DNA from: an uncultured Pseudomonadales bacterium
GTDB lineage: Bacteria; Pseudomonadota; Gammaproteobacteria; Pseudomonadales; Cellvibrionaceae
NCBI GenBank assembly: GCA_947487765.1
Contig: CANKXO010000007.1
Span: 22,180-86,179 of the forward strand
Direction: 5' to 3'
DNA: 64,000 nucleotides
Made by a program: the position numbers and the translations under genes. Shown here piece after piece: positions 1-64,000 of this stretch. How positions within the stretch are numbered: the first letter of the stretch is position 1; each line of letters starts with the position of its first letter. Under the pieces are notes generated by a model. It worked only from the letters and a program-made list of their open reading frames with translations, made no database searches and was not told the origin of the DNA.

Positions 1-1
1 T

Positions 2-253
2 GCAACTGGAATCGAAGAATCTAAGAAAATAGGTGACCTTACTGAAGGTCAAATGGATGAGTTACGTGCTGAAGTTGGCAAAGTTACCGTTGAGGGTGAC
101 TTACGTCGTGAAGTATCCATGAACATTAAGCGTTTAATGGATTTAGGTTGCTTTCGTGGTATCCGTCATCGTCGTAATCTACCACTACGTGGTCAACGGA
201 CTAAAACTAATGCCCGTACCCGTAAAGGTCCTCGTAAACCCATCAAGAAATAA
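2..253 (+). CDS. rpsM: 30S ribosomal protein S13, C-terminal part (5' end lies outside the window)
   Basis: Frame-2 translation ...[54 protein letters not shown] matches the S13 C-terminus; followed by rpsK-rpsD-rpoA-rplQ. Confidence 0.9.
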
Positions 254-301
254 TCTCTCTTGAATTTCTACTTTCACAGTAAAAAAGGTTAGGTATTTGC
301 T

Positions 302-694
302 ATGGCTAAGCCAGGTAAACAAACAACAAAGAAAAAAGTTAAAAAGACGGTGGTCGATGGCGTTGCCCATGTCCATGCATCTTTCAACAACACAATTGTA
401 ACAATCACTGATCGCCAAGGTAATGCTCTTTCTTGGGCAACTGCAGGTGGCTCTGGCTTCCGTGGTTCTCGTAAAAGCACACCATTTGCTGCACAGGTTG
501 CTGCTGAGCGCGCTGGTCAAGCTGCGCTAGATTATGGTTTGAAAAACTTAGACGTTGAGGTTAAAGGTCCAGGACCTGGCCGTGAATCAGCTGTTCGTGC
601 ACTGAACAATGTCGGTTACACTATTACTAATATCACTGATGTGACGCCCATTCCTCATAATGGCTGCCGTCCACCTAAAAGACGCAGGGTATAG
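302..694 (+). CDS. rpsK: 30S ribosomal protein S11
   Basis: [15 protein letters not shown]...[12 protein letters not shown], full-length S11 signature. Confidence 0.96.
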
Positions 695-704
695 GGGAAT
701 ATAA

Positions 705-1322
705 ATGGCTCGTTATCTTGGACCTACTTGTAAATTAGCTCGCCGTGAAGGTACAGATCTGTATCTGAAAAGCGGTGTTCGTCCTTTGGACTCAAAATGT
801 AAAATTGAAACAGCGCCTGGTATGCATGGTGTTCGTCGTGGTCGCTTATCTGACTATGGTGTTCAGTTACGTGAAAAGCAAAAAGTACGTCGTATGTACG
901 GTGTTCTTGAAAAGCAATTCCGTGGCTACTATAAAGAAGCTGCTCGTCGTAAAGGCGCAACAGGTGAAAACTTGTTACAACTTCTAGAATCTCGTCTTGA
1001 TAATGTTGTTTATCGCATGGGCTTCGGCGCTACACGTGCTGAATCTCGTCAATTGGTATCTCATAAAGCAATATTGATTAATGGTAGCACCGTTAATATT
1101 CCTTCTTATCAGGTACAAGTTAACGATGTTATCTCTATTCGTGAGAAAGCTAAAAATCAATTGCGTATTAAAAGTGCATTAGATTTGTCCGCTCAGCGCG
1201 AAGTAGAATGGGTAGAAGTTAATAATGGCAAGCTTGAAGGTACATTTAAACGTGTTCCTGATCGCGCTGATTTGCCAGCCGAAATTAACGAAAACTTAAT
1301 TGTTGAACTTTACTCAAAATAA
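705..1322 (+). CDS. rpsD: 30S ribosomal protein S4
   Basis: MARYLGP..LSRREGTDL...LIVELYSK typical S4. Confidence 0.96.
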
Positions 1323-1403
1323 TTAGCTATATTTTTATATTCGCTATTATTTATGTAAGTTTTTATAAAAGTTAAAACTAAACTATTACCGGAAAAAGTA
1401 GGT

Positions 1404-2402
1404 ATGTCTATGCAAGCTGTGAACGAATTTTTGACACCACGTCATATTGATGTAACTGAAAATTCACCCACGCACGCCAAGGTTGTGTTGGAGCCTTTAG
1501 AACGAGGCTTCGGGCATACCTTAGGTAATGCATTACGCCGTATTTTATTGTCCTCAATGCCTGGTTGCGCCATTATCGAAGTAGAGATCGATGGTGTAGA
1601 GCATGAGTACAGTGCGATAGAAGGTGTACAAGAAGATGTTATTGAGATATTGCTAAACTTAAAAGGTGTAGCAGTAGTCATGAATGACGAAGAGAAGGTT
1701 CAAGCAACTGTTTCTCTAAGCAAAAGTGGCCCTGGTGTTGTGACGGCTGGCGATATTATTGTTGATCATGGTGTTGAAATTAAAAACCCTGATCATGTTA
1801 TCGCTACTATCACAGGCAAGGTTGATCTTAACATGCATATTACCATTGCTCGTGGGCGTGGTTATCAGCCAGCTGATGCACGAGTGAGTGATGAAGAAGA
1901 AACTCGTACAATTGGTCGTTTGCAGTTAGATGCATCATTTAGTCCAGTTAAACGATTAGCTTATTCTGTTGAGAGTGCACGTGTTGAGCAACGTACGGAC
2001 TTGGATAAATTGGTACTTGATCTAGAAACTGACGGTACAATTGATCCTGAAGAAGCTATTCGTCGTTCTGCTACTATCCTGCAGCAGCAGCTTGCAGTGT
2101 TTGTTGATCTTGAGCATGAGAAGTCATCTGAGCCAGAAACGAAAGAAGTCGAAATCGATCCAATTCTTTTGCGACCTGTTGATGACTTAGAGCTAACAGT
2201 TCGTTCGGCGAATTGCTTGAAAGCAGAAAATATTTATTACATTGGTGATCTAGTTCAGCGCACAGAAGTTGAATTGTTGAAAACACCAAACTTAGGTAAA
2301 AAATCTCTTACAGAGATTAAAGATGTTCTAGCCTCTCGTGGATTATCACTAGGCTTGCGTCTAGAAAATTGGCCACCAGCCAGTTTACGTAACGAAGATT
2401 AA
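1404..2402 (+). CDS. rpoA: DNA-directed RNA polymerase subunit alpha
   Basis: [28 protein letters not shown] ... [31 protein letters not shown]; start may be 1410. Confidence 0.96.
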
Positions 2403-2486
2403 TATTGTTAAAATTGAATGTGCTAACGATTAGTTAGCCTTTATAAATTATTGCTGTGAAGCAGGAAATACGGAAGGGTTAAAGTC

Positions 2487-2882
2487 ATGCGTCATCGTCA
2501 AAGCGGACGTCAGCTGAATCGTAACAGTTCTCATCGTAAAGCTATGTTTAAAAACATGAGTATATCTCTTGTTGAACATGAATTGATTAAGACAACTGTA
2601 CCTAAAGCTAAAGAATTACGTCGTCATATTGAGCCATTAATTACTTTGGCTAAAAAAGATAATGTAGCTAACCGTCGTTTAGCGTTTAGTCGCTTAAACT
2701 CTAAAGAAGCTGTTGGTAAACTATTTAGTGACTTAGGGCCTCGTTACGAGTCACGCCCAGGTGGTTACGTACGTATTTTGAAGTGTGGTTACCGCACGGG
2801 TGATAAAGCACCAATGGCTTATGTTGAGTTGGTGGATCGTCAAACTGATGTTGCTGAAGATGAAGTGGCAACTGAAGAGTAA
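2487..2882 (+). CDS. rplQ: 50S ribosomal protein L17
   Basis: [24 protein letters not shown]... typical L17. Confidence 0.96.
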
Positions 2883-2898
2883 AAATTATCAAGTATCA

Positions 2899-2927
2899 AA
2901 AAGCCAGCATTAGCTGGCTTTTTTTTG
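2899..2927. terminator. Rho-independent terminator (bidirectional) after rplQ and after the convergent GGDEF-EAL gene
   Basis: aagccagc-atta-gctggctt stem-loop followed by a T6 tract; an A-tract precedes it. Confidence 0.8.
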
Positions 2928-2928
2928 C

Positions 2929-4791
2929 CTACAATTTATAGGATCTTTGTGAATTGTAGTTCTTGTTGTAGTTTATAAAATTATCCGCCGGTAGAGGTTT
3001 ACTGAAATAGAACCCTTGTATTATTTTGCAGCCTAAGTCTTCTAATAAATTTAATTTTTCTTGGCTATCTACACCCTCTGCGATCAAGTTAACTCCGATT
3101 TTATTGCATAGCTCAATCATGGCTTCTGCAATGGCCGCGTCTTTTGGTGAATCAATAATATCTTTCACAAATATTCTGTCGAGTTTTAAACAATCGATGG
3201 GAAATGCTTTCAAATACCCTAGTGATGAATAGCCGCTACCAAAGTCATCGATGGCTAACCGAAATCCATCTTCTTTAAGGTTTTTTAAGGCCTCTAAATT
3301 TTTAGGTGTTATATCGATAAAAGCATCTTCTGTTAATTCAAATTCTATTTGGTGTTTCTGAAGAGAGAAATTGCTACAAATTTCAGAAATGGTTTCATAA
3401 GCTTTTTGCTGACGAATAAATTTGGGCGGGATGTTGATAGAAACATGCATGTCTTCATTAACGATTCCTTGCTTCAGCCATTGTTCCCAAAGCCCTAGTG
3501 CGTTAGCGATGATCCACTCTGTTGCGGGTATGATTAAGCCTGTATCGTCGAGTGCAGGGATAAAACCATTTGGCGGTATGATACCGTAATCGGGGTGGCT
3601 CCAGCGTACTAACGCTTCAGCTCCATATAGTTTACCTGTTTGGATATCTATTTGTGGTTGAAAATAGAGTTCTAATTGGTCTTCTTCGATTGCTACTCGT
3701 AAATTCTTTTCTAAATTATTTCGAATCTGAGCGGTTACTTGTAACTCGCGGGTAAAGAAGCCAACTTGGTTACCTCCTTTTTTCTTCGCAGCGTACATGA
3801 CAATATCAGAGTTTTTCAGAATGCTTTCGGCATTAACATCTTTTTCATCGTTGGAGCTGGATACTCCGATGCTGCATGTAGTGAAAATAGGCCTGTTATC
3901 GATAATAAATGGTTCGGCAAGCGTATTGATAATTTTATTTGCAATGGCATTGACAGTACTTAAATCTTTGACGTTTTCGTAGAGAATAGTGAACTCATCG
4001 CCGCCCAATCTTGCAACAGTGTCAGTATCTCTCACACAATTTTTTAGCCTATTAGCAACCTGTATTAAAAGAGCATCACCAACAGCATGCCCCATGGTGT
4101 CATTAATTGTTTTGAAGTTATCAAGGTCAAGCAGCATGACAACAACGTGATTCTCTATGACTTGGCGTTTGGTATTTTCGAGAGCATGTTTTAATCGATC
4201 CATAAAAATGGGACGATTAGATAGCTTAGTCAGTGCATCATGATGTGCTAATAGCTGTAATTCCTTTTCTGTTTTTTTACGCTCAATAGCATAACGAATG
4301 GTGCGATCTATAATTTTTAGACTGAATTCGTCTTTATGAATATAGTCTTGTGCACCATAGTGAATGACTTCATTGATAATGGTTTCATCATGACTTCCAG
4401 TAAGGACAATAATCGGTGTGTCGCGGTTGCAACGGCGGACTTTTTCTAAGGTGTCAATGCCTGTGCTATCAGGAAGTGAAAGGTCTAAGAAGATAATGTC
4501 ATAACTATGATCTTTTAGCTTTTCAATTGCTGTAGATAGAGTACTGCTATTTTCAATTTTATAGTTTGTACGGCTTTTTCTGTGGAGTTGCTCGGTAACA
4601 AGGTGGATGTCTGCCTCGCTATCTTCAATATGTAAAATTGAGATGTGCTGGGCTGGGTCTGGTCCTTTGACCATATTTATATCGCGTGTTTCTGCCGTCA
4701 TAACTGCTCTTGATAGCTTTTTACGTATAGGTAATGCTAGAAGTATCCCTGACGAGATAGATACAGTTAAGTATAGATGAGGTTTCGACAA
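2929..4791 (-). CDS. Response-regulator receiver + GGDEF + EAL domain protein (c-di-GMP turnover)
   Basis: REC-like DIIFLDLSLPD, GGDEF motif RLGGDEFTIL, EAL motif YGAEALVRW; the annotated start is a TTG and an internal ATG near 4700 (MTAETRD...) is an alternative start. Confidence 0.85.
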   Translation of the reverse strand: MSKPHLYLTVSISSGILLALPIRKKLSRAVMTAETRDINMVKGPDPAQHISILHIEDSEADIHLVTEQLHRKSRTNYKIENSSTLSTAIEKLKDHSYDIIFLDLSLPDSTGIDTLEKVRRCNRDTPIIVLTGSHDETIINEVIHYGAQDYIHKDEFSLKIIDRTIRYAIERKKTEKELQLLAHHDALTKLSNRPIFMDRLKHALENTKRQVIENHVVVMLLDLDNFKTINDTMGHAVGDALLIQVANRLKNCVRDTDTVARLGGDEFTILYENVKDLSTVNAIANKIINTLAEPFIIDNRPIFTTCSIGVSSSNDEKDVNAESILKNSDIVMYAAKKKGGNQVGFFTRELQVTAQIRNNLEKNLRVAIEEDQLELYFQPQIDIQTGKLYGAEALVRWSHPDYGIIPPNGFIPALDDTGLIIPATEWIIANALGLWEQWLKQGIVNEDMHVSINIPPKFIRQQKAYETISEICSNFSLQKHQIEFELTEDAFIDITPKNLEALKNLKEDGFRLAIDDFGSGYSSLGYLKAFPIDCLKLDRIFVKDIIDSPKDAAIAEAMIELCNKIGVNLIAEGVDSQEKLNLLEDLGCKIIQGFYFSKPLPADNFINYNKNYNSQRSYKL

Positions 4792-4846
4792 TTTCAGGGA
4801 AATTGCCGAGATTGTAGAAAGGAGCTTTTATAGACCTAAATGTTAT

Positions 4847-7666
4847 TTATAGTAACTTTTTTAAAAACGCTCCAGTATGAGACAGTTTAACTTCACAAAT
4901 GGCTTCTGGAGTACCTTCGGCGATGATTTGGCCGCCACCACTGCCACCTTCGGGGCCTAGGTCAATAATCCAATCAGCTGTTTTAACAACGTCTAAATTG
5001 TGCTCGATGACGACAATAGTATTGCCGTGGTCGCGCAATCGATGCAGAACAGTTAAGAGTTGTTGGATATCATGGAAGTGGAGCCCTGTTGTGGGTTCGT
5101 CCAATATATAGAGCGTCTGGCCAGTATCTCTTTTAGAGAGTTCTTTTGATAACTTAACACGTTGAGCTTCACCACCCGAAAGGGTCGTTGCAGACTGCCC
5201 TAAACGAATATAAGAGAGGCCAACATCAATCAAGGTTTGCAGTTTGCGTGCAATCGCGGGTATGGCATCAAAAAACTCACGAGCATCCTCAATCGTCATA
5301 TCTAAGACTTGATGGATATTTTTCCCTTTGTAAAGAATCTCTAATGTCTCGCGGTTATAGCGTTTACCATGACAAACATCGCAAGCCACATAGACATCCG
5401 GTAGAAAATGCATTTCTACTTTAACAACACCGTCGCCTTGGCAGGCTTCGCAGCGTCCGCCTTTAACATTGAAGCTAAACCTCCCCGGCTTATAACCACG
5501 AGAGCGTGCTTCCTGTGTGCCAGAAAATAGCTCCCTGATGGGAGTAAAGATACCTGTATAGGTCGCTGGGTTTGATCGTGGCGTTCGGCCAATTGGGCTT
5601 TGGTCAATATCGACACACTTGTCAGCATGTTCCAGCCCTGTTATCTCTTTATAAGGAGCTGGCTTTAGAGTAGTTGCGCCATTCAATTCTGTTGCGACAA
5701 TGGGGTAAAGAGTCCCGTTAATCAATGTTGATTTTCCTGAGCCTGAAACACCGGTGATACACGTCATTAAGCCAAAAGGAATCGTCAGCGTTACATCTTG
5801 TAGATTATTGCCTGTGGCTCCACTTAAGACGAGCTGCTTTTCTGGATCCGCTTGGTGGCGCTTTTCAGGAACAATAATTTTCTTCTTTCCTGATAAATAC
5901 TGGCCAGTAAGCGAATGCTTACTTTTTGTAATATCCTTCAATTTACCTTGGGCGATAATCTCGCCACCGTGAACGCCCGCTCCCGGACCGATATCGATCA
6001 CGTGGTCTGCTTCACGAATAGCATCTTCATCATGTTCTACAACGATTACGGTATTGCCTAGGTCGCGTAAATGAATCAGTGTTTTCAATAGCCGCTCGTT
6101 ATCGCGCTGATGTAAGCCAATGGATGGTTCATCGAGAATATACATAACCCCAACTAAGCCCGCACCAATTTGGCTAGCTAAACGAATACGTTGTGCCTCG
6201 CCACCAGATAACGTCTCTGCACTGCGGTTCAATGTTAAATAGTTCAGGCCAACATCGTTAAGAAATCGAAACCGATCGCCAATTTCTTTCAATATTTTGT
6301 CAGCAATTTCGCCTTTGGCGCCCGTTAGTGTTAATTGCTGAAAATAATCATAGGCTTCGCCAATAGGGTAGGTGCAGATGTCGGGTAGTATTTTATTATC
6401 GATAAATACATTGCGTGCTTCTTCTCGTAATCGAGTCCCATTACAGCTGGGGCAATGTTGAGTTGACAATAGTTTGGCTAGATCTTCTCGTACTGTCTGG
6501 GATTCGGTATCCCTGTAGCGTCTCTCTAAGTTAGGAATTACACCTTCGAATGTATGTTTGCGCTTATAAGTATCGCCACGGTCATTAACATACGTAAAAT
6601 TGATTTCAGTGTCTCCAGAACCGAAGAGAATCACGTCTCTTTGTGCTTTTTTTAATTTTTCCCATGGAGTATCGGTATTAAATTTAAAATGTTTGGCTAG
6701 AGATTCCAGCATATGGAAATAATAGATATTACGTTTATCCCAGCCTCTTATAGCTCCTTCGGAGAGTGACGACTCAGGGAATTGGACAATTTTGCTTTCG
6801 TCGAAGTATTGTTTGACGCCGAGACCATCACAGGCAGGGCACGCACCTGCTGGATTGTTGAACGAGAATAATCTGGGCTCTAGTTCTGTAAGTGAATAGT
6901 CACAAACTGGGCAGGCATGTTTTGTCGAGAATATCTGATCTTCTCGCTCACCATCCATATAGCTAATTGCGATCAGGCCGCTCGATAACGTAACGCCTGT
7001 TTCAATGGATTCGGCCAGCCTGAGTTGTAAGTCATCGCGGACTTTAAATCGATCAACAACCGCATCGATTGTGTGCTTTTTCTTTTTGTCGAGTTCGGGT
7101 ACTTCATCTAAATCAACAACAAGACCATCAACTCTGACTCGAACAAAACCATCACGTCGTAACTGTTCAAAGACATGAACATGCTCACCTTTACGGTCAC
7201 GGACTATCGGTGCTAAGAGCATTAGTTTCGTGCCTTCAGGTAAGGCCAAAATAGAATCAACAATTTCACTTACAGTTTGTGCGGCAAGTGGAACGCCATG
7301 AGTAGGGCAGCGGGCTTCGCCAACGCGAGCGAAGAGCAAGCGCAAATAGTCGTATATTTCTGTAATAGTTCCTACGGTTGATCGGGGGTTGTGAGAGGTT
7401 GATTTCTGTTCGATTGAAATTGCCGGGCTTAGTCCTTCAATATGATCGACATCGGGTTTTTCCATCATCGACAGAAATTGTCGTGCGTAAGTAGAAAGTG
7501 ATTCGACGTAGCGTCGTTGCCCTTCAGCATAAAGTGTATCAAATGCTAACGATGATTTTCCTGAGCCGGATAGTCCAGTGATAACAATAAATTTATCGCG
7601 AGGAATGTTGAGATCAATGTTTTTTAAATTATGGGTGCGTGCACCCCGAACAGTAATAGTATCCAC
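4847..7666 (-). CDS. uvrA: Excinuclease ABC subunit A
   Basis: [58 protein letters not shown]... two ABC ATPase modules and zinc-finger cysteines. Confidence 0.97.
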
Positions 7667-7945
7667 AAAAACGACTCAGTGACGGAATAAACAGCGAAGT
7701 ATAATTCATTAGGGTGAATGGGGGCAGGTTGTTTCCCTCAAAAAACTACTTTTAGATTCAGTATGAACAATATATTTCAGTATTGATTATTTCTCAGTCA
7801 TTTGAATGTATAAAGCAAAGTGATCCATTATTTTGAAACAACATTAAGCAGGTTCGCTATCCTATTATTTTTCGAGGGCTGATATTCCTTAACAGCGATG
7901 CACTCGCTTGATAGAATGCCGTGTTACTCATTATTTTAGGTCGTC

Positions 7946-9145
7946 ATGTCCGCAGTAAAAACCTCAGAATCTCGTGCCGTCTTCTCTCTTGCTTCTCTTT
8001 ATATAGTCCGGATGCTGGGCTTATTTATGGTTTTGCCTGTATTGACGTTATCAGGTGGGGAATATGCAGGAAGCAATGTGTTTTTATTGGGCGTCGCTTT
8101 AGGGGTTTATGGCTTGACGCAAGCTTGTTTGCAAATCCCCTATGGCATCCTCTCAGATCGATATGGCCGTAAACCCTTAGTTGTTATTGGGTTAATCGTG
8201 TTTGCACTTGGCTCAGTAGTAGCGGCATCAGCAGAGACCATTGAAGGATTAATTATCGGGCGTGCTCTGCAAGGTGCTGGTGCGATTGCAGGCGTCATTA
8301 TGGCAATGGTGGGTGACCTCACAACCGATACCAGTCGAACCAAAGCAATGGCGACCATTGGCGCTTCAATTGGTGTTGCCTTTGCTTTATCTCTCGTGAT
8401 TGGGCCGGTGATTACGGGCTTAGGCGGGATTCGTTGGGTATTCTGGATAACACTGATTTTGTCATTTATTGGTATTGTTATTTTGGTGTGGGGAGTGCCA
8501 GCAGTGCCAGAAGGCAAATCTCGCCGACTCCTTTCTATTACAGATTTGAAAGAGGTTGCCAGTGATTTCAACTTATTCCGGCTCAATGTTGGTATCTTTA
8601 TATTGCATGCTGTACTGATGGCTTTGTTTGTGGCTATTCCTTTATTGCTTGAGTTAGTAGGTATTGCTCAACGTCAGCATGCTTGGGTTTATTTAGGTGT
8701 AATGGGCATCGCTTTTGTATTGATGGTCCCTCTGATTATTATTGGCGAACGCCAGCAAAAACTGAAATCCATCTTTTTAGGTATGTTAGTTGTAGCCGCA
8801 GTGGCATTGATAGGGTTATTCCTTGTTGCCAGTCATATGATGCTAGTACTACTGTGCATCTTATTATTCTTTATCAGCTTTAATTATTTAGAAGCAACAT
8901 TACCGTCTCTGATGAGTAAAATCGTTCCGGAGCATGCCCGAGGCGCAGGTTCTGGTTTATTTTCAACCTGTCAATTTTTGGGTGCTGCGACAGGCGGCAT
9001 TCTGGGTGGCTGGCTATTTACCCACTTTGGCCTTTCGGGCCTGATGGTGGTTTGTGCGAGTGCATTTGTGGTTTGGTGGTTGTTAGCCCTTAAGATGATT
9101 GTGCCAAAACGAACCGCTATATCTGCCGAAAATGTGGTAGCATAA
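7946..9145 (+). CDS. MFS transporter (12-TM predicted)
   Basis: hydrophobic 399 aa, GxLaDrxGrkp-like MFS motif (SDRYGRKPL). Confidence 0.8.
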   Translation: MSAVKTSESRAVFSLASLYIVRMLGLFMVLPVLTLSGGEYAGSNVFLLGVALGVYGLTQACLQIPYGILSDRYGRKPLVVIGLIVFALGSVVAASAETIEGLIIGRALQGAGAIAGVIMAMVGDLTTDTSRTKAMATIGASIGVAFALSLVIGPVITGLGGIRWVFWITLILSFIGIVILVWGVPAVPEGKSRRLLSITDLKEVASDFNLFRLNVGIFILHAVLMALFVAIPLLLELVGIAQRQHAWVYLGVMGIAFVLMVPLIIIGERQQKLKSIFLGMLVVAAVALIGLFLVASHMMLVLLCILLFFISFNYLEATLPSLMSKIVPEHARGAGSGLFSTCQFLGAATGGILGGWLFTHFGLSGLMVVCASAFVVWWLLALKMIVPKRTAISAENVVA

Positions 9146-9181
9146 CGCCCTTGTAACATTAAAAAAATAGAGGAAAATCTA

Positions 9182-9712
9182 ATGGCTCGCGGAATCAATA
9201 AAGTCATTCTTGTCGGTAATTTAGGACAAGATCCAGAGGTACGTTATATGCCTTCTGGCGGTGCTGTCACTAACGTCAGCATTGCTACCTCCGAGAGCTG
9301 GAAAGATAAGCAAACCGGTCAGCCGGTTGATCGTACTGAATGGCATCGCGTTGTATTTTTCAACCGCTTGGCTGAGATTGCAGGCGAGTACCTTAAAAAA
9401 GGCTCTCAGATCTATATTGAAGGCAAGCTGCAGACTCGTAAATGGCAAGATCAATCGGGTTCAGATCGCTACACGACAGAAATTGTTGCGAATGAATTGC
9501 AAATGCTCGGTGGTCGTCAAGGTAGCGATATGAGCGGCGGTATGGGTGGTGATCCCGGTTACGGTGCAGACCAAAGCTATGGTGGTGCCCCAATGGGCGG
9601 TGCTCCAGCGCAAAAACCACAAGCAGCGCCTCGGCCTCAGGCTCCTCAACAAGCTCCAGCACCTGCTGCACCTCAAGGAATGGATAGCTTCGATGATGAT
9701 ATACCGTTCTAG
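9182..9712 (+). CDS. ssb: Single-stranded DNA-binding protein
   Basis: [31 protein letters not shown]..., Gly/Gln/Pro-rich tail ending DDDIPF. Confidence 0.95.
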
Positions 9713-9750
9713 GATTTTCCTAGTGCTAGTATTGTAAAATTTTTATTCTT

Positions 9751-9778
9751 AAGGCCCTGTTTTTACAGGGCTTTTTTG
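9751..9778 (+). terminator. Rho-independent terminator after ssb
   Basis: gccctgt-tttt-acagggc stem followed by a T6 tract. Confidence 0.8.
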
Positions 9779-9817
9779 TATTTTTTAGGGTTGCTTGTTT
9801 AGCCTCACAGAAAATGT

Positions 9818-11203
9818 TTACCAATGCCCCCCTAAGGCTAAATAAAGGTCTGTTCGTTGATCTAGTATTAAGCGTTTTATTGTCGTTAAGTTAGATTTAG
9901 CGCCAATTAATCGTTGCTGGATGGCAAGTACATCTAGCAGATTAATTTCACCCTCTTTATAACGTAAGCTGGAAATGCGATAAGCTTCTCGAGCCTGTTG
10001 TTCAACAATGACCAGTTCTTCTTTACGTTTGTCCAATACGACACCTTGATCAAGGGACGTTTCCACTTCGTTGAAAGCGTTGAGAGCCATTTGCCCATAA
10101 GTAAATAGGGTTTGTTTCTGCTCTGCCGTTGCAGCGTCTATTTGGGCTTGTTTGGCACCGCCATCAAAAATAGAGGCGAGCAGGTTTGCACCTAGACGCC
10201 AAGTCGTATTGGCGGGGTCTAGAACGCTTGATAGTGAATTAGACGCTCCCCCTAAATTGCCGGTTAAGCTCAGAGACGGCAATCGAGCAGCTTTGGCAAC
10301 TTCCCGTTTATTAAAGGCAGCGGCAACACGGCGTTCAGCAGCAACTAAATCGGGTCGTCGTTCCAATAGTTCAGAGGGAATACCTGCGGGTGGCGCCAGT
10401 GGTGTTTTGGGTAATGATGCTCGTACTTGTAACTCCGCATTGGGGTAACGACCGAGTAGCACTTCTAAGGCCCTGGTAGCACTTCGCTGTGCGCCTTCTA
10501 GGGTAATTAACTGTTCGCGAGCACTGGCTATATCCGAGCGAGTCAATGCAAGGTCTTGAGCAGAGACAATCCCATTTTTGTACTGCACATCGACGATACG
10601 CAAGGTTTCTTCCAGTATCTCTAAACGCTCCATCGCTACGGCAATCTGACTATTGGCATCAATCAATGCAAAATAAGCTTTGGCCGTTGTGGCAGCCAAT
10701 GAGTGTTGGGTATAGCGAAAATCTGCTTGTGCAGCTCGTGCACTATTTGCGGCGGCTTGTTCGTTACTGCGAATACGTCCCCACAAATCTACCTCCCAGC
10801 TGACTTGTAAACCAATGCTTCGACTGTCGATGGGGGCAGTCGAAGCATCACGGCTTCCGGTTCGACTCCCTTCTGTTGATAATCCCGCATTCGGTAATAA
10901 TGCAGCACCTGCTTGCTTTGCTAGCGCTTGTGCACTTTCTACACCTGCGGAAGCGGCCAGTAAATTACGATTATTCGCTTGTGCTTCGCTCACCAGTGCT
11001 GTTAATACATCATCATTGAATGACTCTAACCAATTAACTGTAATGTCATTGCGATTTGCTTGGCTACTCCATTCTGAAGCAGTGAACGTCGTTTGTCCCG
11101 CAAGCTTTTCTTTAACTGCTTGTTCCGTTTGCTTTGTTGAAGCCGTACCACAACTGAGTAAGGTCACCGCAATCATAGGTATTAATACTATTTTAATCGC
11201 CAT
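9818..11203 (-). CDS. RND efflux outer-membrane factor lipoprotein (NodT/OprM family)
   Basis: lipobox LLSCG; OMF family length and repeat organisation; last gene of the MFP-RND-OMF operon. Confidence 0.85.
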   Translation of the reverse strand: MAIKIVLIPMIAVTLLSCGTASTKQTEQAVKEKLAGQTTFTASEWSSQANRNDITVNWLESFNDDVLTALVSEAQANNRNLLAASAGVESAQALAKQAGAALLPNAGLSTEGSRTGSRDASTAPIDSRSIGLQVSWEVDLWGRIRSNEQAAANSARAAQADFRYTQHSLAATTAKAYFALIDANSQIAVAMERLEILEETLRIVDVQYKNGIVSAQDLALTRSDIASAREQLITLEGAQRSATRALEVLLGRYPNAELQVRASLPKTPLAPPAGIPSELLERRPDLVAAERRVAAAFNKREVAKAARLPSLSLTGNLGGASNSLSSVLDPANTTWRLGANLLASIFDGGAKQAQIDAATAEQKQTLFTYGQMALNAFNEVETSLDQGVVLDKRKEELVIVEQQAREAYRISSLRYKEGEINLLDVLAIQQRLIGAKSNLTTIKRLILDQRTDLYLALGGHW

Positions 11204-14200
11204 CTATATTTCCTCAGCTCTGATATTAAAGAAAATACTATAGAGTACGGGCACAACAATCAGTGTTAATACCGTGGCAAACAATAGACCAAAAATTAAC
11301 ACAATCGACATGGACTTAAAAAAGGCATCCAAGTAGAGGGGAAGGACACCAAGTACGGTCGTTAGTGTACCCATCATCACAGGGCGAACACGACTCGCAG
11401 CAGAATCAATAATCGCTGCATAGCGCGCTTTCCCCCGATTGATTTCAAAATCAATTTGATCCACTAATACAATGGCATTTTTAATGAGCAAGCCAGATAA
11501 CGACAATACGCCCAATATGGCCATAAATTCCATTGGCAACCCCATAACCAGTAAACCAATAACAACGCCAATGATTGCTAACGGTACAACCAGCCAAATA
11601 ATAAGCGGTTGTCTAACTTTACCAAATAAAACAAACACCACTAACACCATAGCGAGTAAGCCCAGTGGCAAAGTAGAGGCTAAATTGTCATTAGACTCTT
11701 TAGAGTCTCCATATTCGCCATCCCATTCCAAAGTGTACCCATCAGGAAGCGAGATCGACTCAATAGCAGGCCGTAAGCGTTGATGTAAGCTGGAAGCCAG
11801 TTCACCAGGGAAAGGGTCAGATTGCGCTTTAATGGTCCAGAGTCGATCTTCTCGACGTAGTACACCATCACGCCACACAGTATTAAAGCCATCGACGACT
11901 TGTAGGATGGGTACAAATTTCCCTGTTGCTGAACTTAATACTTGAATGCTACGAATATCATCAATGCCCACGCGTTCATCTGCCGGCGCACGCGAAATGA
12001 TCGGGATTAGCTCATCACCTTCACGGTACACCCCAACTGAGCGTCCGGAAAAATTGGTTTGTAAGGCAGCCGCTAAATCTTCTCGTGAGATACCAGCCCT
12101 TCGACCTTTTACCTCTGAATATAAAGGCTCAATGATACTGACTTGTTGACGCCAATCATCTTTAACGGATAAGGCTTTACCATCTTCAATCATAATGGCT
12201 TTGGCTTGATTGGCTAATTGTCGCAGTATCACCGGATCAGGCCCCTTAAATGTGGCTTCAATTTTTGAACCGCCACCAGGGCCTAATTGAAAGCGCCATA
12301 CTTTCGCTTGTGCATTCGCGTAGTTGCTGTCGAGATACGATTGAATTTTTGGAATCAGAGCATCAATCTTTTTGTAGTCATCGACTTTAATCAGTAACTG
12401 TCCGTAGGCTTCGTTACCAGACTCAGGAGAATAAACCAACATAAAGCGAATGCCACCGGCGCCGATACTGGTTTGTATATCTGCTACCCCATCTAATTGA
12501 CTAACAAACTGTTCAACCTTCTCAATATCGTTTTGGGTGGTTGCAATATTAGCTCCTTCCGGTAGCCAATAGTCGATAACGACTTGCGGTGTTGTCGATG
12601 CGGGGAAAAAACCTTCTTTAACAAACTGAAAGCCCCACGCAGATACGAAAAATACACCAATAACGGTTGCAACCGTTAACCAGCGTACCGCAATCGCTTT
12701 TTTAACACACTGCTTATAGAGTCGAATAAAATGACTTTCGGTTTTAGTTTTATTAGATGTGCTATCCACCTCTTTAAATAGCCAGTAACAAAATAACGGC
12801 GTCAAGGTGATCGCAAACAGCCAACTATATAACAATGAAATAAGAATCACCCAAAAGAGGTGCCCCGTAAACTCTGCTGTTGAACCTGGCGCAAAACCAA
12901 TCGGTGCAAAGGCGATAATGCCCACTAGGGTACCGCCCAATAAAGGCCACTTGGTTTGTGTCACAATATCTTTGGCAATGTTTAATTTTTTTCGACCCTG
13001 TTGAACACCGATTAAAATCCCTTCTGTGACCACAATGGCATTATCCACCATCATGCCCAGTGCGATTATTAACGCGCCGAGAGAAATGCGGTGCATAGGA
13101 ATATCAGTAATACTCATGGTTGCCAGCGTTGCTGCAATAGTGAGTAATAAAATTGCCCCAATAACAACGGCAGATTTAAGCCCCATGAAAATTAATAAAG
13201 TTGCGATTACAATAATTAGAGCAACCACAACATTGACGACAAAGTCTTGTACGGCAACATCAACGATATTGCCTTGGTGATAATATTCTTGTAACTCAAT
13301 GCCTAAGGGGCGACGGCTTTCAGATGCTTGTATTTTTTTATCAACAGCTTCACTAATGGCAACAATATTACCGCCTGATTGCCCTGCTATGCCGATTCCA
13401 ATCGCCGTTTTACCATTATACCGATGGAGTAAACGGGGTGGCGTTTGGTAACCACGCCAGACATAAGCGATATCCTTTAAATAAATCAATTGTGATGAAG
13501 TGTTTTGATTACTTGTAGAAACAACAACATTTTTAATGGCTTCGACAGAATCAATACCGCCAGAAGGATCAATAGTAATACGTTGTTCATCAATAACCAC
13601 ATTACCTGCAGCTGCAATGGTATTTTGCTGCTGCAACATTTGGTAAACACTGTTGAGTGACACACCTAAACTTTTTGCATCTTCTCGTGATATTTCTACA
13701 AAGATAGCTTCTTGTTGAGCACCGCTAAGAACAACCTTGGCAACACCATCGACTTGTAATAATTCGTCTTGTAAGGATTTGGCATAACGCTTTAATTCAG
13801 CCGGGGTATAACCTTCACCTGTAATAAAATAATACAGACCATACACATCGCCAAAATCATCATTCACGATTGGCGTTTGTACTCCAGGTGGCAACGATGA
13901 TTCGGCATCTTTAATTTTATTGCGTAGCTTTGTCCAAATTAGTTGTAAATCCGCTTTGGATGGTGAAAATTCATATTTAATATCGACGGTAATTTCGGAA
14001 ACGCCAGCACGGGATTTTGACGTAATAACATCGACTTCTTGCAACTGTTTAATGGATCGTTCTAAAGGCGATGTGACTTCTTCAGCAACTTGCTTGGGGC
14101 TTGCGCCGGGATACTGGGTAATGACCAAAGCACTACGTATGGTAAATTCCGGGTCTTCAAAGCGTGGCATACTTTGGTAAGCCGTCCATCCACCCATTAA

Positions 14201-14263
14201 CATAAGTAGAATAGCGATGACACTGATCACGGTATTTTTAATTGTAAATTCTGCAATATTCAT
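11204..14263 (-). CDS. RND multidrug efflux permease (AcrB/AcrD family)
   Basis: 1019 aa, 12-TM RND topology with two large periplasmic loops; its start abuts the OMF gene stop. Confidence 0.9.
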   Translation of the reverse strand: MNIAEFTIKNTVISVIAILLMLMGGWTAYQSMPRFEDPEFTIRSALVITQYPGASPKQVAEEVTSPLERSIKQLQEVDVITSKSRAGVSEITVDIKYEFSPSKADLQLIWTKLRNKIKDAESSLPPGVQTPIVNDDFGDVYGLYYFITGEGYTPAELKRYAKSLQDELLQVDGVAKVVLSGAQQEAIFVEISREDAKSLGVSLNSVYQMLQQQNTIAAAGNVVIDEQRITIDPSGGIDSVEAIKNVVVSTSNQNTSSQLIYLKDIAYVWRGYQTPPRLLHRYNGKTAIGIGIAGQSGGNIVAISEAVDKKIQASESRRPLGIELQEYYHQGNIVDVAVQDFVVNVVVALIIVIATLLIFMGLKSAVVIGAILLLTIAATLATMSITDIPMHRISLGALIIALGMMVDNAIVVTEGILIGVQQGRKKLNIAKDIVTQTKWPLLGGTLVGIIAFAPIGFAPGSTAEFTGHLFWVILISLLYSWLFAITLTPLFCYWLFKEVDSTSNKTKTESHFIRLYKQCVKKAIAVRWLTVATVIGVFFVSAWGFQFVKEGFFPASTTPQVVIDYWLPEGANIATTQNDIEKVEQFVSQLDGVADIQTSIGAGGIRFMLVYSPESGNEAYGQLLIKVDDYKKIDALIPKIQSYLDSNYANAQAKVWRFQLGPGGGSKIEATFKGPDPVILRQLANQAKAIMIEDGKALSVKDDWRQQVSIIEPLYSEVKGRRAGISREDLAAALQTNFSGRSVGVYREGDELIPIISRAPADERVGIDDIRSIQVLSSATGKFVPILQVVDGFNTVWRDGVLRREDRLWTIKAQSDPFPGELASSLHQRLRPAIESISLPDGYTLEWDGEYGDSKESNDNLASTLPLGLLAMVLVVFVLFGKVRQPLIIWLVVPLAIIGVVIGLLVMGLPMEFMAILGVLSLSGLLIKNAIVLVDQIDFEINRGKARYAAIIDSAASRVRPVMMGTLTTVLGVLPLYLDAFFKSMSIVLIFGLLFATVLTLIVVPVLYSIFFNIRAEEI

Positions 14264-14317
14264 AATGCGCCTTGTGGAATATAGTCATATCGTAGCGAGT
14301 TAAATACGGTGGGACAT

Positions 14318-15379
14318 TCACTCCCAAGGTCGGATTGTCATACCTTCGGCAAGGTAAGCTGCTCCAGCACCAGCGATGACATCACCGGGCGACAAACCAT
14401 TTTTGACAACGAGCGTATTACCAATTCCTGACTCTAGTTCCACGGCTCGTTTGGATACGGTCATTGATTGTTGGTTAACAAGCCAAACGAATTGCTGATC
14501 GCCATCGGATAAAATCGCCGCCAAAGGTAGCGCTACACTCGCGGTCTCAACCGTGCCCGATGATTCAAGAATCATAGTGGCATTCATGCCGGGAAGAATG
14601 AGTAAGTCTTCTGGTGCAGCAAATGAAAAGGTTACTTTATAGGTTTGAGAAAGTGCATCTGCGAGTAGTGTTGCTTCTTTGAACGTCGCTTCTACTCTAG
14701 TATCCGGTGCTGCATCTAACACAACAGAGGCTTGTTTATTCTGGCGCTGCTCCACCGTGGCAATAACACTGGCGGGCAAATCGATAGACGCTTCCAATGT
14801 CGTTAAATCGATAACCGACGCAACCACTGTACCCGGTTGTACGGTTTGTAATTTTTTAACGGGAAGTTCAGCAATAGCCCCATCGAAAGGTGCACGTAAG
14901 ACAGTGTCTTCTAACGCTTTTTTAGCCGAATCCAAACTGGATTTGGCAACATCTCGCTGAGCTTTACGTTGGTCCAGTACATTTTTGGCAATGGCGTTTT
15001 CTTTGGCGAGTCGGAGTGCTCGTTGGTATTCCGTATCTGCATTCTTAAACTGTGCCTGAGCTGAATCCAAATTGTTACGGAAATCTCGTTGACGCAATTT
15101 TGCAATAATTGCACCCTTTTTAATATCCTGAGACTCGGTCACAGGAACATCTTCAATCAAGCCACCGACTTCAAACGTGAGGTTGGACGATTGAGCGGCA
15201 TCAATCACAGCGGGGTAACGATTAGATAGTCGTGAACTCGCTTCTGCCACGGTAATGAGCTTAACTGGGCGAACCACAGTTTCTGTTGTTTGATCAGCGG
15301 TTTCATTCCCGCCACAAGCTGTTAATAATGCTGCGAGCGATAGAATGGGGACATAACGGGTAAAGACTTCGATAGGCAT
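14318..15379 (-). CDS. RND efflux periplasmic adaptor (membrane fusion protein) lipoprotein
   Basis: signal + lipobox LLTACGG, coiled-coil / HlyD-like organisation, first gene of the operon. Confidence 0.85.
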   Translation of the reverse strand: MPIEVFTRYVPILSLAALLTACGGNETADQTTETVVRPVKLITVAEASSRLSNRYPAVIDAAQSSNLTFEVGGLIEDVPVTESQDIKKGAIIAKLRQRDFRNNLDSAQAQFKNADTEYQRALRLAKENAIAKNVLDQRKAQRDVAKSSLDSAKKALEDTVLRAPFDGAIAELPVKKLQTVQPGTVVASVIDLTTLEASIDLPASVIATVEQRQNKQASVVLDAAPDTRVEATFKEATLLADALSQTYKVTFSFAAPEDLLILPGMNATMILESSGTVETASVALPLAAILSDGDQQFVWLVNQQSMTVSKRAVELESGIGNTLVVKNGLSPGDVIAGAGAAYLAEGMTIRPWE

Positions 15380-15521
15380 AAGAAAAGACCTTTGTTACCA
15401 TTGTTCGAATTAAGTGTGCCGAAATTGAAAAGTTGTAATAGAACGACGGAGAGTATTTAATCAAACTATTGTTCCAAATAACTAGTACCAATTATGCTTT
15501 TAATGTCAGTCAATTGCCACC

Positions 15522-15959
15522 ATGATTAATCAACTACTGCTAGGCTCTACCATTATTGTGATCACTGTGATTGTACAGGTGGTCTTTTTTAATATCGCCA
15601 TTGACCGATTAACACGTATTGGCCGATGGTTAAGCGATTCTGCCTCTTTTTTAAAAACCTCATTTATCATGGTGATTGTCGTATTATGGACATTATTGGG
15701 TATTACTGTGAGCACGTGGATATGGGCGGTTCTTTTTAAGGTAATCGGTGCACTAGCGACATTAGATGAGGCGATTTATTTTGCCACAGTCACATTTACC
15801 ACGTTAGGTTACGGTGATATTACACTGACGACAGAATGGCGTTTGCTTTCAAGTCTTGCAGCGGTTAATGGTTTAATTATCTTTGGTTTAAATACCGCAT
15901 TTTTAGTCCAGTTTGTGGAGAAAACCAGAGGCCTACATATGAAAAAAGACAAGCACTAA
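15522..15959 (+). CDS. Minimal two-TM potassium channel (ion_trans_2 family)
   Basis: K+ selectivity-filter signature TTLGYGD between two hydrophobic helices; 145 aa. Confidence 0.7.
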   Translation: MINQLLLGSTIIVITVIVQVVFFNIAIDRLTRIGRWLSDSASFLKTSFIMVIVVLWTLLGITVSTWIWAVLFKVIGALATLDEAIYFATVTFTTLGYGDITLTTEWRLLSSLAAVNGLIIFGLNTAFLVQFVEKTRGLHMKKDKH

Positions 15960-15974
15960 CTAGAGAAAAACAGA

Positions 15975-17180
15975 ATGAACAGCTATGTAGTGGATGACTT
16001 TTTAACGTATACACTCGGCATATTAGTGTTCTTTATTGGGGTGCACGTTAATCGACGAGTTGCCTTTCTACGTAACTACAATATTCCTGAACCTGTCACA
16101 GGTGGCCTGCTCGCAACGACGTTTACGTTTCTTATTTTCTTAACTACCAATACAGAAATTCAATTTCAACTCGATACCCGCGATACATTATTGGTCTATT
16201 TTTTTACAGCTATTGGTATTAATGCGCGTTTATCCGACTTGATCAGTGGCGGTAAGCCCCTACTGATTATGCTGGTACTAACGCTCTCGTATATATTTCT
16301 GCAAAATATCGTTGGCATTGCTGGTGCGACATTGGTTGATAGCCCTTCTGCGGTCGGTGTGTTAGCAGGGTCAGCATCATTGATTGGCGGTCACGGTACG
16401 ACGATTGCTTGGGCACCCGACATTGCGGGATTGGGTGTCGATAATGCTTTAGAAATTGGTATTGCCTGTGCGACCCTAGGGTTGATTATTGCTAGCTTAA
16501 TCGGCGGGCCTATTGCGAAGTTTTTACTGTCAAAACATAAGCTGAGTGGGCAAACAGGTGAGCAACCGATGGTGGGCATTGCTTATAAAGAGGCAGATAC
16601 TGACCAAGGCTCCATTAATCACATGAACCTAATGGCCGTTGTTTTAAGTTTGCATATAGCTATTATTATTGGCTATGTGCTTAATGAACAAATTACCGCG
16701 TTAGGATTTAAACTACCGCTGTTTGTTACTTGCTTGCTGACGGGTATTGTTCTATCCAATAGCATCCCTTACGTGCTTCCCCAGCTACATTGGCCTGCTC
16801 GAACACGAGCATTAGCATTAGTCTCTGATTTTTCGTTAGGTTTATTCTTGGCAATGTCCCTCATGAGTATGCAATTATGGACTATCGCTGGTCTTGCCGG
16901 TCCATTGTTAGTTATTCTGTTATTGCAAACCATTGCAGCAGTACTCTTTATTATTTTTATTCTTTTCCCGCTAATGGGAAAAAATTATCAAGCAGCGGTT
17001 CTGAGTGCTGGATTTGGCGGTTTTGCATTAGGTGCAACACCCACTGCGATTGCCAATATGACTGCTGTTACTAAATCACATGGACCAGCGCCTACGGCTT
17101 TTCTTATACTGCCCTTAGTCGCTGCTTTTTTTGTGGATATTGCCAATGCTTTTGTGATTCGATTTGCTCTTCAGTTGTGA
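15975..17180 (+). CDS. gltS: Sodium/glutamate symporter
   Basis: NIPEPVTGGLLATTF..., AGSASLIGGHGTTIAW, GltS-type motifs and 401-aa polytopic profile. Confidence 0.85.
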   Translation: MNSYVVDDFLTYTLGILVFFIGVHVNRRVAFLRNYNIPEPVTGGLLATTFTFLIFLTTNTEIQFQLDTRDTLLVYFFTAIGINARLSDLISGGKPLLIMLVLTLSYIFLQNIVGIAGATLVDSPSAVGVLAGSASLIGGHGTTIAWAPDIAGLGVDNALEIGIACATLGLIIASLIGGPIAKFLLSKHKLSGQTGEQPMVGIAYKEADTDQGSINHMNLMAVVLSLHIAIIIGYVLNEQITALGFKLPLFVTCLLTGIVLSNSIPYVLPQLHWPARTRALALVSDFSLGLFLAMSLMSMQLWTIAGLAGPLLVILLLQTIAAVLFIIFILFPLMGKNYQAAVLSAGFGGFALGATPTAIANMTAVTKSHGPAPTAFLILPLVAAFFVDIANAFVIRFALQL

Positions 17181-17361
17181 ATAGAAAATCAGCGTTGAAT
17201 GATTAAATTTTTATGTGTTGGATAGTAATTATTAAAAGGCTTCAAGCATTGCCAAAAGTATGTTTGTTAATGCGGGTGCAAGGCCAAGAGAGCAAGAACT
17301 TATTTTTGACTATCTTAGTAAGAATGCGAAAGATGCTGTGAAGTAAATCAAGGTTTTTATT

Positions 17362-18609
17362 ATGAAATTAGTTTTTTATATTTTTTTCACGGTGCTATGT
17401 GTTTCTGGTTGCACATCCTACAGTAGTATTTCGCAAATCACAGCGATGCCAGAGCCGATAATTTATCAGCAGCAAGTGCTGCGTGATCGTCTTTATACTG
17501 ATGGAATAAGTGAAAATAATACCATCTTTTATGCTACTGATAGAGAATCATCAAGTGATCAAGATGACGGACTGTTTTATACAAATCAAAGAGGCAGCTT
17601 TATACGGGTAGGCTTAGGGAATATTTCCCCCTCTACCTTTAATGATAAAAATAAAATTAAAGTATCAGACGTTAATGAATATGGATACTTATCAACAGCT
17701 TTACCTTATGGAAAACTTAGCTCACCGGAAGAGGCAAATGAACCTGGTCTGAAAATCGCAAATCAACAATTTTCTGAAGCGGTTGATGAAAAATTAGCAG
17801 CATCAAGGCAAAAAGATATTTTTATCTATGTTCATGGATATAAGACAGTTTTTGAAAACCCATTATTAGTATCCTCAGAGTTTTGGCAATACATGAATAA
17901 CGACGGAGTATTTATTGCCTATGCTTGGCCTGCAACCCCTAAACGACTTGCTTACTTTAAAGATGTTGAAACTGCACAACTCTCTGGCCACAACTTACGC
18001 TTGTTTATTGAATACTTAGCAAAAAATACAGAGGCTGAACGTATACACATTATTGGCTATAGCGCAGGCACTCGTGTTGTGATCACTGCCACACAACAGC
18101 TTGCTTTAAAATATTATGATCAGCCTCAGCAAAAGATTAAACAAGAATTACGTATCGGAAATATTATACTTGCTGCTAGTGATTATGATCCTAGAGTCTT
18201 TGCGGCTGCTATTGGTCACGAACTGCTTAATATTCCAGAAATGATGACAGTGTATATGTCAGCATCGGATGACGCTCTGGGCTTATCACGTTTTTTATTC
18301 GGCGAAGGGCGCCTCGGCCAATTCATTGATAAATCAGCTAGTATGGCAGATCACACAAAATCTTTTTTTAATAAAAATAAAAAGCTGTATTTTATCAATG
18401 CCAGTACCGCTAAAAAAGCGGCCATTGGAAATGGTCATGGATATTACTTCAGCAGTCCTTGGGTCAGTAGCGATTTGTTACTTATTCTGAGATACGGTTT
18501 AAAGCCTGGTCTTCGTGGCTTAATTAAGCCCGAAGGGAAGCTGCATTGGATATTTACCGACAATCATCCAAATACGTTGCAAGATAAGCTTTCATGGCTT
18601 GCTGAGTGA
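17362..18609 (+). CDS. Lipoprotein alpha/beta-hydrolase (DUF900-like)
   Basis: lipobox LCVSGC; nucleophile elbow IIGYSAGTRV (GxSxG); AT-rich gene. Confidence 0.6.
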   Translation: MKLVFYIFFTVLCVSGCTSYSSISQITAMPEPIIYQQQVLRDRLYTDGISENNTIFYATDRESSSDQDDGLFYTNQRGSFIRVGLGNISPSTFNDKNKIKVSDVNEYGYLSTALPYGKLSSPEEANEPGLKIANQQFSEAVDEKLAASRQKDIFIYVHGYKTVFENPLLVSSEFWQYMNNDGVFIAYAWPATPKRLAYFKDVETAQLSGHNLRLFIEYLAKNTEAERIHIIGYSAGTRVVITATQQLALKYYDQPQQKIKQELRIGNIILAASDYDPRVFAAAIGHELLNIPEMMTVYMSASDDALGLSRFLFGEGRLGQFIDKSASMADHTKSFFNKNKKLYFINASTAKKAAIGNGHGYYFSSPWVSSDLLLILRYGLKPGLRGLIKPEGKLHWIFTDNHPNTLQDKLSWLAE

Positions 18610-18944
18610 GATGGTAAAGCGAATATACTGATCTGACGTAGCCTCTATTGAAATATGAGGTGAAAATGATCGTAATTAAGGTGGTCATTTCCAGTGGGGA
18701 TAATCGGGTGTGGATAAAAATGCAACGTTGCTTTTTTGTTAACACTTAACGTTCCCAAGGCTCCAAATTAAAATTTACATTAACCTCGTTCTCCTCTGCA
18801 AAAATCTCACAATGTGCCTGCTTAATTCTTCTTGGTAGTTCTGTTGCCTTAATTCGAACAATAAATGCTATATTTGTTATTTTTTAAAACACAAAAACAA
18901 GTGAGAATAGCAAAAACAGTAAACATGGTGATTCCGGAGAAAGT

Positions 18945-19826
18945 ATGACCCAGAAAACAATAGGTATAGTTGGTCTAGGTAGTATGGGCAGTGGTATGGC
19001 TCAGACCTTATTGCGTGAAGGCTTTGAGGTTGTGGGTACAGACGTGAATAAGGCTCAACAACAAGTAGCTCGGGACCTCGGCGTTGAGGTTGTCCCTGAT
19101 ATTCAAACATTGTGTGGTAAAACCAATACCCTTTTATTATCGCTACCTATGGCAAAGCATGTACAGACGGTGATCAAGGGCAGTGGTGGCATTATTGAGC
19201 ATGCACAAATAGATACTTTAATCATTGATACCTCGACCTCTGAGCCAGAGGTAACCCGTATGTTAGCGGCTGAGCTTACTGAACAAGGCCATCACTTATT
19301 AGATGCTCCTGTCAGTGGGGGCCCGTCTGGTGCGGCAGCAGGCACAATGGTTATGGTCGTTGGTGGGGAAAAGCATGTACTGAACCGTGCCCAACCATAC
19401 CTTAATGCCTTGAGTGCAAAAGTGGTTCATTTGGGTCCGTCAGGTAATGGTCATGTGGCAAAGCTGATTAATAACTTATTGTGTGCGGCGCACTTAGTCA
19501 CGACAGCAGAAGCCGTTGCTTTGGGCAAAAAAGCAGGTTTAGATCCTGAGATGCTTATCGCAGGGTTAAACGCAGGGTCGGGGCGTAGTGCTGTCAGTGA
19601 AGTAAATTTCCCTCGCTGGGTTTTAAATGAAGCGTTTGATTCTGGTTTTACAATGCAATTAATGCGTAAAGATATTCGTTTGGCAAAAAACCTGATGAGC
19701 GAAATGGGGTTAGAGCTACCGATGTCAGAGCAAGTGGCTGCTATCTGGGCGCAGAGTGAGGAAAACTTGCCTGACCAAGATGACTTTAATTGTATCGTAA
19801 AAAATGCTGGCTTAGAGGAAAAGTAA
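18945..19826 (+). CDS. NAD(P)-dependent 3-hydroxyisobutyrate-dehydrogenase-family oxidoreductase
   Basis: GIVGLGSMGSGMA Rossmann motif; HIBADH-like catalytic region GNGHVAKLINNLL. Confidence 0.85.
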   Translation: MTQKTIGIVGLGSMGSGMAQTLLREGFEVVGTDVNKAQQQVARDLGVEVVPDIQTLCGKTNTLLLSLPMAKHVQTVIKGSGGIIEHAQIDTLIIDTSTSEPEVTRMLAAELTEQGHHLLDAPVSGGPSGAAAGTMVMVVGGEKHVLNRAQPYLNALSAKVVHLGPSGNGHVAKLINNLLCAAHLVTTAEAVALGKKAGLDPEMLIAGLNAGSGRSAVSEVNFPRWVLNEAFDSGFTMQLMRKDIRLAKNLMSEMGLELPMSEQVAAIWAQSEENLPDQDDFNCIVKNAGLEEK

Positions 19827-19827
19827 C

Positions 19828-21366
19828 ATGACGTTTACCGTTGAAAATAATGGCGAGAAGCAAGTTGAGCAATTGCTGAATGGTTTACTAGGTGACAGTC
19901 AATTTGGTAGTTGGATTGCAGGAAAAATAGTGGTTGGTGAAGGGGAAGAAATAAAACTAACAAACCCTGCAACTGGCCACACATTTATGACGTATTGTGA
20001 TGCAGGCAGCTCAGTTGTTGATAGTGCTGCCGAAGCAGCCGTTATTGCACAGAAGCAGTGGTGGGGAATGACAGCTACTGCCCGTGGACAGCTAATGTGG
20101 AAATGCGGTTTTTTAATTCGAGAAAATTTAGAACCTCTTGCCCGATTAGAATCTGTTTCGGCTGGTAAGCCTGTTAGAGACTGTCGCATTGAAGTGACAA
20201 AAGTGGCAGAGATGTTTGAATACTATGCGGGCTGGTGCGATAAAATAATAGGGCAGGTCATTCCTGTGCCGACAAGCCACCTCAATTATACGAGGCATGA
20301 ACCTTACGGTGTTGTGACACAAATTACGCCATGGAATGCGCCCATATTTACAGCTGGTTGGCAGATTGCTCCCGCTATTTGTGCGGGCAATGCAGTGTTA
20401 CTAAAACCGTCTGAATTAACACCGTTAAGTTCTACCGTGTTAGCTAAATTAATTGAAGAGGCAGGTATCCCTAAAAGCTTGGTCAATATTGTTAATGGGC
20501 TAGGGCATACAACGGGCGCATCAGCGATTGCCCATTCAGCAACTAAAAAAGTGGTCTTTGTCGGGTCACCAAAAACCGGAGGTCTTATTGCTGCAGCTGC
20601 TGCTCAACGTGTGATTCCCTGTGTTTTGGAGTTGGGCGGTAAGTCAGCCAATATTGTCTTTGATGATGCGGATTTAGACCGAGCTGTTGTGGGTGCGCAA
20701 GCAGCTGTATTTGCAGCGGCAGGTCAGAGCTGTGTATCTGGGTCGCGTTTACTGGTTCATCGCAACGTGTATGAACAAGTTGTAGAGCGAGTGGCGTCAG
20801 CAGCCAATAAAATTCCAGTAGGTATGCCATGGTTAGAGGATACAATGGTTGGGCCTATTAATAATCTACCACAATTTACTCATGTGAATAATTTAGTGTC
20901 TGGGGGTGTTGCTGAAGGTGCAGTCATTGCCTGTGGAGGATCCCGTGCAGATATTAAAGGCGGTGAGCAGGGATATTTCTTCCGCCCGACGGTACTGGCT
21001 GAGGTTAACAATAGGATGCAAGTGGCTCAGGAAGAAATCTTTGGTCCCGTCGTTTCTGTGATTCCATTTGAGGATGAAGAAGAAGCTGTTGCCATTGCTA
21101 ACGATAGCCGTTTTGGTTTGGCTGGTGCCGTATGGACGGCAGATGTGGGGCGAGCTCACCGCATGGCCGCGCAAATTAACGCAGGTACTTTCTGGATCAA
21201 TAGCTATAAAGCGATTAACGTTATGTCACCCTTTGGCGGCTTCGGCGAAAGTGGTTACGGTCGCTCTAGTGGTTATGATGGTTTGCTGGAGTATACGCAG
21301 GTAAAAAGTGTTTGGGTCGAAACCGCAAAAGATGCCGCTATTCAGTTTGGTTATTCAGTCGAGTGA
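19828..21366 (+). CDS. Aldehyde dehydrogenase (NAD(P)+)
   Basis: ELGGKSANIVF and GQSCVSGSR catalytic Cys/Glu motifs. Confidence 0.9.
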   Translation: MTFTVENNGEKQVEQLLNGLLGDSQFGSWIAGKIVVGEGEEIKLTNPATGHTFMTYCDAGSSVVDSAAEAAVIAQKQWWGMTATARGQLMWKCGFLIRENLEPLARLESVSAGKPVRDCRIEVTKVAEMFEYYAGWCDKIIGQVIPVPTSHLNYTRHEPYGVVTQITPWNAPIFTAGWQIAPAICAGNAVLLKPSELTPLSSTVLAKLIEEAGIPKSLVNIVNGLGHTTGASAIAHSATKKVVFVGSPKTGGLIAAAAAQRVIPCVLELGGKSANIVFDDADLDRAVVGAQAAVFAAAGQSCVSGSRLLVHRNVYEQVVERVASAANKIPVGMPWLEDTMVGPINNLPQFTHVNNLVSGGVAEGAVIACGGSRADIKGGEQGYFFRPTVLAEVNNRMQVAQEEIFGPVVSVIPFEDEEEAVAIANDSRFGLAGAVWTADVGRAHRMAAQINAGTFWINSYKAINVMSPFGGFGESGYGRSSGYDGLLEYTQVKSVWVETAKDAAIQFGYSVE

Positions 21367-21419
21367 TTAATTTTTTGATGATATAAAAATGAAATATTTT
21401 GTAATAAAGGTTACATTAC

Positions 21420-22223
21420 ATGGCTGATTATGAACGTGAAATAGATATTGAAAACGTATGGGAAATAATTTTACAAGAAGCTGAGGCGGTTGCTAATGCA
21501 TTCCCTTTGGTTGCTGACTTTTACCAGCGTAGTATCCTTCAGCATAATAGTTATGATGCGGCGCTGGCATATGTGTTGGCAGAAAAATTAAGTGACCCTA
21601 TTTCGCAATCTAATTTGTCTCAAACAAATTCTTCCAAAACTAATGCCTCAACAATCAAAGATTGGCAAGATTTTTTGTTAGCCATTATGTCTGAAGCTCC
21701 TGCTATTGGAAAAGCAGCAGTGAAAGACTTAGTTTGTCAGCTAAAAAGTAATGCATCTATTAAGGACCACTATACGCCATTGCTTTATTTTGGTGGTTAT
21801 CAAGCATTGCAAAGTTATCGTTTTTCGCATTACTGCTGGAACAATAATCAACACGCTATTGCAAATTATATACAGGCGAGAGTTGTTACTTTGCATGGTG
21901 TCGATATTCATCCGGGAGCAAAAATTGGCGAAGGTATTTTTATCGACCATGCTGTCGGTATTGTCATTGGAGAAACGGCAGTTGTTGAAAATGATGTGAC
22001 GCTATTTCAAAGTGTTACTTTAGGTGGCACAGGAAAAGGCGTTGGTGACAGGCACCCCAAAGTGCGCAAGGGCGCTTTTATTGGTTCTGGCGCAGTTATA
22101 TTTGGCAATATTGAAATTGGTAAAAACGCAAAAGTTGCCGGCGGCGCTGTCGTTGTTAAACCTGTCGCTGCAAATACAACGGTTGTTGGGCCTGCTGCGA
22201 AGGTAGTGGTCCCCCCCTCATAA
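21420..22223 (+). CDS. Serine O-acetyltransferase-like hexapeptide acyltransferase (CysE family)
   Basis: SATase N-domain plus DIHPGAKIGEGIFIDHAVGIVIGETAVV...GDRHPKVRKGAFIGSGAVIFGNIEIG left-handed beta-helix. Confidence 0.75.
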   Translation: MADYEREIDIENVWEIILQEAEAVANAFPLVADFYQRSILQHNSYDAALAYVLAEKLSDPISQSNLSQTNSSKTNASTIKDWQDFLLAIMSEAPAIGKAAVKDLVCQLKSNASIKDHYTPLLYFGGYQALQSYRFSHYCWNNNQHAIANYIQARVVTLHGVDIHPGAKIGEGIFIDHAVGIVIGETAVVENDVTLFQSVTLGGTGKGVGDRHPKVRKGAFIGSGAVIFGNIEIGKNAKVAGGAVVVKPVAANTTVVGPAAKVVVPPS

Positions 22224-22261
22224 ATAAATGAAAAGTTCATTGGGAGAGGTTATTAATAAAA

Positions 22262-23152
22262 ATGAAAAAAAATCATCTTGGTATTGATCATCCGCTTGTG
22301 GCTGTACGAGATATGGATAAAGCGAGTGAAGACTTCGCTCGCATAGGTTTTTTTATTAATCCACGCCATCATCATCCATGGGGTACTGATAATCACTTGT
22401 TGATGTTTCCTGAAAATTTTATTGAATTAATCAGTATTTATGATGACAGTAAGTTAGATTTAAAAAATGAGAAAGGCTTCGCGTTTGGACGCTTTATCAG
22501 TGATTCTATTGAGCGGCGAGAAGGCATTTCTCTCGTGGCGTTACACAGTGAAGATGCCCGTCAAGATCACCAGCTTATGAATGAGCGAGGCGTTGAAAAC
22601 CAAGGCATTGTCGATTTTCGTCGTGTGGCACATCGGCCTGATGGGACTGAAGAAGAAGCCGTTGTGTCTTTAGTCATGTTAGTGAACTCTAGTTGCCCGC
22701 CAGTCTCGAACTTTTTCTGCCATCAACATAAGCCGCATCTTGTTTGGGTTAAAGAATGGATGAATCACCCTAACGGTGCTAATGGTATTGCTGCTGTGAG
22801 TTATATTGCAGACAATCCAGCTGATTTTTTACCAAGGTTTGCAGGTATCTATGGTGAGGAAGCTGTCACTCTCGATAGCGATATATTGATAGCAAAAACT
22901 GACCGAGGTGTATTCGAAGTGTTAAGCCCTGATCGGGCTAATGATCGTTTCGCTGGTGTTGGTATTCCTGTAAGTGGAGCACAGCGTCCCAGTGGGGTCG
23001 CGATTAGAGTCAGTACACATTCAATGGCACAAGCTAAATCTCATTTAGATAAAAATCAGGTTATCTATATCGAGACTGATGATGGTGGCTTGCGTATTCC
23101 TGCTCATTACGCAGGCAATACAATTTTTGAAATTTACCCTGAGTCACTGTAG
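22262..23152 (+). CDS. VOC/glyoxalase-like domain protein
   Basis: weak glyoxalase-like pattern; sits in the catabolic operon. Confidence 0.45.
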   Translation: MKKNHLGIDHPLVAVRDMDKASEDFARIGFFINPRHHHPWGTDNHLLMFPENFIELISIYDDSKLDLKNEKGFAFGRFISDSIERREGISLVALHSEDARQDHQLMNERGVENQGIVDFRRVAHRPDGTEEEAVVSLVMLVNSSCPPVSNFFCHQHKPHLVWVKEWMNHPNGANGIAAVSYIADNPADFLPRFAGIYGEEAVTLDSDILIAKTDRGVFEVLSPDRANDRFAGVGIPVSGAQRPSGVAIRVSTHSMAQAKSHLDKNQVIYIETDDGGLRIPAHYAGNTIFEIYPESL

Positions 23153-23160
23153 GAGCGACT

Positions 23161-24333
23161 ATGTTGCCAATTTCCCAGGAAGATACGTTACACCAATTAA
23201 TGCGCGAGTGGCGACGTGATCTTCATGCTCACCCTGAAACCGCTTTTGAAGAGCATCGAACCTCTGCCAAAGTCATTGAATTGCTCAAGAGTTTTGGGCT
23301 GAATGTGAGTACAGGTTTGGCCACGACAGGTGTTGTGGCAACGCTTGAAGGCAAGCAGAAAAGTAATAAAGCTATTGGCTTAAGGGCAGATATGGATGCA
23401 CTTAATTTGCAGGAGTTAAATACCTTTTCACATTGTTCGAAACATAAAGGCAAGATGCACGGTTGCGGTCACGATGGCCATACAGCCATGTTATTAGGAG
23501 CTGCTAAATATCTTTCAGAGAATAGAGATTTTGCAGGTACTGTCGTTTTTATTTTCCAGCCTGCTGAAGAAGGGGGGGCTGGCGCTAAGGTCATGTGTGA
23601 ACAGGGGCTGTTTGAACAATTTCCTGTCGATGCTGTTTATGGCATGCATAATTGGCCAGGACTTGATGCCGGCTGTTTTGCTGTTAATTCAGGGCCAGTG
23701 ATGGCAGCTACCGACATATTTGATATTACAATTACGGGTAAAGGCTGTCATGCGGGTATGCCAAACATGGGGGTGGACCCTGTGGTAGTGGCAGCACAAT
23801 TAATCAGTGCTTTGCAAAGTATCATTAGTCGTACCCTCGACCCCCTTGAATCCGGTGTCGTCAGTGTGACTCAAATGCGCGGCGGCAACGCTTATAATGT
23901 TGTACCTGATAGCGTGACGTTATCAGGCACTTGCAGAACATTTTCTGACGATGTGCAAAAACTGATTGAAGAAAAAATACGAAGGCAAGTTCAAAGTCTA
24001 TGTCATGCCTTTGATGCAGAAGGCGTATTAGATTATCGACGTGTTTATCCTTCTACGGTTAATGATAAAACGCATGCGGGCATATGTGCTGATGTGGCAG
24101 ACTCGTTAGTTGGTAGTGATTATGTCAAGCGCGATTTACCTCCTAGTATGGGTGCGGAAGATTTTTCATTTATGTTACAGCAACGGCCAGGCGCATATCT
24201 CTGGCTTGGTAACGGCTCTAGGGATGACGGTAAAGGTTTGCATAATCCTTATTATGATTTTAATGACGAAGTGCTTTCTTTAGGTGCAAACTTTTGGATT
24301 AAGCTTGTGCAATCACAATTAATGTCAGGCTAG
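23161..24333 (+). CDS. M20D family amidohydrolase (aminoacylase / hippurate hydrolase-like)
   Basis: HAHPETAFEE, RADMDAL, GKMHGCGHDGHTAMLLGAA metal-binding motifs. Confidence 0.85.
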   Translation: MLPISQEDTLHQLMREWRRDLHAHPETAFEEHRTSAKVIELLKSFGLNVSTGLATTGVVATLEGKQKSNKAIGLRADMDALNLQELNTFSHCSKHKGKMHGCGHDGHTAMLLGAAKYLSENRDFAGTVVFIFQPAEEGGAGAKVMCEQGLFEQFPVDAVYGMHNWPGLDAGCFAVNSGPVMAATDIFDITITGKGCHAGMPNMGVDPVVVAAQLISALQSIISRTLDPLESGVVSVTQMRGGNAYNVVPDSVTLSGTCRTFSDDVQKLIEEKIRRQVQSLCHAFDAEGVLDYRRVYPSTVNDKTHAGICADVADSLVGSDYVKRDLPPSMGAEDFSFMLQQRPGAYLWLGNGSRDDGKGLHNPYYDFNDEVLSLGANFWIKLVQSQLMSG

Positions 24334-24356
24334 TGATAGCTTAGGCGCTAAAAAAT

Positions 24357-25265
24357 ATGAAAGAAATTAATGAGAAGCGAGTCGCTTATCTTTACGAAGC
24401 CGTGACAATGGGGACTATTCGTGCCGCAGCAGATAAGCTAAATGTTGCGCCTTCAGCTGTCAGTCGTCAAATAACATTATTGGAAGAAGAGCTCGCCAGT
24501 ACCTTGATTGAGCGTCACCGTAAGGGTGTCACAGCAACGGAGGCGGGTGAAGTCATTTTACGTTTTTATCGCGAAGCACTTTCCAGCGAAGAAACCTGCA
24601 TTTCTAAACTACAAGCATTACAAGGCCTGCAAAGCGGTCACATTAAATTAGCGATAGGCGAAGGCTTTGTGGGTGATTTAATGTCGGGCCCTCTACCTGA
24701 ATTTTCTCGACGGTATCCCTCGCTAACCTTATCGATTAGTATGGCGGGATCGAATGAAGTGATCCGCAAAGTAGAAGAGGATGAAGCTCATATCGGTTTA
24801 TTGTTTCATCCTGCATCACATCCGAATATTCGTTCTCAAGTTATCAGCTCTCAACCCATTTGTGCGATTGTCTCTCCAGAGCATGTATTGGCAAATAGGG
24901 CTAGTGCAATTACATTGGAAGAGCTGCTGGAATATCCCGTTGCATTACTCGAATCTCAATATGGTGTACGGCAATTACTAGGCATGGCCGAATTTAAGGA
25001 ACGTATTCGTTTCCGACCAATAGTAACTTCAGATTCAATTGCTGTTTTAAAATTTTTTGTGCGTTCTAATATGGGATTCGCCTTTCTTCCTGAATTTGTG
25101 GTGGCAAAAGAAATTGAAGATCAACAGTTAGTTGCAATTAAAATAGATCAAGAAATATTGGCTGGTGGCGAGGCGCATATGATTACTCGTTTAGGTCGTC
25201 AGCTTTCGGAAGGGCCACATTGTTTATTAGAGCATTTGAGAGCTTGGATGAAGGCATTTAGTTGA
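24357..25265 (+). CDS. LysR-family transcriptional regulator
   Basis: N-terminal HTH LNVAPSAVSRQITLLEEEL plus LysR substrate-binding domain. Confidence 0.85.
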   Translation: MKEINEKRVAYLYEAVTMGTIRAAADKLNVAPSAVSRQITLLEEELASTLIERHRKGVTATEAGEVILRFYREALSSEETCISKLQALQGLQSGHIKLAIGEGFVGDLMSGPLPEFSRRYPSLTLSISMAGSNEVIRKVEEDEAHIGLLFHPASHPNIRSQVISSQPICAIVSPEHVLANRASAITLEELLEYPVALLESQYGVRQLLGMAEFKERIRFRPIVTSDSIAVLKFFVRSNMGFAFLPEFVVAKEIEDQQLVAIKIDQEILAGGEAHMITRLGRQLSEGPHCLLEHLRAWMKAFS

Positions 25266-25520
25266 GGCTTTCAAAAATATATCGCTATATTTTGTATAAA
25301 TAATAAAAATAAGCTTGAAATTTATCGTTACAAGCCTAGAATGCACATCAAATTAATTAATGCAGAGACTTTATCTTTGAAGCATTTACTCATATTTACA
25401 AATTACAGCATCGCTTCTGGGGCCGATAGTGCCCAAGAGATACGCTGTGCGTCAATATAACCTGTCTAAGTAAATATAGCTGGCAGGTTTAGCCTTCCAG
25501 TTTTAAAAAGTTATTAAAAA

Positions 25521-25557
25521 CCCGGAAGGCATAACTGCTTTTCGGGTTTTTTTATGC
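25521..25557. terminator. Rho-independent terminator (A-tract / stem / T-tract, bidirectional)
   Basis: aaaaa-cccggaagg-cataactg-cttttcggg-ttttttt. Confidence 0.6.
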
Positions 25558-26127
25558 CCGAGTTTTAAAAGTAAATGATGAGAGTAATTAGAACTTTGCT
25601 CTTATAAAGTTGTTGGTAGTTGCAATTTTGACAAATGCATAAAAATAGGAGAGTTATTATTGAAAGTTAATCAGAGGCTTAGATCGTTTATTTATAGATG
25701 AATAGTGTCATTCCACGAGTAGGGAAAATTTATTTTACAGATAAGTTTTCCTCGCTAAATTATTGTCGAATTTTTGTGAATATAGCCGCAATGGCATCGC
25801 TCGCCTATTGATTGCTAATACAATATAACTTATTGATATATAGATATTATTTCAAAAAATACTATGCCTTGTTTTAATTTTTATTACGGGCTATTGTTTA
25901 AAAAGATTTACGAAACAACACATCCAAGTGTTAACAAAAAAGAGATTTAACCATGAACCGATTACTCGGAATAAATAACCATCATACAGCTTCAGAGTGG
26001 CCATTAAAGAGTCAGCTGCTGCCGTTTAGTAATTGTTATCGTCAAAATCAAGGCGATATGAGTTTAGAGATGTAATTTGCACTTTCCTTACCGGAAGGCT
26101 GCAAGGCCAACCGGATACGTTTTTTTG

Positions 26128-26160
26128 AAACCCGATTGGCTTTGCTTATCGGGTTTTTTT
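26128..26160 (+). terminator. Rho-independent terminator; the module ccggaaggc...tcgggtttttttatgccc repeats the 25521 element
   Basis: cccgat-tggctttgctt-atcggg followed by a T7 tract. Confidence 0.55.
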
Positions 26161-26497
26161 ATGCCCTTCATGGATGAAGGGTACATCGAAAATGCAGGTC
26201 GGCTTTTGCTCCTGCAAAACCGACATTCACGCCATCCATGGCGCTTGAGCAATTTTTTGAGTGCCCAAAGATGGAAGATGAACCCATAACGCTCGAGAAC
26301 CTTTCGAGTATTAAAGGATTAATTTTACATGGCAGTATTTTAGGAAGTTACTCCACAAGGATGTTTTTTAATAGTGCAATGCCCACTTACACGGCATTAG
26401 TTTTTTAACAATTTGGTCGCTTTTTCCGGCATATAAGAAAGGTAAATACATTCTCGGTAATCTCGATGAGTCGTATTTTTTACTTATATGCCAAGTA

Positions 26498-26653
26498 TGC
26501 CCCTATCGTCTAGTTGGATAGGACGCTGGGTTTTCAATTCAGTAACGTCGGTTCGCCGCAAGCGGACCGGTCCAAAGTTATAAACTTTGGCCGTTCAAGA
26601 AACGCAAAGCATGCTTTGCTTAACATGTTTCTTTCACCCATCTAGGGGCACCA
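26498..26653 (+). ncRNA. Long tRNA-like RNA L1. The 5' part is a canonical tRNA-Glu(TTC) (acceptor, D-arm, anticodon arm, start of the T-arm); an approximately 95-nt hairpin-rich insert follows, then a 3' strand complementary to the acceptor 5' strand + A + CCA
   Basis: gccccta (26498-504) pairs 7/7 with taggggc (26643-649), followed by a-cca; anticodon loop ttTTCaa; the insert holds three clean hairpins (ccgc-aa-gcgg; cgg.ccaaagtt-ata-aactttgg.ccg; aagaaac...gcaaagc-at-gctttgc...gtttctt). Confidence 0.55.
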
Positions 26654-26663
26654 ATAATTTGTT

Positions 26664-26740
26664 ACGTCGATAGCTTAACTGGCAAAAGCTCTGGCCTCCA
26701 AAACCAGGCGATGTAGGTTCGAACCCTACTCGGCGTGCCA
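26664..26740 (+). tRNA. tRNA-Trp (CCA)
   Basis: acceptor acgtcga/tcggcgt (one G-U), D-stem gctt/aagc, anticodon loop ctCCAaa (stem has a C-A mismatch), T-arm gtagg-ttcgaac-cctac, discriminator G + encoded CCA. Confidence 0.75.
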
Positions 26741-26749
26741 AACATAAAT

Positions 26750-26909
26750 GCAGTGATAGCCCCAATAGATCGGCAGATTTTTGTTTCATTGAAGATCAGG
26801 AGAGTGCTGGTTCGACAGCTTTGTAGGAGCAAAAGTTGGACGCTTGTATAGGCGGTCGAGAAGCGATTATGCACAAGGATGTGTATAACAATTCCGGCTC
26901 ACTGCACCA
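26750..26909 (+). ncRNA. Long tRNA-like RNA L2. Acceptor-like 7/7 pairing + discriminator + CCA encloses about 145 nt, including a degenerate T-arm-like hairpin and an internal module paralogous to the one in L5
   Basis: gcagtga (26750-56) pairs with tcactgc (26899-905), followed by a-cca; internal gctg-gttcga-cagc; the block tttgtaggagcaaaagttggacgc...ggcggtcgagaagcgattatgcacaagga aligns with the L5 insert. Confidence 0.5.
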
Positions 26910-26916
26910 GTTTTAT

Positions 26917-26993
26917 TTCGGTGTGAAGCAGAGTGGTAATGCGCCTGACTGTTAATCAGGAGTTCGTTGGTTCGACCCTAGCCGCCGGAGCCA
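26917..26993 (+). tRNA. tRNA-Asn (GTT)-like (non-canonical D-arm)
   Basis: anticodon arm cctga-ctGTTaa-tcagg, T-arm gttgg-ttcgacc-ctagc, acceptor ttcggtg/cgccgga (G-U pairs), G + CCA. Confidence 0.55.
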
Positions 26994-27001
26994 ATTTTAT
27001 T

Positions 27002-27083
27002 GAGGGTGTTGAGCAGGTGGTGAGCTCAGCGGACTGTAAATTCGCCGGAAACTATGTAGGTTCGATTCCTTCCACCCTCACCA
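27002..27083 (+). tRNA. tRNA-Tyr (GTA)
   Basis: acceptor gagggtg/caccctc 7/7, D-stem gagc/gctc, anticodon gcgga-ctGTAaa-ttcgc, 10-nt variable region, T-loop ttcgatt, A + CCA. Confidence 0.8.
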
Positions 27084-27090
27084 AATTTCC

Positions 27091-27168
27091 GGGCCAATAG
27101 CATAATCGGTAAATGCCCCGGCCTCATAAGCCGGAGAAGGAGCGGTTCGAATCCGCCTTGGCCTACCA
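27091..27168 (+). tRNA. tRNA-Met/Ile2 (CAT)
   Basis: acceptor gggccaa/ttggcct, D gcat/atgc, anticodon ccggc-ctCATaa-gccgg, T-loop ttcgaat, A + CCA. Confidence 0.75.
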
Positions 27169-27186
27169 ATTAAATGATTAGTTAAT

Positions 27187-27261
27187 AGCGGTGTTGAGCA
27201 ATGGCTGCTTTCGGGTTTCATATGCCCGAGCTTGTTGGTTCGATTCCAACCACCGCAACCA
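27187..27261 (+). tRNA. tRNA-Met (CAT), second copy
   Basis: anticodon cgggt-ttCATat-gcccg, perfect T-arm gttgg-ttcgatt-ccaac, acceptor 6/7 (A-A at 1:72), A + CCA. Confidence 0.7.
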
Positions 27262-27265
27262 AATT

Positions 27266-27356
27266 GGAAGTGTGGCCGAGTGGTAAGGCAGCGGATTGCT
27301 AATCCGTACAGTGATAAATCGTTGCTGCATGAGTTCGAATCTCATCACTTCCTCCA
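27266..27356 (+). tRNA. tRNA-Ser (GCT), long variable arm
   Basis: ggaagtg...ggccgagtggtaaggc, anticodon gcgga-ttGCTaa-tccgt, long variable arm, T-arm atgag-ttcgaat-ctcat, acceptor 7/7, T + CCA; 91 nt. Confidence 0.9.
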
Positions 27357-27382
27357 AAATACTCCGGTGATGCAATTGGAAG

Positions 27383-27486
27383 GCAGGTTAAGGCTCCTGC
27401 AAAACCTGCATTCCCACCATCCATGGTGGTCACATAGCCCACTTAAAATCGGTTTGTTGCGAGTTCGACTCTCGCCGTCTGCATCA
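27383..27486 (+). ncRNA. Long tRNA-like RNA L4. Acceptor-like 6/7 pairing, a Cys-type T-arm (gcgag-ttcgact-ctcgc), a GCA-containing loop and a covarying internal hairpin; no encoded CCA. A degenerate paralogue lies at 26189-26310
   Basis: gcaggtt (27383-89) vs cgtctgc (27476-82); cctgcaaaacc loop; ccacc-atccat-ggtgg hairpin corresponds to acgcc-atccat-ggcg in the 26196-26251 copy (compensatory changes). Confidence 0.45.
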
Positions 27487-27574
27487 GTTTTTCGTGAGGT
27501 AATTCAATTAGCAGAATGCGATTTTCATAAAATCGGCGATAGTGGTGCAAGTCCACTCTTCACGACCGGTTAAT

Positions 27575-27648
27575 AGCAGCGTGGTGTAACGGTAACACAC
27601 CGGACTTTGACTTCGGTATTTCAGGTTCGAATCCTGGCGCTGTTGCCA
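27575..27648 (+). tRNA. tRNA-Gln (TTG)
   Basis: acceptor agcagcg/cgctgtt, D gtgt/acac, anticodon ccgga-ctTTGac-ttcgg, T-loop ttcgaat, G + CCA. Confidence 0.75.
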
Positions 27649-27688
27649 AATAGTATGTTGAGTAGGGTTCTAAAAATATTTAATTTTT

Positions 27689-27763
27689 GTGCGAGTGGCA
27701 GAATGATGATGCGCGGAACTGCAACTTCCGTTTACGCCGGTTTGATTCCGGCCTCGCACTCCA
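27689..27763 (+). tRNA. tRNA-Cys (GCA)
   Basis: acceptor gtgcgag/ctcgcac 7/7, anticodon cggaa-ctGCAac-ttccg, T-arm gccgg-tttgatt-ccggc, T + CCA; 3-bp D-stem as in E. coli tRNA-Cys. Confidence 0.8.
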
Positions 27764-27769
27764 AATTTT

Positions 27770-27914
27770 CTGGATATAGCACAGCCTAGTAGCGTGTTGG
27801 GTTTAACTAAAATACATCCAAGTATTTTGCCCTTCGGGTTCTTCGAAGTTCAAAACGTTCCAGACGTTTTGTGGAGCTCAAAGTTTGTGGGTTCAAACCC
27901 TGCTATCCAGACCA
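27770..27914 (+). ncRNA. Long tRNA-like RNA L3. Canonical acceptor (7/7), D-arm and T-arm + A + CCA, with an approximately 85-nt structured insert replacing the anticodon region
   Basis: ctggata/tatccag; D gcac/gtgt; T-arm gtggg-ttcaaac-cctgc; the insert contains a cc-ttcg-gg tetraloop hairpin and aaaacgt-tccag-acgtttt hairpin. Confidence 0.55.
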
Positions 27915-27926
27915 ATTAATTTAAAC

Positions 27927-28000
27927 GCGGTGTTGACCGAATGGTTAGGTACCTGCCTTCCAAGCAGAGGAAATGGGTTCGATTCCCATACACCGCTCCA
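27927..28000 (+). tRNA. tRNA-Gly (TCC)
   Basis: acceptor gcggtgt/acaccgc 7/7, anticodon loop ctTCCaa (4-5 bp stem), T-arm atggg-ttcgatt-cccat, T + CCA. Confidence 0.75.
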
Positions 28001-28008
28001 AAATTTAA

Positions 28009-28082
28009 TGAAGGTTGGCTTAGTGGCTGAGCACCGGACTTTTAATCCGGCTAGATGGGTTCGATCCCCATACCTTCAACCA
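28009..28082 (+). tRNA. tRNA-Lys (TTT)
   Basis: acceptor tgaaggt/accttca 7/7, D gctt/gagc, anticodon ccgga-ctTTTaa-tccgg, T-arm atggg-ttcgatc-cccat, A + CCA. Confidence 0.85.
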
Positions 28083-28116
28083 ATTACAATAAAACAACTA
28101 AAAGGAGATCGTATTA

Positions 28117-29312
28117 TGGCGATTAAAAAAGTATTGGCGCCGCATAAAGATCAGCGGTTGCCTGTAAAAATTTGGACGGATGATATTGATTACAGCACGC
28201 AGGCTCAGTTGAGTCGTGTAGCGAACTTACCATTCGTTTATAAGCATGTAGCAGCGATGCCTGATGTACATCTCGGAAAAGGCGCCACTGTTGGTTCAGT
28301 GATTGCAACCGATAAAGCTATTATCCCTGCAGCTGTGGGTGTGGATATTGGATGTGGAATGAATGCAGTGAGATTATCTATTAAAGCAAAAGATTTGCCT
28401 GATAGCCTAAAATTGATTCGAAACGGAATTGAATCAGTTGTACCTTTAGGTCCCGGAGGTCAACATCGTGACCCCAAAATTGCTGGTGGTCATGATATAT
28501 CAATGCGTCTATGTACTATTTTTGAAAAACACCCGAAGTTAAGTAAGCGCGTTAAAGTGAATGGGTTTGCGAAACAATTAGGAACGCTGGGCTCAGGAAA
28601 TCATTTCATTGAATTATGTTTAGATGAAAATGATGACGTGTGGATTATGTTGCATTCAGGGAGTCGTGGAGTTGGCAATAAAATCGGTATGTACTTTATC
28701 GAAATTGCTAAACGAGAAATGGAAAAATGGATGATTCACTTACCTGATAAAGACTTGGCTTATCTATCTGAAGGGTCAGAATATTATGATGACTATATTG
28801 AAGCAGTTTCTTGGGGGCAAGATTATGCGGCATTGAATCGCACGCATATGATGAATGCAGTAATGCTAGAACTACGTAAGTATTTACCTGCGTTTACAAT
28901 CACACAAGAGGCTATCAATTGCCACCATAATTATGTTGAAAAGGAAAATCATTACGGCAAAAACGTATGGGTAACGCGTAAAGGCGCAATCCGTGCGAGA
29001 AAGGATGATCTTGGTATTATTCCCGGGTCCATGGGTGATAAAAGTTTTATTGTTCGTGGTAAAGGTGAATCTGAATCATTTTGTTCTTGTTCCCATGGTG
29101 CGGGTCGACGATTGAGTCGTACTGCAGCTGCAAAAACTTTTTCCGTTGCTGATCTCGTATCAGCTACTGAAGGAATAGAATGTCGTAAAGACAGGGGTGT
29201 CATTGATGAAATTCCAATGGCATATAAGCCTATCGATAGCGTGATGGATAACCAAACTGATCTAGTGGATATAGTTCATACACTTCGACAAGTCGTCAAT
29301 GTAAAAGGCTAG
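28117..29312 (+). CDS. rtcB: RNA ligase RtcB (3'-phosphate/5'-OH RNA-splicing ligase family)
   Basis: AMPDVHLGKGATVGSV, GCGMN, GSGNHFIEL, HSGSRGVG, CSCSHGAGR; RBS aaggag 9 nt upstream of the ATG at 28117. The tracked ORF from 27885 is an artefactual extension across two tRNAs. Confidence 0.9.
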
Positions 29313-29358
29313 AAAGGACTTAGCCTTTTCTTTCACCTCTTTCCTCATTTTTAATTTA

Positions 29359-29432
29359 GCCCAATTGGCATAGTGGTCGTGCAGCTGCTTTGTAAGCAGC
29401 AGAGACAGGTTCAATTCCTGTATTGGGCTCCA
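29359..29432 (+). tRNA. tRNA-Thr (TGT)
   Basis: acceptor gcccaat/attgggc 7/7, D gcat/gtgc, anticodon gctgc-ttTGTaa-gcagc, T-arm acagg-ttcaatt-cctgt, T + CCA. Confidence 0.85.
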
Positions 29433-29441
29433 GTTTACATC

Positions 29442-29593
29442 GCCTGATTAGTTCAATTGGACTTAGAGCATCCGCCTACGACAATTTTGCAGGAGCAAAA
29501 ATTGGGCGTCTATAGAGGCGATCGTGAAACGATAATGTGCAGGACGCATATTACAAACGGGAAGATGCGGGTTCGAATCCTATTCAGGTGCCA
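29442..29593 (+). ncRNA. Long tRNA-like RNA L5. Acceptor 6/7 + G + CCA, canonical D-arm, T-arm-like gcggg-ttcgaat, and an approximately 95-nt insert paralogous to the L2 insert
   Basis: gcctgat vs ttcaggt; D gttc/gagc; insert aattttgc-agga-gcaaaaatt hairpin, atcgt-gaa-acgat hairpin; aligns with L2 (tttgYaggagcaaaaRttggRcg...ggcgRtcgNgaaRcgatWatg). Confidence 0.5.
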
Positions 29594-29601
29594 AATTTAT
29601 T

Positions 29602-29678
29602 ACTCTCGTAGCTTAATTGGATAGAGCGTCTGTCTTCGAAACAGAACGGTGTTGGTTTGATTCCAACCGAGAGTGCCA
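29602..29678 (+). tRNA. tRNA-Arg (TCG)
   Basis: acceptor actctcg/cgagagt 7/7, D gctt/gagc, anticodon tctgt-ctTCGaa-acaga, T-arm gttgg-tttgatt-ccaac, G + CCA. Confidence 0.85.
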
Positions 29679-29917
29679 ATAATTATTATTAATAAACCCG
29701 AGAATCTTTAGGTGTGGCCGTGGCAGATTGATAAATTTACCGGGAGTAAATTTAGACGCGGGAGAGAAGCGACGGCGCCCGTAGGGGTTGTAACATGGAT
29801 GTTACAAACCAATGTGCGCTTAACTTTGGCTTAAGTGCCCTTGGTTTTTGGAAAGGGGAGTTCAGGTCGCATCGGTCACCCCTAAAGGTTTTTACTAATA
29901 GAAAAGGAGGTCAAGCA

Positions 29918-30211
29918 ATGAGACTTGCTATAACGCGATCAGGTTTTTATAACGCTGATCTTTATTGCGCTGATACTCGTACAGCTAAAAGAGTGTTGCG
30001 TGAAAAAAATATTTCCATATTGGCTATCGACTATTATCTAGTTGGCCAGGGAAATGGTTGCGATATTATTGATTGGGCTAAAAGAAATGCAGTTTTGCCT
30101 AATTTTATCGTTGTTATTGAACGTAATCGCAACAAACGAGCCTTATTATCGAATACATTACGAAATATAGGTTATCGCTCTGGTGATGATACTACCTTTA
30201 TAAGGCATTAA
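29918..30211 (+). CDS. Hypothetical small protein (97 aa), alternating beta/alpha pattern (receiver/Rossmann-like?)
   Basis: RBS aaaggagg 7 nt before ATG 29918; MRLAITRSGFYNADLY...ISILAIDYYL...NFIVVIERN; the longer tracked ORF from 29795 lacks an RBS. Confidence 0.5.
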   Translation: MRLAITRSGFYNADLYCADTRTAKRVLREKNISILAIDYYLVGQGNGCDIIDWAKRNAVLPNFIVVIERNRNKRALLSNTLRNIGYRSGDDTTFIRH

Positions 30212-30250
30212 ATTTAGTTAAAGCGACCACTATGATTAATTGAGAATAGG

Positions 30251-30814
30251 ATGATGAATATTCAAATTTTGCAGCTATCGAAGTCAGGTCACCCAATGTC
30301 TTGGGTGAACCGTGAAGAAGCCGCAACACTGTATGCAAAAAATAGGGTGTTATGGGAGCTGGGTGACGAAGTTATTCCAATTGTCGGCGGTATTAATCGC
30401 TTGGGCATTCAAAGTCGCTTCGATATGGCACCAATTATTGCTTGTGATGGTGATGTGAAACAACCTCGTTTACGACCATCGTTAAGTAATCGTATGCTGT
30501 TTCGCCGAGACGATTACCGATGCTTGTATTGTGGTGTTCAGTTTAATCACGACGGATTAACGCGGGACCATATTGTGCCGCGTATTCAAGGTGGTTTAGA
30601 TCGTTGGGAAAATGTGGTTGCTGCTTGTAAACGCTGTAATCACAGTAAGGGTGGTCGAACGCCAGAGCAGGCAGGGATCAAGCTATTGGCCATTCCATTT
30701 GTGCCGAATCCGTTTGAGTTTCTGTTTTTGGCAAATCGACATATTCTGGCTGACCAGATGGATTATCTTGCGACAAGCTTTTCGTCAAAGCGAGACTGGA
30801 AAAAAGTGGCTTAA
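30251..30814 (+). CDS. HNH endonuclease-domain protein
   Basis: CLYCG...DHIVPRIQGG...WENVVAACKRCNHSKGG (HNH with zinc-ribbon cysteines). Confidence 0.8.
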   Translation: MMNIQILQLSKSGHPMSWVNREEAATLYAKNRVLWELGDEVIPIVGGINRLGIQSRFDMAPIIACDGDVKQPRLRPSLSNRMLFRRDDYRCLYCGVQFNHDGLTRDHIVPRIQGGLDRWENVVAACKRCNHSKGGRTPEQAGIKLLAIPFVPNPFEFLFLANRHILADQMDYLATSFSSKRDWKKVA

Positions 30815-30834
30815 CTATTAAGCCACCCACATAT

Positions 30835-30862
30835 TTGGAATACAGGTATTAACCTGTATTCC
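30835..30862 (+). terminator. Strong hairpin after the HNH gene (11-bp stem, weak U-tract)
   Basis: ggaatacaggt-atta-acctgtattcc. Confidence 0.5.
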
Positions 30863-30991
30863 ATACCGATGTTTATACGTATGTTGGCGAAACAGCGGCT
30901 CTGGTTCTGAATGCCAGGCTGGCACAGTCATGTTTTATGTCCTGTGTACCGATTCACTAACACGTTAAACAGTATGCTCTGAAAAAGCATA

Positions 30992-31064
30992 GTTTTTGTA
31001 GCTCATAGGGTAGAGCAATCGACTCATAATCGATGGGTAGCAGGTTCGATTCCTGCCTCAAACA
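30992..31064 (+). tRNA. Degenerate tRNA-Met (CAT)-like gene (weak acceptor 5/7, no CCA)
   Basis: D gctc/gagc, anticodon atcga-ctCATaa-tcgat, perfect T-arm gcagg-ttcgatt-cctgc. Confidence 0.4.
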
Positions 31065-31084
31065 CAGTCAGTTTTAATAAACTG

Positions 31085-31127
31085 AAGGAAAAGCCGAGAG
31101 GCTGAGGTTCGAATCCTCATTTGGTCT
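31085..31127 (+). other. Isolated tRNA 3'-half fragment (variable arm + T-arm + 3' acceptor strand)
   Basis: gccgagaggc...tgagg-ttcgaat-cctca-tttggtc with no upstream 5' partner. Confidence 0.45.
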
Positions 31128-31424
31128 ACTAAACCAAATATAAAACAAGAGGCTCATAGCAACGTAATGCTGTTATAGATTATGTTGCGTTGACATTAAT
31201 ACCGTTAATGATGGGTTAAGGTATTGCGTAGTAAATAATAAGTTTACCTCACTATCAACAGCTAAGGATGGTGTCCTAGGGATGGGGATAATCAAGAGTG
31301 ATTAGGTTAGTGTGGAGCAACCGCTGTATTTGTCTACCCATTACATTTAAGTTATTTACCGTACTCATGGCAAATGGGCCTCGCCATTATAGTCATTGGA
31401 AGAAATAAATAAGGGAGAATAATA

Positions 31425-32576
31425 ATGATTCTTTGGAAAACAATCGATATTGCGGAACATGAACGTGTATTACTTTATGTCCGTGATCAATTTAAACAAG
31501 TGCTAGGCCCAGGTCGGCATCGTGTCTCGACCTTGAAGGGAAAAGTTCGCCAGGAAACCTATGATATTACCGAAGTAGTATTCAGGCATCCTAAAGAAAA
31601 ATTTTTGCTGTCACACTACCCAGAAAAACTGGCAATGCACCTTGAGCAGTTTGACTTAAAAGATACTGAAGTGGGCTTGTTATATCGAAATGGCCATTTA
31701 ATGAATGTGTTGGCACCTGGTAGTTTATTTACAGTTTGGAAAGGTGTTGAGGATATTCGTGTTGACGTTATCGATATTAATAACCACTATCAGATAGAAG
31801 AGTCTTTAATTGGCTTATTGGGGCGAGGCATTAAAATTGGTCAAAGCCGAGAAGTCGTTAATGCGATTGCTTATGCAGAGGTAGTTGATGAGCATGTAGG
31901 TTTATTGCTGGTTAACGGTAAGCTAGAAAAGATCTTGCAACCGGGTAGTTACGGCTTCTGGAAATATAACCGTTCAATTGCGGTTAAAATGCTTGATCTT
32001 CGTTTACAAGCAATGGAGGTTAGTGGCCAAGAGATTCTGACCAAAGATCGCGTGAGTTTGCGTATTAACTTAACTGGTAGTTATAAAATTAAAGATCCTC
32101 AAATTGTTGCCTCTAAGGTGAATGATTACGCAGGTTTTATCTATCGTGAGTTGCAATTAAGTTTGCGAGAAATTGTAGGCACACAATCATTAGATGGATT
32201 GTTAGAAGATAAAGATGCTTTAAATTCTGTAATTACTCAGAGTACACGAGAAAAATTAGCGGAATACGGTATTCAGTTAATGAGTGTCGGGGTTAAAGAT
32301 ATTATTTTACCTGGTGAAATGAAGCAGATTCTGAATCGAGTAGTAGAGGCGCAAAAAGAGGCTGAAGCTAATTTGATTAAGCGTCGTGAGGAAACTCAGG
32401 CAATGCGTTCATTACATAATGCTGCCAAGATGATGGAAAACAACCCTGTGTTGTTACGTTTAAAGGAATTAGAAGCATTAGAAAGAGTGACTGGGAAAAT
32501 CGATAAGATTTCTGTCTATGGTGGCCTTGATAGTGTTCTTAATGACTTGGTAAAACTGGCGCCGGTCAAAACCTAA
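31425..32576 (+). CDS. SPFH/band-7 domain protein (cytoplasmic, duplicated N-terminal beta-domain)
   Basis: SPFH core TKDRVSLRINLTGSYKIKDPQIVASKV...QLMSVGVKDIILPGEMKQILNRVVEAQKEAEANLIKRREETQAM; no N-terminal TM. Confidence 0.7.
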   Translation: MILWKTIDIAEHERVLLYVRDQFKQVLGPGRHRVSTLKGKVRQETYDITEVVFRHPKEKFLLSHYPEKLAMHLEQFDLKDTEVGLLYRNGHLMNVLAPGSLFTVWKGVEDIRVDVIDINNHYQIEESLIGLLGRGIKIGQSREVVNAIAYAEVVDEHVGLLLVNGKLEKILQPGSYGFWKYNRSIAVKMLDLRLQAMEVSGQEILTKDRVSLRINLTGSYKIKDPQIVASKVNDYAGFIYRELQLSLREIVGTQSLDGLLEDKDALNSVITQSTREKLAEYGIQLMSVGVKDIILPGEMKQILNRVVEAQKEAEANLIKRREETQAMRSLHNAAKMMENNPVLLRLKELEALERVTGKIDKISVYGGLDSVLNDLVKLAPVKT

Positions 32577-32580
32577 AGAA

Positions 32581-32611
32581 AGCTGCTAGGTTATTTAGCA
32601 GCTTTCTTTGA
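32581..32611. terminator. Bidirectional terminator hairpin between the convergent SPFH and RT genes
   Basis: aaagctgcta-ggttatt-tagcagcttt (10-bp perfect stem). Confidence 0.6.
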
Positions 32612-32749
32612 TGAGAAGTTTACCTTTTAAATGACTGTTTCATGCAATGATGAAACAATAGCAATATCGAACATCATTTGTTATTAATGAGTTAATTTTT
32701 TTATAATTGAATGCTAGGGTTGAAGTTCATAAGATGTTTTTATTGAGCG

Positions 32750-34531
32750 CTAGCGAAAAGATACAATCAAAAATATAAGTACAGCAATTGCCGCAAAAAT
32801 CATTACGCGAGCGAAGGGTTGCATAGAATCTGTATTAGATGCATCCGATAGCCATGGTGATTGAGATTCTTTCTGTTGTTGTGACTTAGTTTCTTCCTTT
32901 TTTGTTTGTTTTTTTGCGGTCGCTATTTGTTTAAGCTCTTCTGTAGTATTCTCTTTAACAGGTGGTGCTGGTGGCTCAGCTTGCCACCAGTTTTCGCGTG
33001 GTGCTTCACCGGCAGCGGCCTTTAAGCGTAAAAGTTTATTATTTAATTTGCCAATGCGACTTGGATTAACTTGATAACTGTATTTTTGTTTTAGTTGTAC
33101 TATTTGCTTTTGTAAAGGAATGCCCTTGCTAGGGTTAACCATTGCGACAAAGTTGGCGTAACCTTCTATGGAGCACAATAAATTGCTACTGCTATTGTGA
33201 GAACGATGAGCCCAGTGCTTACCCTCTAGCCCGCTTTTGTCAATTTGATGTAGTAAGGCTCTGAAGCGCTTTAAGGTCTTGCGATCAACGCTAAGGTTAT
33301 TATTCACTACCACGCCGGTCACTTCTTGTTTTTTATGCTTGCGCATAATGCGTGTTTTTTCGGGGTGAACAATAAAACCTTCATCCTTAATAATACTATG
33401 ACAACGCCACAATAGTTTTTTTACAATGCTGTCGTCAATATTCTGTGGATTAATATCATCGCCCTTGTTGGAGCTTGCCGAAAAAGTAACATCGTCAGCA
33501 TATCGCGTATAAGTAAAGCCTAATTTTTTAGCCATCCCTTGTAAGCGAGCATCCAATTTTCTACAGATGATATTGCTAATATTAGGGCTAGTTGGCGCTC
33601 CTTGCGGTAAAAAGCGCTCTCCGTTACTAACAAACCAAGACTGACTATCTAGTTCAACCTCCTGTGTATTCGCTTCGGTGCAAAGTAAGGCTAGTACTGT
33701 TGCAATGTGTTCACTGTAACCTAGAGCTTTAAACATCCCCTTAACTCTTGGATAGCTAATTGTTGGAAAGAAGTTTTTAAGGTCGAGGTTAATAACAATA
33801 TCTTTGCCTACATGAGGCGCAGCATTGGTTACGATAGAGCGCGTGCGTACAAAGCCATGAGCGGCATCATGTAATGCCAGCGGCTCTAAAATATTGGATA
33901 AAACCCAATACTGGGCAAGTTTCAACCGTGGCATAGGGGCAGATATTAGGCGAGTTCCACCGGTTTTCTTGGTCATTTGGAAGCGTTGATAATGACTAAT
34001 CGTGCAGACATCTTTTTGGTAGACTAAAAAACGTAGCTCATTAACGGTAATGCCCATGGCTCTGGCCAACATTTGGCTGTCGTGCAGTAGTGGTAACTGT
34101 TGGGCTTGGAGTTTGTCTTCATCGCTGTTAACTTTTGATAGCCCTATCGATAAACCTTCCCCTACGAAGGTAATAAATTTCTTTTGGATGTCGTACCAAT
34201 TCTTTGCTCGTTGGTATCGTGTTTCATTGCGTTCTTTACGCTTTTCTTCTCTACGAATAAGTGCTTCTTTTTTACGCTGTTTGTGTAACTCCTTTAGTGC
34301 TTGCTCTGGGTCTTGATACAATTGCTGTTGCTTTCCTAATTCACGCAGTTGCTTTTGTAACTGCCCGCGCTTTTCAATAAAGGTTTCTGTTAGTGTTGGC
34401 TGTTCACTATTTTTTGGCCAAAACCCAAGACGTTTCATCTCTGCTAAAATATAAACTTCTTTACCACCTGTTTCGCGTACGCGCTGGTAGAGTTCTTGGC
34501 GGCTTAATTTTTTAGTGCTTTCGTCAGACAT
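32750..34531 (-). CDS. Retron-type reverse transcriptase with a long N-terminal extension and a C-terminal transmembrane anchor
   Basis: RLISAPMPRLKLAQYWVL, NAAPH (NAxxH), NLDLKNFFPTI, QGAPTSP, YADD, VTGVVV (VTG); collinear with Ec86 RT; C-terminus MIFAAIAVLIFLIVSF is hydrophobic after a Lys/Gln-rich low-complexity linker. Confidence 0.85.
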   Translation of the reverse strand: MSDESTKKLSRQELYQRVRETGGKEVYILAEMKRLGFWPKNSEQPTLTETFIEKRGQLQKQLRELGKQQQLYQDPEQALKELHKQRKKEALIRREEKRKERNETRYQRAKNWYDIQKKFITFVGEGLSIGLSKVNSDEDKLQAQQLPLLHDSQMLARAMGITVNELRFLVYQKDVCTISHYQRFQMTKKTGGTRLISAPMPRLKLAQYWVLSNILEPLALHDAAHGFVRTRSIVTNAAPHVGKDIVINLDLKNFFPTISYPRVKGMFKALGYSEHIATVLALLCTEANTQEVELDSQSWFVSNGERFLPQGAPTSPNISNIICRKLDARLQGMAKKLGFTYTRYADDVTFSASSNKGDDINPQNIDDSIVKKLLWRCHSIIKDEGFIVHPEKTRIMRKHKKQEVTGVVVNNNLSVDRKTLKRFRALLHQIDKSGLEGKHWAHRSHNSSSNLLCSIEGYANFVAMVNPSKGIPLQKQIVQLKQKYSYQVNPSRIGKLNNKLLRLKAAAGEAPRENWWQAEPPAPPVKENTTEELKQIATAKKQTKKEETKSQQQKESQSPWLSDASNTDSMQPFARVMIFAAIAVLIFLIVSFR

Positions 34532-34638
34532 CTGCCTGTCTCCCTAATATAAATAAGGATAAATGTTGAGTGTTAAAAAAATGGATAATGATAGTTGTTA
34601 CAAGAACAAATAAAGAAGAGAAGTGCGCAAGATAAAAG

Positions 34639-34868
34639 GGTGCCAGCGTGCTCAATGTTTCCTTCGTAGAGCTCTTAGTACTGGATTGATCAACTCGACG
34701 CGGCACGCCCCTACTATCGCTCATTGACTTCATGGAAGTCATACCGCAATAGCGATAGTAGGGGCTGTGCCGCCCTATGAAGATCAGGCCAGTGACGCGT
34801 GTGTAGTCTATAAACCAGAACGGCGATGCACCGCTCAAATTGCAAGGTAGATAAGTCACGCTGACACC
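34639..34868 (-). ncRNA. Retron msr-msd non-coding RNA (a1/a2 inverted repeats flanking a long msd hairpin)
   Basis: a1 ggtgtcagcgtg (minus strand, plus coords 34857-34868) pairs with a2 cacgctggcacc (34639-34650) over 12-14 bp; about 72-nt near-perfect palindrome at 34701-34772 (cggcacgcccctactatcgct...agcgatagtaggggctgtgccg with inner gacttc-atg-gaagtc). Confidence 0.7.
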
Positions 34869-34931
34869 TGTGCTAGTATAGCAGTGTTGTTAGGTTTTAA
34901 AAGAGCGCTATTAAAATTCTTCATGATCTCT

Positions 34932-36572
34932 TTAACCGTTTGCTAAGGAATATTGTTTTCTGATCGCTAATATATGTTCGCATGGCCCCATGCGCAGTAA
35001 ATTCGTTCGATAAAAATAACAGTCGCAGCTAGCCTCTTTTAAACGTTGATCGCCGTCAATTTTAATCTCAGTGTTCAAATGGTGTCCGTCATCAATGACT
35101 GTTCCTTGAATTTGAGCACCTCTTTCATTTTCTAGCTTATGATGAATTGTCACCAAGTTGGCGGCCACAAATCGAGCAGACTTTTCATCGCGCTCATTAG
35201 CAAAACGCAATGAGTCCATCGGTAAAGGTTGTTGGCTAAGTTCACGGATACGATAAACACTTCCGGCTAAATCATAAAGCACTTGCCCCTGTTGGCTATA
35301 GGCAGCCAATGCAGATTTCACTACTGACTCATCTAAATGCAGTCGTCGTGCCAGTGAGTCACTGGATTCTTGCCATGTCTCTGATAGTGCTTGGTAAACA
35401 CGTTTAAGTGTTACTTCGTCAACATCACCTCTAGGCGCTAATAGATCAAAGTTACCCATTCGTGACCAATCATTTGCTGACCAGCCCGACAAACCTAAGG
35501 TAAATGTCATATCGCCTAAATCGGCAACGTAAAAACTAGGTAAGCCATTACCTAATAGATGTACCGTAAATTTTTTGGCGATAGGGATTAAACGCTCCAA
35601 TATATGCAGGCGACGGCGCCCCCATATACGAATTGATCTAGCGTCATTTCCTGTATAAATGCTTCTGGCTAATATTAATTCTGTGCCCCATGGCTCTAAG
35701 ATAATTTTAATAGGCTCATCTGATGCCAGTTCAAATCGTATTGCCCGAGGGCCTACGCGCTCTCTTTTACGCCGCAACATATAACAAATATTGTGAATAT
35801 CCATTGGGTGCAATGTTAATGTGGTCATGGGTAAGGTCATAGCTGAGCTTACCTGTAAAAAACCACGCACCCAGCTTTCAGGAAGATCAATTTTCTTTTC
35901 GTCAAATTGTTCCTCATGGCTGGTTTGCATACTGAAACCATCGGGGTCAATTGCCAATGCTGTTTGGCGATACTCTCTTATTTTTTGAAATTCGTTGTAT
36001 AAACCTTCCGAGTAATCAATATTTGTGGTGCCGTAAGAAGTATCGGTTATATTATCAAATACGTCATAGCTACAGCTAAGTTTTCCGTAACTTGATTCAT
36101 CTTCAGAAAAACATTCAAAAAAAACTTCGTCGGGATGGACGGTAATTACTGGGTCAAGTACATACCAAGCATCCATATCGGTTTTATAAAGATGTTTGAA
36201 ATATTTGTTCTGAGCTGTATAAAAAGGCCCCATTAATGCTTGGCTTTGCTTGCTAAGTTCAGATAGTTCTTTGCGCACAAGCTCAATTTCGCCTTCCACC
36301 TGTGACTTGCGACCAATAAATTCTGCCAATAGCCGCTCTTCTTCTTCAGCTAGCCAGCGCTCGTATTCGCTGCGATCTTTTGGCTGAAAGCGCATATCAG
36401 AAATCACAACATTGTGTAGTGCCGATATCGCCTCACGAAAAGCTATTTTCTGCTTAAGCTGTCCTACAAAATAAGTAGGTAGGCGCAAACTGTCAGGCAC
36501 AAAAGATACATCTGTACTCGCTGCATTGCTCGCAACATGGCTCTGCCCATGATATCGATAACGAAATTCCAT
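34932..36572 (-). CDS. SWIM zinc-finger protein (retron accessory / putative effector)
   Basis: C-terminal CxCx(n)CxH: EASCDCYFYRTNLLRMGPCEHILAI; 546 aa. Confidence 0.7.
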   Translation of the reverse strand: MEFRYRYHGQSHVASNAASTDVSFVPDSLRLPTYFVGQLKQKIAFREAISALHNVVISDMRFQPKDRSEYERWLAEEEERLLAEFIGRKSQVEGEIELVRKELSELSKQSQALMGPFYTAQNKYFKHLYKTDMDAWYVLDPVITVHPDEVFFECFSEDESSYGKLSCSYDVFDNITDTSYGTTNIDYSEGLYNEFQKIREYRQTALAIDPDGFSMQTSHEEQFDEKKIDLPESWVRGFLQVSSAMTLPMTTLTLHPMDIHNICYMLRRKRERVGPRAIRFELASDEPIKIILEPWGTELILARSIYTGNDARSIRIWGRRRLHILERLIPIAKKFTVHLLGNGLPSFYVADLGDMTFTLGLSGWSANDWSRMGNFDLLAPRGDVDEVTLKRVYQALSETWQESSDSLARRLHLDESVVKSALAAYSQQGQVLYDLAGSVYRIRELSQQPLPMDSLRFANERDEKSARFVAANLVTIHHKLENERGAQIQGTVIDDGHHLNTEIKIDGDQRLKEASCDCYFYRTNLLRMGPCEHILAIRKQYSLANG

Positions 36573-36643
36573 ATTTTTGCCTGAGAAATTTTTCTGAAAA
36601 TTATGAATCTAATGCGTTTTTGTATAATTTTTATATAGCGTTT

Positions 36644-39600
36644 TTAAACACCCAGCGATGCAGGTTGTTTAATGGGTACCTTTTTGGCTGTTAAGGGTGA
36701 TGCTATATCTGGATACAATGATTGTAATTTAAGCATAGCTTTTATCAAAGCGGCTTTATCTTTATGTACCATAGTTAACGAAATTCGTTCCAATAAAGGC
36801 ATTACCATAGTGGCAACACTTATATCTTTTTCTGCTTCTCTTAATAAAAACAGTAGAATCCTATCTTTACAAACGCGACCCTTATTAATTTGTGATAACG
36901 CTGTTGTAAAATAAGCTTGTAATGAAAGTATATGGCTAGGAATACCCGCCGCGTATTCTTCTAAAAAACTGCTGACAAAAAGCTGTACATTATTTGACGG
37001 ATGCTGGCTTAACTTAAGCAAGTATTCTGGGCCATACTCAGCTTTAAAAAAAGATTGTAGTATTTCGCGTCCAAAGCTTTGTACGTCATCTCTGATGCTG
37101 TCGCAAATAAAAATAACAATTTCAGGGCTCCAATCTTCTTGGCTGTATTGTTGTCGAAAAAAATCAAAGCCAAAGGTTCTTGCATCGTCCCAGTTGCTAT
37201 TTAGAATTCGAAGAGCATCACGACTGTATTGTTTAATTTCATCTACATTTTTCTCGTAAGCCTGAAATGCAAACTGCCTGACAGATACATCGCTATGCTG
37301 GCCTAATATTGCCCATTGTTTGACTGAAAATATATCTGCATTACGTTCAGTTAAGGTTATGGCGCCCACTCGTTGAGCACAGATAGATTGTGCCTGTAAT
37401 AAGCGCCATAGCATATCATTGTCTAGTTTCGTTAAATGTGATTGTGCCAATGAAGTAAAAAAGGCAATTAATTCTTCATGTTGCCCAGGCTGCTCTTCAG
37501 ACTTAAATGTCAGCGCTAATAATGTATTTTCAATCTGCTCGGATCCCTGTTGAGAGTTGGTCATTAGGCGGGAAAAAATAGAAAGTAGGGAGGCGCGCTC
37601 TTGAGTATCGCCCTTGCAATACAAGCCGACTAATAAGTCTAATTGTTTGATTAAGTCTTTATCGGCTTGTTTGCCTAGTAATGCAGCACCTATCCCTCTA
37701 ACTTCGGCTGAGGATGAATCATGAATTGCCTGTAATAAGCTGTCGGGAATATCTCCATAAGATATTTTGTGTCCAAGCAATAATTTTGCACCTAATATTT
37801 TTCTGGGTACTTTCTCGTCATGAATTAAACGTTGCAAACTAGTAAGAGGGAAGTGTTTAATTGCATCATTTAGGTTCTCAAGTGCAAAATCGGCCAAATA
37901 CTCTGCATGCTTTTCGCTTAAGTTGCTGTTCTCTAAAAAGATAGAATCAACTATAGCTTGCAATAGTTTCTCAGCATTTCTACCAGAAATCTTTTGCTGG
38001 CAAACAGCCGTTTTAATGTCACTTTGTACATCACTATGAAGAATCAATAGTAGTGATGTTAATAGTGAAATATCATCATTAATTTTGAACCTTAGTAAAG
38101 ATTGCTTACCTAATACTCTAGCCTCAGTCAGCGAGCTACTTAGTAGAGCGATTAATAATTCACTACTTAAATCGTCTTGTTTAATGCGTTCGCGAACAAT
38201 TGCTAGTGCAAATTCACAAGTACTCGCATAGTTGCTGTTCAGTAAAAGAGCTAAATCTACAGGGCTGATTTTCTGGCAAAAACTCGGTTGATTTTCTAAT
38301 ATCCGACGAGCGAAAGGATGAACCAGCTCGCATCGACTTGTTTTTAATAAGCGTAGTGCATGGCTAGGCTTTTGATCCCAAAGTTCAGCAAAGCATTCGG
38401 TACGAGATCCATTTATCAAGGAAGTACCGTCGGTATTCGACTCATCACTTTTTATCCAGACGCGGCCACTAGGTGCAAGTTGATACCCTGGATGATGTTC
38501 GAAGAGGATATGATTTAAGCTTAAGAAGCTGGCAAAAGGGCCATATTCATTGCTGGATATCAACTGGCGTTGCCAATTGTCGCCACTATTATCCCAGCGA
38601 TAAACCTCTGATGTTCGAGGCTTGCTACCATGCTCATCATTAATCGCAAGCAATGATTCTGTTGCCATATCAACATAACGGAGATCACCGGCCTGTCCTA
38701 TACGCCTGAGTACTCGCCAGCTACGACGGCGAAAGTAATCTCGTGTACGATGCGAGAAGGTCAATTTTGCATTGGCCTTTTTCAGTTCTTTAGATGGTTT
38801 AATACTGCCTTCACCGGGAAGCCATGCCCAATCCCAATCATTACGAAAAAATGCGGGTGCTGTTTCTATACGCTGCGCTAATAAGCCAAATACAGACCCG
38901 TCAAGACGTAGCTCGGATGCTTTATAAATTGATCTAATGCCCCGAAAATATCCTGGGGTTAGGGGAATAATAGCCAGTTGACTTAATAATGCTTGATGCA
39001 ATATGGGGTAAGCTAGCGATAGCTGATAACAAAGTACCAATAGCTGATTAGTATTGTTAACGTTGTCACTAGCCCCATGACTGAGCAACGCGCCAAGTTG
39101 CTGATGAGCAGTGCTACTATTTCCTTCCATAACAGCAGATTTAAACTGTGCAGGAAAGTGCTGCCAATGGCTGCCTAACAAGGCTTTGCGCGATGTTTGG
39201 TCGCTGATTAATAGTTGCGATTCAAAGGCTATATGACAAACTTGTGCTTGTTTGTGTTGCCTCAAGGTTTCTAAAACCGCCTTGTGTTGCGTGGCAACCA
39301 TCCGCCCCAAGGCCCAAGCAATAGAGTAATCCTCTAACCAATGGCCTTTCTTAATATAGGGCACAATTGCATTGGCAATAGGTTCACAATCTCGGTGCCC
39401 TAATTCCCCGAGTCGCCATATCATGCGGCTGCGAGATTTAGTCTCTTTTTCATTGGGTAAATGATTGAGTATCTGTTCAATTAGTTTAAAAGGAAAGTCA
39501 TCGGAGGCAAGATTGCTAGAAGGGACGCCTGCAAGTGTAGGCGAGGTAGTAGTAGGGGACTGTTTTGCTTGTTCTCTATCCCAATAGCCTTTATTGACTT

Positions 39601-39820
39601 TGGATACAACAACACTATCAAATAGCTTCTCTGCTTTGCTAAGCTCAACAGCTTCAGGGGTTTTAGTGCCTTCTCTTAATTGATTGCCGCGACGCCCGTA
39701 TCGAAAATTAACGAGATAACGTTCATCTTTTCGGCTTGCTAACTCACATAAATCAACTTCATAAACTTTGTCGGAATTGCCTTCCTGATACACCAATCGA
39801 GATTGCTTGATTAGTCGCAT
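36644..39820 (-). CDS. Large WGR-like + alpha-helical repeat protein (MolR/DUF4132-like), retron accessory
   Basis: N-terminal KVYEVDL...YLVNFRYGRRGNQLREGTKT resembles a WGR domain; the remaining roughly 950 aa are Leu-rich helical repeats. Confidence 0.55.
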   Translation of the reverse strand: MRLIKQSRLVYQEGNSDKVYEVDLCELASRKDERYLVNFRYGRRGNQLREGTKTPEAVELSKAEKLFDSVVVSKVNKGYWDREQAKQSPTTTSPTLAGVPSSNLASDDFPFKLIEQILNHLPNEKETKSRSRMIWRLGELGHRDCEPIANAIVPYIKKGHWLEDYSIAWALGRMVATQHKAVLETLRQHKQAQVCHIAFESQLLISDQTSRKALLGSHWQHFPAQFKSAVMEGNSSTAHQQLGALLSHGASDNVNNTNQLLVLCYQLSLAYPILHQALLSQLAIIPLTPGYFRGIRSIYKASELRLDGSVFGLLAQRIETAPAFFRNDWDWAWLPGEGSIKPSKELKKANAKLTFSHRTRDYFRRRSWRVLRRIGQAGDLRYVDMATESLLAINDEHGSKPRTSEVYRWDNSGDNWQRQLISSNEYGPFASFLSLNHILFEHHPGYQLAPSGRVWIKSDESNTDGTSLINGSRTECFAELWDQKPSHALRLLKTSRCELVHPFARRILENQPSFCQKISPVDLALLLNSNYASTCEFALAIVRERIKQDDLSSELLIALLSSSLTEARVLGKQSLLRFKINDDISLLTSLLLILHSDVQSDIKTAVCQQKISGRNAEKLLQAIVDSIFLENSNLSEKHAEYLADFALENLNDAIKHFPLTSLQRLIHDEKVPRKILGAKLLLGHKISYGDIPDSLLQAIHDSSSAEVRGIGAALLGKQADKDLIKQLDLLVGLYCKGDTQERASLLSIFSRLMTNSQQGSEQIENTLLALTFKSEEQPGQHEELIAFFTSLAQSHLTKLDNDMLWRLLQAQSICAQRVGAITLTERNADIFSVKQWAILGQHSDVSVRQFAFQAYEKNVDEIKQYSRDALRILNSNWDDARTFGFDFFRQQYSQEDWSPEIVIFICDSIRDDVQSFGREILQSFFKAEYGPEYLLKLSQHPSNNVQLFVSSFLEEYAAGIPSHILSLQAYFTTALSQINKGRVCKDRILLFLLREAEKDISVATMVMPLLERISLTMVHKDKAALIKAMLKLQSLYPDIASPLTAKKVPIKQPASLGV

Positions 39821-40200
39821 AGCTTCCTTAAACTCTTTTATTTTTTGATAAACTTATTTTTTTGAGTATAGCATTATCCTAATAATGGACAAGACTACAT
39901 GGCTATATTATATCTAGAGTTTACACTCGCTCTATCGTAAAGACTATGCTTCTATATACTTCATTCACGTTTTATTAGATAGCAATTATAACCTTTACCC
40001 CTTTCCCTGACGTGATTGTAAAGTGTTAATTTCATATTTGGGTTTACGGCGGTGCTATAATTTTGGTTGCTGTGTCAGGAAGTGTCGCGTTATTTTCAAT
40101 TCTAAAGGTTATCTTGATGAATGTGTTACCTAGCCCGATGACAAATATGTAATTACTATATTTTAAACAATTTTTAAATGCTTAACTGGTAGTAAAGTAT

Positions 40201-41460
40201 ATGCAATTAAATAATAAAAAAGTTTACTTAGTTGGCGGAGCTGTCCGTGACGAACTATTGAATCGCCCAGTTTCAGATCGAGACTGGGTGGTGATTGGTG
40301 TGACTCCAGAAATGTTGATTAAGCAAGGCTATCGGCAAATCGGTAGTGACTTTCCTTGCTTTTTGCATCCTGAAACCAAAGATGAATATGCACTGGCACG
40401 TACGGAGAAAAAATCAGGAAGCGGCCATACAGGGTTTGTGTGTGATTTTAGTCCTGAGGTAACTCTCGAAGAAGATTTATCTCGGCGCGACCTCACCATC
40501 AATGCCATTGCTAAAACAGTAGAGGGTGAATATGTTGATCCTTATGGAGGCAGAGAAGATTTAGAGAATCGAATATTGCGCCATGTATCAGATGCATTTG
40601 CTGAAGACCCATTGCGTGTGTTACGCGTTGCTCGTTTTGCCGCTCGCTACGCAGAGTTAGGTTTTACGGTACACCCAAGTACATTAGCCTTAATGGCTCA
40701 GTTAGTCAGTTCTGGTGAACTATCAGAATTAACACCAGAGCGAGTCTGGAAAGAAATGTCTCGTGCATTAACAGAGCCTCGTCCTAGTGAGTTCTTTCGT
40801 GTGCTTCGTGCCTGTGGTGCTTTGTCGGTACTATTACCCGAAGTAGATTGCTTATTCGGTGTTCCTCAGCCACCCCAACATCATCCTGAAATTGATACCG
40901 GCGATCATGTAATGATGGTGGTTGATATCGCTAAAGAGCGCTTTGATTCTATTAATATCACTTGGGCTGCCTTAATGCATGATTTAGGAAAAGGGCTGAC
41001 GCCTGAAGAGGAGTGGCCCAAGCATATCCGTCATGAAATTAAAGGTGTGCCATTAGTTGAGGCTGTTTGCGAGCGTTATAAAGTTCCGCGTGATTTTAAA
41101 ACATTAGCAATGTTAGTTTCTGAGCACCATTTGCGTTGCCATAAATTATTAGAGATGAGACCAAAATCCATTATGCGCTTATTAGAAGCGCTGGATGCTT
41201 TTAGGCGGCCAGAGAGGGTTAAATATTTTGCGCAAGCCTGCGAAGCCGACGCCAGAGGTCGCTTAGGTTTAGAAGATAGAGATTACCCACAATCGTCACT
41301 ATTAATAAAATGCGGTGAAGTGGGGAAGGATATAGATATTAAGCCTTTACTGGATGAAGGCTACCAAGGCTTGAAGCTGGCGGAACAGATTCGCCGTTTA
41401 CGACTAGGGGCGATTAAGAGGTTTATGGCAAATTATCGAAAAGAAATATTAGGGAAATAA
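40201..41460 (+). CDS. cca: CCA-adding tRNA nucleotidyltransferase with HD domain
   Basis: LVGGAVRDELLNRPVSDRDWVV, TERKSGSGHTGF, RRDLTINAIA, LRVLRVARFAARY, HHPEIDTGDH, collinear with E. coli Cca. Confidence 0.9.
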   Translation: MQLNNKKVYLVGGAVRDELLNRPVSDRDWVVIGVTPEMLIKQGYRQIGSDFPCFLHPETKDEYALARTEKKSGSGHTGFVCDFSPEVTLEEDLSRRDLTINAIAKTVEGEYVDPYGGREDLENRILRHVSDAFAEDPLRVLRVARFAARYAELGFTVHPSTLALMAQLVSSGELSELTPERVWKEMSRALTEPRPSEFFRVLRACGALSVLLPEVDCLFGVPQPPQHHPEIDTGDHVMMVVDIAKERFDSINITWAALMHDLGKGLTPEEEWPKHIRHEIKGVPLVEAVCERYKVPRDFKTLAMLVSEHHLRCHKLLEMRPKSIMRLLEALDAFRRPERVKYFAQACEADARGRLGLEDRDYPQSSLLIKCGEVGKDIDIKPLLDEGYQGLKLAEQIRRLRLGAIKRFMANYRKEILGK

Positions 41461-41464
41461 TAAG

Positions 41465-42367
41465 ATGAGCAGTAAAACTCAGCATTTAATTAAACAAGGT
41501 TTACTCAAGTCTCCGCCTAAGTTTTTGGAAACCGGGGTACAGTATGAAGTGGTTATGGGCTCTATTGCCTATGGTGTTGCTGAAGATCACTCTGATATGG
41601 ATATTTATGGTTTTGCCATTCCACCACGAGACTGGGTATTTCCTCACTTAAGAGGAGAAATTTCAGGTTTTGATGAATCTGGCCCTCAATTTGAGCAAGT
41701 GCAGCAACATCATATGTTGGATAAGTCTGCACGTGGAGGTAAAGGCAAGGAGTATGATTTGGTCATCTATTCGATTATTAAATACTTTCGCTTACTGATG
41801 GATAATAACCCTAATATTATTGATTCTTTATTTGTGCCGCGCAATTGTGTGCTTTATAGCACTGCTGTTGGTGAGATGGTCCGCGAAAACCGTCATCTAT
41901 TCTTGCATAAAGGTTGTTGGGCAAAGTTCAAAGGTTATGCTTATTCACAAGTACATAAAATGCGAACAAAGGTTCCAGAAGGTGGCCGTCAAGCGATCAT
42001 TGATGAATATGGTTATGATGTAAAATTTGCCTATCATGTTGTTCGGTTACTGAATGAAGTCGAGCAAATATTAATTGAAAAAGACCTTGATTTGGCACGA
42101 AATAAAGAGCAATTAAAATCGATACGCCGTGGCGAATGGACACAGCAAGCCATTGAAGAATATTTTACTAATAAAGAAAAACAACTTGAGCAAACTTATC
42201 TGGACAGTGCCTTGCCTGCGTTACCGGATAAAGCAGCTATTAAAAAGTTATTGTTGGAATGCTTGGAGCATCATTACGGCTCATTATCTGAATGTATTGT
42301 TCAGGAAGATGAGGCTTTGATCGCTATTCGAGAAATTGAAACGATAGTGCAACGCTTGAAAAAGTAA
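41465..42367 (+). CDS. Pol-beta superfamily nucleotidyltransferase (predicted RNA-repair NTase)
   Basis: GS-x10-D-x-D motif MGSIAYGVAEDHSDMDIYGF; start is 4 nt after the cca stop (likely co-transcribed). Confidence 0.6.
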   Translation: MSSKTQHLIKQGLLKSPPKFLETGVQYEVVMGSIAYGVAEDHSDMDIYGFAIPPRDWVFPHLRGEISGFDESGPQFEQVQQHHMLDKSARGGKGKEYDLVIYSIIKYFRLLMDNNPNIIDSLFVPRNCVLYSTAVGEMVRENRHLFLHKGCWAKFKGYAYSQVHKMRTKVPEGGRQAIIDEYGYDVKFAYHVVRLLNEVEQILIEKDLDLARNKEQLKSIRRGEWTQQAIEEYFTNKEKQLEQTYLDSALPALPDKAAIKKLLLECLEHHYGSLSECIVQEDEALIAIREIETIVQRLKK

Positions 42368-42864
42368 GCCTTTATTTTTTAATTGAACCACTTTGTATTT
42401 GTTAACCTATAAAAATACTCATTAATATAGTTGTAGTTAATTTTTGTAAGGAAATGTTATAAAAATTATGAATAAAGATATTGATATATAATTTTAATAT
42501 GACTATAGTGCGCGCAGTTTTTACAAATCACCTTTAATCAATACTCTACAGGAGGCTCAAGTATGTTGTATCTAAATAATCAAATCGCATTGTTGGGTTT
42601 GTCTGTATCTTGTTCTTATAGCTAACATTTTTGTTAACGCTATAGCTATCTTTCAGATAAATCCTCTTAGCTAAACGTCTTAACTGTACGTTATAGGTAG
42701 TTTTGCGTAATTTTTTAAGCTAATTCTTGTTGGTCAAATTCTATCGACCATACATTTGCATTTTTTTATGCGGTTAGCGATTAATCTGTATCGCCTTTTG
42801 TTTCAACTCGAAAATATTTTTTGAGGGGGCAATGTCGTGCCTAAAAACATGAGTAGAAATTTTA

Positions 42865-44091
42865 ATGGACACTTATATTAAAAAAATTAATACGCTGGTT
42901 GATCGGCAGGCGAGAGTTGTTATCTTTGATGATAATTGGCTTGAAGATTCTGCTGTTGAGCAGTTGAAAAGAACAATGGAATTAGACGGCATGTTGAGAG
43001 GTATCGGTATGCTTGACCTGCACCCAGGTAAGGGGCAACCAATTGGTGCAGCGTTTGTAACGTGTAATGCCATCTATCCTCACCTTGTCGGGAGTGATAT
43101 CGGTTGTGGTATGGGATTATGGGATTTAGATATTCCAGTCCGAAAAGTTAAATTGGATAAATGGGAGAAGCAATTAGTTGGCCTTGATGAATTTTGGGAT
43201 GGATATCCAAATGATCGGTTACAGAAAAAAGATATTGATACAACTGATACTTTTTTATTATCTGAAAACGGTAAGTTAGGAACCATCGGTGGTGGTAATC
43301 ATTTTGCAGAGCTACAGAAAATTGACAGTATTATTGATTCTGTTGCGTTTAAGCAGTCAGGTCTCAATCATCAGTCTGTTAAATTACTAGTGCATAGTGG
43401 TTCGAGAGGTCTGGGCCAAAAAATTCTCAGGCGCTATGTTGATGATTTTGGCTCAAGCGCTATTTCGACAAATGAACAACCTGAACTTGGTCAACATTAT
43501 ATTCAGCAACATAACTACGCTATCAGATGGGCTGAAGTGAATCGTGATGTCATTGCAGACCGGTTCTGTGAACAGCTCAAAGCGCAGCGGAGATTGGTAT
43601 TGGATGTTGCTCACAACAGGGTTGACCCATTGGCTGAGGAATACGCTGAAGCGATGGGGTTATTAACAAAGAGGCTGCCAGGAAATGGCAACAAAAAATA
43701 CTGGATACACCGTAAAGGCGCAAGCCCAACTAATGAAGGGTTGGTCATGATACCGGGGTCTCGTGGTAGCTTGAGCTACCTTGTTAAGCCTCGTTTGTCG
43801 AATATTCATAGTCTTTCTCAAGGTGGTTTTTCATTGGCCCATGGTGCAGGACGTAAATGGAAGCGAAGTGATGTTCGAGGACGATTAGAAAGCCGCTATA
43901 AAGTAAAAGATTTGGAAAAAACAGCCTTGGGTAGTCGAGTTATTTGTAAGCAACGCGACTTACTGTATGAGGAAGCACCTCAGGCTTACAAAAATATAAG
44001 TCATGTAATAAGTGATTTGGTTGGCGCTGGTCTTGTCGATATTGTTGCAACATTTAAACCGTTACTGACTTATAAGACACGGAGGGTATAA
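42865..44091 (+). CDS. rtcB: RtcB-family RNA ligase, second copy (RtcB2-type, paired with PrfH)
   Basis: GSDIGCGMG, GGGNHFAELQ, HSGSRGLG, AHGAGRKW. Confidence 0.85.
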   Translation: MDTYIKKINTLVDRQARVVIFDDNWLEDSAVEQLKRTMELDGMLRGIGMLDLHPGKGQPIGAAFVTCNAIYPHLVGSDIGCGMGLWDLDIPVRKVKLDKWEKQLVGLDEFWDGYPNDRLQKKDIDTTDTFLLSENGKLGTIGGGNHFAELQKIDSIIDSVAFKQSGLNHQSVKLLVHSGSRGLGQKILRRYVDDFGSSAISTNEQPELGQHYIQQHNYAIRWAEVNRDVIADRFCEQLKAQRRLVLDVAHNRVDPLAEEYAEAMGLLTKRLPGNGNKKYWIHRKGASPTNEGLVMIPGSRGSLSYLVKPRLSNIHSLSQGGFSLAHGAGRKWKRSDVRGRLESRYKVKDLEKTALGSRVICKQRDLLYEEAPQAYKNISHVISDLVGAGLVDIVATFKPLLTYKTRRV

Positions 44092-44093
44092 AT

Positions 44094-44789
44094 ATGAAAA
44101 TAGTGAAAGGAGAAAATGAAAAAAATATTGCATGGTTGCAAGTAACCTCTGGTCAAGGGCCGAAAGAATGCGCTTGGGTTGTCGCACGATTAGAGCCGAT
44201 CATTTTGCAAGAGGCTAAAAAGGCTGATCTGTCTGCTGAGCGCATTGAAGCTTTGGCTTTTGATAAATTGCTACGGAAGCAAAATCTTATCGAGACTGAT
44301 GCTTATTTATCGATATTAATCCGCTTGCAAGGGAGGGGAGTCGACGAGTTTGTTCAATCTTGGCAGGGAACGATTAAATGGCAAGGCGAAAGCCCCTATC
44401 GTCCCAAGCATAAGCGATTTAACTGGTTTGTCGGTGTTGCAACACTTGCTATACCAGAGAAGCAAAACGTTGAGTTAAGTAGTTTATCTAAAGATATTGA
44501 TTTTGAATCAATGCGAACAAAGGGGCCAGGTGGGCAACATGTAAATAAAACGAATAGCGCGATTCGTGCGACGCATCGACCAACAGGTTTGCAAGTACGG
44601 GTTGAAACGGACCGTTCTCAGCATAGGAACAAGCAAATAGCATTGGAGCGTTTGCAAATGTTGCTAGCTCAAAGAGGTAGTAATGAGAAAAAATCAATAG
44701 AGCATGCACGCTGGCTGCAACACTATGATGTGAAAAGGGGCAGTCCTACACGCATATTTTATGGGAAAGGATTTACCGAAAACCATTGA
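44094..44789 (+). CDS. prfH: Peptide-chain-release-factor homologue PrfH
   Basis: GGQ motif RTKGPGGQHVNKTNSAIRATHRPTGLQV, short RF lacking full codon-recognition domains, immediately downstream of rtcB2. Confidence 0.8.
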   Translation: MKIVKGENEKNIAWLQVTSGQGPKECAWVVARLEPIILQEAKKADLSAERIEALAFDKLLRKQNLIETDAYLSILIRLQGRGVDEFVQSWQGTIKWQGESPYRPKHKRFNWFVGVATLAIPEKQNVELSSLSKDIDFESMRTKGPGGQHVNKTNSAIRATHRPTGLQVRVETDRSQHRNKQIALERLQMLLAQRGSNEKKSIEHARWLQHYDVKRGSPTRIFYGKGFTENH

Positions 44790-44917
44790 TCTATTAAAAA
44801 ACTGGAGTAATGAAATGAATAATCAACAAACCCCGTTGGGCATTTATCGAAATAAGAAGCGAATTTTTACGCCTTCCAAATGGCAGGTTGCTGTAATGAA
44901 CGAAAGAGAATACGAAG

Positions 44918-45874
44918 ATGAAACAGGAAGAGTTAAGCGAGGTGTTGGATTGCCTAGGGAATGAAAGAACACTTTTTTACTACTTTAAAGATCGCTATTG
45001 CTTAGATTTAATTGGCTGGTATATGGATAAAACAAAAAGTCGGTCATTGTTGATTAGGGATTTAAATAAAAGCGGCTTGAAAAATATTCTTCAGAAACCA
45101 GTCATGAGAGAGATTATTAAAAATTGCGGCCATGGTTTTTTGACAAAAGAAATCATAAAAGCCTTCTGGTTCCATGACTTTTTAACGTTCACTTTAACAT
45201 TGGATCATTGGGGAGAAGGGGATAGAGGTTATGACCAAACCTCCAGAAACCAAAAGAATTTAGTGTTGCAGCTGAATTTTGACAATAAACATACGAGTGA
45301 ATATCAGCGTTTATTAAAGCCTGACGACCACTATGGGCCTTTTGAGTGCTGGTGTCACCCTGTTAGGCAGGATGCTAAAAAGACGATGTCGTGGGTAAGA
45401 ATGGATTTCGACTTTACAACCAATGAAGCGCTAATCGAAGAGGTTCAAAATGATTGGTTGCGACAGGCAAATGGAGGATTAACTCGTGTTAAAAAAAGTT
45501 TATCGAGAAAATCAACGCTTAAGCCAGGTGATATTGTTAGCGGCATTCATTGTGAATATAAAGACTTGGAATATTATGTTGAAGAAGTACTGAAGCCTTA
45601 TCGAAAGCTATGGGCAGAAGCTTCTATGCTGGCAGCCATACAATTTATACGTAATGAGTTAGGTATTAATACGATTTACTATCATAGCTTCAGTACAGGT
45701 AATAAGTTGAAGAAGGTTTATGGTTTGCCACCTAGATCAATGTATACACAATTGCCTAAAAAATTTGGTTTTGAATTGACTGAAGAAGCACCTGAGTTTT
45801 TAGCAAGAGATAAACATGCTAAGCGTTACATTAAGGCCATTGAAAACCCGCGATGGTATCGTATGGCGTTATAA
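44918..45874 (+). CDS. Hypothetical protein (318 aa) downstream of prfH
   Basis: intact ORF with no recognisable motif by eye. Confidence 0.5.
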   Translation: MKQEELSEVLDCLGNERTLFYYFKDRYCLDLIGWYMDKTKSRSLLIRDLNKSGLKNILQKPVMREIIKNCGHGFLTKEIIKAFWFHDFLTFTLTLDHWGEGDRGYDQTSRNQKNLVLQLNFDNKHTSEYQRLLKPDDHYGPFECWCHPVRQDAKKTMSWVRMDFDFTTNEALIEEVQNDWLRQANGGLTRVKKSLSRKSTLKPGDIVSGIHCEYKDLEYYVEEVLKPYRKLWAEASMLAAIQFIRNELGINTIYYHSFSTGNKLKKVYGLPPRSMYTQLPKKFGFELTEEAPEFLARDKHAKRYIKAIENPRWYRMAL

Positions 45875-45907
45875 GTGCATTAAACAACCTAATTAAGGAG
45901 AAATGCT

Positions 45908-46087
45908 ATGAATACTTACAATGAAAATCAAAAGAGCTTTCGAGGTCACTAGCAAACGACGTAAAGGTTACCCTTCAGAAACACAGGTTATGAAGGGAGA
46001 CCGCGTGGTTCACGGAGACAAAGAGCTCATCGAAAAGCTGGGCAGGAATGACCCTTGCCCTTGTGGCTCCAGGAGGTTATTTTAAAA
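45908..46087 (+). pseudogene. Frameshifted SEC-C-motif (CPCGS...KKCC) small-protein remnant
   Basis: frame [15 protein letters not shown]; frame B ...[40 protein letters not shown]. Confidence 0.5.
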
Positions 46088-46251
46088 AGTGCTGTCTTAA
46101 ATCAGGTTGCTTTTGACGGTGCCAATCGTGATTACTACTACCGTTAGCGAATACTCTCCGCCTCCATTTTCGTGGAAGTGGAGAGTGAATAAAAGTTTGA
46201 GATGAGAGTAACAAGGTATACTTTGTCAACATGTTCCTAATTGATAAAATG

Positions 46252-47946
46252 CTAGACCGCTATAGAACTATCCAGTATTTCTTGTGGCAGTGTAAACCAG
46301 CGCAGTTTTTCAGCTGCATCTGATAGCTCTAAACAGTATGTGTTTTCAGTGCGATTTTTTTTAGATATTTCTTTTTCAGCAGCAACAATATATTGTTCAA
46401 GTAATGCTGTATCTTGCGATGGTAATTGTGTTTCCTCTTGATCTTTTAGCGATAAAAAATTAATAAATTTCAAATGGCCATTTAATTCCATGGCTGAGTT
46501 TTGATAGCGCCATACACCATTGACGAAGTTATAATAAGGTAAAAGTTGCCATCCATGCTCTGCTACTAATTCTATTGCCCGTACGATGTATTCAAACGTT
46601 GGTTCATCAATAAAGTAATTGAAATTAACTCGTACCCAGCCTGGGCGTAAAATTATTTCTCCTTTTAGTAACTGTTTTTCCAGTGCGCGACTATATTCCA
46701 TCGTCATTCCTAGTAGTGTGTGCCCGTAAGGGCCAGCACAGGAGCAACCTCCTCTTGCTTGAATGCCAAAAAAATCATTCAGTAACGCGACGACAAAACC
46801 ATAGTGAAGGTCTTTCCTTTGATGCTTTATGCGAAGAGAGGCGATGGATAAACGAGGTAACTCAGGGTTGCCGAGAATTTCTATGTTGTCGCAACTTGAC
46901 CAGCGAGCTATAGCTCTTTCAATAAAATCCTTCTCACGATGCTCAATATTTCCTGTGCCAACCTGTTGTTGTAATTTGAAAACAAGCCCTGCTCGAATGG
47001 ACTCAACAATTGCTGGAGTGCCACCTTCTTCACGTCGTTCAGAGTCATTAATATATTGATGATCTTCTGGTGTGACATACATTACTGTGCCGCCTCCTGG
47101 CATAGCGGGTACGCGGTTTTTTAGCAGCTGTTTTTTTACCGCCAATATACCAGGTGTGCCCGGACCTCCTATAAATTTATGAGGGGAGATAAATACAGCA
47201 TCTTTGCTGGTCTCTTTTGATGTTGACATAGTAATGTTTACATAAGGCGCTGCTGCTGCATAATCCCAAAAAGCAAATGCGCCATAGCGATGCAGTAATT
47301 GAGAAACACTATTCGTATCTGTTTTAATGCCTGTCACGTTTGAGGCAGCTGAAAAACTGCCTATTTTAAAAGGTCTATCTTGATAGCGTTGTAACTGTGC
47401 TTCCAGTGCATTGATATCCAAAGTACCCTCTTTATCAAGAGGGATGCTCACCAGTGTTGCGATAGTTTCTCTCCAAGGTAATTCATTGGAATGGTGCTCA
47501 TAAGGTCCAATAAATATTACGGGGCGACCCTCTAAAGGGATATGTTGCTCGAGTTGATAGCGGTCGTTTAAGTCGGCCGGCAGGCGTAAGTTGAGGATAT
47601 CGATAAGCTTGTTAATCGCGGCTGTGGCACCGGAGCCACAGAAAATAATATCGTAATCCTCATAGGCATTAATGGCTTTGCGAATTTCCTGTCTAGCCTC
47701 TTCTCGATATGTAGACGTTTGAGCACCGGTATAAGAGGTCTCCGTATGAGTGTTGGCATAATAAGGCAGTACGTTTTTCTGAATAAAATCTTCTATCATT
47801 TTCAGGGAACGACCCGAAGCAGTGTAGTCAGCATAGACTAAGGGTTTGTTTCCAAAAGGGGTTTTAATTAGTTGATTATTGCCAATAACATCTTCTCGAA
47901 TAGATTGGACGAGTTGTTCATTACACATAAGCTTGCACCACTTCAA
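46252..47946 (-). CDS. Class-V aminotransferase / cysteine-desulfurase-like PLP enzyme (long form)
   Basis: 564 aa, class-V fold pattern (SFSAASNVTG..., SPHKFIGGPG). Confidence 0.75.
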   Translation of the reverse strand: MKWCKLMCNEQLVQSIREDVIGNNQLIKTPFGNKPLVYADYTASGRSLKMIEDFIQKNVLPYYANTHTETSYTGAQTSTYREEARQEIRKAINAYEDYDIIFCGSGATAAINKLIDILNLRLPADLNDRYQLEQHIPLEGRPVIFIGPYEHHSNELPWRETIATLVSIPLDKEGTLDINALEAQLQRYQDRPFKIGSFSAASNVTGIKTDTNSVSQLLHRYGAFAFWDYAAAAPYVNITMSTSKETSKDAVFISPHKFIGGPGTPGILAVKKQLLKNRVPAMPGGGTVMYVTPEDHQYINDSERREEGGTPAIVESIRAGLVFKLQQQVGTGNIEHREKDFIERAIARWSSCDNIEILGNPELPRLSIASLRIKHQRKDLHYGFVVALLNDFFGIQARGGCSCAGPYGHTLLGMTMEYSRALEKQLLKGEIILRPGWVRVNFNYFIDEPTFEYIVRAIELVAEHGWQLLPYYNFVNGVWRYQNSAMELNGHLKFINFLSLKDQEETQLPSQDTALLEQYIVAAEKEISKKNRTENTYCLELSDAAEKLRWFTLPQEILDSSIAV

Positions 47947-48105
47947 TACGGTTACTAATGTGGAATAGTGTAGGTTAAGGCGTGGAAAACAATGTGCCTA
48001 TTTTTATGATTTTTGGTTTTATGTTGGCATTTTGTTCCTTAATTTGTTTAAATTTTGAGAAATTATTTCTATTTTGGTGTTTTTAACTATTTTTTTGTTT
48101 TTTAG

Positions 48106-48588
48106 GTGGGTGCTATGTCTACACGTTGGGGAAAATATGATCGACAAATTCTAGAGCTTCTACAGCGGGATGCATCGCTATCAGTGGGTGAGGTGGCTGA
48201 GCGAATTGGTGTATCAAAATCTGCCTGTTGGCGACGAATACAAAAGTTAGAGCAAGAGAATGTCATTAGAGAAAAAGTGGCATTGCTAGATCAAGAACAA
48301 CTTAACTTACCCCTTACCGTTTATATTGTTGTGCGGACAAACCAGCACAATGATCAATGGTCACAGCAATTCCAAGAGGTTATAGATTCTCTCCCTGAAA
48401 TCCTTGAAGCATACCGTATGAGTGGTGATCTCGATTACCTGATTAAGGCGGTGGTGACTGATATGCCTGGATATGACAGGCTCTATAAAAAAATTATTAA
48501 AGCCAATTTGTTTGATGTAAGTTCTAGCTTTGTGATGGAAACGATGAAAAGTACTACACAACTTCCTTTAAATTATCTTAAAACTTAA
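48106..48588 (+). CDS. Lrp/AsnC-family transcriptional regulator
   Basis: HTH LSVGEVAERIGVSKSACWRRIQKLE plus RAM domain. Confidence 0.85.
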   Translation: MGAMSTRWGKYDRQILELLQRDASLSVGEVAERIGVSKSACWRRIQKLEQENVIREKVALLDQEQLNLPLTVYIVVRTNQHNDQWSQQFQEVIDSLPEILEAYRMSGDLDYLIKAVVTDMPGYDRLYKKIIKANLFDVSSSFVMETMKSTTQLPLNYLKT

Positions 48589-48754
48589 ATAAAAAAATAT
48601 ACCCTCTCTCAATATCACCTTTCTAATATCCTGCTTTTTACACGATTGTTATTGACATCTTTTTTTTGTTGTGAAACTATTTAAACATTAAATAGTTTAA
48701 TGAAAAAATAATTACAAAAAATTCTCGATACACTTTACTGATAGTGGGTGACCT

Positions 48755-49540
48755 ATGAGCCTTCAGGCTGAAGTTTCTCCTGTATCACGATTTAATGATG
48801 CTGGCCGTGCCCCGCTTTTATTAGTATGTGAGCATGCATCAAACTTTATTCCGGCGGAATTGGATAACTTACAACTTTCTGATGAAGTGCTGCATAGCCA
48901 TGTAGCGCTTGATCTTGGCGCATTCGATCTTGCGAAAAAAATAAGTGATTTATTAGATGCTCCATTAATCACAAGCGCTATATCCCGGTTAGTGTATGAC
49001 TGTAATCGTTCGTATGGTCTGGCTGATACGATTCCAGAGCGTAGCGAAGCGTTTCAGATCCCAGGCAATCGACACTTGAATAGCACTGACTCTAGAGATA
49101 GATACAATAAATATTATGTGCCATTTGAGGAAGCAATTTCTAGTCGCTTATTGGTATTTTCTAAGCCACCTATATTACTGACTATTCATAGTTTTACTCC
49201 AGTATATTTAGGTGAAGAAAGAGCAGTGGATATAGGGATTATTGACGACGAGGATGAGCGCTTTAGCTTTGAAATGATTAATGTGGCTCGAAAGCAGCCC
49301 CATTTTTGTATAGAGCATAATCAACCCTACGGTAATGGAGATAACACAACCTACACGTTGTCATTGCACGGTGTTAAAAATGGTTTTTTGAATGCCATGA
49401 TTGAAGTAAAAAATAATTTACTAGAAACAATGGATCAACGTAAAGAAATGGCTTTGTTGCTTGCAAAAATAATATCCGAGACTGCCGAAAAATTCGATTA
49501 CGTTATACCAATAAAGGTCGATGATGCTAGCGATCATTAG
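48755..49540 (+). CDS. N-formylglutamate amidohydrolase-family hydrolase
   Basis: LLLVCEHASNFIP, YDCNR, LLTIHSF FGase motifs. Confidence 0.75.
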   Translation: MSLQAEVSPVSRFNDAGRAPLLLVCEHASNFIPAELDNLQLSDEVLHSHVALDLGAFDLAKKISDLLDAPLITSAISRLVYDCNRSYGLADTIPERSEAFQIPGNRHLNSTDSRDRYNKYYVPFEEAISSRLLVFSKPPILLTIHSFTPVYLGEERAVDIGIIDDEDERFSFEMINVARKQPHFCIEHNQPYGNGDNTTYTLSLHGVKNGFLNAMIEVKNNLLETMDQRKEMALLLAKIISETAEKFDYVIPIKVDDASDH

Positions 49541-50030
49541 AAAGTATGTTTTATTTGTCGAAGCGATTAACTATCGTGTTGGTCGCATTGTTATGTACGG
49601 TATTTTTGTCATGGTTGGTGTTCTTTTGTGGTCATCAATATCGAAAACATTTTTCCTACCTTCACTTTGGACATTGGAAACCGCTCAGTTTCTAATGGTT
49701 GGGTACTATATGTTAGGTGGTGCCTATTCTCTTCAGCTGGGCTCAAATGTTCGAATGGATCTCTTTTATTCAAATTGGTCTGTAAAGAAAAAAGCATGGT
49801 TTGATGCAATTACTATCTTATTCCTTATTTATTTTCTCGGAGTTTTACTGTGGGGAGCGATTGATAGTACTCAATATGCAATTCAATATGGAGAGCGAAG
49901 TTATTCCAGTTGGCGCCCTTATATGTGGCCGATAAAAGTGACTATGTGCACTGGTATCATTTTAATGCTACTGCAATCAACCTGTGAACTGATTAAAGAT
50001 ATTGCAACCATTCGTGGAGTGGAACTTTAA
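49521..50030 (+). CDS. TRAP transporter small permease (DctQ)
   Basis: 4-TM 169 aa, overlaps the following DctM start. Confidence 0.75.
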   Translation: MMLAIIRKYVLFVEAINYRVGRIVMYGIFVMVGVLLWSSISKTFFLPSLWTLETAQFLMVGYYMLGGAYSLQLGSNVRMDLFYSNWSVKKKAWFDAITILFLIYFLGVLLWGAIDSTQYAIQYGERSYSSWRPYMWPIKVTMCTGIILMLLQSTCELIKDIATIRGVEL

Positions 50031-51352
50031 TGCCGTATGAAATGATTGCACTACTGATGTTTTCTTCAATGATGTTGATGTTGCTGACAGGACAAAGAGT
50101 ATTTGGTGCTATCGGTGCCGTTGCTGCAATAGCGGGTGTGACTCTCTGGGGAACTGGTGGGTCAGATATCCCATTCGCATCCGCTATGAAATTAATGAAG
50201 TGGTATCCATTGCTGACTTTGCCGATGTTTATTTTTATGGGGTACATTTTATCGGAGTCAAAAATTGCAGATGACCTCTATAAAATGTTCCATGTTTGGA
50301 TGGGAAATGTTCGCGGCGGTTTAGCAATTGGCACCATTGGTTTGATGGTGCTTGTATCTGCTATGAATGGTTTGTCTGTTGCGGGAATGGCCATTGGAGC
50401 CACTATTGCGCTGCCAGAATTACTTCGCAGAAATTACGACAAGCGTATGGTAACGGGGGTGATTCAGGCGGGCTCTTCTCTCGGTATTTTAGTGCCGCCT
50501 TCAGTTGTCTTAGTGCTGTATGCCATGATTGCTAGACAACCTGTAGGGCAGTTATGGTTGGCAGGTATTGTGCCTGGTCTAATGATGGCAGGATTATTCA
50601 TTGCGTATATTGCGATTCGATGTCACTTGCAGCCTGAGTTAGGCCCAACGCTGTCAAAAGAAGAGCGCGACGTCCCTCTGTCAGAAAAAATTCGCTTACT
50701 CGGCGCAGGCTTTTTGCCGATATTGATCTTCGCTGCGATGATGGTGCCCTTTGTTAATGGTTGGACAAGTTTAGTTGAGAGCTCTGCTATTGGAGCGATG
50801 ACCGCTTTTTTGGTGGCGGTAATAAAAGGGCGCATGACACGCCTTGTTTTTGAAACATCCGTGCGCCAGACGTTAGCGATTTCTTGCATGTTTATGTGGA
50901 TTATTCTGGCCGCACTAGGTTTTGGTGCAGTGTTTGATGGTTTAGGTGCAGTTAAAGCAATCGAAGAATTGTTTACCGGTCAACTTGGCCTAGATCCTTG
51001 GACGATTTTAATTCTAATGCAATTGTCGTTTATTTTAATGGGTACTTTTTTAGATGATACGGCAATGTTGGTGATTGTTGCTCCATTGTATGTACCATTG
51101 GTTGACTCGTTAGGCTTTGATCTGATTTGGTATGGTGTGCTCTATACCATTACGACACAAATTGCTTATATGACCCCACCTTTTGGTTACAACTTATTTT
51201 TGATGCGGGCTATGGCGCCCCCTGAAATAAATATGAAAGATATTTACAGCTCAGTTTTTCCCTTTGTTATAGCCATGATCTTCGCGCTAATGTTGGTAAT
51301 GATATTTCCGCAGATCGCTCTATGGCTACCCGAATCTATTTACGCACGTTAA
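50030..51352 (+). CDS. TRAP transporter large permease (DctM)
   Basis: 440 aa polytopic, DctM-like. Confidence 0.85.
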   Translation: MPYEMIALLMFSSMMLMLLTGQRVFGAIGAVAAIAGVTLWGTGGSDIPFASAMKLMKWYPLLTLPMFIFMGYILSESKIADDLYKMFHVWMGNVRGGLAIGTIGLMVLVSAMNGLSVAGMAIGATIALPELLRRNYDKRMVTGVIQAGSSLGILVPPSVVLVLYAMIARQPVGQLWLAGIVPGLMMAGLFIAYIAIRCHLQPELGPTLSKEERDVPLSEKIRLLGAGFLPILIFAAMMVPFVNGWTSLVESSAIGAMTAFLVAVIKGRMTRLVFETSVRQTLAISCMFMWIILAALGFGAVFDGLGAVKAIEELFTGQLGLDPWTILILMQLSFILMGTFLDDTAMLVIVAPLYVPLVDSLGFDLIWYGVLYTITTQIAYMTPPFGYNLFLMRAMAPPEINMKDIYSSVFPFVIAMIFALMLVMIFPQIALWLPESIYAR

Positions 51353-51414
51353 TTAAAATTGGCGGTGAGTAGAGTAGTAGTAGCGATTTATGAATAAACC
51401 AAGCGGAGTAATTT

Positions 51415-52476
51415 ATGACTATCAATGAAAAGAGTACGAGAAGAAAGTTTTTAAAAACAGCGGGCGCTGGTCTTGCGGGTGCTGCAATAATGGGGGCGCC
51501 AGCGGTACATGCAGCAAAAAAATCAACGATTAAATGGAGAATGCAAACTTACGCAGGAGCATCTTTAGCCGCGCATGTAATTAAACCTGCTATTGAGTCT
51601 TTTAACAAAGTTGCTGGTGGAGAGATGCAAATTGAATTGTATTACGGTGATCAATTAGTGCCTACTGGTGAGTTGTTCCGCGCCATGCAAAAAAGCACCA
51701 TTGATGCAGTTCAATCAGATGATGATTCTATGGCATCGCCAACAGAAGTGACTGTATTTGGTGGGTATTTTCCTTTTGGTAGTCGTTATTCTCTTGATGT
51801 CCCTGTTTTATTTAATCAATATGGTTTGAATGAAATTTGGGATGCGGAGTATTCTAAAGTAGGCATTAAACATATTTCTGCCGGTGCGTGGGACCCTTGC
51901 CATTTTGCAACCAAAGATCCTATTCGCAGCCTTGCTGATATGAAAGGCAAGCGAGTGTTTACCTTTCCAACTGCTGGCCGTTTTCTTAAACAATTTGGTG
52001 TGGTGCCCGTAACATTGCCTTGGGAAGATATTGAAGTAGCCGTGCAAACGGGCGAGCTGGACGGTGTTGCCTGGTCAGGCATTACTGAAGACTATACTGT
52101 TGGTTGGGCAGATGTGACTAATTACTTTTTGACAAATAATATATCGGGGGCATGGGCTGGCTCTTTCTTTGCAAATATGGATCGTTGGAATTCGTTGCCT
52201 GATAGAATGCAAGAGTTATTGAAAATAACGATGGATAGCTCGCATTATTACCGTCAATGGTGGTATTGGGGTGGAGAAGCATCCTTACGTGTCAACGGAA
52301 CAAAAATGGAGTTGACAACGATACCTGATGAAGAGTGGGCAACTGTTGAAAATGCAGCGGTTAAATTCTGGGATGAAATTGCTAAAGAATCCAAAACAAA
52401 AGAAAAAATTGTTAATATCTTTAAAAAATATAACGAAGATATGAATAAGGCTGGGCGGCCATATCGGTACAGTTAA
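51415..52476 (+). CDS. TRAP transporter substrate-binding protein (Tat signal)
   Basis: RRKFLKTAGAGLAGAAIMGAPAVHA twin-arginine signal; DctP-like. Confidence 0.75.
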   Translation: MTINEKSTRRKFLKTAGAGLAGAAIMGAPAVHAAKKSTIKWRMQTYAGASLAAHVIKPAIESFNKVAGGEMQIELYYGDQLVPTGELFRAMQKSTIDAVQSDDDSMASPTEVTVFGGYFPFGSRYSLDVPVLFNQYGLNEIWDAEYSKVGIKHISAGAWDPCHFATKDPIRSLADMKGKRVFTFPTAGRFLKQFGVVPVTLPWEDIEVAVQTGELDGVAWSGITEDYTVGWADVTNYFLTNNISGAWAGSFFANMDRWNSLPDRMQELLKITMDSSHYYRQWWYWGGEASLRVNGTKMELTTIPDEEWATVENAAVKFWDEIAKESKTKEKIVNIFKKYNEDMNKAGRPYRYS

Positions 52477-52568
52477 TTACCTTTTAATCCGTAAAAAGGC
52501 GCATTTTGCGCCTGCTTTTGGGCACTATTGGCTATGTTGCATGGTAGAAATAAATAACAGAGAAAATA

Positions 52569-53939
52569 ATGATGACTGGTTTACTTTCGTTTGAAGAATT
52601 AAAACAACAGGTTAAACAAGGCGCTATCGATACTGTTATTGTCGCTTGCCCAGATATGCAAGGAAGGCTTATGGGTAAGCGTATGCAAGCGGAGTTTTTT
52701 GTTGAGACTGCATGGGAAGAAACGCATTGCTGTAATTATTTGCTCGCAACGGATTTAGAAATGAATACAGTAGATGGATATGTTTCCACAAGCTGGTCTG
52801 CTGGTTATGGCGATTATGTGATGCGCCCAGATATGGGGACGTTACGTAGGCTGCCATGGCTAGAGGGAACGGCAATGGTTCTGTGTGATTTTCTGGATCA
52901 TCATGACCATTCTTTTATTCCTCATTCCCCGAGAGCTATCTTAAAGCGCCAAGTTGAGCGGCTTGAAAAGTTAGGCTTTCGATCTGCTGTGGCGACTGAA
53001 TTGGAGTTTTTTGTTTTTGACGAAACCTATAGCCAAATGCGACATGGCAATTATCAAAAAATGACAACGATCAGCCCTTATAATGAGGACTACCACATCT
53101 TTCAGACAACCAGAGAAGAAGGATTAATGCGGCAGATTCGTAATGGGCTGCAGGGAGCGGGTATTCAAGTAGAAAATACTAAAGGCGAAGCGGCTGCCGG
53201 GCAGGCTGAAGTTAATGTGCGTTATAGCGATGCGATTAATATGGCCGACTCACACAGTATTATAAAAAATGCGGTGAAGGAAATCGCCTTCTTAAATGAT
53301 AAATCAGTAACTTTTCTAGCCAAGTGGAGCCATAACACGGCAGGTTCGTCGAGCCATATTCACCAATCTTTAGTATCTCTAAAGGGGGATTCCGTTTTTC
53401 AAGATAGCAATGGTCAGTATGGTATGTCCGATACTATGAAGCATTATTTAGCGGGGTTATTAAAATATGCTGATGACAATACATATTTTCTAGCACCTTA
53501 TGTTAATTCCTATAAGCGATTTTCAGAGAGTACATTTGCGCCAACAAAAGCAATCTGGTCGCTCGATAATCGAACGGCAGGATTTCGTATTGTAGGGGAA
53601 GGTACATCCGCTGTGCGTATTGAGTGTCGTATTGGGGGTAGTGACCTTAACCCTTATCTGGCAATTGCTGCACAACTGGCAGCTGGTATTGCGGGTATAG
53701 AACAAAAGCTCGAATTAGAAGATGAATTTGTCGGTGATGCTTATCAATCTGAACAGGCTCGCAGTATTCCTATTAATTTAGTAGCGGCAACCAAGGCATT
53801 AAAATCGTCATCGATGTTACGTGATGCGTTTGGCTCTGAAGTAATTGATCATTATGTTAATGCTGCAGAGTGGGAGCAAAAAAGCTTTGAGCAAGTGGTT
53901 ACTGACTATGAAGTGAAGCATGGGTTTGATCAGGCATAA
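52569..53939 (+). CDS. Glutamine-synthetase-family gamma-glutamyl-amine ligase (PuuA-like)
   Basis: GS catalytic-domain pattern, 456 aa. Confidence 0.75.
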   Translation: MMTGLLSFEELKQQVKQGAIDTVIVACPDMQGRLMGKRMQAEFFVETAWEETHCCNYLLATDLEMNTVDGYVSTSWSAGYGDYVMRPDMGTLRRLPWLEGTAMVLCDFLDHHDHSFIPHSPRAILKRQVERLEKLGFRSAVATELEFFVFDETYSQMRHGNYQKMTTISPYNEDYHIFQTTREEGLMRQIRNGLQGAGIQVENTKGEAAAGQAEVNVRYSDAINMADSHSIIKNAVKEIAFLNDKSVTFLAKWSHNTAGSSSHIHQSLVSLKGDSVFQDSNGQYGMSDTMKHYLAGLLKYADDNTYFLAPYVNSYKRFSESTFAPTKAIWSLDNRTAGFRIVGEGTSAVRIECRIGGSDLNPYLAIAAQLAAGIAGIEQKLELEDEFVGDAYQSEQARSIPINLVAATKALKSSSMLRDAFGSEVIDHYVNAAEWEQKSFEQVVTDYEVKHGFDQA

Positions 53940-54022
53940 GCTTGAGAGGCCGTTTAGCTGCCAAATTAATTGTTATGATGAAATATGTGAATAAAAGAGA
54001 AATAAAGGCATGAAAGAGAGTA

Positions 54023-54907
54023 ATGAAAGATAAATCAATTTCTGATAACGATAGTGTTTTCAATGCACTCAAACAAGTTTCTGATTCCTTAACTCGTTCA
54101 GAACGAAAAGTAGCGAATGCTATTTTAGAAAACTACCCAATATCAGGTTTGGGATCCATTACCCAGATCGCAGATAAGTCTGGAGTGTCTTCGCCAACGA
54201 TTGTGCGATTGGTAAAAAAAATTGGTTTCAATGGTTTTTCAGAATTTCAGAATTCACTACGAAATGAATTAGAAGCTAAAGGTACAGGGCCTATAGCAAA
54301 GCACGATGTGTGGGCGCAAAAAGCACCAGAAAGTCATATTTTAAATCGCTTTACCGAAGTGGTTATTGACAATATTCATAAATCATTAAGGCAAATAGAA
54401 ACAGAAAGTTTTGATGCCAGTTGTAAGCTGTTATCTGATACGAATCATTCTTTATATATTATTGGTGGTCGAATTACCCGTTCTTTAGCGGATTATCTCT
54501 ATCTGCATATGCAGGTTATTCGTAAAGGGGTAACTCATATCAGGCCGATTTCTAATTCCTGGCCACATTATATGCTCGATATTGATGAGGGCGATGTGGT
54601 TGTTATTTTTGATATTCGCCGTTATGAGAATAGTACCTTGAGGCTTGCTGAAATTGCTCATGAAAGAGGCGCAAATATTATTCTTTTTACTGATCAATGG
54701 CGCTCGCCGGTAGAAAAATATTGTCACTATTGTTTTAGTGCAAAAACGGAAGTGCCATCAGCGTGGGACTCAACGGTAGAAATAATGTTGTTGATAGAAA
54801 TATTTGTTGCCGCTGTTCAAGAACTTATCTGGCCAGAGACACGTAGACGGATGGAAGATCTTGAAGATCTATTTGATCGTACACGTTTTTTTCAAAAGTT
54901 CAGTTAG
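54023..54907 (+). CDS. MurR/RpiR-family regulator (HTH + SIS)
   Basis: SGVSSPTIVRLVKKIGFNGFSEFQ plus SIS domain. Confidence 0.8.
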   Translation: MKDKSISDNDSVFNALKQVSDSLTRSERKVANAILENYPISGLGSITQIADKSGVSSPTIVRLVKKIGFNGFSEFQNSLRNELEAKGTGPIAKHDVWAQKAPESHILNRFTEVVIDNIHKSLRQIETESFDASCKLLSDTNHSLYIIGGRITRSLADYLYLHMQVIRKGVTHIRPISNSWPHYMLDIDEGDVVVIFDIRRYENSTLRLAEIAHERGANIILFTDQWRSPVEKYCHYCFSAKTEVPSAWDSTVEIMLLIEIFVAAVQELIWPETRRRMEDLEDLFDRTRFFQKFS

Positions 54908-54922
54908 TTTTAGTGAGTTGTT

Positions 54923-56332
54923 TTGCATTATGGAAAATTATTAATTATGACAATTATTCAATGTATATCACCGGTCGATAATAGTCTCTATGTAGAACGT
55001 CAAACAGCTAGCGCTGAAGAGATTGAAAAAGTTCTAGATGCTGCTGTTCTGGCGCAAAAAAAATGGAAAAATATGCCCATTAAGGAGCGTCAAGCTCTAT
55101 GCAATAAAGCTGTCGATGCTTTTGTGAGTATGAAAGAGGATATTTCTGAAGAATTAACATGGCAAATGGGGCGGCCTATCTCTCAAGCAGCAGGTGAAGT
55201 CAGCGGCTTTGAAGAGCGGGCTCGTTATATGATTGATATCGCAGAGGATTCGCTTGCTGATATCAGACCTTCCGAAAAAGAAGGCTTCAATCGTTATATT
55301 AAGCGCGAGGCATTGGGCGTTGCTTTTATCATTGCGCCTTGGAATTTCCCTTATTTAACATCGGTAAATGCCATTATACCTGCATTGTTAGCGGGTAATA
55401 CTGTGATACTTAAACATTCGGCACAAACTCCATTATGTGCAGAACGGTTAGAGCAAGCCTTTGTGACCGCAGGGTTTCCCCTAGGTGTTTTTCAATATTT
55501 ACATTTAAGCCATGTTGATACTGAAGCTGTTATTCAGTCTCCTAAAATAAATTTTGTTGCGTTTACCGGATCGGTTCCTGGGGGGAAAATGGTTGAACGC
55601 GCAGCAGTTGGTCGTTTTATTGGTGTTGGTCTTGAATTAGGCGGGAAAGACCCTGCTTATGTAAGAAAGGATGCTGATCTGCAATATGCGATAGAAACAA
55701 TTACGGATGGAGCAATATTTAATACGGGGCAATCTTGCTGTGGTATCGAACGTGTTTACGTTGATCAATCAATTTATCAGGTATTTGTTGATGGCGTCGT
55801 TTCTCTGGTTAAGCAGTACAAATTTGGCAGGCCGGAAAATCCATCGACTAACCTTGGACCGATGGTCAAAGCGAGTTCAGCTGAATTTGTACGTAGTCAA
55901 ATAGATGAAGCAATTGTAGCCGGTGCAAAATCGTTGGTTGATGCAAACAGTTTTGATGCGGATCAGCTTGGTTTGCAATATCTTGCTCCTCACGTGTTGA
56001 TTGATGTTGATCACTCTATGCGTATTATGAATGAAGAGACCTTTGGCCCAGTGATTGCCATTATGTCTGTTAGTAGTGATGATGAAGCTATTCGTTTAAT
56101 GAATGATAGTGAGTTTGGTCTAACTGCTGCCGTGTTTACACAAGATGAGCAAGCGGCTATTGAGATTGGTAATCAAATTGAAACAGGTACGTTGTTTATG
56201 AATCGTTGTGATTACCTTGACCCTGCTTTGGCATGGACCGGCGTTAAAAATTCGGGGCGCGGTTGTACACTATCGTCAGTTGGCTTTGAAAGTATGACAA
56301 GACCTAAGTCATATCACTTGAAGAGAGTATGA
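54923..56332 (+). CDS. Aldehyde dehydrogenase
   Basis: LELGGKDPAYV, GQSCCGIER; alternative start at 54947. Confidence 0.85.
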   Translation: MHYGKLLIMTIIQCISPVDNSLYVERQTASAEEIEKVLDAAVLAQKKWKNMPIKERQALCNKAVDAFVSMKEDISEELTWQMGRPISQAAGEVSGFEERARYMIDIAEDSLADIRPSEKEGFNRYIKREALGVAFIIAPWNFPYLTSVNAIIPALLAGNTVILKHSAQTPLCAERLEQAFVTAGFPLGVFQYLHLSHVDTEAVIQSPKINFVAFTGSVPGGKMVERAAVGRFIGVGLELGGKDPAYVRKDADLQYAIETITDGAIFNTGQSCCGIERVYVDQSIYQVFVDGVVSLVKQYKFGRPENPSTNLGPMVKASSAEFVRSQIDEAIVAGAKSLVDANSFDADQLGLQYLAPHVLIDVDHSMRIMNEETFGPVIAIMSVSSDDEAIRLMNDSEFGLTAAVFTQDEQAAIEIGNQIETGTLFMNRCDYLDPALAWTGVKNSGRGCTLSSVGFESMTRPKSYHLKRV

Positions 56333-56335
56333 AAA

Positions 56336-57487
56336 ATGAATGCAAATTGGAATTACCCAACGAACGTTCGTGCCGGCGCTGGCAGAATTAATGAATTAGT
56401 CAATATTTGTCAGGAGCTAAACATACAAGCCCCTCTGTTTGTGACAGACCCTGGCCTGGCTATAATGCCAATGGTGATGAATATTATTCGTGACTGCGAA
56501 GAAGCTAATTTAGCGATTGGAATGTTCAGTGATATTAAACCAAACCCAACGGGGCAAAATATTAATGATGGCATTGCTGCTTATCGTGCAGGAAAGCATG
56601 ATGGTGTTATTGCATTTGGGGGTGGTAGCGGAATAGATGCGGGTAAAGCGATTGCGGTTGTTGTTAATCAAACGTGTTCAGTTTGGGATTTAGAGGATAT
56701 TGGTGATAATTGGTTGAATGCAGACCCGGATAGAATCCCACCGATTATTGGTATTCCAACCACAGCAGGAACCGGTTCAGAAGTTGGGCGAGCATCGCTT
56801 ATCATTAATGAAGATGAGCGCAAAAAAGCAATTATTTTTCATCCCAAAATGTTGCCCACTTGCGTTATTTTAGATCCAGAGTTAACCATTGGTTTGCCTC
56901 CTGTTTTGACAGCGGCAACAGGAATGGATGCTCTCTCTCATAATTTAGAAGCCTACTGCTCGCCAAGTTATCACCCGATGGCTAAAGGCATTGCGATTGA
57001 AGGTATTCGTCTGGTGAAAGACTATTTGCCCACCGCTGTTGCAGATGGTGTAAATATTGATGCACGGACACAAATGATTGTTGCGTCATCAATGGGTGCG
57101 ACTGCTTTTCAGAGAGGGTTGGGTGGAATGCATGCGCTTGCTCATCCCTTAGGTGCTATATACGATGCTCACCATGGCATGTTGAATGCTATTTTGATGC
57201 CTTATGTATTAAAAGCAAATTATAAAGCAATTGATTCAGACATTGCTAAACTAGCACAGTATCTTGATCTTGATGCAACTTTTGATGCCTTTCTTGAATG
57301 GATTTTATCGATAAGGCAAGAGATAAAAATTCCCCATGCGCTGTCTGCAATTATTCCTGAGGACTCTCGCCTTGCTGAAATTGGTGAAATGGCTGTGCTC
57401 GATCCTTCCGCTGGCACCAACCCGATTGCGCACGATGTCGCTACGTATACCCGCATTGCTCAAAATGCTTATAATGGAAGCTTGTAG
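56336..57487 (+). CDS. Iron-containing alcohol dehydrogenase
   Basis: GGGSGIDAGKAIA, His-rich metal site GGMHALAHPLGAIYDAHHG. Confidence 0.85.
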   Translation: MNANWNYPTNVRAGAGRINELVNICQELNIQAPLFVTDPGLAIMPMVMNIIRDCEEANLAIGMFSDIKPNPTGQNINDGIAAYRAGKHDGVIAFGGGSGIDAGKAIAVVVNQTCSVWDLEDIGDNWLNADPDRIPPIIGIPTTAGTGSEVGRASLIINEDERKKAIIFHPKMLPTCVILDPELTIGLPPVLTAATGMDALSHNLEAYCSPSYHPMAKGIAIEGIRLVKDYLPTAVADGVNIDARTQMIVASSMGATAFQRGLGGMHALAHPLGAIYDAHHGMLNAILMPYVLKANYKAIDSDIAKLAQYLDLDATFDAFLEWILSIRQEIKIPHALSAIIPEDSRLAEIGEMAVLDPSAGTNPIAHDVATYTRIAQNAYNGSL

Positions 57488-57509
57488 AATAATTTAACGG
57501 CTCCAGCTA

Positions 57510-57998
57510 ATGACTCCAGTATTTGTGTACGGAACCTTGAAACAAGGGTTCCCTAATTTTCATGTTAATAAAGGCACGCGGGTTGCCGGTATTTTCTATA
57601 CTAAAAATTGTTACCTGTTTTATTTGGTTGGTGAGCGTCATACACCGTGGTTAATCTTTGATGAAAATAAAGGTTATCAGGTGAGGGGGCAGCTATATAT
57701 GGTTGATGATGAGACGTTGGCTGGTATGGATATCTTGGAAGGGATTGGTCAACCTGATGGTTATCAAAAGATACAGATTCCTATCATCCCTGAAAAAAAC
57801 AGTTCAAAAGAAAAAATTTCACAAAAAAGCGTTTTGAACAACGGTGTTGTAGCTGAGACAAAGAGCGAAATTTTTGCAACGGTGTATGTGAAATCAATAG
57901 AGCAATTAAAAAATGCGGATATTCAGCTAGGGCCACTTAAAGAATATGAAGTTAAGCATACATTGCTCTATAAGCCTCGTAGTACCTTAGTTGGATGA
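57510..57998 (+). CDS. Gamma-glutamylcyclotransferase (AIG2/GGCT-like)
   Basis: VFVYGTLKQGFPN N-terminal signature. Confidence 0.7.
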   Translation: MTPVFVYGTLKQGFPNFHVNKGTRVAGIFYTKNCYLFYLVGERHTPWLIFDENKGYQVRGQLYMVDDETLAGMDILEGIGQPDGYQKIQIPIIPEKNSSKEKISQKSVLNNGVVAETKSEIFATVYVKSIEQLKNADIQLGPLKEYEVKHTLLYKPRSTLVG

Positions 57999-58883
57999 GT
58001 TGTCTAAGGCGTTAAAAATTTCTAAAACGGCAGGGTGCTTCAATCGCCTTTCTGGTGAAATAGCGTAATAATTATCTTTTATTGTTTCGGTATTTCCGAT
58101 GGCGATAACATTGTATTGGCTAACAATGTTTTTTTCGATAATCGTTGGGCCTATAAAGATCCCATAACCTGCTTGTGCAAAGGATTTGAGCATGGCACTG
58201 TCATCAAACTCGGCAACAATCTGCGGTATAATATTGTGCTGCTCAAACCATGCCAGCAAACTTTGCCGAATAACAGAACGTTTCCCTTGTAGTAAAAAGG
58301 GTTGACCTGATAAGCTTTCGGGGAAATTTTTTTTACATGATTTAGCTAATGACGGCGGAGCAAAAAAGGTAAATCCACTCTCTGTGAGGTTGTGATTATA
58401 GGCTTTAACTTGGCTGCTCGGAGGAAGTGGTTGATCTGAGATAATCATATCTAGTTTGTCGATGGCAAGGTCGGCTAACAAACTCTCTTGTTCGCCTTCG
58501 TGGCAAATTAACTTAATTGGGCCTGCCATCGCCAGAACAGGTTGTAATAATTGGCAGGTTAAAATTTTAGGAATAACATCAGTGATGCCAACATGAAATT
58601 TTTGCCATGTCGAGTGTTGCTGTGTTTTGAGTACATTTTTTAGTTCATCTCCTAGTTGAAATATCTCGTCCGCATATTCGTAAATTAATCGCCCCATTTC
58701 TGATAAGTACAATCGCTTACCTTTTCGCTCAAATAACTCTGAACCTATTTGTGTTTCAAAACTACTGATTTGGCCGCTAATGGTTTGTGGTGTCAAATGC
58801 AGTCGATCGCTTGCCTTGCTAATACTGCCATCTTTGGCGACAGCATAAAAATAATATAAGTGGTTGTAATTAAGCTTTGACAT
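57987..58883 (-). CDS. LysR-family transcriptional regulator
   Basis: N-terminal HTH YFYAVAKDGSISKASDRLHLTPQTISGQI. Confidence 0.85.
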   Translation of the reverse strand: MSKLNYNHLYYFYAVAKDGSISKASDRLHLTPQTISGQISSFETQIGSELFERKGKRLYLSEMGRLIYEYADEIFQLGDELKNVLKTQQHSTWQKFHVGITDVIPKILTCQLLQPVLAMAGPIKLICHEGEQESLLADLAIDKLDMIISDQPLPPSSQVKAYNHNLTESGFTFFAPPSLAKSCKKNFPESLSGQPFLLQGKRSVIRQSLLAWFEQHNIIPQIVAEFDDSAMLKSFAQAGYGIFIGPTIIEKNIVSQYNVIAIGNTETIKDNYYAISPERRLKHPAVLEIFNALDNSSN

Positions 58884-59022
58884 AGCATTTTCTCAGTTAT
58901 TCGATTTTTTCGATGTATAAGGCAATATTATTCGAATTTACTTGATTTATGCAAATGGTATATAAAGGTGATCGTAAATAAAAGTGAGCTCCAACCAATA
59001 GTCGTTTCATCACATTCTAAGC

Positions 59023-59544
59023 ATGAACTTAACTAGAGAGGTCAATATTATGCAGATAGCTATTTATTCAAACGATTTTGCCATTACAGAGGGTATTAGA
59101 GAGCATATTAACCGTAAATTACGTTTTGCTCTGGCGCGAGTGAGGTCTCATATTAAATCAGTCTCTATAAGGCTGGGCGATATTAATGGCCCTAAAGGCG
59201 GAAGAGATAAGCGCTGCCTCCTAACGGTATCTATCAGTAATACTCAGGAATTAGTGATTTATGATGTTCAAGTCGATATGTACCACGCCATCGATAATGC
59301 GCTAAGTCGATTAAGCCGCGTCGCGGTGAGAAAAATCGATCGTCTACAAAAACGAAAAAGGCAAGCAATGAAAATGATTCGATCAAGAGAACCTCAAGAA
59401 GATGATATGCAGCTCAATCATAACGATATTGAACCCTATTACTATGACCGGCTACAGGGGGAAGAAGGCTTGCTGCAGCATGACAGCTATGGGCAGGCTC
59501 TAGAGGAAATGGATCAAGTCACTGATAAAAAAACGCAACAATAA
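59023..59544 (+). CDS. Ribosome hibernation factor / RaiA (HPF) family protein with C-terminal extension
   Basis: MQIAIYSNDFAITEGIREHINRKL...YHAIDNALSRLSRVAVRKIDRLQKRK beta-alpha-beta-beta-beta-alpha pattern of HPF; likely start at 59050. Confidence 0.6.
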   Translation: MNLTREVNIMQIAIYSNDFAITEGIREHINRKLRFALARVRSHIKSVSIRLGDINGPKGGRDKRCLLTVSISNTQELVIYDVQVDMYHAIDNALSRLSRVAVRKIDRLQKRKRQAMKMIRSREPQEDDMQLNHNDIEPYYYDRLQGEEGLLQHDSYGQALEEMDQVTDKKTQQ

Positions 59545-59580
59545 ACGAAAGTTTATATAAATACTGTAGAGAGGTTTACT

Positions 59581-60267
59581 ATGTTGAATTCTAATTCTCA
59601 TCAAGAGACTCAGATAAAAAGTGCTGTTTATGATGTTTCTTATGAGCCCGCATCGAAAGTGTTGCGTAATACCTACGCTTTGTTATCGATGACATTGTTG
59701 TTTAGTGCTGTTGTGGCAGGCATCACGGCTTCACTTAACTTACCGCATCCAGGCTTGATTATTACTTTAGTTGGGTATTTCGGATTGCTGTTTTTAACCA
59801 CTAAATTCCGCAATAGCGCAAAAGGCATACTCTGTATTTTTGCTCTAACAGGTTTTATGGGGTACACCATCGGCCCTATTGTTAATGCTTATCTCAGTAT
59901 GAGTCATGGTCCACAGTTAGTGATGATGGCAATGGCATCAACTGGGCTCATCTTCTTGTCTCTCTCAGCCTATGCTCTCATGAGTAAAAAAGATTTCAGT
60001 TTTATGGGGTCTTTTTTAATGGTCGGTATTTTAGTTGCTTTCCTTTTGGGGCTGGGCGCATTGCTTTTTGATGTATCTGGGTTGTCTCTAGCTGTTTCGG
60101 CAATGTTTGTGTTATTGATGAGTGGGCTTATCCTGTACCAGACTAGCCAAATTATTCATGGTGGCGAGACGAATTACATCATGGCGACGACCACATTATT
60201 TGTCTCTATCTTTAATCTGTTTACCAGTCTTCTGCACTTGCTTGGTTTTATGGGGAGTAGCGAATAG
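59581..60267 (+). CDS. Bax-inhibitor-1/YccA-family membrane protein
   Basis: 7-TM 228 aa, BI-1 pattern. Confidence 0.75.
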   Translation: MLNSNSHQETQIKSAVYDVSYEPASKVLRNTYALLSMTLLFSAVVAGITASLNLPHPGLIITLVGYFGLLFLTTKFRNSAKGILCIFALTGFMGYTIGPIVNAYLSMSHGPQLVMMAMASTGLIFLSLSAYALMSKKDFSFMGSFLMVGILVAFLLGLGALLFDVSGLSLAVSAMFVLLMSGLILYQTSQIIHGGETNYIMATTTLFVSIFNLFTSLLHLLGFMGSSE

Positions 60268-60369
60268 AAAGCATTAAATGATACCCTTTTGCCCATGTCA
60301 GATCCCTCTCGTCCTGACATGGGCTTTTTTACGCCTGAAAATTCATTATAGAAGTAGATAAAAGCAAAT

Positions 60370-61305
60370 ATGGATCCCATTATATTATTCTTCTTGTTCG
60401 GCATTCTTGCCGGAGTTGCCCGCTCTCCGCTACGTCTACCAAGCCAAGTGTACGACTTTATCACTCTAGTTTTATTAATATCTATTGGGTTAAAAGGCGG
60501 TGTAGAGCTTTCTAAGTTATCCTTTTCAGCTCTTCTTCCACAAATAACAACTGTCTTGTTAATGGGGTTTATCTTACCTCTAGTCGCTTTTCCCATCTTA
60601 TTTTCAATGGGGCGATTTAAGCGGGCAGATGCTGCATCAATTGCGGCGCATTATGGCTCTGTCAGTGTCGGTACTTTCGCCGTGGCGGTTGCGTATATGA
60701 GTTCCCAAGCAATACCTTTTGAGGAACATGTTGCATTATTTGTCGTCTTGCTTGAAATCCCCGCCATTCTTGTTGGTATTGTGTTAGCAAAAGGCTTAAA
60801 TAGTGAGACACATTGGGGAAAGATTGCCCACGAAGTTTTTTTGGGCAAAGGTGTTATTCTATTAGTTGGCGGGCTTATCATTGGTTGGATTGCCGGTCCT
60901 CAAGGTGTTGCTTCGATAGAACCTCTATTCTTTGATTTATTTAAAGGAATTCTGGCGCTATTTTTATTGGAGATGGGGCTGATAACTTCTAGCCATCTTA
61001 GTAGCTTAAAAAAGCATGGAGTATTTTTGGTGTGTTTTGGAATAATCATGCCAGTGGCTTCTTCAGTTGTTGGTGCCTTAGCTGGTGTGTTCCTCAATCT
61101 GTCGATAGGTGGCACGGCAATTCTAGCGACACTTGCCGCAAGTGCGTCTTATATCGCCGTGCCTGCGGCTATGCGCATTTCTGTTCCTGAAGCGAATCCT
61201 ACGCTGTCGTTAACCGCATCTTTAGGTATTACTTTTCCGTTTAATATCGTATTTGGCATACCGCTCTATTATTATTTGAGTGGATATCTTCATACTATCA
61301 TTTGA
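60370..61305 (+). CDS. SbtA-like (DUF897) sodium-dependent bicarbonate-transporter-family permease
   Basis: polytopic 311 aa followed directly by a PII-like gene. Confidence 0.5.
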   Translation: MDPIILFFLFGILAGVARSPLRLPSQVYDFITLVLLISIGLKGGVELSKLSFSALLPQITTVLLMGFILPLVAFPILFSMGRFKRADAASIAAHYGSVSVGTFAVAVAYMSSQAIPFEEHVALFVVLLEIPAILVGIVLAKGLNSETHWGKIAHEVFLGKGVILLVGGLIIGWIAGPQGVASIEPLFFDLFKGILALFLLEMGLITSSHLSSLKKHGVFLVCFGIIMPVASSVVGALAGVFLNLSIGGTAILATLAASASYIAVPAAMRISVPEANPTLSLTASLGITFPFNIVFGIPLYYYLSGYLHTII

Positions 61306-61342
61306 TCGCCATCGATAGCTTAATTTAGGAGGCAACTGTTCA

Positions 61343-61660
61343 ATGAATACGCTTAATCCACAATCATCCGATCATCAGTTACTCACGATTATTACGGAGG
61401 CTGTATTAGAAAGTACGCTTGTTGAAGAAATAGAGAAGCTGGGTGCGAATGGCTATACCATTATGGATGTGCGAGGCAAAGGCCATAAAGGCGTGCGCAA
61501 TGCTGGATGGGATGCCAATGCCAATATTCGTATTGAAGTCATTTGCGGTAGTGACGTTGCTGAGTCCATTTCTGTTTATTTAAAAGAAAAGTACTATAAC
61601 GATTATGCGATGGTCATTTTCACTGTTGATGTGAACGTTATGCGGCCCGAAAAATTCTAA
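61343..61660 (+). CDS. PII-like (SbtB-like) small regulatory protein
   Basis: 105 aa, GYTIMDVRGKGHKG PII-like core. Confidence 0.55.
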   Translation: MNTLNPQSSDHQLLTIITEAVLESTLVEEIEKLGANGYTIMDVRGKGHKGVRNAGWDANANIRIEVICGSDVAESISVYLKEKYYNDYAMVIFTVDVNVMRPEKF

Positions 61661-61717
61661 GGTATACTTTTCTCCTCTATATCTTCATCTTAAATCACAT
61701 ACACCTAAACGGATCTA

Positions 61718-62563
61718 ATGAAAAAAACAATACTAGTCACCGGTTGTTCCAGCGGCATAGGCAAATGTGTCGCCTATGGTTTACGTGATAAAGGGTATGT
61801 TGTCTATCCTACCGCGAGAAGGGCAGACGATGTACAGCAACTAATTGACGATGGTTTTGACGCAATTCAACTGGATTATGCCGATAGCGAGAGTGTCCAA
61901 AGTGCTTTTGCATCATTAATGCAAAAAACAAACAACGAGCTATATGCTGTGTTTCATAACGGCGCTTATGGGCAGCCAGGTGCAGTAGAAGATCTCACAA
62001 GAGAAACCTTAGAAAAACAATTCTCTACCAATGTGTTTGGTTGGCATCAGCTAAATAATTTACTCTTGCCCATTATGAGAAAACAAAGCTATGGGCGAAT
62101 ACTGATAAACAGTTCTGTGCTGGGTATTATTGCGTTTCCTATGCGTGGTGCATACAACGCCTCTAAATTTGCCTTGGAGGGTTTGTTTGACACATTGCGT
62201 TTGGAGTTGAAAAACACGGGTATTTTTATTTCCTTAATTGAACCAGGTCCCATAACCAGTGATTTTAGAAAAAATGCTAAAAAGGCATTTGAAAACAATG
62301 TGTATACTAATAAGGCTGTAATGGAAAAAAGCGCTCATAAAAATCATTATCAGCAAGTGTTAGAGCGACTCAATAAAGAAGGTCATGTTGACCCTTTTAC
62401 CTTACCGCCCGAAGCTGTACTCAAAAGAGTCGAACATGCTCTTACTAGTTCGAGGCCAAGTATTCGGTATCCTGTGACTTTCCCTACTTATTTTTTAGGT
62501 TTTTTAAAAAGAATCTTGCCTCATCGTTGTTTGGATTGGGTACTGTTAAAAGCCTCTAAGTAA
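61718..62563 (+). CDS. SDR-family oxidoreductase
   Basis: TGCSSGIGK, YNASKFAL (YxxxK). Confidence 0.85.
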   Translation: MKKTILVTGCSSGIGKCVAYGLRDKGYVVYPTARRADDVQQLIDDGFDAIQLDYADSESVQSAFASLMQKTNNELYAVFHNGAYGQPGAVEDLTRETLEKQFSTNVFGWHQLNNLLLPIMRKQSYGRILINSSVLGIIAFPMRGAYNASKFALEGLFDTLRLELKNTGIFISLIEPGPITSDFRKNAKKAFENNVYTNKAVMEKSAHKNHYQQVLERLNKEGHVDPFTLPPEAVLKRVEHALTSSRPSIRYPVTFPTYFLGFLKRILPHRCLDWVLLKASK

Positions 62564-62963
62564 AATACCTAATAAAAAGCATAAGCGAATATAACGGATA
62601 GTTAATAAAACGGCTGTTGTGTTGTGCTCTATTGGTTTATCGCCTGTAAATGTTTGCCTATAACTATTTTTATAGGTGAATCCTTCTAGAAATTCCAAAT
62701 TGCTATTCCCTTGGTTATATCAAAGAACGTGCTCGTTGAGATGCTGTTTGGGGAGGTATAGACTACTCGCATATCAGATTGAATACGCGAAAGTGCCCAA
62801 CAAATTTTCTTTGTGTGTCAGGTTGCCAGAAAAATAATAGTACCTGACAGCACTCAATAACTTTGTTTGTATTCGTTGTTTGGTTAATGTCTATTCTATT
62901 AATAGTTTATAAAACATATTTATAACAATAGTAACGCTACATAAAATATTTAAGGAGTGAACG

Positions 62964-63965
62964 ATGAAATCACTAAAATTAATAGCTCTTGCATCTGCAA
63001 TAGCGCTTGTCGCATGCGGTAAGTCTCCAGAACCAAAAGCTGAACAAGCAGCAGCACCACAAGAATCCCAAGCGCGATTTGTCACAATTGGTACGGGTGG
63101 TGTCACAGGGGTTTACTATCCAACAGGTGGTGCCATTTGTCGCTTAGTTAATCAAAAACGCAGTGAACATGGTATTCGGTGTTCTGTAGAGAGTACGGGT
63201 GGTTCGGTTTATAACATTAATACGATTCGCGGTGGCGAGTTAGATATGGGTGTGGCCCAATCTGATTGGCAGTATCACGCTTATAATGGAACCAGCAAAT
63301 TTAAAGATGCAGGTGCGTTTAAAGACTTGCGCGCAGTCTTTTCTGTTCATGCTGAGCCATTCACCGTTGTTGCTAGAGCGGATGCAGGTGTGAAAACATT
63401 CGATGACCTAAAAGGTAAGCGTGTTAATGTTGGCAACCCTGGTTCTGGACAACGCGGAACAACTGAAGTGCTATTGGATGCACTAGGCTGGACATTAGAT
63501 GATTTTTCTCTGGCATCAGAATTGAAAGCCGCTGAGCAATCGAAAGCCTTATGTGATAACAAAATTGACGCCATGGTATATGTAGTAGGGCACCCAAGTG
63601 GCTCTATCAAAGAAGCAACCACATCATGTGATAGTGTACTTGTTGAAGTCTCGGGTTCTGCTGTTGACGGTTTAGTGAATGACAATAGCTTCTACCGTAA
63701 AGCAACCGTTCCTGGTGGCATGTATTCTGGTAATGCAAATGATGTAGCAACCTTTGGTGTTGGTGCAACCTTTGTGTCTTCTGCTGCTGTTCCAGACGAT
63801 GTTATCTATGAAGTAGTTAAAGCAGTCTTCGAAAACTTTGAAGCATTTACAAAGTTTCACCCTGCGTTTGCTAACTTGAAAAAACCAGAAATGATTAAAG
63901 ACAGTCTTTCTGCTCCATTACACCCTGGCGCTGCTAAATATTATAAAGAAGCCGGTTTAATGTAA
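62964..63965 (+). CDS. TAXI-family TRAP solute-binding lipoprotein
   Basis: lipobox LVACG; [29 protein letters not shown] signature. Confidence 0.8.
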
Positions 63966-64000
63966 TCGTTGTTCAAAACAAGCCAGCATTTGCTGGCTTG

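Follow-up and report, generated by a model that had tools for sequence, protein, structure and literature searches.

Probable nested mosaic of a tRNA array, RNA-repair genes and a type XIII retron at a variable chromosomal site in a Cellvibrionaceae genome

L-arrays spread horizontally and are switched on by translation stress, with rtcB and an HNH homing endonuclease gene among the genes that adjoin them or are regulated together with them; the L-array of Anabaena is functional and helps survival (PMC8421152). An SPFH gene lies within the rtc locus of P. aeruginosa (PMC13086221), RlaP and cREC are associated with RNA ligases (PMC12776372, PMC7824862), and ribosomes cut by colicin E3 are rescued and repaired by RtcB2-PrfH (PMC9304027, PMC9223846). 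The partners of type XIII retrons are predicted to be DNA-binding or transposase-like/-derived, not RNases (PMC7736814). The locus described here lies in a 64,000-nt stretch of DNA (the window) from an uncultured Pseudomonadales bacterium, and its recurring cassette of array, HNH, GNAT-like gene, embedded tRNA, SPFH and RtcB matches the published L-arrays with HNH and RtcB neighbours.

All parts listed in a sequence-only reading of this interval of about 21 kb were recovered, at the coordinates given there, using ARAGORN, Rfam, Pfam, NCBIfam and PADLOC (Table 1), the protein parts being RtcB1, a cREC-like protein, HNH, SPFH, Cca-HD, RlaP, RtcB2-PrfH and a type XIII retron. The roughly 20-gene tRNA array reported there was also confirmed: ARAGORN called 14 intact tRNAs, all on the + strand within 26664-31065 (Rfam found 13 at the gathering score; its E-value mode gave 14), and with about six (five or six) interrupted or degenerate tRNA-derived elements the total comes to about 20. 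As had been stated, no integrase or transposase was found among interval ORFs of at least 100 aa, and flanking ORFs of at least 150 aa sampled in 9.8-18.6, 22.3-24.3 and 48.1-58.9 kb all belonged to ordinary metabolic, transport or regulator families. The G+C content of the interval was 0.33-0.47 per kb, the same as in the flanks, and the vicinity showed no gene for an anticodon nuclease or ribotoxin. The block common to the window and the nearest relative stops near 46147, versus 46251 in the earlier delimitation.

On balance we favour, with some reserve, the interpretation that a variable chromosomal site here holds a nested mosaic of three separable units, two of them with proposed repair roles. 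Unit A would be a horizontally transferred translation-backup/repair cassette, consisting of arrayed tRNA genes (presumably supernumerary), RtcB1, cREC-like, HNH, embedded tRNA and SPFH; the 318-aa GNAT-like protein and the SEC-C mini-protein at the far end travel with unit A-type cassettes elsewhere. Unit B, a putative second repair module, comprises Cca-HD, RlaP and RtcB2-PrfH, and unit C is a complete type XIII retron that only this genome has between SPFH and cca.

Table 1. Features of the interval (window positions; bracketed bit scores are cut-offs)
Feature	Position	Strand	Evidence or remark
Free-standing inverted weak mini-element copy, upstream of array	26158-26224	-	covariance model 16.9 bits, E = 0.004
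tRNA-Glu(UUC)* gene, interrupted in T-loop	26499-26653	+	80-nt hairpin-rich insert 26556-26635
tRNA-Trp(CCA)	26664-26740	+	ARAGORN; Rfam 55 bits
tRNA-Phe(GAA)-derived (Phe-like*) gene, T-loop type-A mini-element 26814-26892	26750-26909	+	covariance model 90.6 bits
tRNA-Asn(GUU), Tyr(GUA), Met(CAU) x2, Ser(GCU)	26917-27356	+	ARAGORN; Rfam 41-65 bits
Chimeric UAA pseudo-tRNA	27361-27486	+	alignment with L001; in-silico deletions
tRNA-Met(CAU), Gln(UUG), Cys(GCA)	27493-27763	+	ARAGORN
Interrupted tRNA-like gene, ~68-nt insert in anticodon-loop region	27770-27914	+	acceptor stem, T-arm, CCA readable
tRNA-Gly(UCC), Lys(UUU)	27927-28082	+	ARAGORN; sequence
RtcB1, 3'-phosphate/5'-OH RNA ligase embedded in array	28116-29312	+	PF01139, 428 bits
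tRNA-Thr(UGU)	29359-29432	+	ARAGORN
tRNA-Arg(ACG)* gene, anticodon-loop type-A mini-element 29480-29557	29441-29592	+	covariance model 91.1 bits
tRNA-Arg(UCG)	29602-29678	+	ARAGORN; Rfam 65.5 bits
Degenerate His remnant	near 29700-29800
cREC-like protein, 97 aa from internal Met	29918-30211	+	PF20274, E = 7e-4, 20.6 bits
HNH endonuclease	30251-30814	+	PF14279 55 bits; PF01844 46 bits
Embedded tRNA-Met(CAU), between HNH and SPFH	30992-31065	+	ARAGORN
T-arm-like hairpin GAGGUUCGAAUCCUC, downstream of embedded tRNA	31103-31119	+	kept in L001, L002
SPFH/Band-7 protein	31425-32576	+	PF01145, 108 bits
Indel block with type XIII retron	32564-40228	-	7.7 kb; 96 bp in nearest relative
Shared hairpin terminator	32573-32610
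Retron RT, type XIII (Ne144/Mx162 clade)	32750-34531	-	PADLOC RT_XIII E = 8.8e-188; PF00078
Retron ncRNA (msr-msd)	34639-34868	-	a1/a2 inverted repeats, long msd hairpin
SWIM zinc-finger partner, type XIII	34932-36572	-	PADLOC SWIM_XIII E = 1.3e-232
WGR + HEAT/ARM-repeat partner, type XIII	36644-39820	-	PADLOC WGR_XIII 1030 bits, E = 0
Cca-HD, multifunctional CCA-adding/repair enzyme with HD domain	40201-41460	+	NF008137 621 bits (451); PF01743, PF12627, PF01966
RlaP nucleotidyltransferase, RNA-ligase-associated Pol-beta family	41465-42367	+	PF10127 69.6 bits (23)
RtcB2, PrfH-paired RtcB subfamily	42865-44091	+	NF007153 487 bits (407); TIGR03073 423 (272)
PrfH, release-factor homologue	44094-44789	+	TIGR03072 207.6 bits (166.65)
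Uncharacterised 318-aa RtcB/PrfH-associated protein, GNAT-like fold	44918-45874	+
54-aa ORF ending in truncated SEC-C zinc-binding motif	45921-46085	+	PF02810 23.5 bits (20.4)

The genes previously called tRNA-like turned out to be tRNA genes whose T-loop or anticodon loop is split by an insert of about 75 nt with four hairpins (the mini-element). The tRNA-Glu was recovered by in-silico removal of 78-80 nt; its insert had no second copy among the sequences compared, a new mismatch was present in its T-stem, and the nearest relative has an empty site, its counterpart gene being uninterrupted (L001 8520-8595). The Phe-like gene now has degenerate D and anticodon arms, while the L001 orthologue gave tRNA-Phe after deletion of 74-77 nt and the homologue in Aurantivibrio is intact (L002 9065-9140). 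The tRNA-Arg(ACG) gene, interrupted after CUACGAC, was recovered by a 74-76-nt deletion in both the window and L001 and was also called by ARAGORN in intron mode. The insert 27806-27873 resembles an inverted mini-element, with a weak - strand covariance-model match (9.7 bits, E = 0.19), and its L001 version is shorter. The chimeric pseudo-tRNA has the 3' end of one tRNA attached to the 5' part and anticodon arm of another, a class-I tRNA(UAA), with a 48-nt insert in the D-loop; none of the in-silico deletions gave back a tRNA, and L001 has three intact tRNAs (UAA, UAG, CAA) in its place. The Gln and Cys genes are merged into a single remnant in L001. This differing erosion, together with the disruption of several tRNAs, argues that individual tRNAs are under weak selection, and the genes disrupted by the mini-element are probably pseudogenes. 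The order Phe-Asn-Tyr is common to the window and the distant arrays L026 and L028.

In the nearest relative (L001/L003), where RtcB1 is 95% identical, the same locus was found at the same LysR flank in the order LysR, 16-tRNA array, RtcB, small ORF, HNH, tRNA, Band_7, Cca, RlaP, RtcB, RF-1 and a 320-aa gene. The Aurantivibrio locus (L002) contains tRNAs, ArfA, RtcB, HNH, tRNA, Band_7, SEC-C and a 311-aa homologue, and is without Cca, RlaP, RtcB2 and PrfH. L102, at another site, carries array, RtcB, cREC-like and HNH, and in L103 there is just RtcB and, at the place of the cREC-like gene, a 97-aa ORF (matched by position). In IMCC1989 and Motiliproteus the LysR-side synteny is kept and the block is missing, so that it behaves as an acquired island without integrase, in agreement with the island character proposed earlier. 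The combination of array, RtcB1, cREC-like, HNH and SPFH was found again in relatives, where its chromosomal site varies. In four metagenome contigs, with an RtcB about 60% identical to RtcB1, the array (24 tRNAs in L026, 23 in L028, 15 intact and 4 interrupted in L027, 7 in L068) is directly upstream of HNH, a homologue of the 318-aa protein (undetected in L068), tRNA, SPFH and RtcB. HNH homologues accompany arrays in L001, L002, L018, L022, L026-28, L068 and L102, SPFH homologues adjoin RtcB in L001, L002, L017, L019, L026-28, L031, L037 and L068, and a tRNA just upstream of SPFH is also present in L001, L002, L017, L026, L027, L028 and L068.

RtcB1 is 25% identical to RtcB2, and its orthologues (77-95% identical) sit in tRNA-rich loci. 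The cREC-like gene comes after RtcB1 in relatives; its PF20274 score is below the 27-bit cut-off, the family being matched by three of five aligned sequences, four of these five being homologous. RtcB1 lies between tRNAs with spacers of 33-46 nt, its start codon 33 nt from the end of tRNA-Lys. Judging by spacing, the array tRNAs, RtcB1, cREC-like, HNH, embedded tRNA and SPFH are apparently co-transcribed. In a sigma-70 scan, promoter-like sites were scarcer than in shuffled sequence.

Among the loci compared, Cca-RlaP-RtcB2-PrfH was carried only by the window and the nearest relative, and this module, in which PrfH starts 3 nt after RtcB2, is separable from the array module. In the 54-aa ORF, kept in L001 (95%) and L002, the PF02810 match spans motif positions 1-11 of 19. 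The retron is absent from the L001/L003 locus; local alignment placed the indel edges at L001 14526 = window 32563 and L001 14623 = window 40229, and tblastx synteny agreed. The ncRNA had a fold z-score of -6.8, and 18 of 69 pairs in a three-locus consensus stay paired despite changes on both sides. One RT homologue bears the source name 'RT-Ne144', and Pfam WGR and HEAT_2 matches in the WGR/HEAT partner were weak. The same WGR/HEAT-SWIM-ncRNA-RT cassette also occurs in Spartinivicinus and Hahella, where its surroundings are unrelated: metabolic genes and, in one case, IS elements as well. Because the nearest relative has 96 bp instead and retron relatives lie in unrelated contexts, the retron is an independent insertion outside the repair unit, contrary to its earlier assignment to a single unit. 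Rather than all genes moving as one block, two or three sub-blocks move.

The sequence-only reading had proposed a single hub, with the retron and repair genes forming one system that tolerates, or immunises against, RNA damage by a retron effector or phage-triggered ribotoxin. The nesting of the genes, with the retron between SPFH and cca and a shared terminator, is consistent with this, as are the known clustering of defence and counter-conflict genes and the reading of RNA-repair systems as conflict systems (PMC6514570). However, the closest relative has an identical repair locus without the retron, neither RtcB nor PrfH nor a tRNA array lies within 10 kb of the two other type XIII cassettes, an RT match was found in 0 of 20 other loci with RtcB-associated genes (HNH, SPFH or 318-aa protein), the retron is absent from most sampled cassette carriers, and its partners belong to types predicted to be DNA-binding or transposase-derived, not RNases (PMC7736814). 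We therefore regard one unified system as quite improbable; the array/RNA-repair association, recurrent across lineages, was upheld, whereas the retron and Cca-RlaP-RtcB2-PrfH are separable. It also seems unlikely that array and HNH are decaying phage or conjugative-element DNA, spread by HNH homing without host benefit and with the repair genes hitch-hiking. Lineage-specific erosion (losses, chimeras, insertions), several low tRNA scores (41-50 bits), the different chromosomal sites and the resemblance of an HNH gene beside an array to homing endonucleases such as T4 SegB (PMC8421152) would suit such a relic, but RtcB, HNH, SPFH, the 318-aa protein and the embedded tRNA stay with arrays at about 60% RtcB identity, the spacing around RtcB1 suggests one transcript, the Anabaena array aids survival (PMC8421152), and no phage or plasmid record carrying the cassette was found. 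The comparison shows a real recurrent association of tRNA array and RNA-repair genes, not a chance neighbourhood.

If the inserts of about 75-80 nt were introns, they would be cut by a nuclease leaving 2',3'-cyclic-phosphate and 5'-OH ends or by self-cleavage and the exons rejoined by RtcB1, as in archaea and eukaryotes. The inserts lie exactly in loops, their excision in silico gave canonical tRNAs, and the array has an RtcB gene within it; introns at non-canonical positions, e.g. in the T-loop, are also known from archaea. Covariance-model matches were obtained in the window, L001, L002, L027 and L102, all copies lying inside or adjoining arrays in about 560 kb searched. The four-hairpin structure is conserved with strong covariation: in an alignment that was itself fitted to the covariance model, 93.5% of cells were paired and 17 of 24 pairs were changed on both sides, values reached by 0 of 500 shuffles, and the covariation score was 0.59 versus at most 0.17 for slid controls. 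Against splicing, the mini-element is found in either orientation with respect to the host tRNA (in the L027 tRNA-Trp it scored 30.9 bits on the - strand, the + strand match being absent), which an RNA-level signal should not tolerate. Type-A copies follow a CGAC-type target as in site-specific DNA insertion, one weak copy, sharing a motif with the insert at 27385-27432, lies outside any tRNA, and host tRNA bodies decay after insertion (Phe-like gene; Glu T-stem mismatch). Neither a splicing-endonuclease candidate nor a match to Rfam ribozyme or intron families at E up to 10 was found. Splicing is thus very improbable; given both orientations and the CGAC preference, a miniature mobile DNA element is the likeliest identity of the insert, and no transposase for it was found.

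For this organism we infer the following functional steps. Ribotoxins or translation stress would cut tRNAs or 16S rRNA, leaving 2',3'-cyclic-phosphate and 5'-OH ends. Replacement tRNAs could come from the array, broken tRNAs may be resealed by RtcB1 with end processing by the cREC-like protein, and trimmed 3' ends may be rebuilt by Cca and RlaP. PrfH would release the stalled damaged ribosome, and RtcB2 would religate its 16S rRNA. Spread of the array was most likely promoted by HNH homing, as proposed for L-arrays and T4 SegB; the retron would act as a separate anti-phage system, and the mini-element would insert into tRNA loops, mostly the T-loop, after CGAC, disrupting array tRNA genes.

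More than one degenerate tRNA remnant is present, contrary to the earlier count of a single orphan tRNA 3' fragment. That fragment is probably the T-arm-like hairpin downstream of the embedded tRNA, which was also flagged as terminator-like and is conserved in L001 and L002 though the surrounding spacer has diverged.

All the parts that the sequence-only reading had placed between the LysR gene and the class-V aminotransferase gene were recovered with ARAGORN, Rfam, Pfam, NCBIfam and PADLOC. RtcB1 and RtcB2 shared 25% identity. The CCA enzyme scored above the cut-off of its equivalog model, and its head, RNA-binding and HD domains were all found. The small protein encoded between RtcB1 and HNH is called cREC-like because it matched PF20274 with 20.6 bits (E = 7e-4), below the gathering cut-off of 27; 3 of the 5 aligned sequences also matched PF20274 below this cut-off.

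Features of the interval 25266-46251 and its neighbours
Feature	Position	Strand	Evidence or remark
LysR gene	24357-25265		left neighbour of interval
Insert in tRNA-Glu(UUC) gene	26556-26635		80 nt, T-loop
Phe-like tRNA gene with type-A insert	26750-26909		T-loop, after GGUUCGAC
RtcB1	28116-29312		Pfam/NCBIfam
Arg(ACG) tRNA gene with type-A insert	29441-29592		anticodon loop, after CUACGAC
cREC-like small protein	29918-30211		sub-threshold Pfam score
HNH	30251-30814		Pfam
SPFH (Band_7)	31425-32576		Pfam
RT	32750-34531	-	PADLOC type XIII model, E = 8.8e-188, 623 bits
Retron ncRNA, ~230 nt	34639-34868	-	between SWIM and RT genes
SWIM protein	34932-36572	-	PADLOC SWIM_XIII, E = 1.3e-232
WGR/HEAT protein	36644-39820	-	PADLOC WGR_XIII, E = 0, 1030 bits
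Cca with HD domain	40201-41460		NF008137 621.5 vs 451 cut-off; PF01743, PF12627, PF01966
RlaP	41465-42367		PF10127 69.6 bits vs 23 gathering score; RtcB2 497 nt downstream
RtcB2	42865-44091		NF007153 487 vs 407; TIGR03073 423 vs 272
PrfH	44094-44789		TIGR03072 207.6 vs 166.65; 3 nt from RtcB2
318-aa protein	44918-45874		unannotated
54-aa ORF	45921-46085		truncated SEC-C motif
Class-V aminotransferase/cysteine-desulfurase-like gene	46252-47946	-	right neighbour of interval

The 14 intact tRNA genes identified by ARAGORN lie on the + strand from 26664 to 31065, and Rfam agreed at 41-65 bits. With about 6 disrupted tRNA genes on the same strand they form a non-periodic run from 26.5 to 31.1 kb, with spacers mostly of 5-40 nt. 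RtcB1 is flanked by tRNAs at spacers of 33-46 nt, which suggests that the array tRNAs and RtcB1 may be carried on a single tRNA-mRNA transcript. Promoter and terminator scans gave counts no higher than those in shuffled sequence and carried no information on operon structure. In the A+T-rich, 1.2-kb leader between LysR and the array, two strong hairpin and T-run terminators absent from the consensus-scan list were recognized by eye (25440-25560 and 26085-26165), so that the array transcript must begin past approximately 26165. A T-arm-like hairpin (GAGGUUCGAAUCCUC, window 31103-31119) lies about 40 nt past the embedded tRNA-Met and is kept at the corresponding loci of the nearest relative and of Aurantivibrio, where the spacer has otherwise diverged. 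Instead of an att remnant, it may represent a mini-helix, a terminator or a signal for processing.

The RtcB1 protein was 100% identical to one on a single NCBI contig, 95% to that of the complete Cellvibrionaceae MAG OZ245996.1, 87% to that of Aurantivibrio infirmus and 77-78% to those of Simiduia. Judged by these homologues, the window belongs within or close to the Cellvibrionaceae. When species-representative genomes were scanned with the flanking LysR protein, six relatives were obtained. In the MAG, synteny runs through LysR and the island is present; in IMCC1989 and Motiliproteus the upstream synteny through LysR is kept, and neither tRNAs nor island genes follow downstream. Since these two genomes are empty at the LysR site, the block 25266-46251 is best read as a variable segment that was acquired. 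To the right, the sequence shared with the MAG stops near 46147, and the aminotransferase does not adjoin there in the MAG. As the sequence-only reading had stated, no integrase or transposase lies in the interval, and the sampled flanking ORFs were ordinary transport, metabolic and regulator genes. A classical integrative island would have an integrase or recombinase gene, flanking direct repeats at a tRNA and an atypical G+C content; neither the interval nor these ORFs contain an integrase or recombinase domain, and the G+C content is like that of the flanks.

The gene order in the MAG was LysR, a 16-tRNA array, RtcB, a small ORF, HNH, a tRNA, Band_7, Cca, RlaP, RtcB, RF-1 (PrfH) and a 320-aa gene, with no retron. 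Window and MAG are homologous up to 32563, shortly before the SPFH gene ends, and again from 40229, shortly after the start of cca; in between, 7.66 kb of the window stand against 96 bp, including a terminator, in the MAG. The RT in this block was assigned to type XIII (clade 10), with an RT_XIII score far above those of the other RT models in PADLOC. The type XIII partner set was also present, consisting of adjacent SWIM zinc-finger (cluster 114) and WGR plus HEAT/ARM (cluster 216) proteins, and two comparison loci (L100 and L101) had the identical three-gene order. The ncRNA showed a1/a2 inverted repeats, an msr hairpin and a long msd hairpin (fold z-score -6.8), and in a three-locus consensus 18 of its 69 pairs, including pairs of the a1/a2 helix, were compensatory on both sides. 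Judged from this content, the insertion comprises a type XIII retron with all its components.

In these two loci, from Spartinivicinus ruber and Hahella, RT relatives with 53-64% identity belonged to a HEAT/WGR, SWIM, gap, RT cassette. These cassettes adjoin unrelated metabolic genes, one of them also IS elements, and no RtcB, PrfH or tRNA array was found within 10 kb. Furthermore, no RT was found in the other RtcB loci examined. Type XIII comprises the Mx162/Mx65/Sa163/Ne144 group, with partners predicted to be DNA-binding or transposase-derived (Mestre et al. 2020, PMC7736814). The window retron agrees with these retrons in RT clade, SWIM partner, WGR plus HEAT/ARM partner and an ncRNA directly upstream of the RT, and nothing essential differs; the insertion site within an RNA-repair locus is peculiar to the window genome. 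The retron is thus an independent insertion, separate from the repair genes. Because the MAG locus is free of it, its relatives stand in unrelated contexts, the other RtcB loci examined have no RT and its partners are predicted to be of a DNA-binding or transposase-derived type, the comparative evidence does not speak for any functional tie of the retron to repair. The retron would be a defence system acquired on its own, by insertion at a site that was variable already. At the RT C-terminus (window 32750-32830), past the coverage of the PADLOC RT_XIII model, a hydrophobic stretch (…MIFAAIAVLIFLIVSFR) resembles a membrane anchor.

The remaining genes fall into module A (the tRNA array with RtcB1, cREC-like protein, HNH, embedded tRNA and SPFH) and module B (Cca-HD, RlaP, RtcB2 and PrfH). 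The window and the MAG were the only genomes in which the two modules were found joined. The sequence-only reading had taken the interval as a single repair and counter-defence hub. This stands for the array and the repair genes, which go together, and falls for the retron, which the MAG locus does not have. Nor does the 21-kb interval move as a whole: the retron-free MAG and the confinement of module B to the window and the MAG indicate that the genes travel as sub-blocks.

Module B resembles the known RtcB2-PrfH module (PMC9304027, PMC9223846, PMC1586002) in that a PrfH-paired RtcB gene adjoins prfH with 3 nt between them. It differs in having Cca-HD and RlaP upstream and the 318-aa and SEC-C genes downstream, and in being nested in a tRNA-array cassette. 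In E. coli ATCC25922, RtcB2-PrfH rescues and religates ribosomes cut by colicin E3 in the 16S rRNA at the decoding centre (PMC9304027, PMC9223846). Both RlaP and cREC were defined through their linkage to RNA ligases (PMC12776372, PMC7824862).

Module A recurred in different arrangements. Aurantivibrio (RtcB1 87%) had 4 tRNAs, an ArfA gene, RtcB, a 98-aa ORF, HNH, a tRNA, Band_7, SEC-C and a 311-aa homologue of the 318-aa protein, and was devoid of Cca, RlaP, RtcB2 and PrfH. At another chromosomal site in locus L102 (89%), 9 tRNAs, RtcB, the cREC-like gene, DUF6717 and HNH were found. Locus L017 (85%) contained RtcB, a non-homologous 119-aa ORF, tRNA-Met and Band_7, and Simiduia (78%, L018) contained 2 tRNAs, RtcB, the cREC-like gene and HNH. 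Locus L103 (84%) had only RtcB and a 97-aa ORF at the cREC-like position, with no tRNAs, and Endozoicomonas (69%) had RtcR, an odd tRNA-like gene, Band_7, RlaP and RtcB. A metagenome scan with RtcB1 returned only relatives of about 60% identity, the closer ones having been sampled by look-ups. On four of these contigs the array consisted of 24 tRNAs (L026), 23 (L028), 15 intact plus 4 interrupted (L027) and 7 (L068), and lay directly upstream of HNH, the 318-aa homologue (none detected in L068), a tRNA, SPFH and RtcB. The order Phe-Asn-Tyr was common to the window, L026 and L028. The distribution of the array is thus patchy, since Aurantivibrio, L102, L026-28 and L068 have it at sites other than that in the window. 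Phage and plasmid collections yielded matches to the rtcB gene alone (about 66% nucleotide identity), with no array and no cassette.

Some of these loci showed further particulars. In Aurantivibrio, the gene at L002 9162-9302, between two tRNAs just upstream of RtcB, encodes ArfA, an alternative ribosome-rescue factor, and is a further tie of such arrays to ribosome rescue. In Endozoicomonas numazuensis (L019 5821-11194), RtcR is followed by the tRNA-like gene (7719-7790, with a 2-nt anticodon according to ARAGORN), Band_7, RlaP and RtcB, apparently an RtcR-controlled version in which a tRNA-like RNA heads the operon. Several array tRNAs with Leu-type anticodons (UAA, UAG, CAA) were 77-78 nt long and had no long variable arm as expected of tRNA-Leu, as seen in the MAG (L001 9299-9543), Aurantivibrio (L002 9470-9654) and L027 (2303-2379).

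The "tRNA-like" genes of the sequence-only reading are evidently interrupted tRNA genes. The window tRNA-Glu(UUC) gene carries a T-loop insert, and alignment showed the MAG gene to be intact. A different insert of about 75 nt with four hairpins, here called type A, is common to the Phe-like and Arg(ACG) genes. When 70-80 nt were systematically deleted in silico, with ARAGORN recognition as the test, tRNAs were restored for Glu (window), Arg(ACG) (window and MAG), Phe (MAG), a class-I tRNA(UAG) (Aurantivibrio) and Glu, Lys, Trp and Leu(UAA) (L027). No deletion restored the window Phe-like gene any more, and a mismatch has arisen in the Glu T-stem; host tRNA bodies appear to decay after insertion. 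The Glu insert is unrelated to type A and unique, no second copy having been found. As it is polymorphic between genomes with 95%-identical RtcB1, its insertion was probably a recent event.

Covariance-model matches to type A numbered 2 in the window (plus a weak third), 2 in the MAG, 2 in Aurantivibrio, 3 in L102 and 4 in L027. Across an alignment that was model-fitted and so leans towards the model, 93.5% of cells were paired and 17 of 24 pairs had changed on both sides, values reached in 0 of 500 shuffles, and the covariation score was 0.59 compared to at most 0.17 for slid partners. Type A was inverted in the L027 tRNA-Trp gene (30.9 bits on the - strand, no + strand match there), and weaker inverted matches were found in the L027 tRNA-Lys gene, at window 27806-27873 and in a free copy at 26158-26224. 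The clearest copies, in the window, the MAG and Aurantivibrio, are preceded by a CGAC-type sequence, a target that the universally conserved T-loop supplies. The L027 boundaries are readable likewise, and no duplication was evident. No transposase for type A was found in the sequences examined, and no Rfam family matched it. The motif TTGYAGGAGCAAAARTTGG had 8 matches in viral contigs, none near tRNAs, and these were taken as chance.

The inserts of about 75-80 nt could also be functional introns or processed tRNA-embedded RNAs, whose removal from the T- and anticodon loops would leave cyclic-phosphate and 5'-OH ends for the array-embedded RtcB1 to rejoin. If true, this would be protein-dependent tRNA splicing in bacteria, with the cassette carrying both substrates and ligase. 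We consider it very improbable. Type A occurs in both orientations, its clearest copies follow a CGAC-type target and the host tRNA bodies have decayed, all of which makes mobile DNA in the form of a miniature element the more likely reading. Protein-spliced tRNA introns of archaea and eukaryotes have bulge-helix-bulge junctions, a single orientation and a splicing endonuclease, for which no candidate was found. Group I tRNA introns require a catalytic core of at least about 200 nt in the anticodon loop, and the inserts are 48-80 nt long, lie mostly in the T-loop and matched no Rfam intron or ribozyme up to E = 10. Y-RNA-like scaffolds were set aside in view of the two orientations of type A and the lack of a Ro/Rsr gene. 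When Y-RNA, ribozyme and intron families were searched in Rfam E-value mode over 25.2-31.5 kb, none fitted the inserts, the top match being YrlA (24 bits vs 69). No relevant paper came up when the literature was searched for small inserts other than group I introns in bacterial tRNA genes.

As a miniature mobile element, type A may be comparable to those of the IS200/IS605 type (PATE-like MITEs). These have two subterminal hairpins, insert 3' of a fixed short target with no target duplication, and have a cognate Y1 transposase in the genome. Type A is similarly small, with terminal hairpins, a short specific adjoining sequence, no obvious target duplication and both orientations; presence or absence between close relatives is a further likeness, shown for the different Glu insert. 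In contrast, type A has four hairpins, was seen only in or beside tRNA arrays, and had no cognate transposase in the sequences examined.

The arrays seem to erode in another way as well, through recombination between tRNAs. The UAA/UAG/CAA trio and His, all intact in the MAG, are missing from the window, and Gln and Cys are missing from the MAG, which suggests that recombination between T-arms may be frequent. Between window 27361-27763 and L001 9299-9700, the class-I UAA/UAG/CAA trio is represented by one chimera in the window, and Gln plus Cys by one remnant in the MAG.

Each part of the locus is a member of an already known kind. According to Santamaria-Gomez et al. 2021 (PMC8421152), L-arrays are long, non-periodic, horizontally transferred and indel-prone tRNA arrays with pseudogenes, a conserved HNH homing-endonuclease gene and a neighbouring or co-regulated rtcB, and that of Anabaena is induced by translation stress and aids survival. 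The array, HNH and RtcB of the window appear to correspond to L-arrays as described there, sharing the long non-periodic array, patchy distribution, insertions, deletions and pseudogenes, the adjoining HNH, a nearby rtcB and an enrichment of RNA-processing and translation genes. Compared to these arrays, the window differs in that RtcB is inside the array and apparently co-transcribed, and in that the array is chromosomal and its host gammaproteobacterial (Cellvibrionaceae-like) rather than cyanobacterial. It also has recurrent SPFH, cREC-like and GNAT-like 318-aa proteins, a conserved embedded tRNA and tRNAs split by the mini-element, and neither these partners nor the mini-element came up in searches of PMC8421152.

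The RtcR-regulated rtc/rsr-Y RNA operons of E. coli, Salmonella and P. aeruginosa (PMC7790460 as cited in PMC12776372; PMC13086221) are alike in joining RtcB, tRNA-like RNAs and RlaP or SPFH in one operon, whereas the window has no RtcR, RtcA or Rsr, nor a Y RNA at the gathering score. The P. aeruginosa rtc locus has an embedded SPFH gene (PMC13086221). Phage tRNA clusters (T4 SegB, jumbo phages), which have been read as a counter to host tRNA nucleases, likewise bring together tRNAs, RNA ligase, RlaP, CCA-adding enzyme and a homing-type nuclease (PMC2330249, PMC7824862). Unlike these, the interval has no phage genes in or beside it, and its phage and plasmid matches do not exceed the identity found over rtcB. 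As a unit, the array-embedded RtcB with recurrent SPFH, GNAT-like protein, embedded tRNA and interrupted tRNAs was undescribed in the literature searched, and an earlier account of the protein neighbourhood is possible.

The most likely role of module A is that of a mobile cassette by which the translation apparatus is backed up and repaired. Upon ribotoxin attack or translation stress, the array would supply replacement tRNAs, RtcB1 would reseal cut tRNAs with the help of the cREC-like protein, Cca-HD and RlaP would rebuild 3' ends, PrfH and RtcB2 would rescue and religate damaged ribosomes, and HNH would promote spread of the array. The claims on structure, namely the mosaic, the independence of the retron, the recurrence of the cassette and the interruption of tRNAs, carry high confidence, and those on the functional steps in the window organism moderate confidence; structure and function taken together, we regard the overall explanation as fairly probable.

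The interest of the locus lies mainly in the recurrent cassette architecture and the tRNA-loop mini-element. Comparison with one close relative showed an apparent hub to consist of two repair modules plus a retron that had been inserted, averting a false link between retron and RNA repair. The cassette (tRNA array with embedded RtcB, cREC-like, HNH, embedded tRNA, SPFH and GNAT-like genes) recurs across distant bacteria, apparently as an undescribed architecture, and offers testable candidates for translation backup and repair when ribotoxins or antibiotics cause stress. The loop-targeting mini-element explains why a quarter of the array is missed by tRNA finders. It is also well suited to the question of whether bacterial RtcB has a part in tRNA splicing, which mini-element and cassette together make directly testable.

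About 780 homologues of the 318-aa protein were found, none of them named, and neither Pfam nor NCBIfam had a family that matched it. From an alignment of 37 sequences, AlphaFold2 built a model with a mean pLDDT of 91, and a sequence search against solved structures gave no match. The model indicates that it likely contains a distant GNAT-like domain; speculatively, it might acylate aminoacyl-tRNA or a ribosomal component. The gene adjoined RtcB in 17 of 85 screened loci, and PrfH in locus L020 (1870-3500). Burroughs and Aravind described accessory zinc-ribbon and unknown "RFR" proteins around RtcB2-PrfH (PMC6514570), and the 318-aa family may be the unnamed RtcB/PrfH-associated proteins of that study. 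The 54-aa ORF ends inside the SEC-C zinc-binding motif, with positions 1-11 of 19 matched, and may be truncated or frameshifted. In Aurantivibrio, a 42-aa SEC-C ORF adjoins the 311-aa homologue.

A second variable region of the window was observed at 9600-18935, about 9.3 kb that are missing from the otherwise syntenic MAG (L003). It encodes an RND efflux system (outer-membrane factor, AcrB-type pump and HlyD-type adaptor), a sodium/glutamate symporter and a DUF900 hydrolase.

Follow-up and report, generated by a model that had tools for sequence, protein, structure and literature searches.

Six tRNA genes of an accessory bacterial array are split by structured inserts that may be mobile hairpin elements

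RtcB RNA ligases encoded beside bacterial tRNA arrays have already been accounted for by RNA repair (PMC8421152). Two families of small RNA are relevant to what such an array contains here: Xanthomonas sX7, which accumulates as a processed RNA of ~85 nt (PMC3300014), and Rfam Bacillaceae-1, whose reverse complement has been proposed, together with TwoAYGGAY, as a CsrA-binding sRNA (PMC4333381). The window (the whole stretch of DNA analysed, 64,000 nt from an uncultured Pseudomonadales bacterium) holds an array with RtcB inside it, and syntenic tRNA arrays occur in the related loci L081, L082, L083, L090, L105 and L107. The main genes of the region are as follows.

26664..31065, + strand: accessory tRNA array, 14 intact tRNA genes interleaved with invaded ones (ARAGORN, Rfam tRNA)
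28116..29312, + strand: RtcB RNA ligase within the array (Pfam RtcB, E = 7.5e-128)
29918..30211, + strand: 97-aa cREC-like protein (Pfam cREC_REC, E = 7e-4, weak, below threshold)
30251..30814, + strand: stand-alone HNH endonuclease, 187 aa (Pfam HNH_5 and HNH)
32750-34531, strand not given: retron-type reverse transcriptase (RT)

Between the 14 normal tRNAs called by ARAGORN and Rfam at 26664-31065 lie five gaps of 120-170 nt. A preliminary description of this DNA had reported five long tRNA-like elements, and all five are present where it placed them; it had overlooked a sixth interrupted tRNA (L6, His, 29714-29882) and the fact that two pairs of inserts are homologous to each other. We number the elements by position, so that the earlier 'L3' is our L4. 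Their inserts are structured, measure 49-95 nt and sit in the T-, D- or anticodon loop; a related unit lies upstream.

26163..26290, + strand: modJ unit upstream, H4-like hairpin CTTCATGGATGAAG, then H1-like hairpin AAAATGCAG/GAGCAATTTT
26499..26654, + strand: L1, tRNA-Glu(TTC) with a multi-hairpin modC insert of ~79 nt (26556-26634) in the T-loop after GGTTCG
26750..26909, + strand: L2, tRNA-Phe(GAA) derivative with modA (26816-26888) in the T-loop, positions 58/59
27361..27486, + strand: L3, tRNA with anticodon TAA and a 49-nt modB (27383-27431) at the 3′ edge of the D-loop
27771..27913, + strand: L4, Asn-like tRNA with good acceptor, D- and T-arms, anticodon loop replaced by ~75 nt of hairpins
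29442..29593, + strand: L5, tRNA-Arg(ACG) with modA (29481-29554) in the anticodon loop after CTACGA
29714..29882, + strand: L6, tRNA-His with a modA-like module (29735-29814) in the D-loop

The acceptor-like pairings reported earlier are true acceptor stems in L1 (GCCCCTA/TAGGGGC, 7/7, then A-CCA), L2 (GCAGTGA/TCACTGC, 7/7, then A-CCA), L4 (CTGGATA/TATCCAG, 7/7, then A-CCA; this element holds GCCCTTCGGGT) and L5 (GCCTGAT/TTCAGGT, 6/7 including one G-U, then G-CCA), because the elements derive from tRNA genes; chance pairing is therefore not at issue. The L3 pairing (TGATGCA/TGCATCA, 7/7, without CCA) is not an acceptor stem: the genuine 5′ acceptor strand is ACTCCGG, its partner has been lost, and the 3′ end comes from another tRNA via a deletion. 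The hairpins described for the L1 insert were borne out by folding (z = -3.6).

The six elements are ordinary members of the accessory array split by inserts, and not a new class of RNA gene. With the insert removed, five of the six can each be aligned over their whole length with one particular ordinary tRNA, and at least five of the six have an uninterrupted counterpart in relatives: Glu-TTC (L081 4520-4595, to which the 5′ 57 nt of L1 are 96% identical), Phe-GAA (L083 2336-2412 and L090 5065-5140), the TAA-anticodon tRNA (L081 5299-5375), Arg-ACG (L083 4466-4544 and L105 7249-7324) and His-GTG (L081 7605-7678). The same array slot is uninterrupted for Glu, TAA and His in L081 and for Phe and Arg-ACG in L083. 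No uninterrupted copy of the Asn-like tRNA was found in relatives; L4, whose insert hairpins bear AUCCAA, a UUCG region and UUCCAGA in their loops, has a full-length homologue at L082 5741-5882 and one 35 nt shorter at L081 5696-5802, where the extra hairpin 27843-27877 is missing. These orthologous intact tRNAs contradict the earlier candidate of an independent gene class, Y-RNA-like or otherwise dedicated to tRNA-mimic ncRNAs, a reading we consider extremely improbable. RtcB operons elsewhere do carry Y RNAs, and the Rfam scan that had been proposed, besides calling the tRNAs, gave a YrlA match at 27434-27545; this sole match, however, reaches 24.3 bits where the threshold is 69 and depends on the normal tRNA-Met next door, which it spans, and the ORFs scanned include no Ro/Rsr gene.

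Two of the four insertion types, modA and modB, belong to one widespread family that lands precisely in tRNA loops and is apparently undescribed so far. modA consists of four hairpins, of which H1 (UUUGC-AGGA-GCAAA) and H4 (C-ANGGAU-G) are conserved in sequence and H2 and H3 as pairing only. Among 10 copies, 20 of 30 pairs showed compensatory changes and 91% of cells were paired, versus 37-48% when the partners were slid; among 47 distinct copies the values were 28 of 30 and 92%, and the helices are kept across GC contents of 0.34-0.67. A pattern scan of metagenomes returned 42 loci, most of them confirmed by a covariance model (E = 1e-16 to 1e-4). In the window this model gives 96.7 bits for L2, 93.2 bits for L5 and 32.5 bits (E = 4e-5, 29723-29817) for L6. 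modB corresponds, in reverse complement, to a shortened, two-hairpin H4-H1 relative of modA and inserts at the 3′ edge of D-loops; the modB model scores 69.7 bits in L3 and 70.5 bits for a copy at 26198-26246 inside the H1 loop of the modJ unit. modC, the L1 insert, has a homologue in none of the fetched loci.

modA insertions are clean, with neither target duplication nor inverted terminal repeats, and nearly always lie in a hairpin loop directly after TTCGA or a near variant, usually at T-loop positions 58/59, with some cases in anticodon loops or D-loops. The left flank is TTCGA, GTTCA, TACGA or TTCAA in 31 of 47 copies, the final A is always present, and the enclosing helix covaries. Filled and empty sites differ by exactly one module in tRNA(TAG) (L081 versus L090) and in the upstream hairpin (L081 versus the window), where the empty counterpart of the modJ-unit site occurs as two copies at L081 4125-4300. 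The same modules interrupt other genes of relatives (Tyr, Lys, TAG, Met, Thr, Cys and a tmRNA-like RNA), and tRNA-Phe of L082 is doubly invaded, by modB in the D-loop and modA in the T-loop. Outside arrays, modA lies mostly in partial copies of tRNA or tmRNA 3′ ends, which follow the intact gene and its terminator after 60-100 nt and are flanked by ordinary housekeeping genes; the partial tRNA copies keep the T-arm and the 3′ acceptor-CCA, and no RtcB, HNH or integrase was found in the downstream or adjacent ORFs scanned for a subset of these loci. In L129, modA is antisense to a tRNA-Pro copy and still follows TTCGA on its own strand, which argues for targeting at the DNA rather than the RNA level. 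All other tRNA-associated copies examined are in sense orientation, as an RNA-level process, or selection for correct RNA folding, would also explain.

The inserts are probably, though by no means certainly, mobile but non-autonomous DNA elements with hairpin loops as their target. Six spare tRNA genes would have been invaded by small protein-less hairpin elements (49-95 nt) landing in the single-stranded loop of a hairpin. We infer that these move as DNA, mobilized in trans by an enzyme recognizing hairpins or single strands, and are not spliced from the transcript; no transposase or recombinase was tied to them at the loci analysed, and the mechanism of mobility is therefore a guess. Insertions in essential tRNA genes would be lethal and purged, so that they would survive only in dispensable T-arm hairpins, in accessory arrays and partial tRNA 3′-end copies, and an invaded gene, released from selection, would decay. 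The earlier argument that recurrence excludes pseudogenisation is accordingly wrong in part: what recurs is a probably mobile insert family and not a conserved gene class.

Several invaded genes of the window are dead as tRNAs. L3 bears the 3′ acceptor end of the downstream tRNA(CAA) in place of its own and is therefore a deletion chimera and a pseudogene; in L081, tRNA(TAG) and tRNA(CAA) lie between the TAA tRNA and the next tRNA-Met, and both are absent from the window. The D/anticodon region of L2 (~26770-26790) is scrambled: D and anticodon strands are lost, and of a modB no more than the first ~15 nt remain. In L6 the T-arm region is rearranged and the anticodon reads TTG instead of GTG; the element overlaps a spurious 5′ extension of the ORF at 29795-30211, the cREC-like protein probably starting at the ATG at 29918. 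L1 has a degraded 3′ T-stem strand, and the anticodon, T- and acceptor stems are weakened in L5. Over the few genes that could be compared, identity to L081 is 69-96% for exons of invaded genes versus 88-100% for intact tRNAs. Selection may still act on some invaded genes, since the Arg-ACG insertion is common to at least four arrays (also L081, L082 and L152), its 5′ exon is conserved at 92-94%, and an acceptor pair of L4 is A-T in the window versus G-C in L081, a compensatory change.

The preliminary description had proposed, as one candidate, tRNA genes interrupted by short intervening sequences and spliced by an endonuclease and RtcB. The interruption stands, as does the presence of RtcB, the cREC-like protein and HNH in the array; the splicing is not supported. 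Were the modules true tRNA introns, with borders cut by an endonuclease (HNH or other) or by the module and halves rejoined by RtcB and cREC, this would be bacterial protein-dependent tRNA splicing, but we judge it distinctly unlikely. In its favour, tRNA architecture tolerates extra RNA at the insertion sites (58/59 of the T-loop, the variable D-loop portion and 37/38 of the anticodon loop), modA copies of the arrays are all sense, and the Arg-ACG insertion persists across diverged arrays. Excision in silico yields a clean ARAGORN tRNA for eleven copies; in L5 it restores tRNA-Arg(ACG); perfect cloverleaves surround the insert in L081 tRNA-Phe (modA), L090 tRNA(TAG), and L083 tRNA-Met and tRNA-Thr; and the weak relative sX7 is a processed RNA. 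Yet half of the window's invaded genes (L2, L3 and L6) are broken beyond the insert and give no tRNA even after perfect excision, and the greater part of the family is found at a distance from any RtcB, within truncated copies of tRNAs that neighbour an intact gene. The L129 copy is antisense, and modB has the polarity opposite to modA with the same sequence boxes. The covariation-supported five-way junction lacks a bulge-helix-bulge, and no Rfam ribozyme or intron family gives a match even at E = 10.

The neighbourhood of RtcB has, moreover, its explanation in repair (PMC8421152). On the favoured reading the island is a horizontally moving RNA-repair and translation-rescue unit comprising the tRNA array, RtcB, cREC, HNH, Band-7, a CCA-adding enzyme, RlaP and RtcB2-PrfH, in which the tRNA genes are redundant with the housekeeping set and RtcB would repair nuclease-cut tRNAs, not splice inserts; 97-98 aa homologues of the cREC-like protein also follow RtcB in relatives. 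Repair could in principle have created the inserts by accident, RtcB ligating foreign RNA between cut tRNA halves and a reverse transcriptase fixing the chimeras in DNA. The insert sites are loops cut by ribotoxins, two RtcB genes belong to the island, and a retron-type RT is encoded in the window. This origin is nevertheless very unlikely: unlike random fragments, modA copies form a family that is conserved and widespread and has a defined target, the RT is missing from syntenic relatives that share the insertions, the L129 copy is antisense, and modA loci outside arrays largely already show the module at the same site without RtcB and RT.

Counting against the mobile-element reading, the covariation of all four modA hairpins and not of the terminal ones only, together with two conserved loops that match the CsrA-type GGA-hairpin motif, suggests that modA RNA may itself be functional. 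The chimeras could be functional RNAs in which the tRNA top half (acceptor stem, T-arm and CCA) serves as a processing and stability scaffold displaying GGA-loop hairpins, a sponge or decoy for CsrA/RsmA-type or other GGA readers made with the stress-induced array; we regard this as possible but doubtful. The H1 loop contains GGA in 46 of 47 modA copies and the H4 loop reads CA(N)GGAYG in 42 of 47; H4 is identical to C-ACGGAU-G, the optimal RsmE/CsrA hairpin of the hcnA complex. Structural selection on the four helices across the GC range and retention of the T-arm and acceptor-CCA in partial copies point the same way, as does the resemblance of modB to Bacillaceae-1, since it was on these same grounds that the reverse complement of that family and TwoAYGGAY were put forward as CsrA binders (PMC4333381). 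By contrast, modB and the L4 insert show UCCU and AUCCAU loops on the transcribed strand, which would not bind a GGA reader, many modA copies lie downstream of terminators, and the L129 copy is antisense. The likeness to the binding motif extends over a short stretch, none of the loci examined has a linked CsrA gene, and presence/absence polymorphism among close relatives with fast host decay looks selfish rather than adaptive.

Among described systems, the HNH domain of the window resembles those of IscB and Cas9. Xanthomonas sX7 is a weak relative of modA, and modB in L3 resembles Rfam Bacillaceae-1, with 26.4 bits against a threshold of 35, the family whose reverse complement is the proposed CsrA binder (PMC4333381).

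ARAGORN and Rfam bear out the five long tRNA-like elements of the preliminary description: 14 normal tRNAs are interleaved with five gaps of 120–170 nt, complementary 7-mers lie at both ends of every gap (five of five), and a discriminator base with CCA closes four of them. A sixth interrupted tRNA gene was found at 29714–29882, directly beyond the coordinates first reported. With the inserts removed, five of the six elements (L1–L6) are collinear with intact tRNAs in syntenic arrays of relatives, in agreement with the earlier suggestion of tRNA genes carrying short intervening sequences; L4 matched other insert-bearing copies only. The RtcB and HNH nuclease genes described within the array are also present, in an RNA-repair island that is bounded by a LysR gene on one side and the remaining chromosome on the other and has the following components:

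26.5–31.1 kb, tRNA array
28116–29312, RtcB
97-aa protein with a weak cREC match
stand-alone HNH nuclease
Band-7 protein
retron-type reverse transcriptase block
CCA-adding enzyme and RlaP
second RtcB and PrfH

The identity of each element was derived from the syntenic arrays of relatives (loci L081, L082, L083, L090, L105 and L107). The first 57 nt of L1 (96% identity) and its last ~20 nt align with the intact 76-nt tRNA-Glu(TTC) of L081; between them, after GGTTCG in the T-loop, lies a ~79-nt insert that has no homologue among the fetched loci. L2 derives from a tRNA-Phe(GAA) that is uninterrupted in L083 and L090, and its T-loop carries a 73-nt module. The same T-loop module interrupts an otherwise perfect cloverleaf in L081 and is joined by a second module in the D-loop in L082; the window copy retains a truncated form of this D-loop module and has lost the D and anticodon strands. 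L3 (27361–27486) is a TAA-anticodon tRNA (intact copy, L081 5299–5375) whose D-loop carries a 49-nt module at its 3′ edge. Its 3′ end is that of tRNA(CAA), located two genes downstream in L081, which makes L3 a deletion chimera; the 7/7 pairing noted before is present there and does not represent an acceptor stem. In the Asn-like L4, hairpins replace the anticodon loop; the L081 version is 35 nt shorter, and the insert has two homologues only. L5 is a tRNA-Arg(ACG) whose uninterrupted form is present in L083 and L105; a 74-nt module follows CTACGA in its anticodon loop. L6 corresponds to a tRNA-His that L081 keeps intact: a modA-like module occupies its D-loop, its T-arm is rearranged and its anticodon reads TTG in place of GTG. 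L6 also makes the ORF at 29795–30211 (138 aa) appear longer than its 97–98-aa homologues.

L2, L5 and L6 carry homologous inserts (modA), and in relatives modA also occupies tRNA-Tyr, tRNA-Lys, a TAG-anticodon tRNA and a compact tmRNA-like RNA. Ten array copies share a five-way junction made of the host stem and four hairpins (H1–H4), with compensatory changes at 20 of 30 pairs and 91% of cells paired, versus 37–48% with slid partners. A degenerate pattern scan of a metagenome collection yielded 42 loci. A covariance model derived from the ten array copies confirmed most of these (E = 1e-16 to 1e-4) and brought in further copies. Across the resulting 47 distinct copies (34–67% G+C), compensatory changes were seen at 28 of 30 pairs and 92% of cells were paired. 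The sequence is fixed in H1 (AAATTTGC-AGGA-GCAAATTT) and in the H4 loop (C-ANGGAU-G), with GGA in H1 of 46 copies and CA(N)GGAYG in H4 of 42, and H2, H3 and the H4 stem vary freely. Two other readings of these sequences were dropped. A kissing interaction between the loop GCUCCUGC of a second module, modB, and the modA loop GCAGGAGC fails because the AGGA loop is closed by its own stem: the flanking G-C and C-G positions covary mutually, which indicates an intramolecular stem with a 4-nt loop. The modA and modB stems within one tRNA are not complementary (L147, a further locus, and L082). Translation of modA as a mini-ORF (AGGAG then TTG) is ruled out by indels and compensatory changes.

All 47 copies are preceded by A, and in 31 of them the left flank is TTCGA, GTTCA, TACGA or TTCAA. 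Because a covarying helix encloses modA, its location is always a hairpin loop. Empty and filled sites differ by the module alone, with a 1-nt ambiguity and with neither the target duplication nor the terminal inverted repeats that define a strict MITE; (A)CAAATTTG... at one end and ...ATCAA at the other do not form an inverted repeat. In eleven copies, excision of modA in silico gave a tRNA recognized by ARAGORN (Tyr, Phe, Arg-ACG four times, Lys, TAG, Ser twice and Met).

Outside arrays, the commonest context of modA is the T-loop of a partial gene copy, consisting of the T-arm and 3′ end, that lies 60–100 nt downstream of the intact tRNA or tmRNA gene and its terminator. Partial 3′-end copies adjoining tRNA genes are well-known scars of integrative elements. 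Scanned ORFs adjoining these sites proved to be ordinary housekeeping genes; RtcB, HNH and integrase were all absent among them, which rules out modA as the boundary or attachment site of an island. In the locus L129, modA lies antisense to a partial tRNA-Pro copy and still follows TTCGA on its own strand, since T-loop DNA reads TTCGA on either strand. Another locus, L115, carries two modA copies in non-tRNA hairpins with housekeeping genes on both sides. Separately, in L148 (8600–8762) the Rfam model sX4 ('Proteobacterial sRNA sX4') scores 62.4 bits (threshold 70) across a tRNA-Ser and its long terminator hairpin, directly upstream of a modA copy; on northern blots Xanthomonas sX4 measures 280–300 nt, about the size of tRNA, hairpin and modA combined.

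The second module, modB, comprises homologous 49-nt inserts in L3 and in an upstream hairpin (26198–26246), and in relatives it occurs in tRNA-Met, Thr, Cys, Gly and Arg. It forms two hairpins, whose apical loops are UCCU and AUCCAU, and its reverse complement reads as an H4-like hairpin, a linker and an H1-like hairpin. The same H4–H1 unit in sense orientation (modJ) stands at the start of the island (26163–26290), right after the terminator at its upstream edge, as well as twice in tandem in L081 (4125–4300), once in L082 (3727–3790) and adjoining modA in three metagenome loci; the modB model picks up every modJ on the opposite strand. In the window modJ, modB is inserted at the exact centre of the H1 AGGA loop, between GCAG and GAGC.

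Rfam relates both modules to orphan motifs below threshold. Bacillaceae-1 (RF01690) scores 26.4 bits on the window modB and 17.0 bits on that of L083, against a gathering threshold of 35. The alignment of modB covers the entire Bacillaceae-1 model: an outer stem, a UCCU loop at the apex and a further hairpin whose loop is AUCC. The reverse complement of modB presents two GGA hairpins, a feature pointed out for Bacillaceae-1 (PMC4333381); unlike Bacillaceae-1, modB has Proteobacteria rather than Bacillaceae as hosts and is embedded in tRNA D-loops. Bacillaceae-1 and TwoAYGGAY (RF01731) are orphan two-hairpin motifs proposed to bind CsrA; according to Gardner and Eldai, Bacillaceae-1 is of uncertain strand and its reverse complement fits the CsrA-binding motif (PMC4333381). 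Metagenomic modA matches sX7 (RF02226), a ~85-nt processed sRNA of Xanthomonas (PMC3300014), over its full length at 25.6 bits (threshold 55); the GCC-AGGAG-GGC and GGCGCC-AYGGAY-GGCGC hairpins are shared and the first hairpin differs. A serious alternative to a mobile DNA element is that the GGA hairpins of modA function as RNA. By sequence, modA carries the several A(N)GGA hairpin loops of a putative CsrA/RsmA-sequestering sRNA; such CsrA-type sites number just two per modA, and modB shows their complement.

As they stand, the six elements received no tRNA call from ARAGORN or from Rfam (RF00005, at the gathering threshold or E ≤ 10), where a cloverleaf of ~71 model positions and at least 29 bits was looked for. 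Excision in silico restored tRNA-Arg(ACG) from L5 and a Glu tRNA with a weak T-stem from L1 (ARAGORN) and was ambiguous for L4, and no excision restored a tRNA from L2, L3 or L6 (ARAGORN). Identity to L081 is 88–100% (median about 96%) for intact array tRNAs and 69–96% for invaded exons, in a comparison of few genes. Between the window and L081, changes in modA keep pairing and some exon changes disrupt stems; an acceptor-stem pair of L4 differs in compensatory fashion (A-T to G-C), and L5 still has 92–94% conservation in its 5′ exon. Modules decay as well, as indicated by degenerate or truncated modA copies, one with H1 only in a T-loop and another with mutated loops (L152 12315–12420; L090 5785–5874).

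Splicing that depends on RtcB is a less likely possibility for copies in intact hosts, and nothing in the data demands it. Protein-spliced tRNA introns of archaea and eukaryotes lie at position 37/38 and at non-canonical D- and T-loop sites and are joined by RtcB ligase (PMC4090602); the modules resemble them in being short, in their comparable loop sites and in the presence of RtcB, and differ in the lack of a bulge-helix-bulge in the covariation-supported structure, the decay of host genes and the bacterial hosts. In this consensus structure, the host stem opens straight into H1 and closes straight after H4, leaving the junctions unjoined by any helix, and no EndA/Sen-type splicing endonuclease was matched among the ORFs scanned in the 64-kb window. 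In a stronger version, modA and modB would be RNA-level mobile mini-introns, with the island RtcB/cREC rejoining the tRNA halves and perhaps circularizing the released ~80-nt GGA-hairpin RNA, of which the permuted H4–H1 units would be circle copies; we regard this as improbable. If true, it would represent the first protein-dependent tRNA splicing in bacteria and give bacterial RtcB a physiological splicing substrate.

Group I introns are mobile and interrupt tmRNA genes at the T-loop and bacterial tRNA genes at the anticodon loop (PMC11915505; bioRxiv 10.1101/2020.01.27.920355), the same sublocations that the modules occupy; they are, however, at least ~200 nt long and self-splicing with a conserved catalytic core, whereas the inserts are 49–95 nt, lack the P1–P9 architecture and gave no group I match (RF00028, E ≤ 10, 25500–31500). 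No hammerhead, twister, twister-sister, pistol, hatchet or HDV-like ribozyme was found with Rfam at E ≤ 10. The proposed kinship with Y RNAs is rejected: the best YrlA (RF02553) match, 24.3 bits against 69, covers the 3′ part of L3 and the next tRNA-Met, the element ends form acceptor stems with no Ro-binding helix, and intact orthologues establish a tRNA origin for five of the six.

The 64-kb window (41% G+C) is bacterial chromosome, with UvrA-like, LysR, peptidase M20 and glycoside-related genes. Close RtcB homologues, 84–95% identical, come from Cellvibrionaceae-like genomes, and exact-protein look-up returned no identical protein on record. The layout 'array, RtcB, 97/98 aa, HNH, (119 aa), tRNA-Met, Band-7' recurs in 7 of the 11 RtcB homologue loci looked up, at differing chromosomal sites, which implies horizontal movement of the island. 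Module copies were absent from 80 RtcB loci of species-representative genomes, the closest of which held only a degraded array remnant. Searches of phage and plasmid collections with the region and modA (megablast, blastn) gave no match, and two pattern scans of viral contigs gave only chance matches in coding sequence.

Several features of the island and related arrays are recorded here in their own right. Between Band-7 and the CCA-adding enzyme, window 32750–39820 encodes a retron-Ec67/TIR-type reverse transcriptase (593 aa), two unannotated ORFs and a 1058-aa WGR/HEAT protein; as the two flanking genes are adjacent in L081, the block is an insertion of its own and probably represents a defence system. 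At 42865–44789, a second RtcB (408 aa) is directly followed by peptide release factor H, the RtcB2–PrfH ribosome rescue/repair pair. Array tRNAs with Leu anticodons (TAA, TAG, CAA) are 77–78 nt long and lack the long class II tRNA-Leu arm (L081 5299–5543; L082 5496–5654; L083 2513–2673), and their short variable loop places their tRNA identity in doubt. At 30992–31140, the last tRNA-Met, which has a GTTTTTG/CAAAAAC-like acceptor and encodes no CCA, precedes a hairpin and a second T-arm that stands free (TGAGGTTCGAATCCTCA), a layout kept in L083 (6120–6240) and L090 (8732–8860). Related arrays encode the compact (~223-nt) tmRNA-like RNA (L105 4131–4353; L083 about 1919–2243), with an acceptor stem GGGCGTG.../...CACGTCC-A-CCA and an Rfam tmRNA score of 26.6 bits versus a threshold of 47 (E = 7e-8); in L083, modA lies inside its T-loop. 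Small ArfA ORFs occur in several arrays (L090, L105, L107).

The observations fit modules that are small non-autonomous mobile elements inserting into hairpin loops, mainly T-arm hairpins after TTCGA. Such elements would persist only in dispensable host hairpins, namely accessory arrays and tRNA 3′-end scars. Movement at the DNA level is favoured by the antisense modA copy in L129, by modA and modB sharing their sequence boxes in opposite orientations and by insertion into non-tRNA hairpins. Our limited searches of the literature and Rfam found no earlier description of a compact element of four hairpins that inserts with precision into the T-loop, which is conserved more than any other short sequence in bacterial genomes. 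modA accounts for a class of gaps that resist annotation, both within accessory tRNA arrays and downstream of tRNA or tmRNA genes, and its model lets annotators mask such gaps or splice the modules out. Which enzyme puts 80 nt into a hairpin loop without duplication is the mechanistic question, and the answer could reveal new transposition chemistry or, less likely, RtcB-based bacterial tRNA splicing. The tie of Bacillaceae-1, and possibly sX7, to a mobile-element family with GGA-loop hairpins bears on whether these orphan Rfam motifs are regulatory RNAs or selfish DNA.

The host locus is of the L-array type, that is, long accessory tRNA arrays linked to rtcB that are horizontally acquired, redundant, associated with RNA repair and contain pseudogenes (PMC8421152, PMC4758250); structured modules inside tRNA genes were not reported in those studies. 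Arrays of this kind are induced by translation stress. The features of the modules match IS200/IS605-type hairpin elements only in part. modA has hairpins at both ends and a TTCGA-like left flank and, like IS200/IS605 derivatives (PATEs), inserts cleanly beside a short specific sequence with no duplication or terminal inverted repeats. Its target varies (TTCGA, GTTCA, TACGA, CCTGA and others), in place of the fixed 4–5-nt target of such elements, no Y1 TnpA was present in the ORFs scanned, and, unlike in IS608, the cleavage site lies 1–3 nt from the first hairpin, a geometry that does not fit guide sequences. No linked transposase was found for the modules. Rickettsia palindromic elements occur within RNA and protein genes. 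Like these and other small palindromic or hairpin repeats (REP/BIME, Correia, MITEs, PATEs), the modules are short, non-coding, hairpin-rich, dispersed, polymorphic between close strains and tolerated at permissive sites only; unlike them, they target a hairpin loop, above all the tRNA T-loop after TTCGA, and modA combines four covarying helices with two sequence-fixed GGA loops.

What the first reader, a model, noticed from the sequence alone, without database searches (positions are those of the whole stretch)
26664..31064. Array of about 15 canonical-looking tRNAs with one isoacceptor each, encoded CCA and frequent stem imperfections (mobile-element style)
In order, the array holds Trp(CCA), Asn(GTT), Tyr(GTA), two Met(CAT), Ser(GCT), Gln(TTG), Cys(GCA), Gly(TCC), Lys(TTT), then after rtcB Thr(TGT) and Arg(TCG), and after the HNH gene a degenerate Met(CAT). 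Most are separated by under 15 nt and all encode CCA. Many carry single mismatches or G-U pairs in stems (Trp anticodon stem C-A, Tyr T-stem U-U, Met-2 acceptor A-A, Asn D-arm). That is typical of phage- or island-borne tRNA arrays, not of core tRNA operons. Such arrays can replenish tRNAs depleted by anticodon nucleases, which fits the repair genes alongside.
Basis: seen in the sequence. Interest (0 to 1): 0.7.

Follow-up and report, generated by a model that had tools for sequence, protein, structure and literature searches.

The report
Accessory tRNA array with interrupted genes
This is a horizontally acquired spare-tRNA operon inside an RNA-repair gene island, ordinary in kind, but its "gaps" are six more tRNA genes split in their loops by small, conserved hairpin elements not described before in bacterial tRNA genes.

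Summary
The tRNA array is real. ARAGORN finds 14 tRNA genes on the + strand at 26664-31065, all above the Rfam threshold, and 12 of the 14 encode CCA. It fits the known accessory "L-array" kind. It is linked to rtcB and an HNH nuclease, it varies or is absent in close relatives, and it lies in an RNA-repair island (cRec-like ORF, CCA enzyme, RlaP, RtcB2-PrfH).

They hold six more tRNA-derived genes (Glu, Phe, Leu-TAA, an unassigned one, Arg-ACG, His). Each is interrupted in its D-, anticodon- or T-loop by a 49-81 nt structured insert.

Class A (about 76 nt, four hairpins, GGA loops) shows strong covariation on the tRNA strand. Its presence varies among relatives, and the junctions are seamless. 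Class B (49 nt) occurs on at least 120 metagenome contigs, never in a tRNA there.

The inserts are most likely selfish hairpin repeats that inactivate their hosts. Three of the six window hosts are already decayed. RtcB-dependent splicing is not excluded but lacks a BHB motif or an endonuclease gene.

The parts
25315..25560 (+). Leader unit 1: promoter-like site (25315-25342), 39-aa leader ORF (25341-25460), terminator-like hairpin plus T-run (25516-25555)
   Evidence: I21; weak Rfam His_leader hit of 29.6 bits against a gathering score of 49. Its role as an attenuator is inferred.
25953..26165 (+). Leader unit 2: 40-aa ORF (19 of 20 amino-acid types) plus terminator-like hairpin CGGGTTTTTTTATGCC
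   Evidence: The motif and a preceding small ORF are conserved in L001, L089, L090, L091 and L094.
26165..26410 (+). GGA-hairpin-rich leader RNA (loops UGGA, AGGA, AAGGAU). A class B copy (26198-26246) sits inside the AGGA loop of one hairpin.
   Evidence: fold z-score -4.3; the B copy is absent at this site in L089
26499..26653 (+). tRNA-Glu(TTC) gene interrupted in the T-loop by an 81-nt three-hairpin insert (26556-26636)
   Evidence: in-silico deletion restores a tRNA-Glu call; the L089 orthologue is intact; the insert has no second copy in the data held
26664..26740 (+). tRNA-Trp(CCA), encodes CCA
26749..26909 (+). Phe(GAA)-derived gene 'b'. It carries class A (26816-26891) in the T-loop after nt 58 and a remnant of class B (26772-26782). 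The D and anticodon arms are decayed, so it is a pseudogene here.
   Evidence: The L089 orthologue is a canonical tRNA-Phe plus class A; L094, L098 and L091 have an intact Phe gene.
26917..26993 (+). tRNA-Asn(GTT), CCA, weak D-arm
27002..27083 (+). tRNA-Tyr(GTA), CCA
   Evidence: Its L090 orthologue carries class A in the T-loop.
27091..27168 (+). tRNA(CAT) no. 1, CCA (Met or Ile2 type, not resolved)
27187..27261 (+). tRNA(CAT) no. 2, CCA, initiator-like (1:72 mismatch, GGG/CCC in the anticodon stem)
   Evidence: the initiator hallmarks come from established knowledge
27266..27356 (+). tRNA-Ser(GCT), CCA
27361..27486 (+). Leu(TAA)-derived gene 'c'. Class B (27383-27431) sits in the D-loop, and the 3' end is fused to that of Leu(CAA) by a deletion. 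The acceptor stem can no longer pair, so it is a pseudogene.
   Evidence: L089 has intact Leu TAA, TAG and CAA genes.
   Evidence: Its L094 orthologue carries class B in the D-loop.
27575..27648 (+). tRNA-Gln(TTG), CCA
27689..27763 (+). tRNA-Cys(GCA), CCA
27768..27914 (+). tRNA gene 'd' with an insert of about 70 nt (27805-27874) in the anticodon loop. The insert's hairpins have UCC loops. The anticodon is ambiguous (TAA-like).
   Evidence: L089 and L090 orthologues carry the insert; the L089 copy is 35 nt shorter.
27927..28000 (+). tRNA-Gly(TCC), CCA
28009..28082 (+). tRNA-Lys(TTT), CCA
28116..29312 (+). rtcB (3'-phosphate/5'-OH RNA ligase), embedded in the array
   Evidence: Pfam RtcB, E 7e-128; homologues
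29359..29432 (+). tRNA-Thr(TGT), CCA
   Evidence: Its L094 orthologue carries class B in the D-loop.
29442..29593 (+). tRNA-Arg(ACG) gene 'e' with class A (29482-29555) in the anticodon loop at 37/38
   Evidence: The Arg-ACG orthologues in L094 and L098 are intact.
29602..29678 (+). tRNA-Arg(TCG), CCA
29714..29883 (+). His-derived gene 'h'. A class-A-like element (29731-29809) sits in the D-loop, the anticodon has changed to TTG and the T-arm is destroyed, so it is a pseudogene.
   Evidence: CM hit of 30.7 bits; alignment to the intact L089 His(GTG) gene; not rescued by in-silico excision
29918..30211 (+). 97-aa ORF, weakly cRec-like (cyclic-phosphate-processing receiver domain)
   Evidence: Pfam PF20274, E 7e-4, below its cut-off; conserved after rtcB in L089, L090, L091, L094, L098 and L100
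30251..30814 (+). HNH endonuclease (HNH domain of the Cas9/IscB type)
   Evidence: a homologue lies next to a 27-tRNA array on a Methylibium plasmid
30992..31140 (+). tRNA-like RNA (CAT, no CCA, two acceptor mismatches) followed by an extra T-arm module
   Evidence: It is conserved between HNH and SPFH in many loci with a varying anticodon.

Best explanation
The locus is an accessory, horizontally mobile tRNA operon of the 'L-array' kind, built into an RNA-repair and translation-rescue island. A promoter and two leader-peptide/terminator units precede it. These are probably ribosome-stalling attenuators (inferred). Then come a GGA-hairpin leader, 20 tRNA-type genes, rtcB, a cRec-like ORF and an HNH nuclease, all on one strand. 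When translation is damaged, for example when tRNA loops are cut by ribotoxins, the operon would supply spare tRNAs for 13-14 amino acids, and RtcB would reseal 2',3'-cyclic-phosphate/5'-OH breaks (inferred from the known enzymology of RtcB and from the Anabaena L-array).

Fourteen genes are intact. Six are interrupted in a D-, anticodon- or T-loop by small structured repeat elements: class A (about 76 nt, four hairpins), class B (49 nt, two hairpins) and two others. I read these as selfish, DNA-level mobile or gene-converting hairpin repeats. On this reading they colonise the dispensable array and knock out their host genes, which then decay. What is shown: the genes, the inserts, their structure, their presence/absence polymorphism, and their occurrence elsewhere. 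What is inferred: co-transcription, stress induction, the repair role, and the way the elements move.
For: The array and its scores.

Accessory nature. RtcB relatives at 85-95% identity have different arrays or none, in different flanking genes. The HNH-array link recurs on a betaproteobacterial plasmid. The locus matches the L-array description (PMC8421152).

Repair context: RtcB, cRec-like ORF, CCA enzyme, RlaP, RtcB2-PrfH; arfA and a mini-tmRNA-like RNA sit in relatives' arrays.

Inserts. In-silico excision restores a tRNA call in 12 of 17 interrupted hosts. Orthologues without the insert exist for Glu, Leu-TAA, His, Tyr, Phe, Arg-ACG, Met, Thr and Leu-TAG, and the junctions are seamless.

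Class A structure: 26 base pairs, 94.4% of cells paired, 15 pairs with compensatory changes, 0 of 500 shuffles as good, and 22 G.U cells against 2 A.C cells, so the structure is selected on the tRNA strand.

Selfish-repeat reading. Class B occurs on at least 120 metagenome contigs with G+C 0.31-0.70, and none of the 125 copies lies in a tRNA. It occurs in tandem and inside IS91-family transposase ORFs. Class-A-like elements occur in non-tRNA intergenic DNA (L128, L131). Three of six interrupted window genes (b, c, h) are beyond rescue, against none of the 12 CCA-bearing intact genes. In helix H2, copies within one genome resemble each other more than orthologues across genomes do, which points to concerted evolution.
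Against: Every strong class A copy (10 copies at 74.7 bits or more; 12 hits counting two weaker ones) in 1.04 Mb of rtcB-linked loci lies inside a tRNA or tRNA-like gene, at the same structural sites. Copies with an assigned host sit at T-loop 58/59, anticodon loop 37/38, or, for the weak class-A-like copy in gene h, the D-loop. Simple random transposition does not predict this.

The L089 tRNA-Phe exons are still perfectly canonical around the insert.

No transposase was tied to the elements. The only hint is a REP-associated tyrosine transposase match at E 0.026, and Pfam found nothing. The elements have no terminal inverted repeats and no target-site duplication.

Expression, induction, aminoacylation and the rest of the genome's tRNA set were not available. 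The attenuator idea rests on weak statistics (P about 0.01-0.03 for three of nine leader peptides).
Confidence: 0.6

Rival explanations
1. The inserts are genuine intervening sequences. The pre-tRNAs would be cut at both junctions by an unidentified metal-independent endonuclease, and the exons (perhaps also the intron ends) joined by the RtcB encoded in the array. That would be a bacterial counterpart of archaeal protein-dependent tRNA splicing.
For: The inserts sit at positions used by archaeal introns (37/38, D-loop about 20/21, T-loop 58-60; PMC4090602). Near-identical inserts occur in different isoacceptors, as in Thermoproteales. rtcB lies inside the array. Seamless removal restores a tRNA in 12 of 17 hosts, and the L089 Phe is canonical. 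Class A structure is selected on the RNA-sense strand. Removing class B restores the reading frame of IS91-family transposase genes.
Against: There is no bulge-helix-bulge or relaxed BHB at any junction; the elements fold as independent hairpins (manual check). No splicing-endonuclease domain is present in the island ORFs. Three of six window hosts are dead even after excision. The exons of gene e carry new stem mismatches. Class B copies in metagenomes have no rtcB within 765 kb and none is in a tRNA. A review states that bacteria are not known to have protein-spliced tRNA introns (PMC4090602).
Confidence: 0.1
2. The inserts are functional RNA modules. Class A and the operon leader would display CsrA/RsmA-type GGA hairpins on a stable tRNA scaffold, titrating or recruiting CsrA. 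Classes B and D would carry the complementary UCC loops and pair with them.
For: Class A helix H4 reads ACAAGGAUGU, and the leader hairpin reads UUCAUGGAUGAA. These match 10 of 12 and 7 of 12 positions of the CsrA SELEX consensus RUACARGGAUGU (PMC4347634; sequences). GGA lies in the loops of H1 and H4 in all nine copies while the stems covary. A-H1 and the B-H1 core are perfect 16-nt complements. Metagenomic B copies lie in GGA-hairpin-rich intergenic RNAs.
Against: No Rfam CsrB, RsmY or RsmZ match. No csrA gene was found in any sequence held. The resemblance to the consensus is a recalled motif, not a binding test. This reading does not explain the presence/absence polymorphism, the decay of hosts, or B inside transposase ORFs.
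Confidence: 0.12
3. The array tRNAs, interrupted ones included, act mainly as decoys that soak up tRNA-targeting toxins rather than as decoders.
For: The authors of the Anabaena L-array study proposed this (PMC8421152). Many genes have imperfect stems. The 'Leu' genes lack the long variable arm.
Against: Twelve genes keep CCA, canonical loops and 50-65 bit scores. Twenty-three of 26 Anabaena array tRNAs are aminoacylated in vivo (PMC8421152).
Confidence: 0.1
4. It is a core housekeeping tRNA operon, or a prophage tRNA cluster that matches phage codon usage.
For: The U34 anticodons (TTT, TTC, TTG, TGT, TCC) match the host's preference for A-ending codons. All genes lie on one strand with short spacers.
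Against: The set covers only 13-14 amino acids. Close relatives lack the array or carry a different one. There are no phage structural or integrase genes in the neighbourhood. Viral-contig scans gave only chance hits.
Confidence: 0.05

Closest known systems
L-arrays: long accessory tRNA gene arrays (Anabaena PCC 7120 trn operon; Santamaria-Gomez et al. 2021, PMC8421152)
   Same: Many tRNA genes on one strand, non-periodic, patchy among relatives, with a linked HNH endonuclease gene, rtcB in the neighbourhood, some pseudogenes, and a link to translational stress.
   Different: Here rtcB lies inside the operon. The island also carries a cRec-like ORF, SPFH, a CCA enzyme, RlaP and RtcB2-PrfH. The putative control is by leader peptide and terminator, not by direct-repeat promoters. 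Six genes are interrupted by structured inserts, which that paper does not report (its text mentions introns only for archaeal and metazoan RtcB).
Archaeal non-canonical tRNA introns (Thermoproteales) spliced by EndA and RtcB (PMC4090602)
   Same: Short inserts at 37/38, in the D-loop and in the T-loop; the same insert sequence in different isoacceptors; an RtcB ligase at hand; seamless exon junctions.
   Different: No BHB motif, no endonuclease gene, a bacterial host, decaying host genes, and the same elements also present outside tRNA genes.
REP/REPIN elements with RAYT transposases (PMC3116915) and Rickettsia palindromic elements inserted in genes (PMC1458961)
   Same: Small, multi-copy, hairpin-forming, non-autonomous repeats with conserved structure. 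Their presence varies between strains and they can sit inside genes.
   Different: No GTAG-type REP signature, and the RAYT link is unconfirmed (E 0.026). The class B core is conserved across hosts with G+C 0.31-0.70, whereas REPINs are lineage-specific. Class A copies in rtcB-linked loci are confined to tRNA loops.
Group I self-splicing introns in bacterial tRNA genes (e.g. PMC13011429)
   Same: Bacterial tRNA genes interrupted in a loop, so that standard tRNA finders miss them.
   Different: Group I introns are 200 nt or longer with a catalytic core. These inserts are 49-81 nt and match no Rfam intron or ribozyme model.
Phage T4 tRNA cluster with the SegB homing endonuclease and RNA repair enzymes (own knowledge; SegB as cited in PMC8421152)
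   Same: A tRNA cluster, a nuclease gene and RNA-ligase-based repair of cleaved tRNAs in one genome.
   Different: This is a chromosomal island, not a phage. It uses an RtcB-type rather than a Pnk/Rnl-type ligase and an HNH rather than a GIY-YIG nuclease.

Membership tests
L-array (accessory long tRNA gene array) | Many tRNA genes, same orientation, close enough to be co-transcribed, non-periodic | tested here: met
   14 intact and 6 interrupted genes on the + strand within 4.6 kb; no repeating gene order
L-array (accessory long tRNA gene array) | Patchy distribution among close relatives (horizontal transfer) | tested here: met
   Loci with RtcB 85-95% identical carry 0-16 tRNAs in different flanking genes
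L-array (accessory long tRNA gene array) | Linked HNH endonuclease gene | tested here: met
   HNH at 30251-30814; a homologue abuts a 27-tRNA array on Methylibium plasmid RPME01. Orthology to Anabaena all8564 was not tested.
L-array (accessory long tRNA gene array) | Supernumerary to a complete housekeeping tRNA set | not testable with these tools
   Only 64 kb of the genome is available; indirect support comes from relatives without the array
L-array (accessory long tRNA gene array) | Silent normally, induced by translational stress | not testable with these tools
   No expression data; leader ORF plus terminator units are suggestive only
Protein-spliced tRNA introns (archaeal/eukaryal type) | Bulge-helix-bulge (or hBH/HBh') motif at the exon-intron junctions | tested here: not met
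   The consensus fold is four (A) or two (B) independent hairpins. No 4-bp helix links the two junctions (manual check of junction sequences).
Protein-spliced tRNA introns (archaeal/eukaryal type) | Splicing endonuclease (EndA/Sen) gene | tested here: inconclusive
   No such domain in the island ORFs (Pfam and NCBIfam); the rest of the genome was not seen
Protein-spliced tRNA introns (archaeal/eukaryal type) | RtcB-type ligase present | tested here: met
   rtcB at 28116-29312 and a second rtcB at 42865-44091
Protein-spliced tRNA introns (archaeal/eukaryal type) | Removal of the insert yields a functional tRNA | tested here: inconclusive
   12 of 17 hosts are called tRNA after in-silico excision. 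Window genes b, c and h are not, and gene e has new stem mismatches.
Group I / known self-cleaving ribozymes | Match to a catalytic-core covariance model | tested here: not met
   No Rfam intron or ribozyme family at E up to 5 in 25200-31500, nor around class B copies
REP/REPIN/MITE-like non-autonomous repeats | Multi-copy, conserved hairpin structure, presence/absence polymorphism | tested here: met
REP/REPIN/MITE-like non-autonomous repeats | Copies in unrelated genomic contexts | tested here: met
   Class B: 125 copies on 120 metagenome contigs, none in a tRNA. Class-A-like elements in L128 and L131 intergenic DNA.
REP/REPIN/MITE-like non-autonomous repeats | Cognate transposase (RAYT/Y1), or terminal inverted repeats with target-site duplication | tested here: inconclusive
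   ORFs with an NHYHVV motif lie next to some B copies, but Pfam finds nothing and NCBIfam REP_Tyr_transpos reaches only E 0.026. No TIR or TSD at any junction.
CsrA/RsmA-binding RNAs | Several GGA motifs in hairpin loops matching RUACARGGAUGU | tested here: met
   Class A H1 and H4 and the leader hairpins; consensus from PMC4347634
CsrA/RsmA-binding RNAs | Match to the CsrB/CsrC/RsmX/Y/Z families, or demonstrated CsrA binding | tested here: not met
   No Rfam hit; binding cannot be tested here

The most novel reading that the evidence does not exclude
Classes A and B would be RNA-level intervening sequences. A bacterial, protein-dependent (non-ribozyme, non-BHB) cut-and-reseal pathway using RtcB would remove them from pre-tRNAs (D-, anticodon- and T-loops) and even from mRNAs (the fixed site in IS91-family transposase genes). 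Class A might be released as a circular RNA carrying GGA hairpins. That would be the first protein-spliced introns in Bacteria.
Probability: 0.08. Interest if true: 0.92.

Novelty: new variant of a known kind. Interest (0 to 1): 0.55.

Why it matters
The array itself adds a gammaproteobacterial example to a known class and links it tightly to an RNA-repair and ribosome-rescue island. It also suggests a simple, testable control: leader peptides that sense tRNA shortage.

The interrupted genes matter more. Standard tRNA finders miss them, so accessory arrays are under-counted. They also reveal families of small structured elements (a 76-nt four-hairpin element and a 49-nt two-hairpin element) that are in no RNA family database. 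One of these has a near-invariant core across hosts of very different base composition.

If the elements are selfish DNA, they are a new kind of repeat with a striking preference for tRNA loops. If any are spliced, a long-standing rule (no protein-spliced tRNA introns in bacteria) falls. The strain, its close relatives and an rtcB knockout would make that directly testable.

Tried and rejected
Rfam in gathering and E-value modes found only tRNAs; weak YrlA, His_leader and Bacillaceae-1 hits are below threshold.

ARAGORN intron mode handles only anticodon-loop inserts, so I replaced it with brute-force deletion scans.

Viral-contig scans with class A and B patterns gave chance hits inside coding sequence only. 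A metagenome scan with a 23-nt class A pattern gave 0 hits.

The exact-protein look-up of the window's RtcB was not on record, although a 100% identical cluster exists.

ARAGORN's tmRNA mode found nothing. Rfam gives only a sub-threshold tmRNA hit in L098.

BLAST of a class B/IS91 junction against plasmids gave no match.

The RAYT link for class B is not supported by Pfam and only faintly by NCBIfam.

The idea that B always lands in a hairpin loop is only weakly supported: flanks form a stem of at least 7 bp in 8.9% of copies against 2.3% in controls, overall P = 0.11.

The 'pan-amino-acid' leader peptide idea is suggestive for 3 of 9 peptides only.

No csrA gene was found in any held sequence. 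No rtcB, HNH or SPFH gene lies near metagenomic B copies.

A MazF-type (ACA) cleavage model for the class A junctions was rejected because the joined exons would give T-loops of the wrong length. A gene-60-like translational bypass of B in IS91 genes was rejected because matched take-off and landing codons are not general (sequences).

Full report
OBSERVATION

ARAGORN finds 14 tRNA genes in the window, all on the + strand between 26664 and 31065. In order they are Trp(CCA), Asn(GTT), Tyr(GTA), CAT, CAT, Ser(GCT), CAT, Gln(TTG), Cys(GCA), Gly(TCC), Lys(TTT), then rtcB, Thr(TGT), Arg(TCG), then two ORFs, then CAT.

Rfam RF00005 scores are 41.6-65.5 bits against a gathering score of 29. Twelve of 14 genes encode CCA; 27493-27567 and 30992-31065 do not. 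Seven of 14 have at least one stem mismatch.

The Met-2 'defect' combines a 1:72 mismatch with a GGG/CCC anticodon stem. By established knowledge that is the signature of a bacterial initiator tRNA.

THE GAPS ARE GENES

The spacers are 4-40 nt, except for four of 136-176 nt and the two that hold protein genes. Reading those stretches showed tRNA halves separated by inserts.

Deleting every possible 20-139 nt segment and re-running ARAGORN recovered three genes:
- tRNA-Glu(TTC) at 26499-26653, with an insert at 26556-26636 in the T-loop.
- A tRNA at 27768-27914 with an insert of about 70 nt in the anticodon loop.
- tRNA-Arg(ACG) at 29442-29593 with a 74-nt insert at position 37/38.

The closest relative I could fetch is L089 (RtcB 95% identical, same flanking genes). 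Aligned with the window, it shows:
- An intact tRNA-Glu.
- Intact Leu(TAA), Leu(TAG) and Leu(CAA) genes where the window has a chimeric remnant at 27361-27486 with a 49-nt insert in its D-loop.
- An intact His(GTG) where the window has a wreck at 29714-29883 with a 79-nt insert in the D-loop.
- A canonical tRNA-Phe(GAA) carrying a 76-nt insert after T-loop nt 58, where the window's copy (26749-26909) has additionally lost its D and anticodon arms.

The locus therefore has 20 tRNA-type genes, six of them interrupted.

THE INSERTS

Class A. Nine copies from the window, L089, L090, L091 and L094 align to a four-hairpin consensus. It has 26 base pairs, 94.4% of cells paired and 15 pairs with compensatory double changes. 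None of 500 shuffles reaches these values, and slid registers give 32-46% pairing. G.U cells outnumber A.C cells 22 to 2, so the structure is maintained on the tRNA-sense strand.

The loops of helices H1 and H4 always carry GGA. H4 reads ACAAGGAUGU, which is the core of the CsrA SELEX consensus (PMC4347634).

A covariance model searched over 1.04 Mb of rtcB-linked loci found 12 hits, 10 of them strong (74.7 bits or more). All the strong ones lie inside tRNA or tRNA-like genes and all are on the gene's strand. Their sites are T-loop 58/59 of Phe, Tyr, Leu(TAG) and a mini-tmRNA-like RNA, and the anticodon loop of Arg(ACG). A weak class-A-like copy lies in the D-loop of the His-derived gene.

For each host an orthologue without the insert exists in another genome. 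The junctions are seamless, with no target-site duplication.

Class B. This 49-nt element has two hairpins with UCCU and UCCA loops. Across six copies it has 17 pairs, 88% paired, and 5 pairs with double changes. It sits in the D-loops of Leu(TAA) in the window, Met and Thr in L094, Phe in L090, and a Cys/Ala-like gene in L098. It also sits inside the AGGA loop of a leader hairpin at 26198-26246.

Those contigs hold 125 copies and 87 distinct sequences, in hosts with G+C from 0.31 to 0.70. None of the copies is in a tRNA. The contexts are:
- One fixed codon of many diverged IS91-family Y2 transposase genes. Removing the 49 nt restores the frame there.
- Intergenic regions rich in GGA hairpins.
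- Tandem arrays.
- Positions next to ORFs with an HUH-like NHYHVV motif. The only family hit for those ORFs is REP-associated tyrosine transposase at E 0.026.

The class A model also finds class-A-like four-hairpin elements in non-tRNA intergenic DNA on two of these contigs (L128 at 51.8 bits, L131 at 38 bits).

No Rfam family covers A or B. The 81-nt Glu insert has no second copy in any sequence held.

WHAT THE INSERTS MOST LIKELY ARE

After in-silico excision, 12 of 17 interrupted hosts are again called tRNA. The insertions are therefore either recent or tolerated.

In the window, however, three of six hosts (b, c, h) are beyond rescue, whereas none of the 12 CCA-bearing intact genes is. Gene e has new mismatches at 31:39 and in the T-stem. 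Its exons are 89-92% identical to L089, while the element inside it is 96% identical. In helix H2, copies within one genome resemble each other more than orthologues across genomes do, which suggests gene conversion or recent movement.

Together with B's wide distribution outside tRNAs, this favours selfish, DNA-level hairpin repeats that knock out dispensable genes.

Two mechanisms could explain the tRNA-loop preference, and both are inference:
- Gene conversion between array paralogues through the conserved T-arm and D-arm DNA, perhaps stimulated by the HNH nuclease. SegB of T4 cuts tRNA genes, as cited in PMC8421152.
- Targeting of single-stranded hairpin loops. For B, flank pairing is only weakly enriched.

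THE SPLICING ALTERNATIVE

The layout mirrors archaeal tRNA introns: the same insert in different isoacceptors, at 37/38, in the D-loop and in the T-loop, with RtcB at hand (PMC4090602).

Several points count against it. There is no bulge-helix-bulge motif. No endonuclease domain is present in the island ORFs. Hosts decay. No rtcB lies near metagenomic B copies. I give this reading about 0.1.

A regulatory reading has a good motif match: GGA hairpins as CsrA sites on a tRNA scaffold, with B and D as complementary partners. A-H1 and the B-H1 core are perfect 16-nt complements. There is no test of binding, and I give it about 0.12.

THE ARRAY AS A WHOLE

Accessory nature. RtcB relatives at 85-95% identity show arrays of 0-16 tRNAs with a different complement, in different chromosomal neighbourhoods. 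A recurring core order is rtcB, a 97-98 aa ORF, HNH, a tRNA-like RNA and an SPFH gene, although HNH is absent from some loci. An HNH homologue follows a 27-tRNA array on the Methylibium petroleiphilum plasmid. This matches the published L-array class, for which linked HNH and rtcB genes and induction by translational stress are reported in Anabaena (PMC8421152).

Repair context. The window's island also holds the following:
- A weakly cRec-like ORF (PF20274, E 7e-4; the domain is described in PMC7824862).
- A CCA-adding/repair enzyme at 40201-41460.
- RlaP at 41465-42367 (PMC12776372).
- A second RtcB with PrfH at 42865-44789 (PMC9304027).
- A retron-type reverse transcriptase block at 32750-39820, which is an insertion relative to L089.

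Relatives carry arfA and a mini-tmRNA-like RNA inside the array.

Likely control. Upstream of the array lie a promoter-like site and two units, each a 39-40 aa ORF followed by a hairpin and T-run. The terminator motif is conserved in five relatives. Two weak His_leader hits and the high amino-acid diversity of some leader peptides suggest an attenuator that opens the operon when ribosomes stall. This is inferred.

Coverage. The array's anticodons cover only 13-14 amino acids. Their U34 bias fits the host's A-ending codon preference.

VERDICT

The finding is real and the accessory, repair-linked reading is broadly right. In kind it is a known system. Their nature (selfish DNA, intron or regulatory RNA) is open and experimentally tractable.

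Noticed in passing
window 25315-26165: Two tandem units lie upstream of the array, each a leader ORF (39 and 40 aa) followed by a hairpin and T-run. The motif CGGGTTTTTTTATGCC, with a small ORF before it, is conserved in L001, L089, L090, L091 and L094. Some leader peptides use 19-20 amino-acid types (P about 0.01-0.03). This may be a ribosome-stalling attenuator that senses any tRNA shortage.
   Followed up: partly
window 26165-26410: A structured RNA region (z-score -4.3) is rich in GGA-loop hairpins (UUCAUGGAUGAA, GCAGGAGC, ACAAGGAUG) and ends in a terminator-like hairpin. It looks like an Rsm/Csr-type CsrA-binding RNA but has no Rfam hit.
   Followed up: partly
loci L103-L222 (e.g. L189 3326, L219 11166, L145 7142): The 49-nt class B element sits at one fixed codon (AM|TWAQRLKRVF) of many diverged IS91-family Y2 transposase genes. 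It shifts the frame and carries a stop codon, and removing it restores the ORF. Its core of about 30 nt is near-invariant in contigs with G+C 0.31-0.70.
   Followed up: partly
window 30992-31140; L060 3696-3830; L091 8732-8860: A tRNA-like RNA without CCA plus an extra T-arm module is conserved between the HNH and SPFH genes in many loci. Its anticodon varies (CAT, GAT, TTT, TTA, CAG), so it is probably not a decoder.
   Followed up: partly
L098 4131-4353; L094 1931-2250: A mini-tmRNA-like RNA lies inside relatives' arrays. Its Rfam tmRNA score is 26.6 bits (E 7e-7), below the gathering score of 47. In L094 its T-loop carries a class A element followed by a 5-nt duplication (CCCGT).
   Followed up: partly
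L091 5162-5302; L098 4641-4796; L090 4667-4813: Genes for the ribosome-rescue factor ArfA are embedded among the array tRNAs of relatives. The first two are confirmed by Pfam and the third was recognised by eye. The window has none.
   Followed up: no
window 32750-39820 (- strand): A retron-type reverse transcriptase (NCBIfam retron Ec67/TIR-RT families, below cut-off) and two or three large ORFs (one with WGR and HEAT hits) lie between SPFH and the CCA enzyme. They are an insertion relative to L089 and are probably a defence system.
   Followed up: no
window 40201-44789: The island continues with further RNA-repair and rescue genes: a multifunctional CCA-adding enzyme, the RlaP nucleotidyltransferase, and a second RtcB paired with PrfH.
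   Followed up: partly
L089 5299-5543; L090 5496-5654; L094 2513-2673; window 27361-27486: The array's 'tRNA-Leu' genes (TAA, TAG, CAA) are 74-78 nt long and lack the long variable arm of bacterial tRNA-Leu. Which synthetase charges them is unclear.
   Followed up: no
window 26204-26219 vs 29485-29500: TTTTGCTCCTGCAAAA (class B) and TTTTGCAGGAGCAAAA (class A) are perfect 16-nt reverse complements on the same transcribed strand. In general, class B and D loops (UCCU, AUCCAU) are the complements of class A loops (AGGA, AUGGAU).
   Followed up: partly
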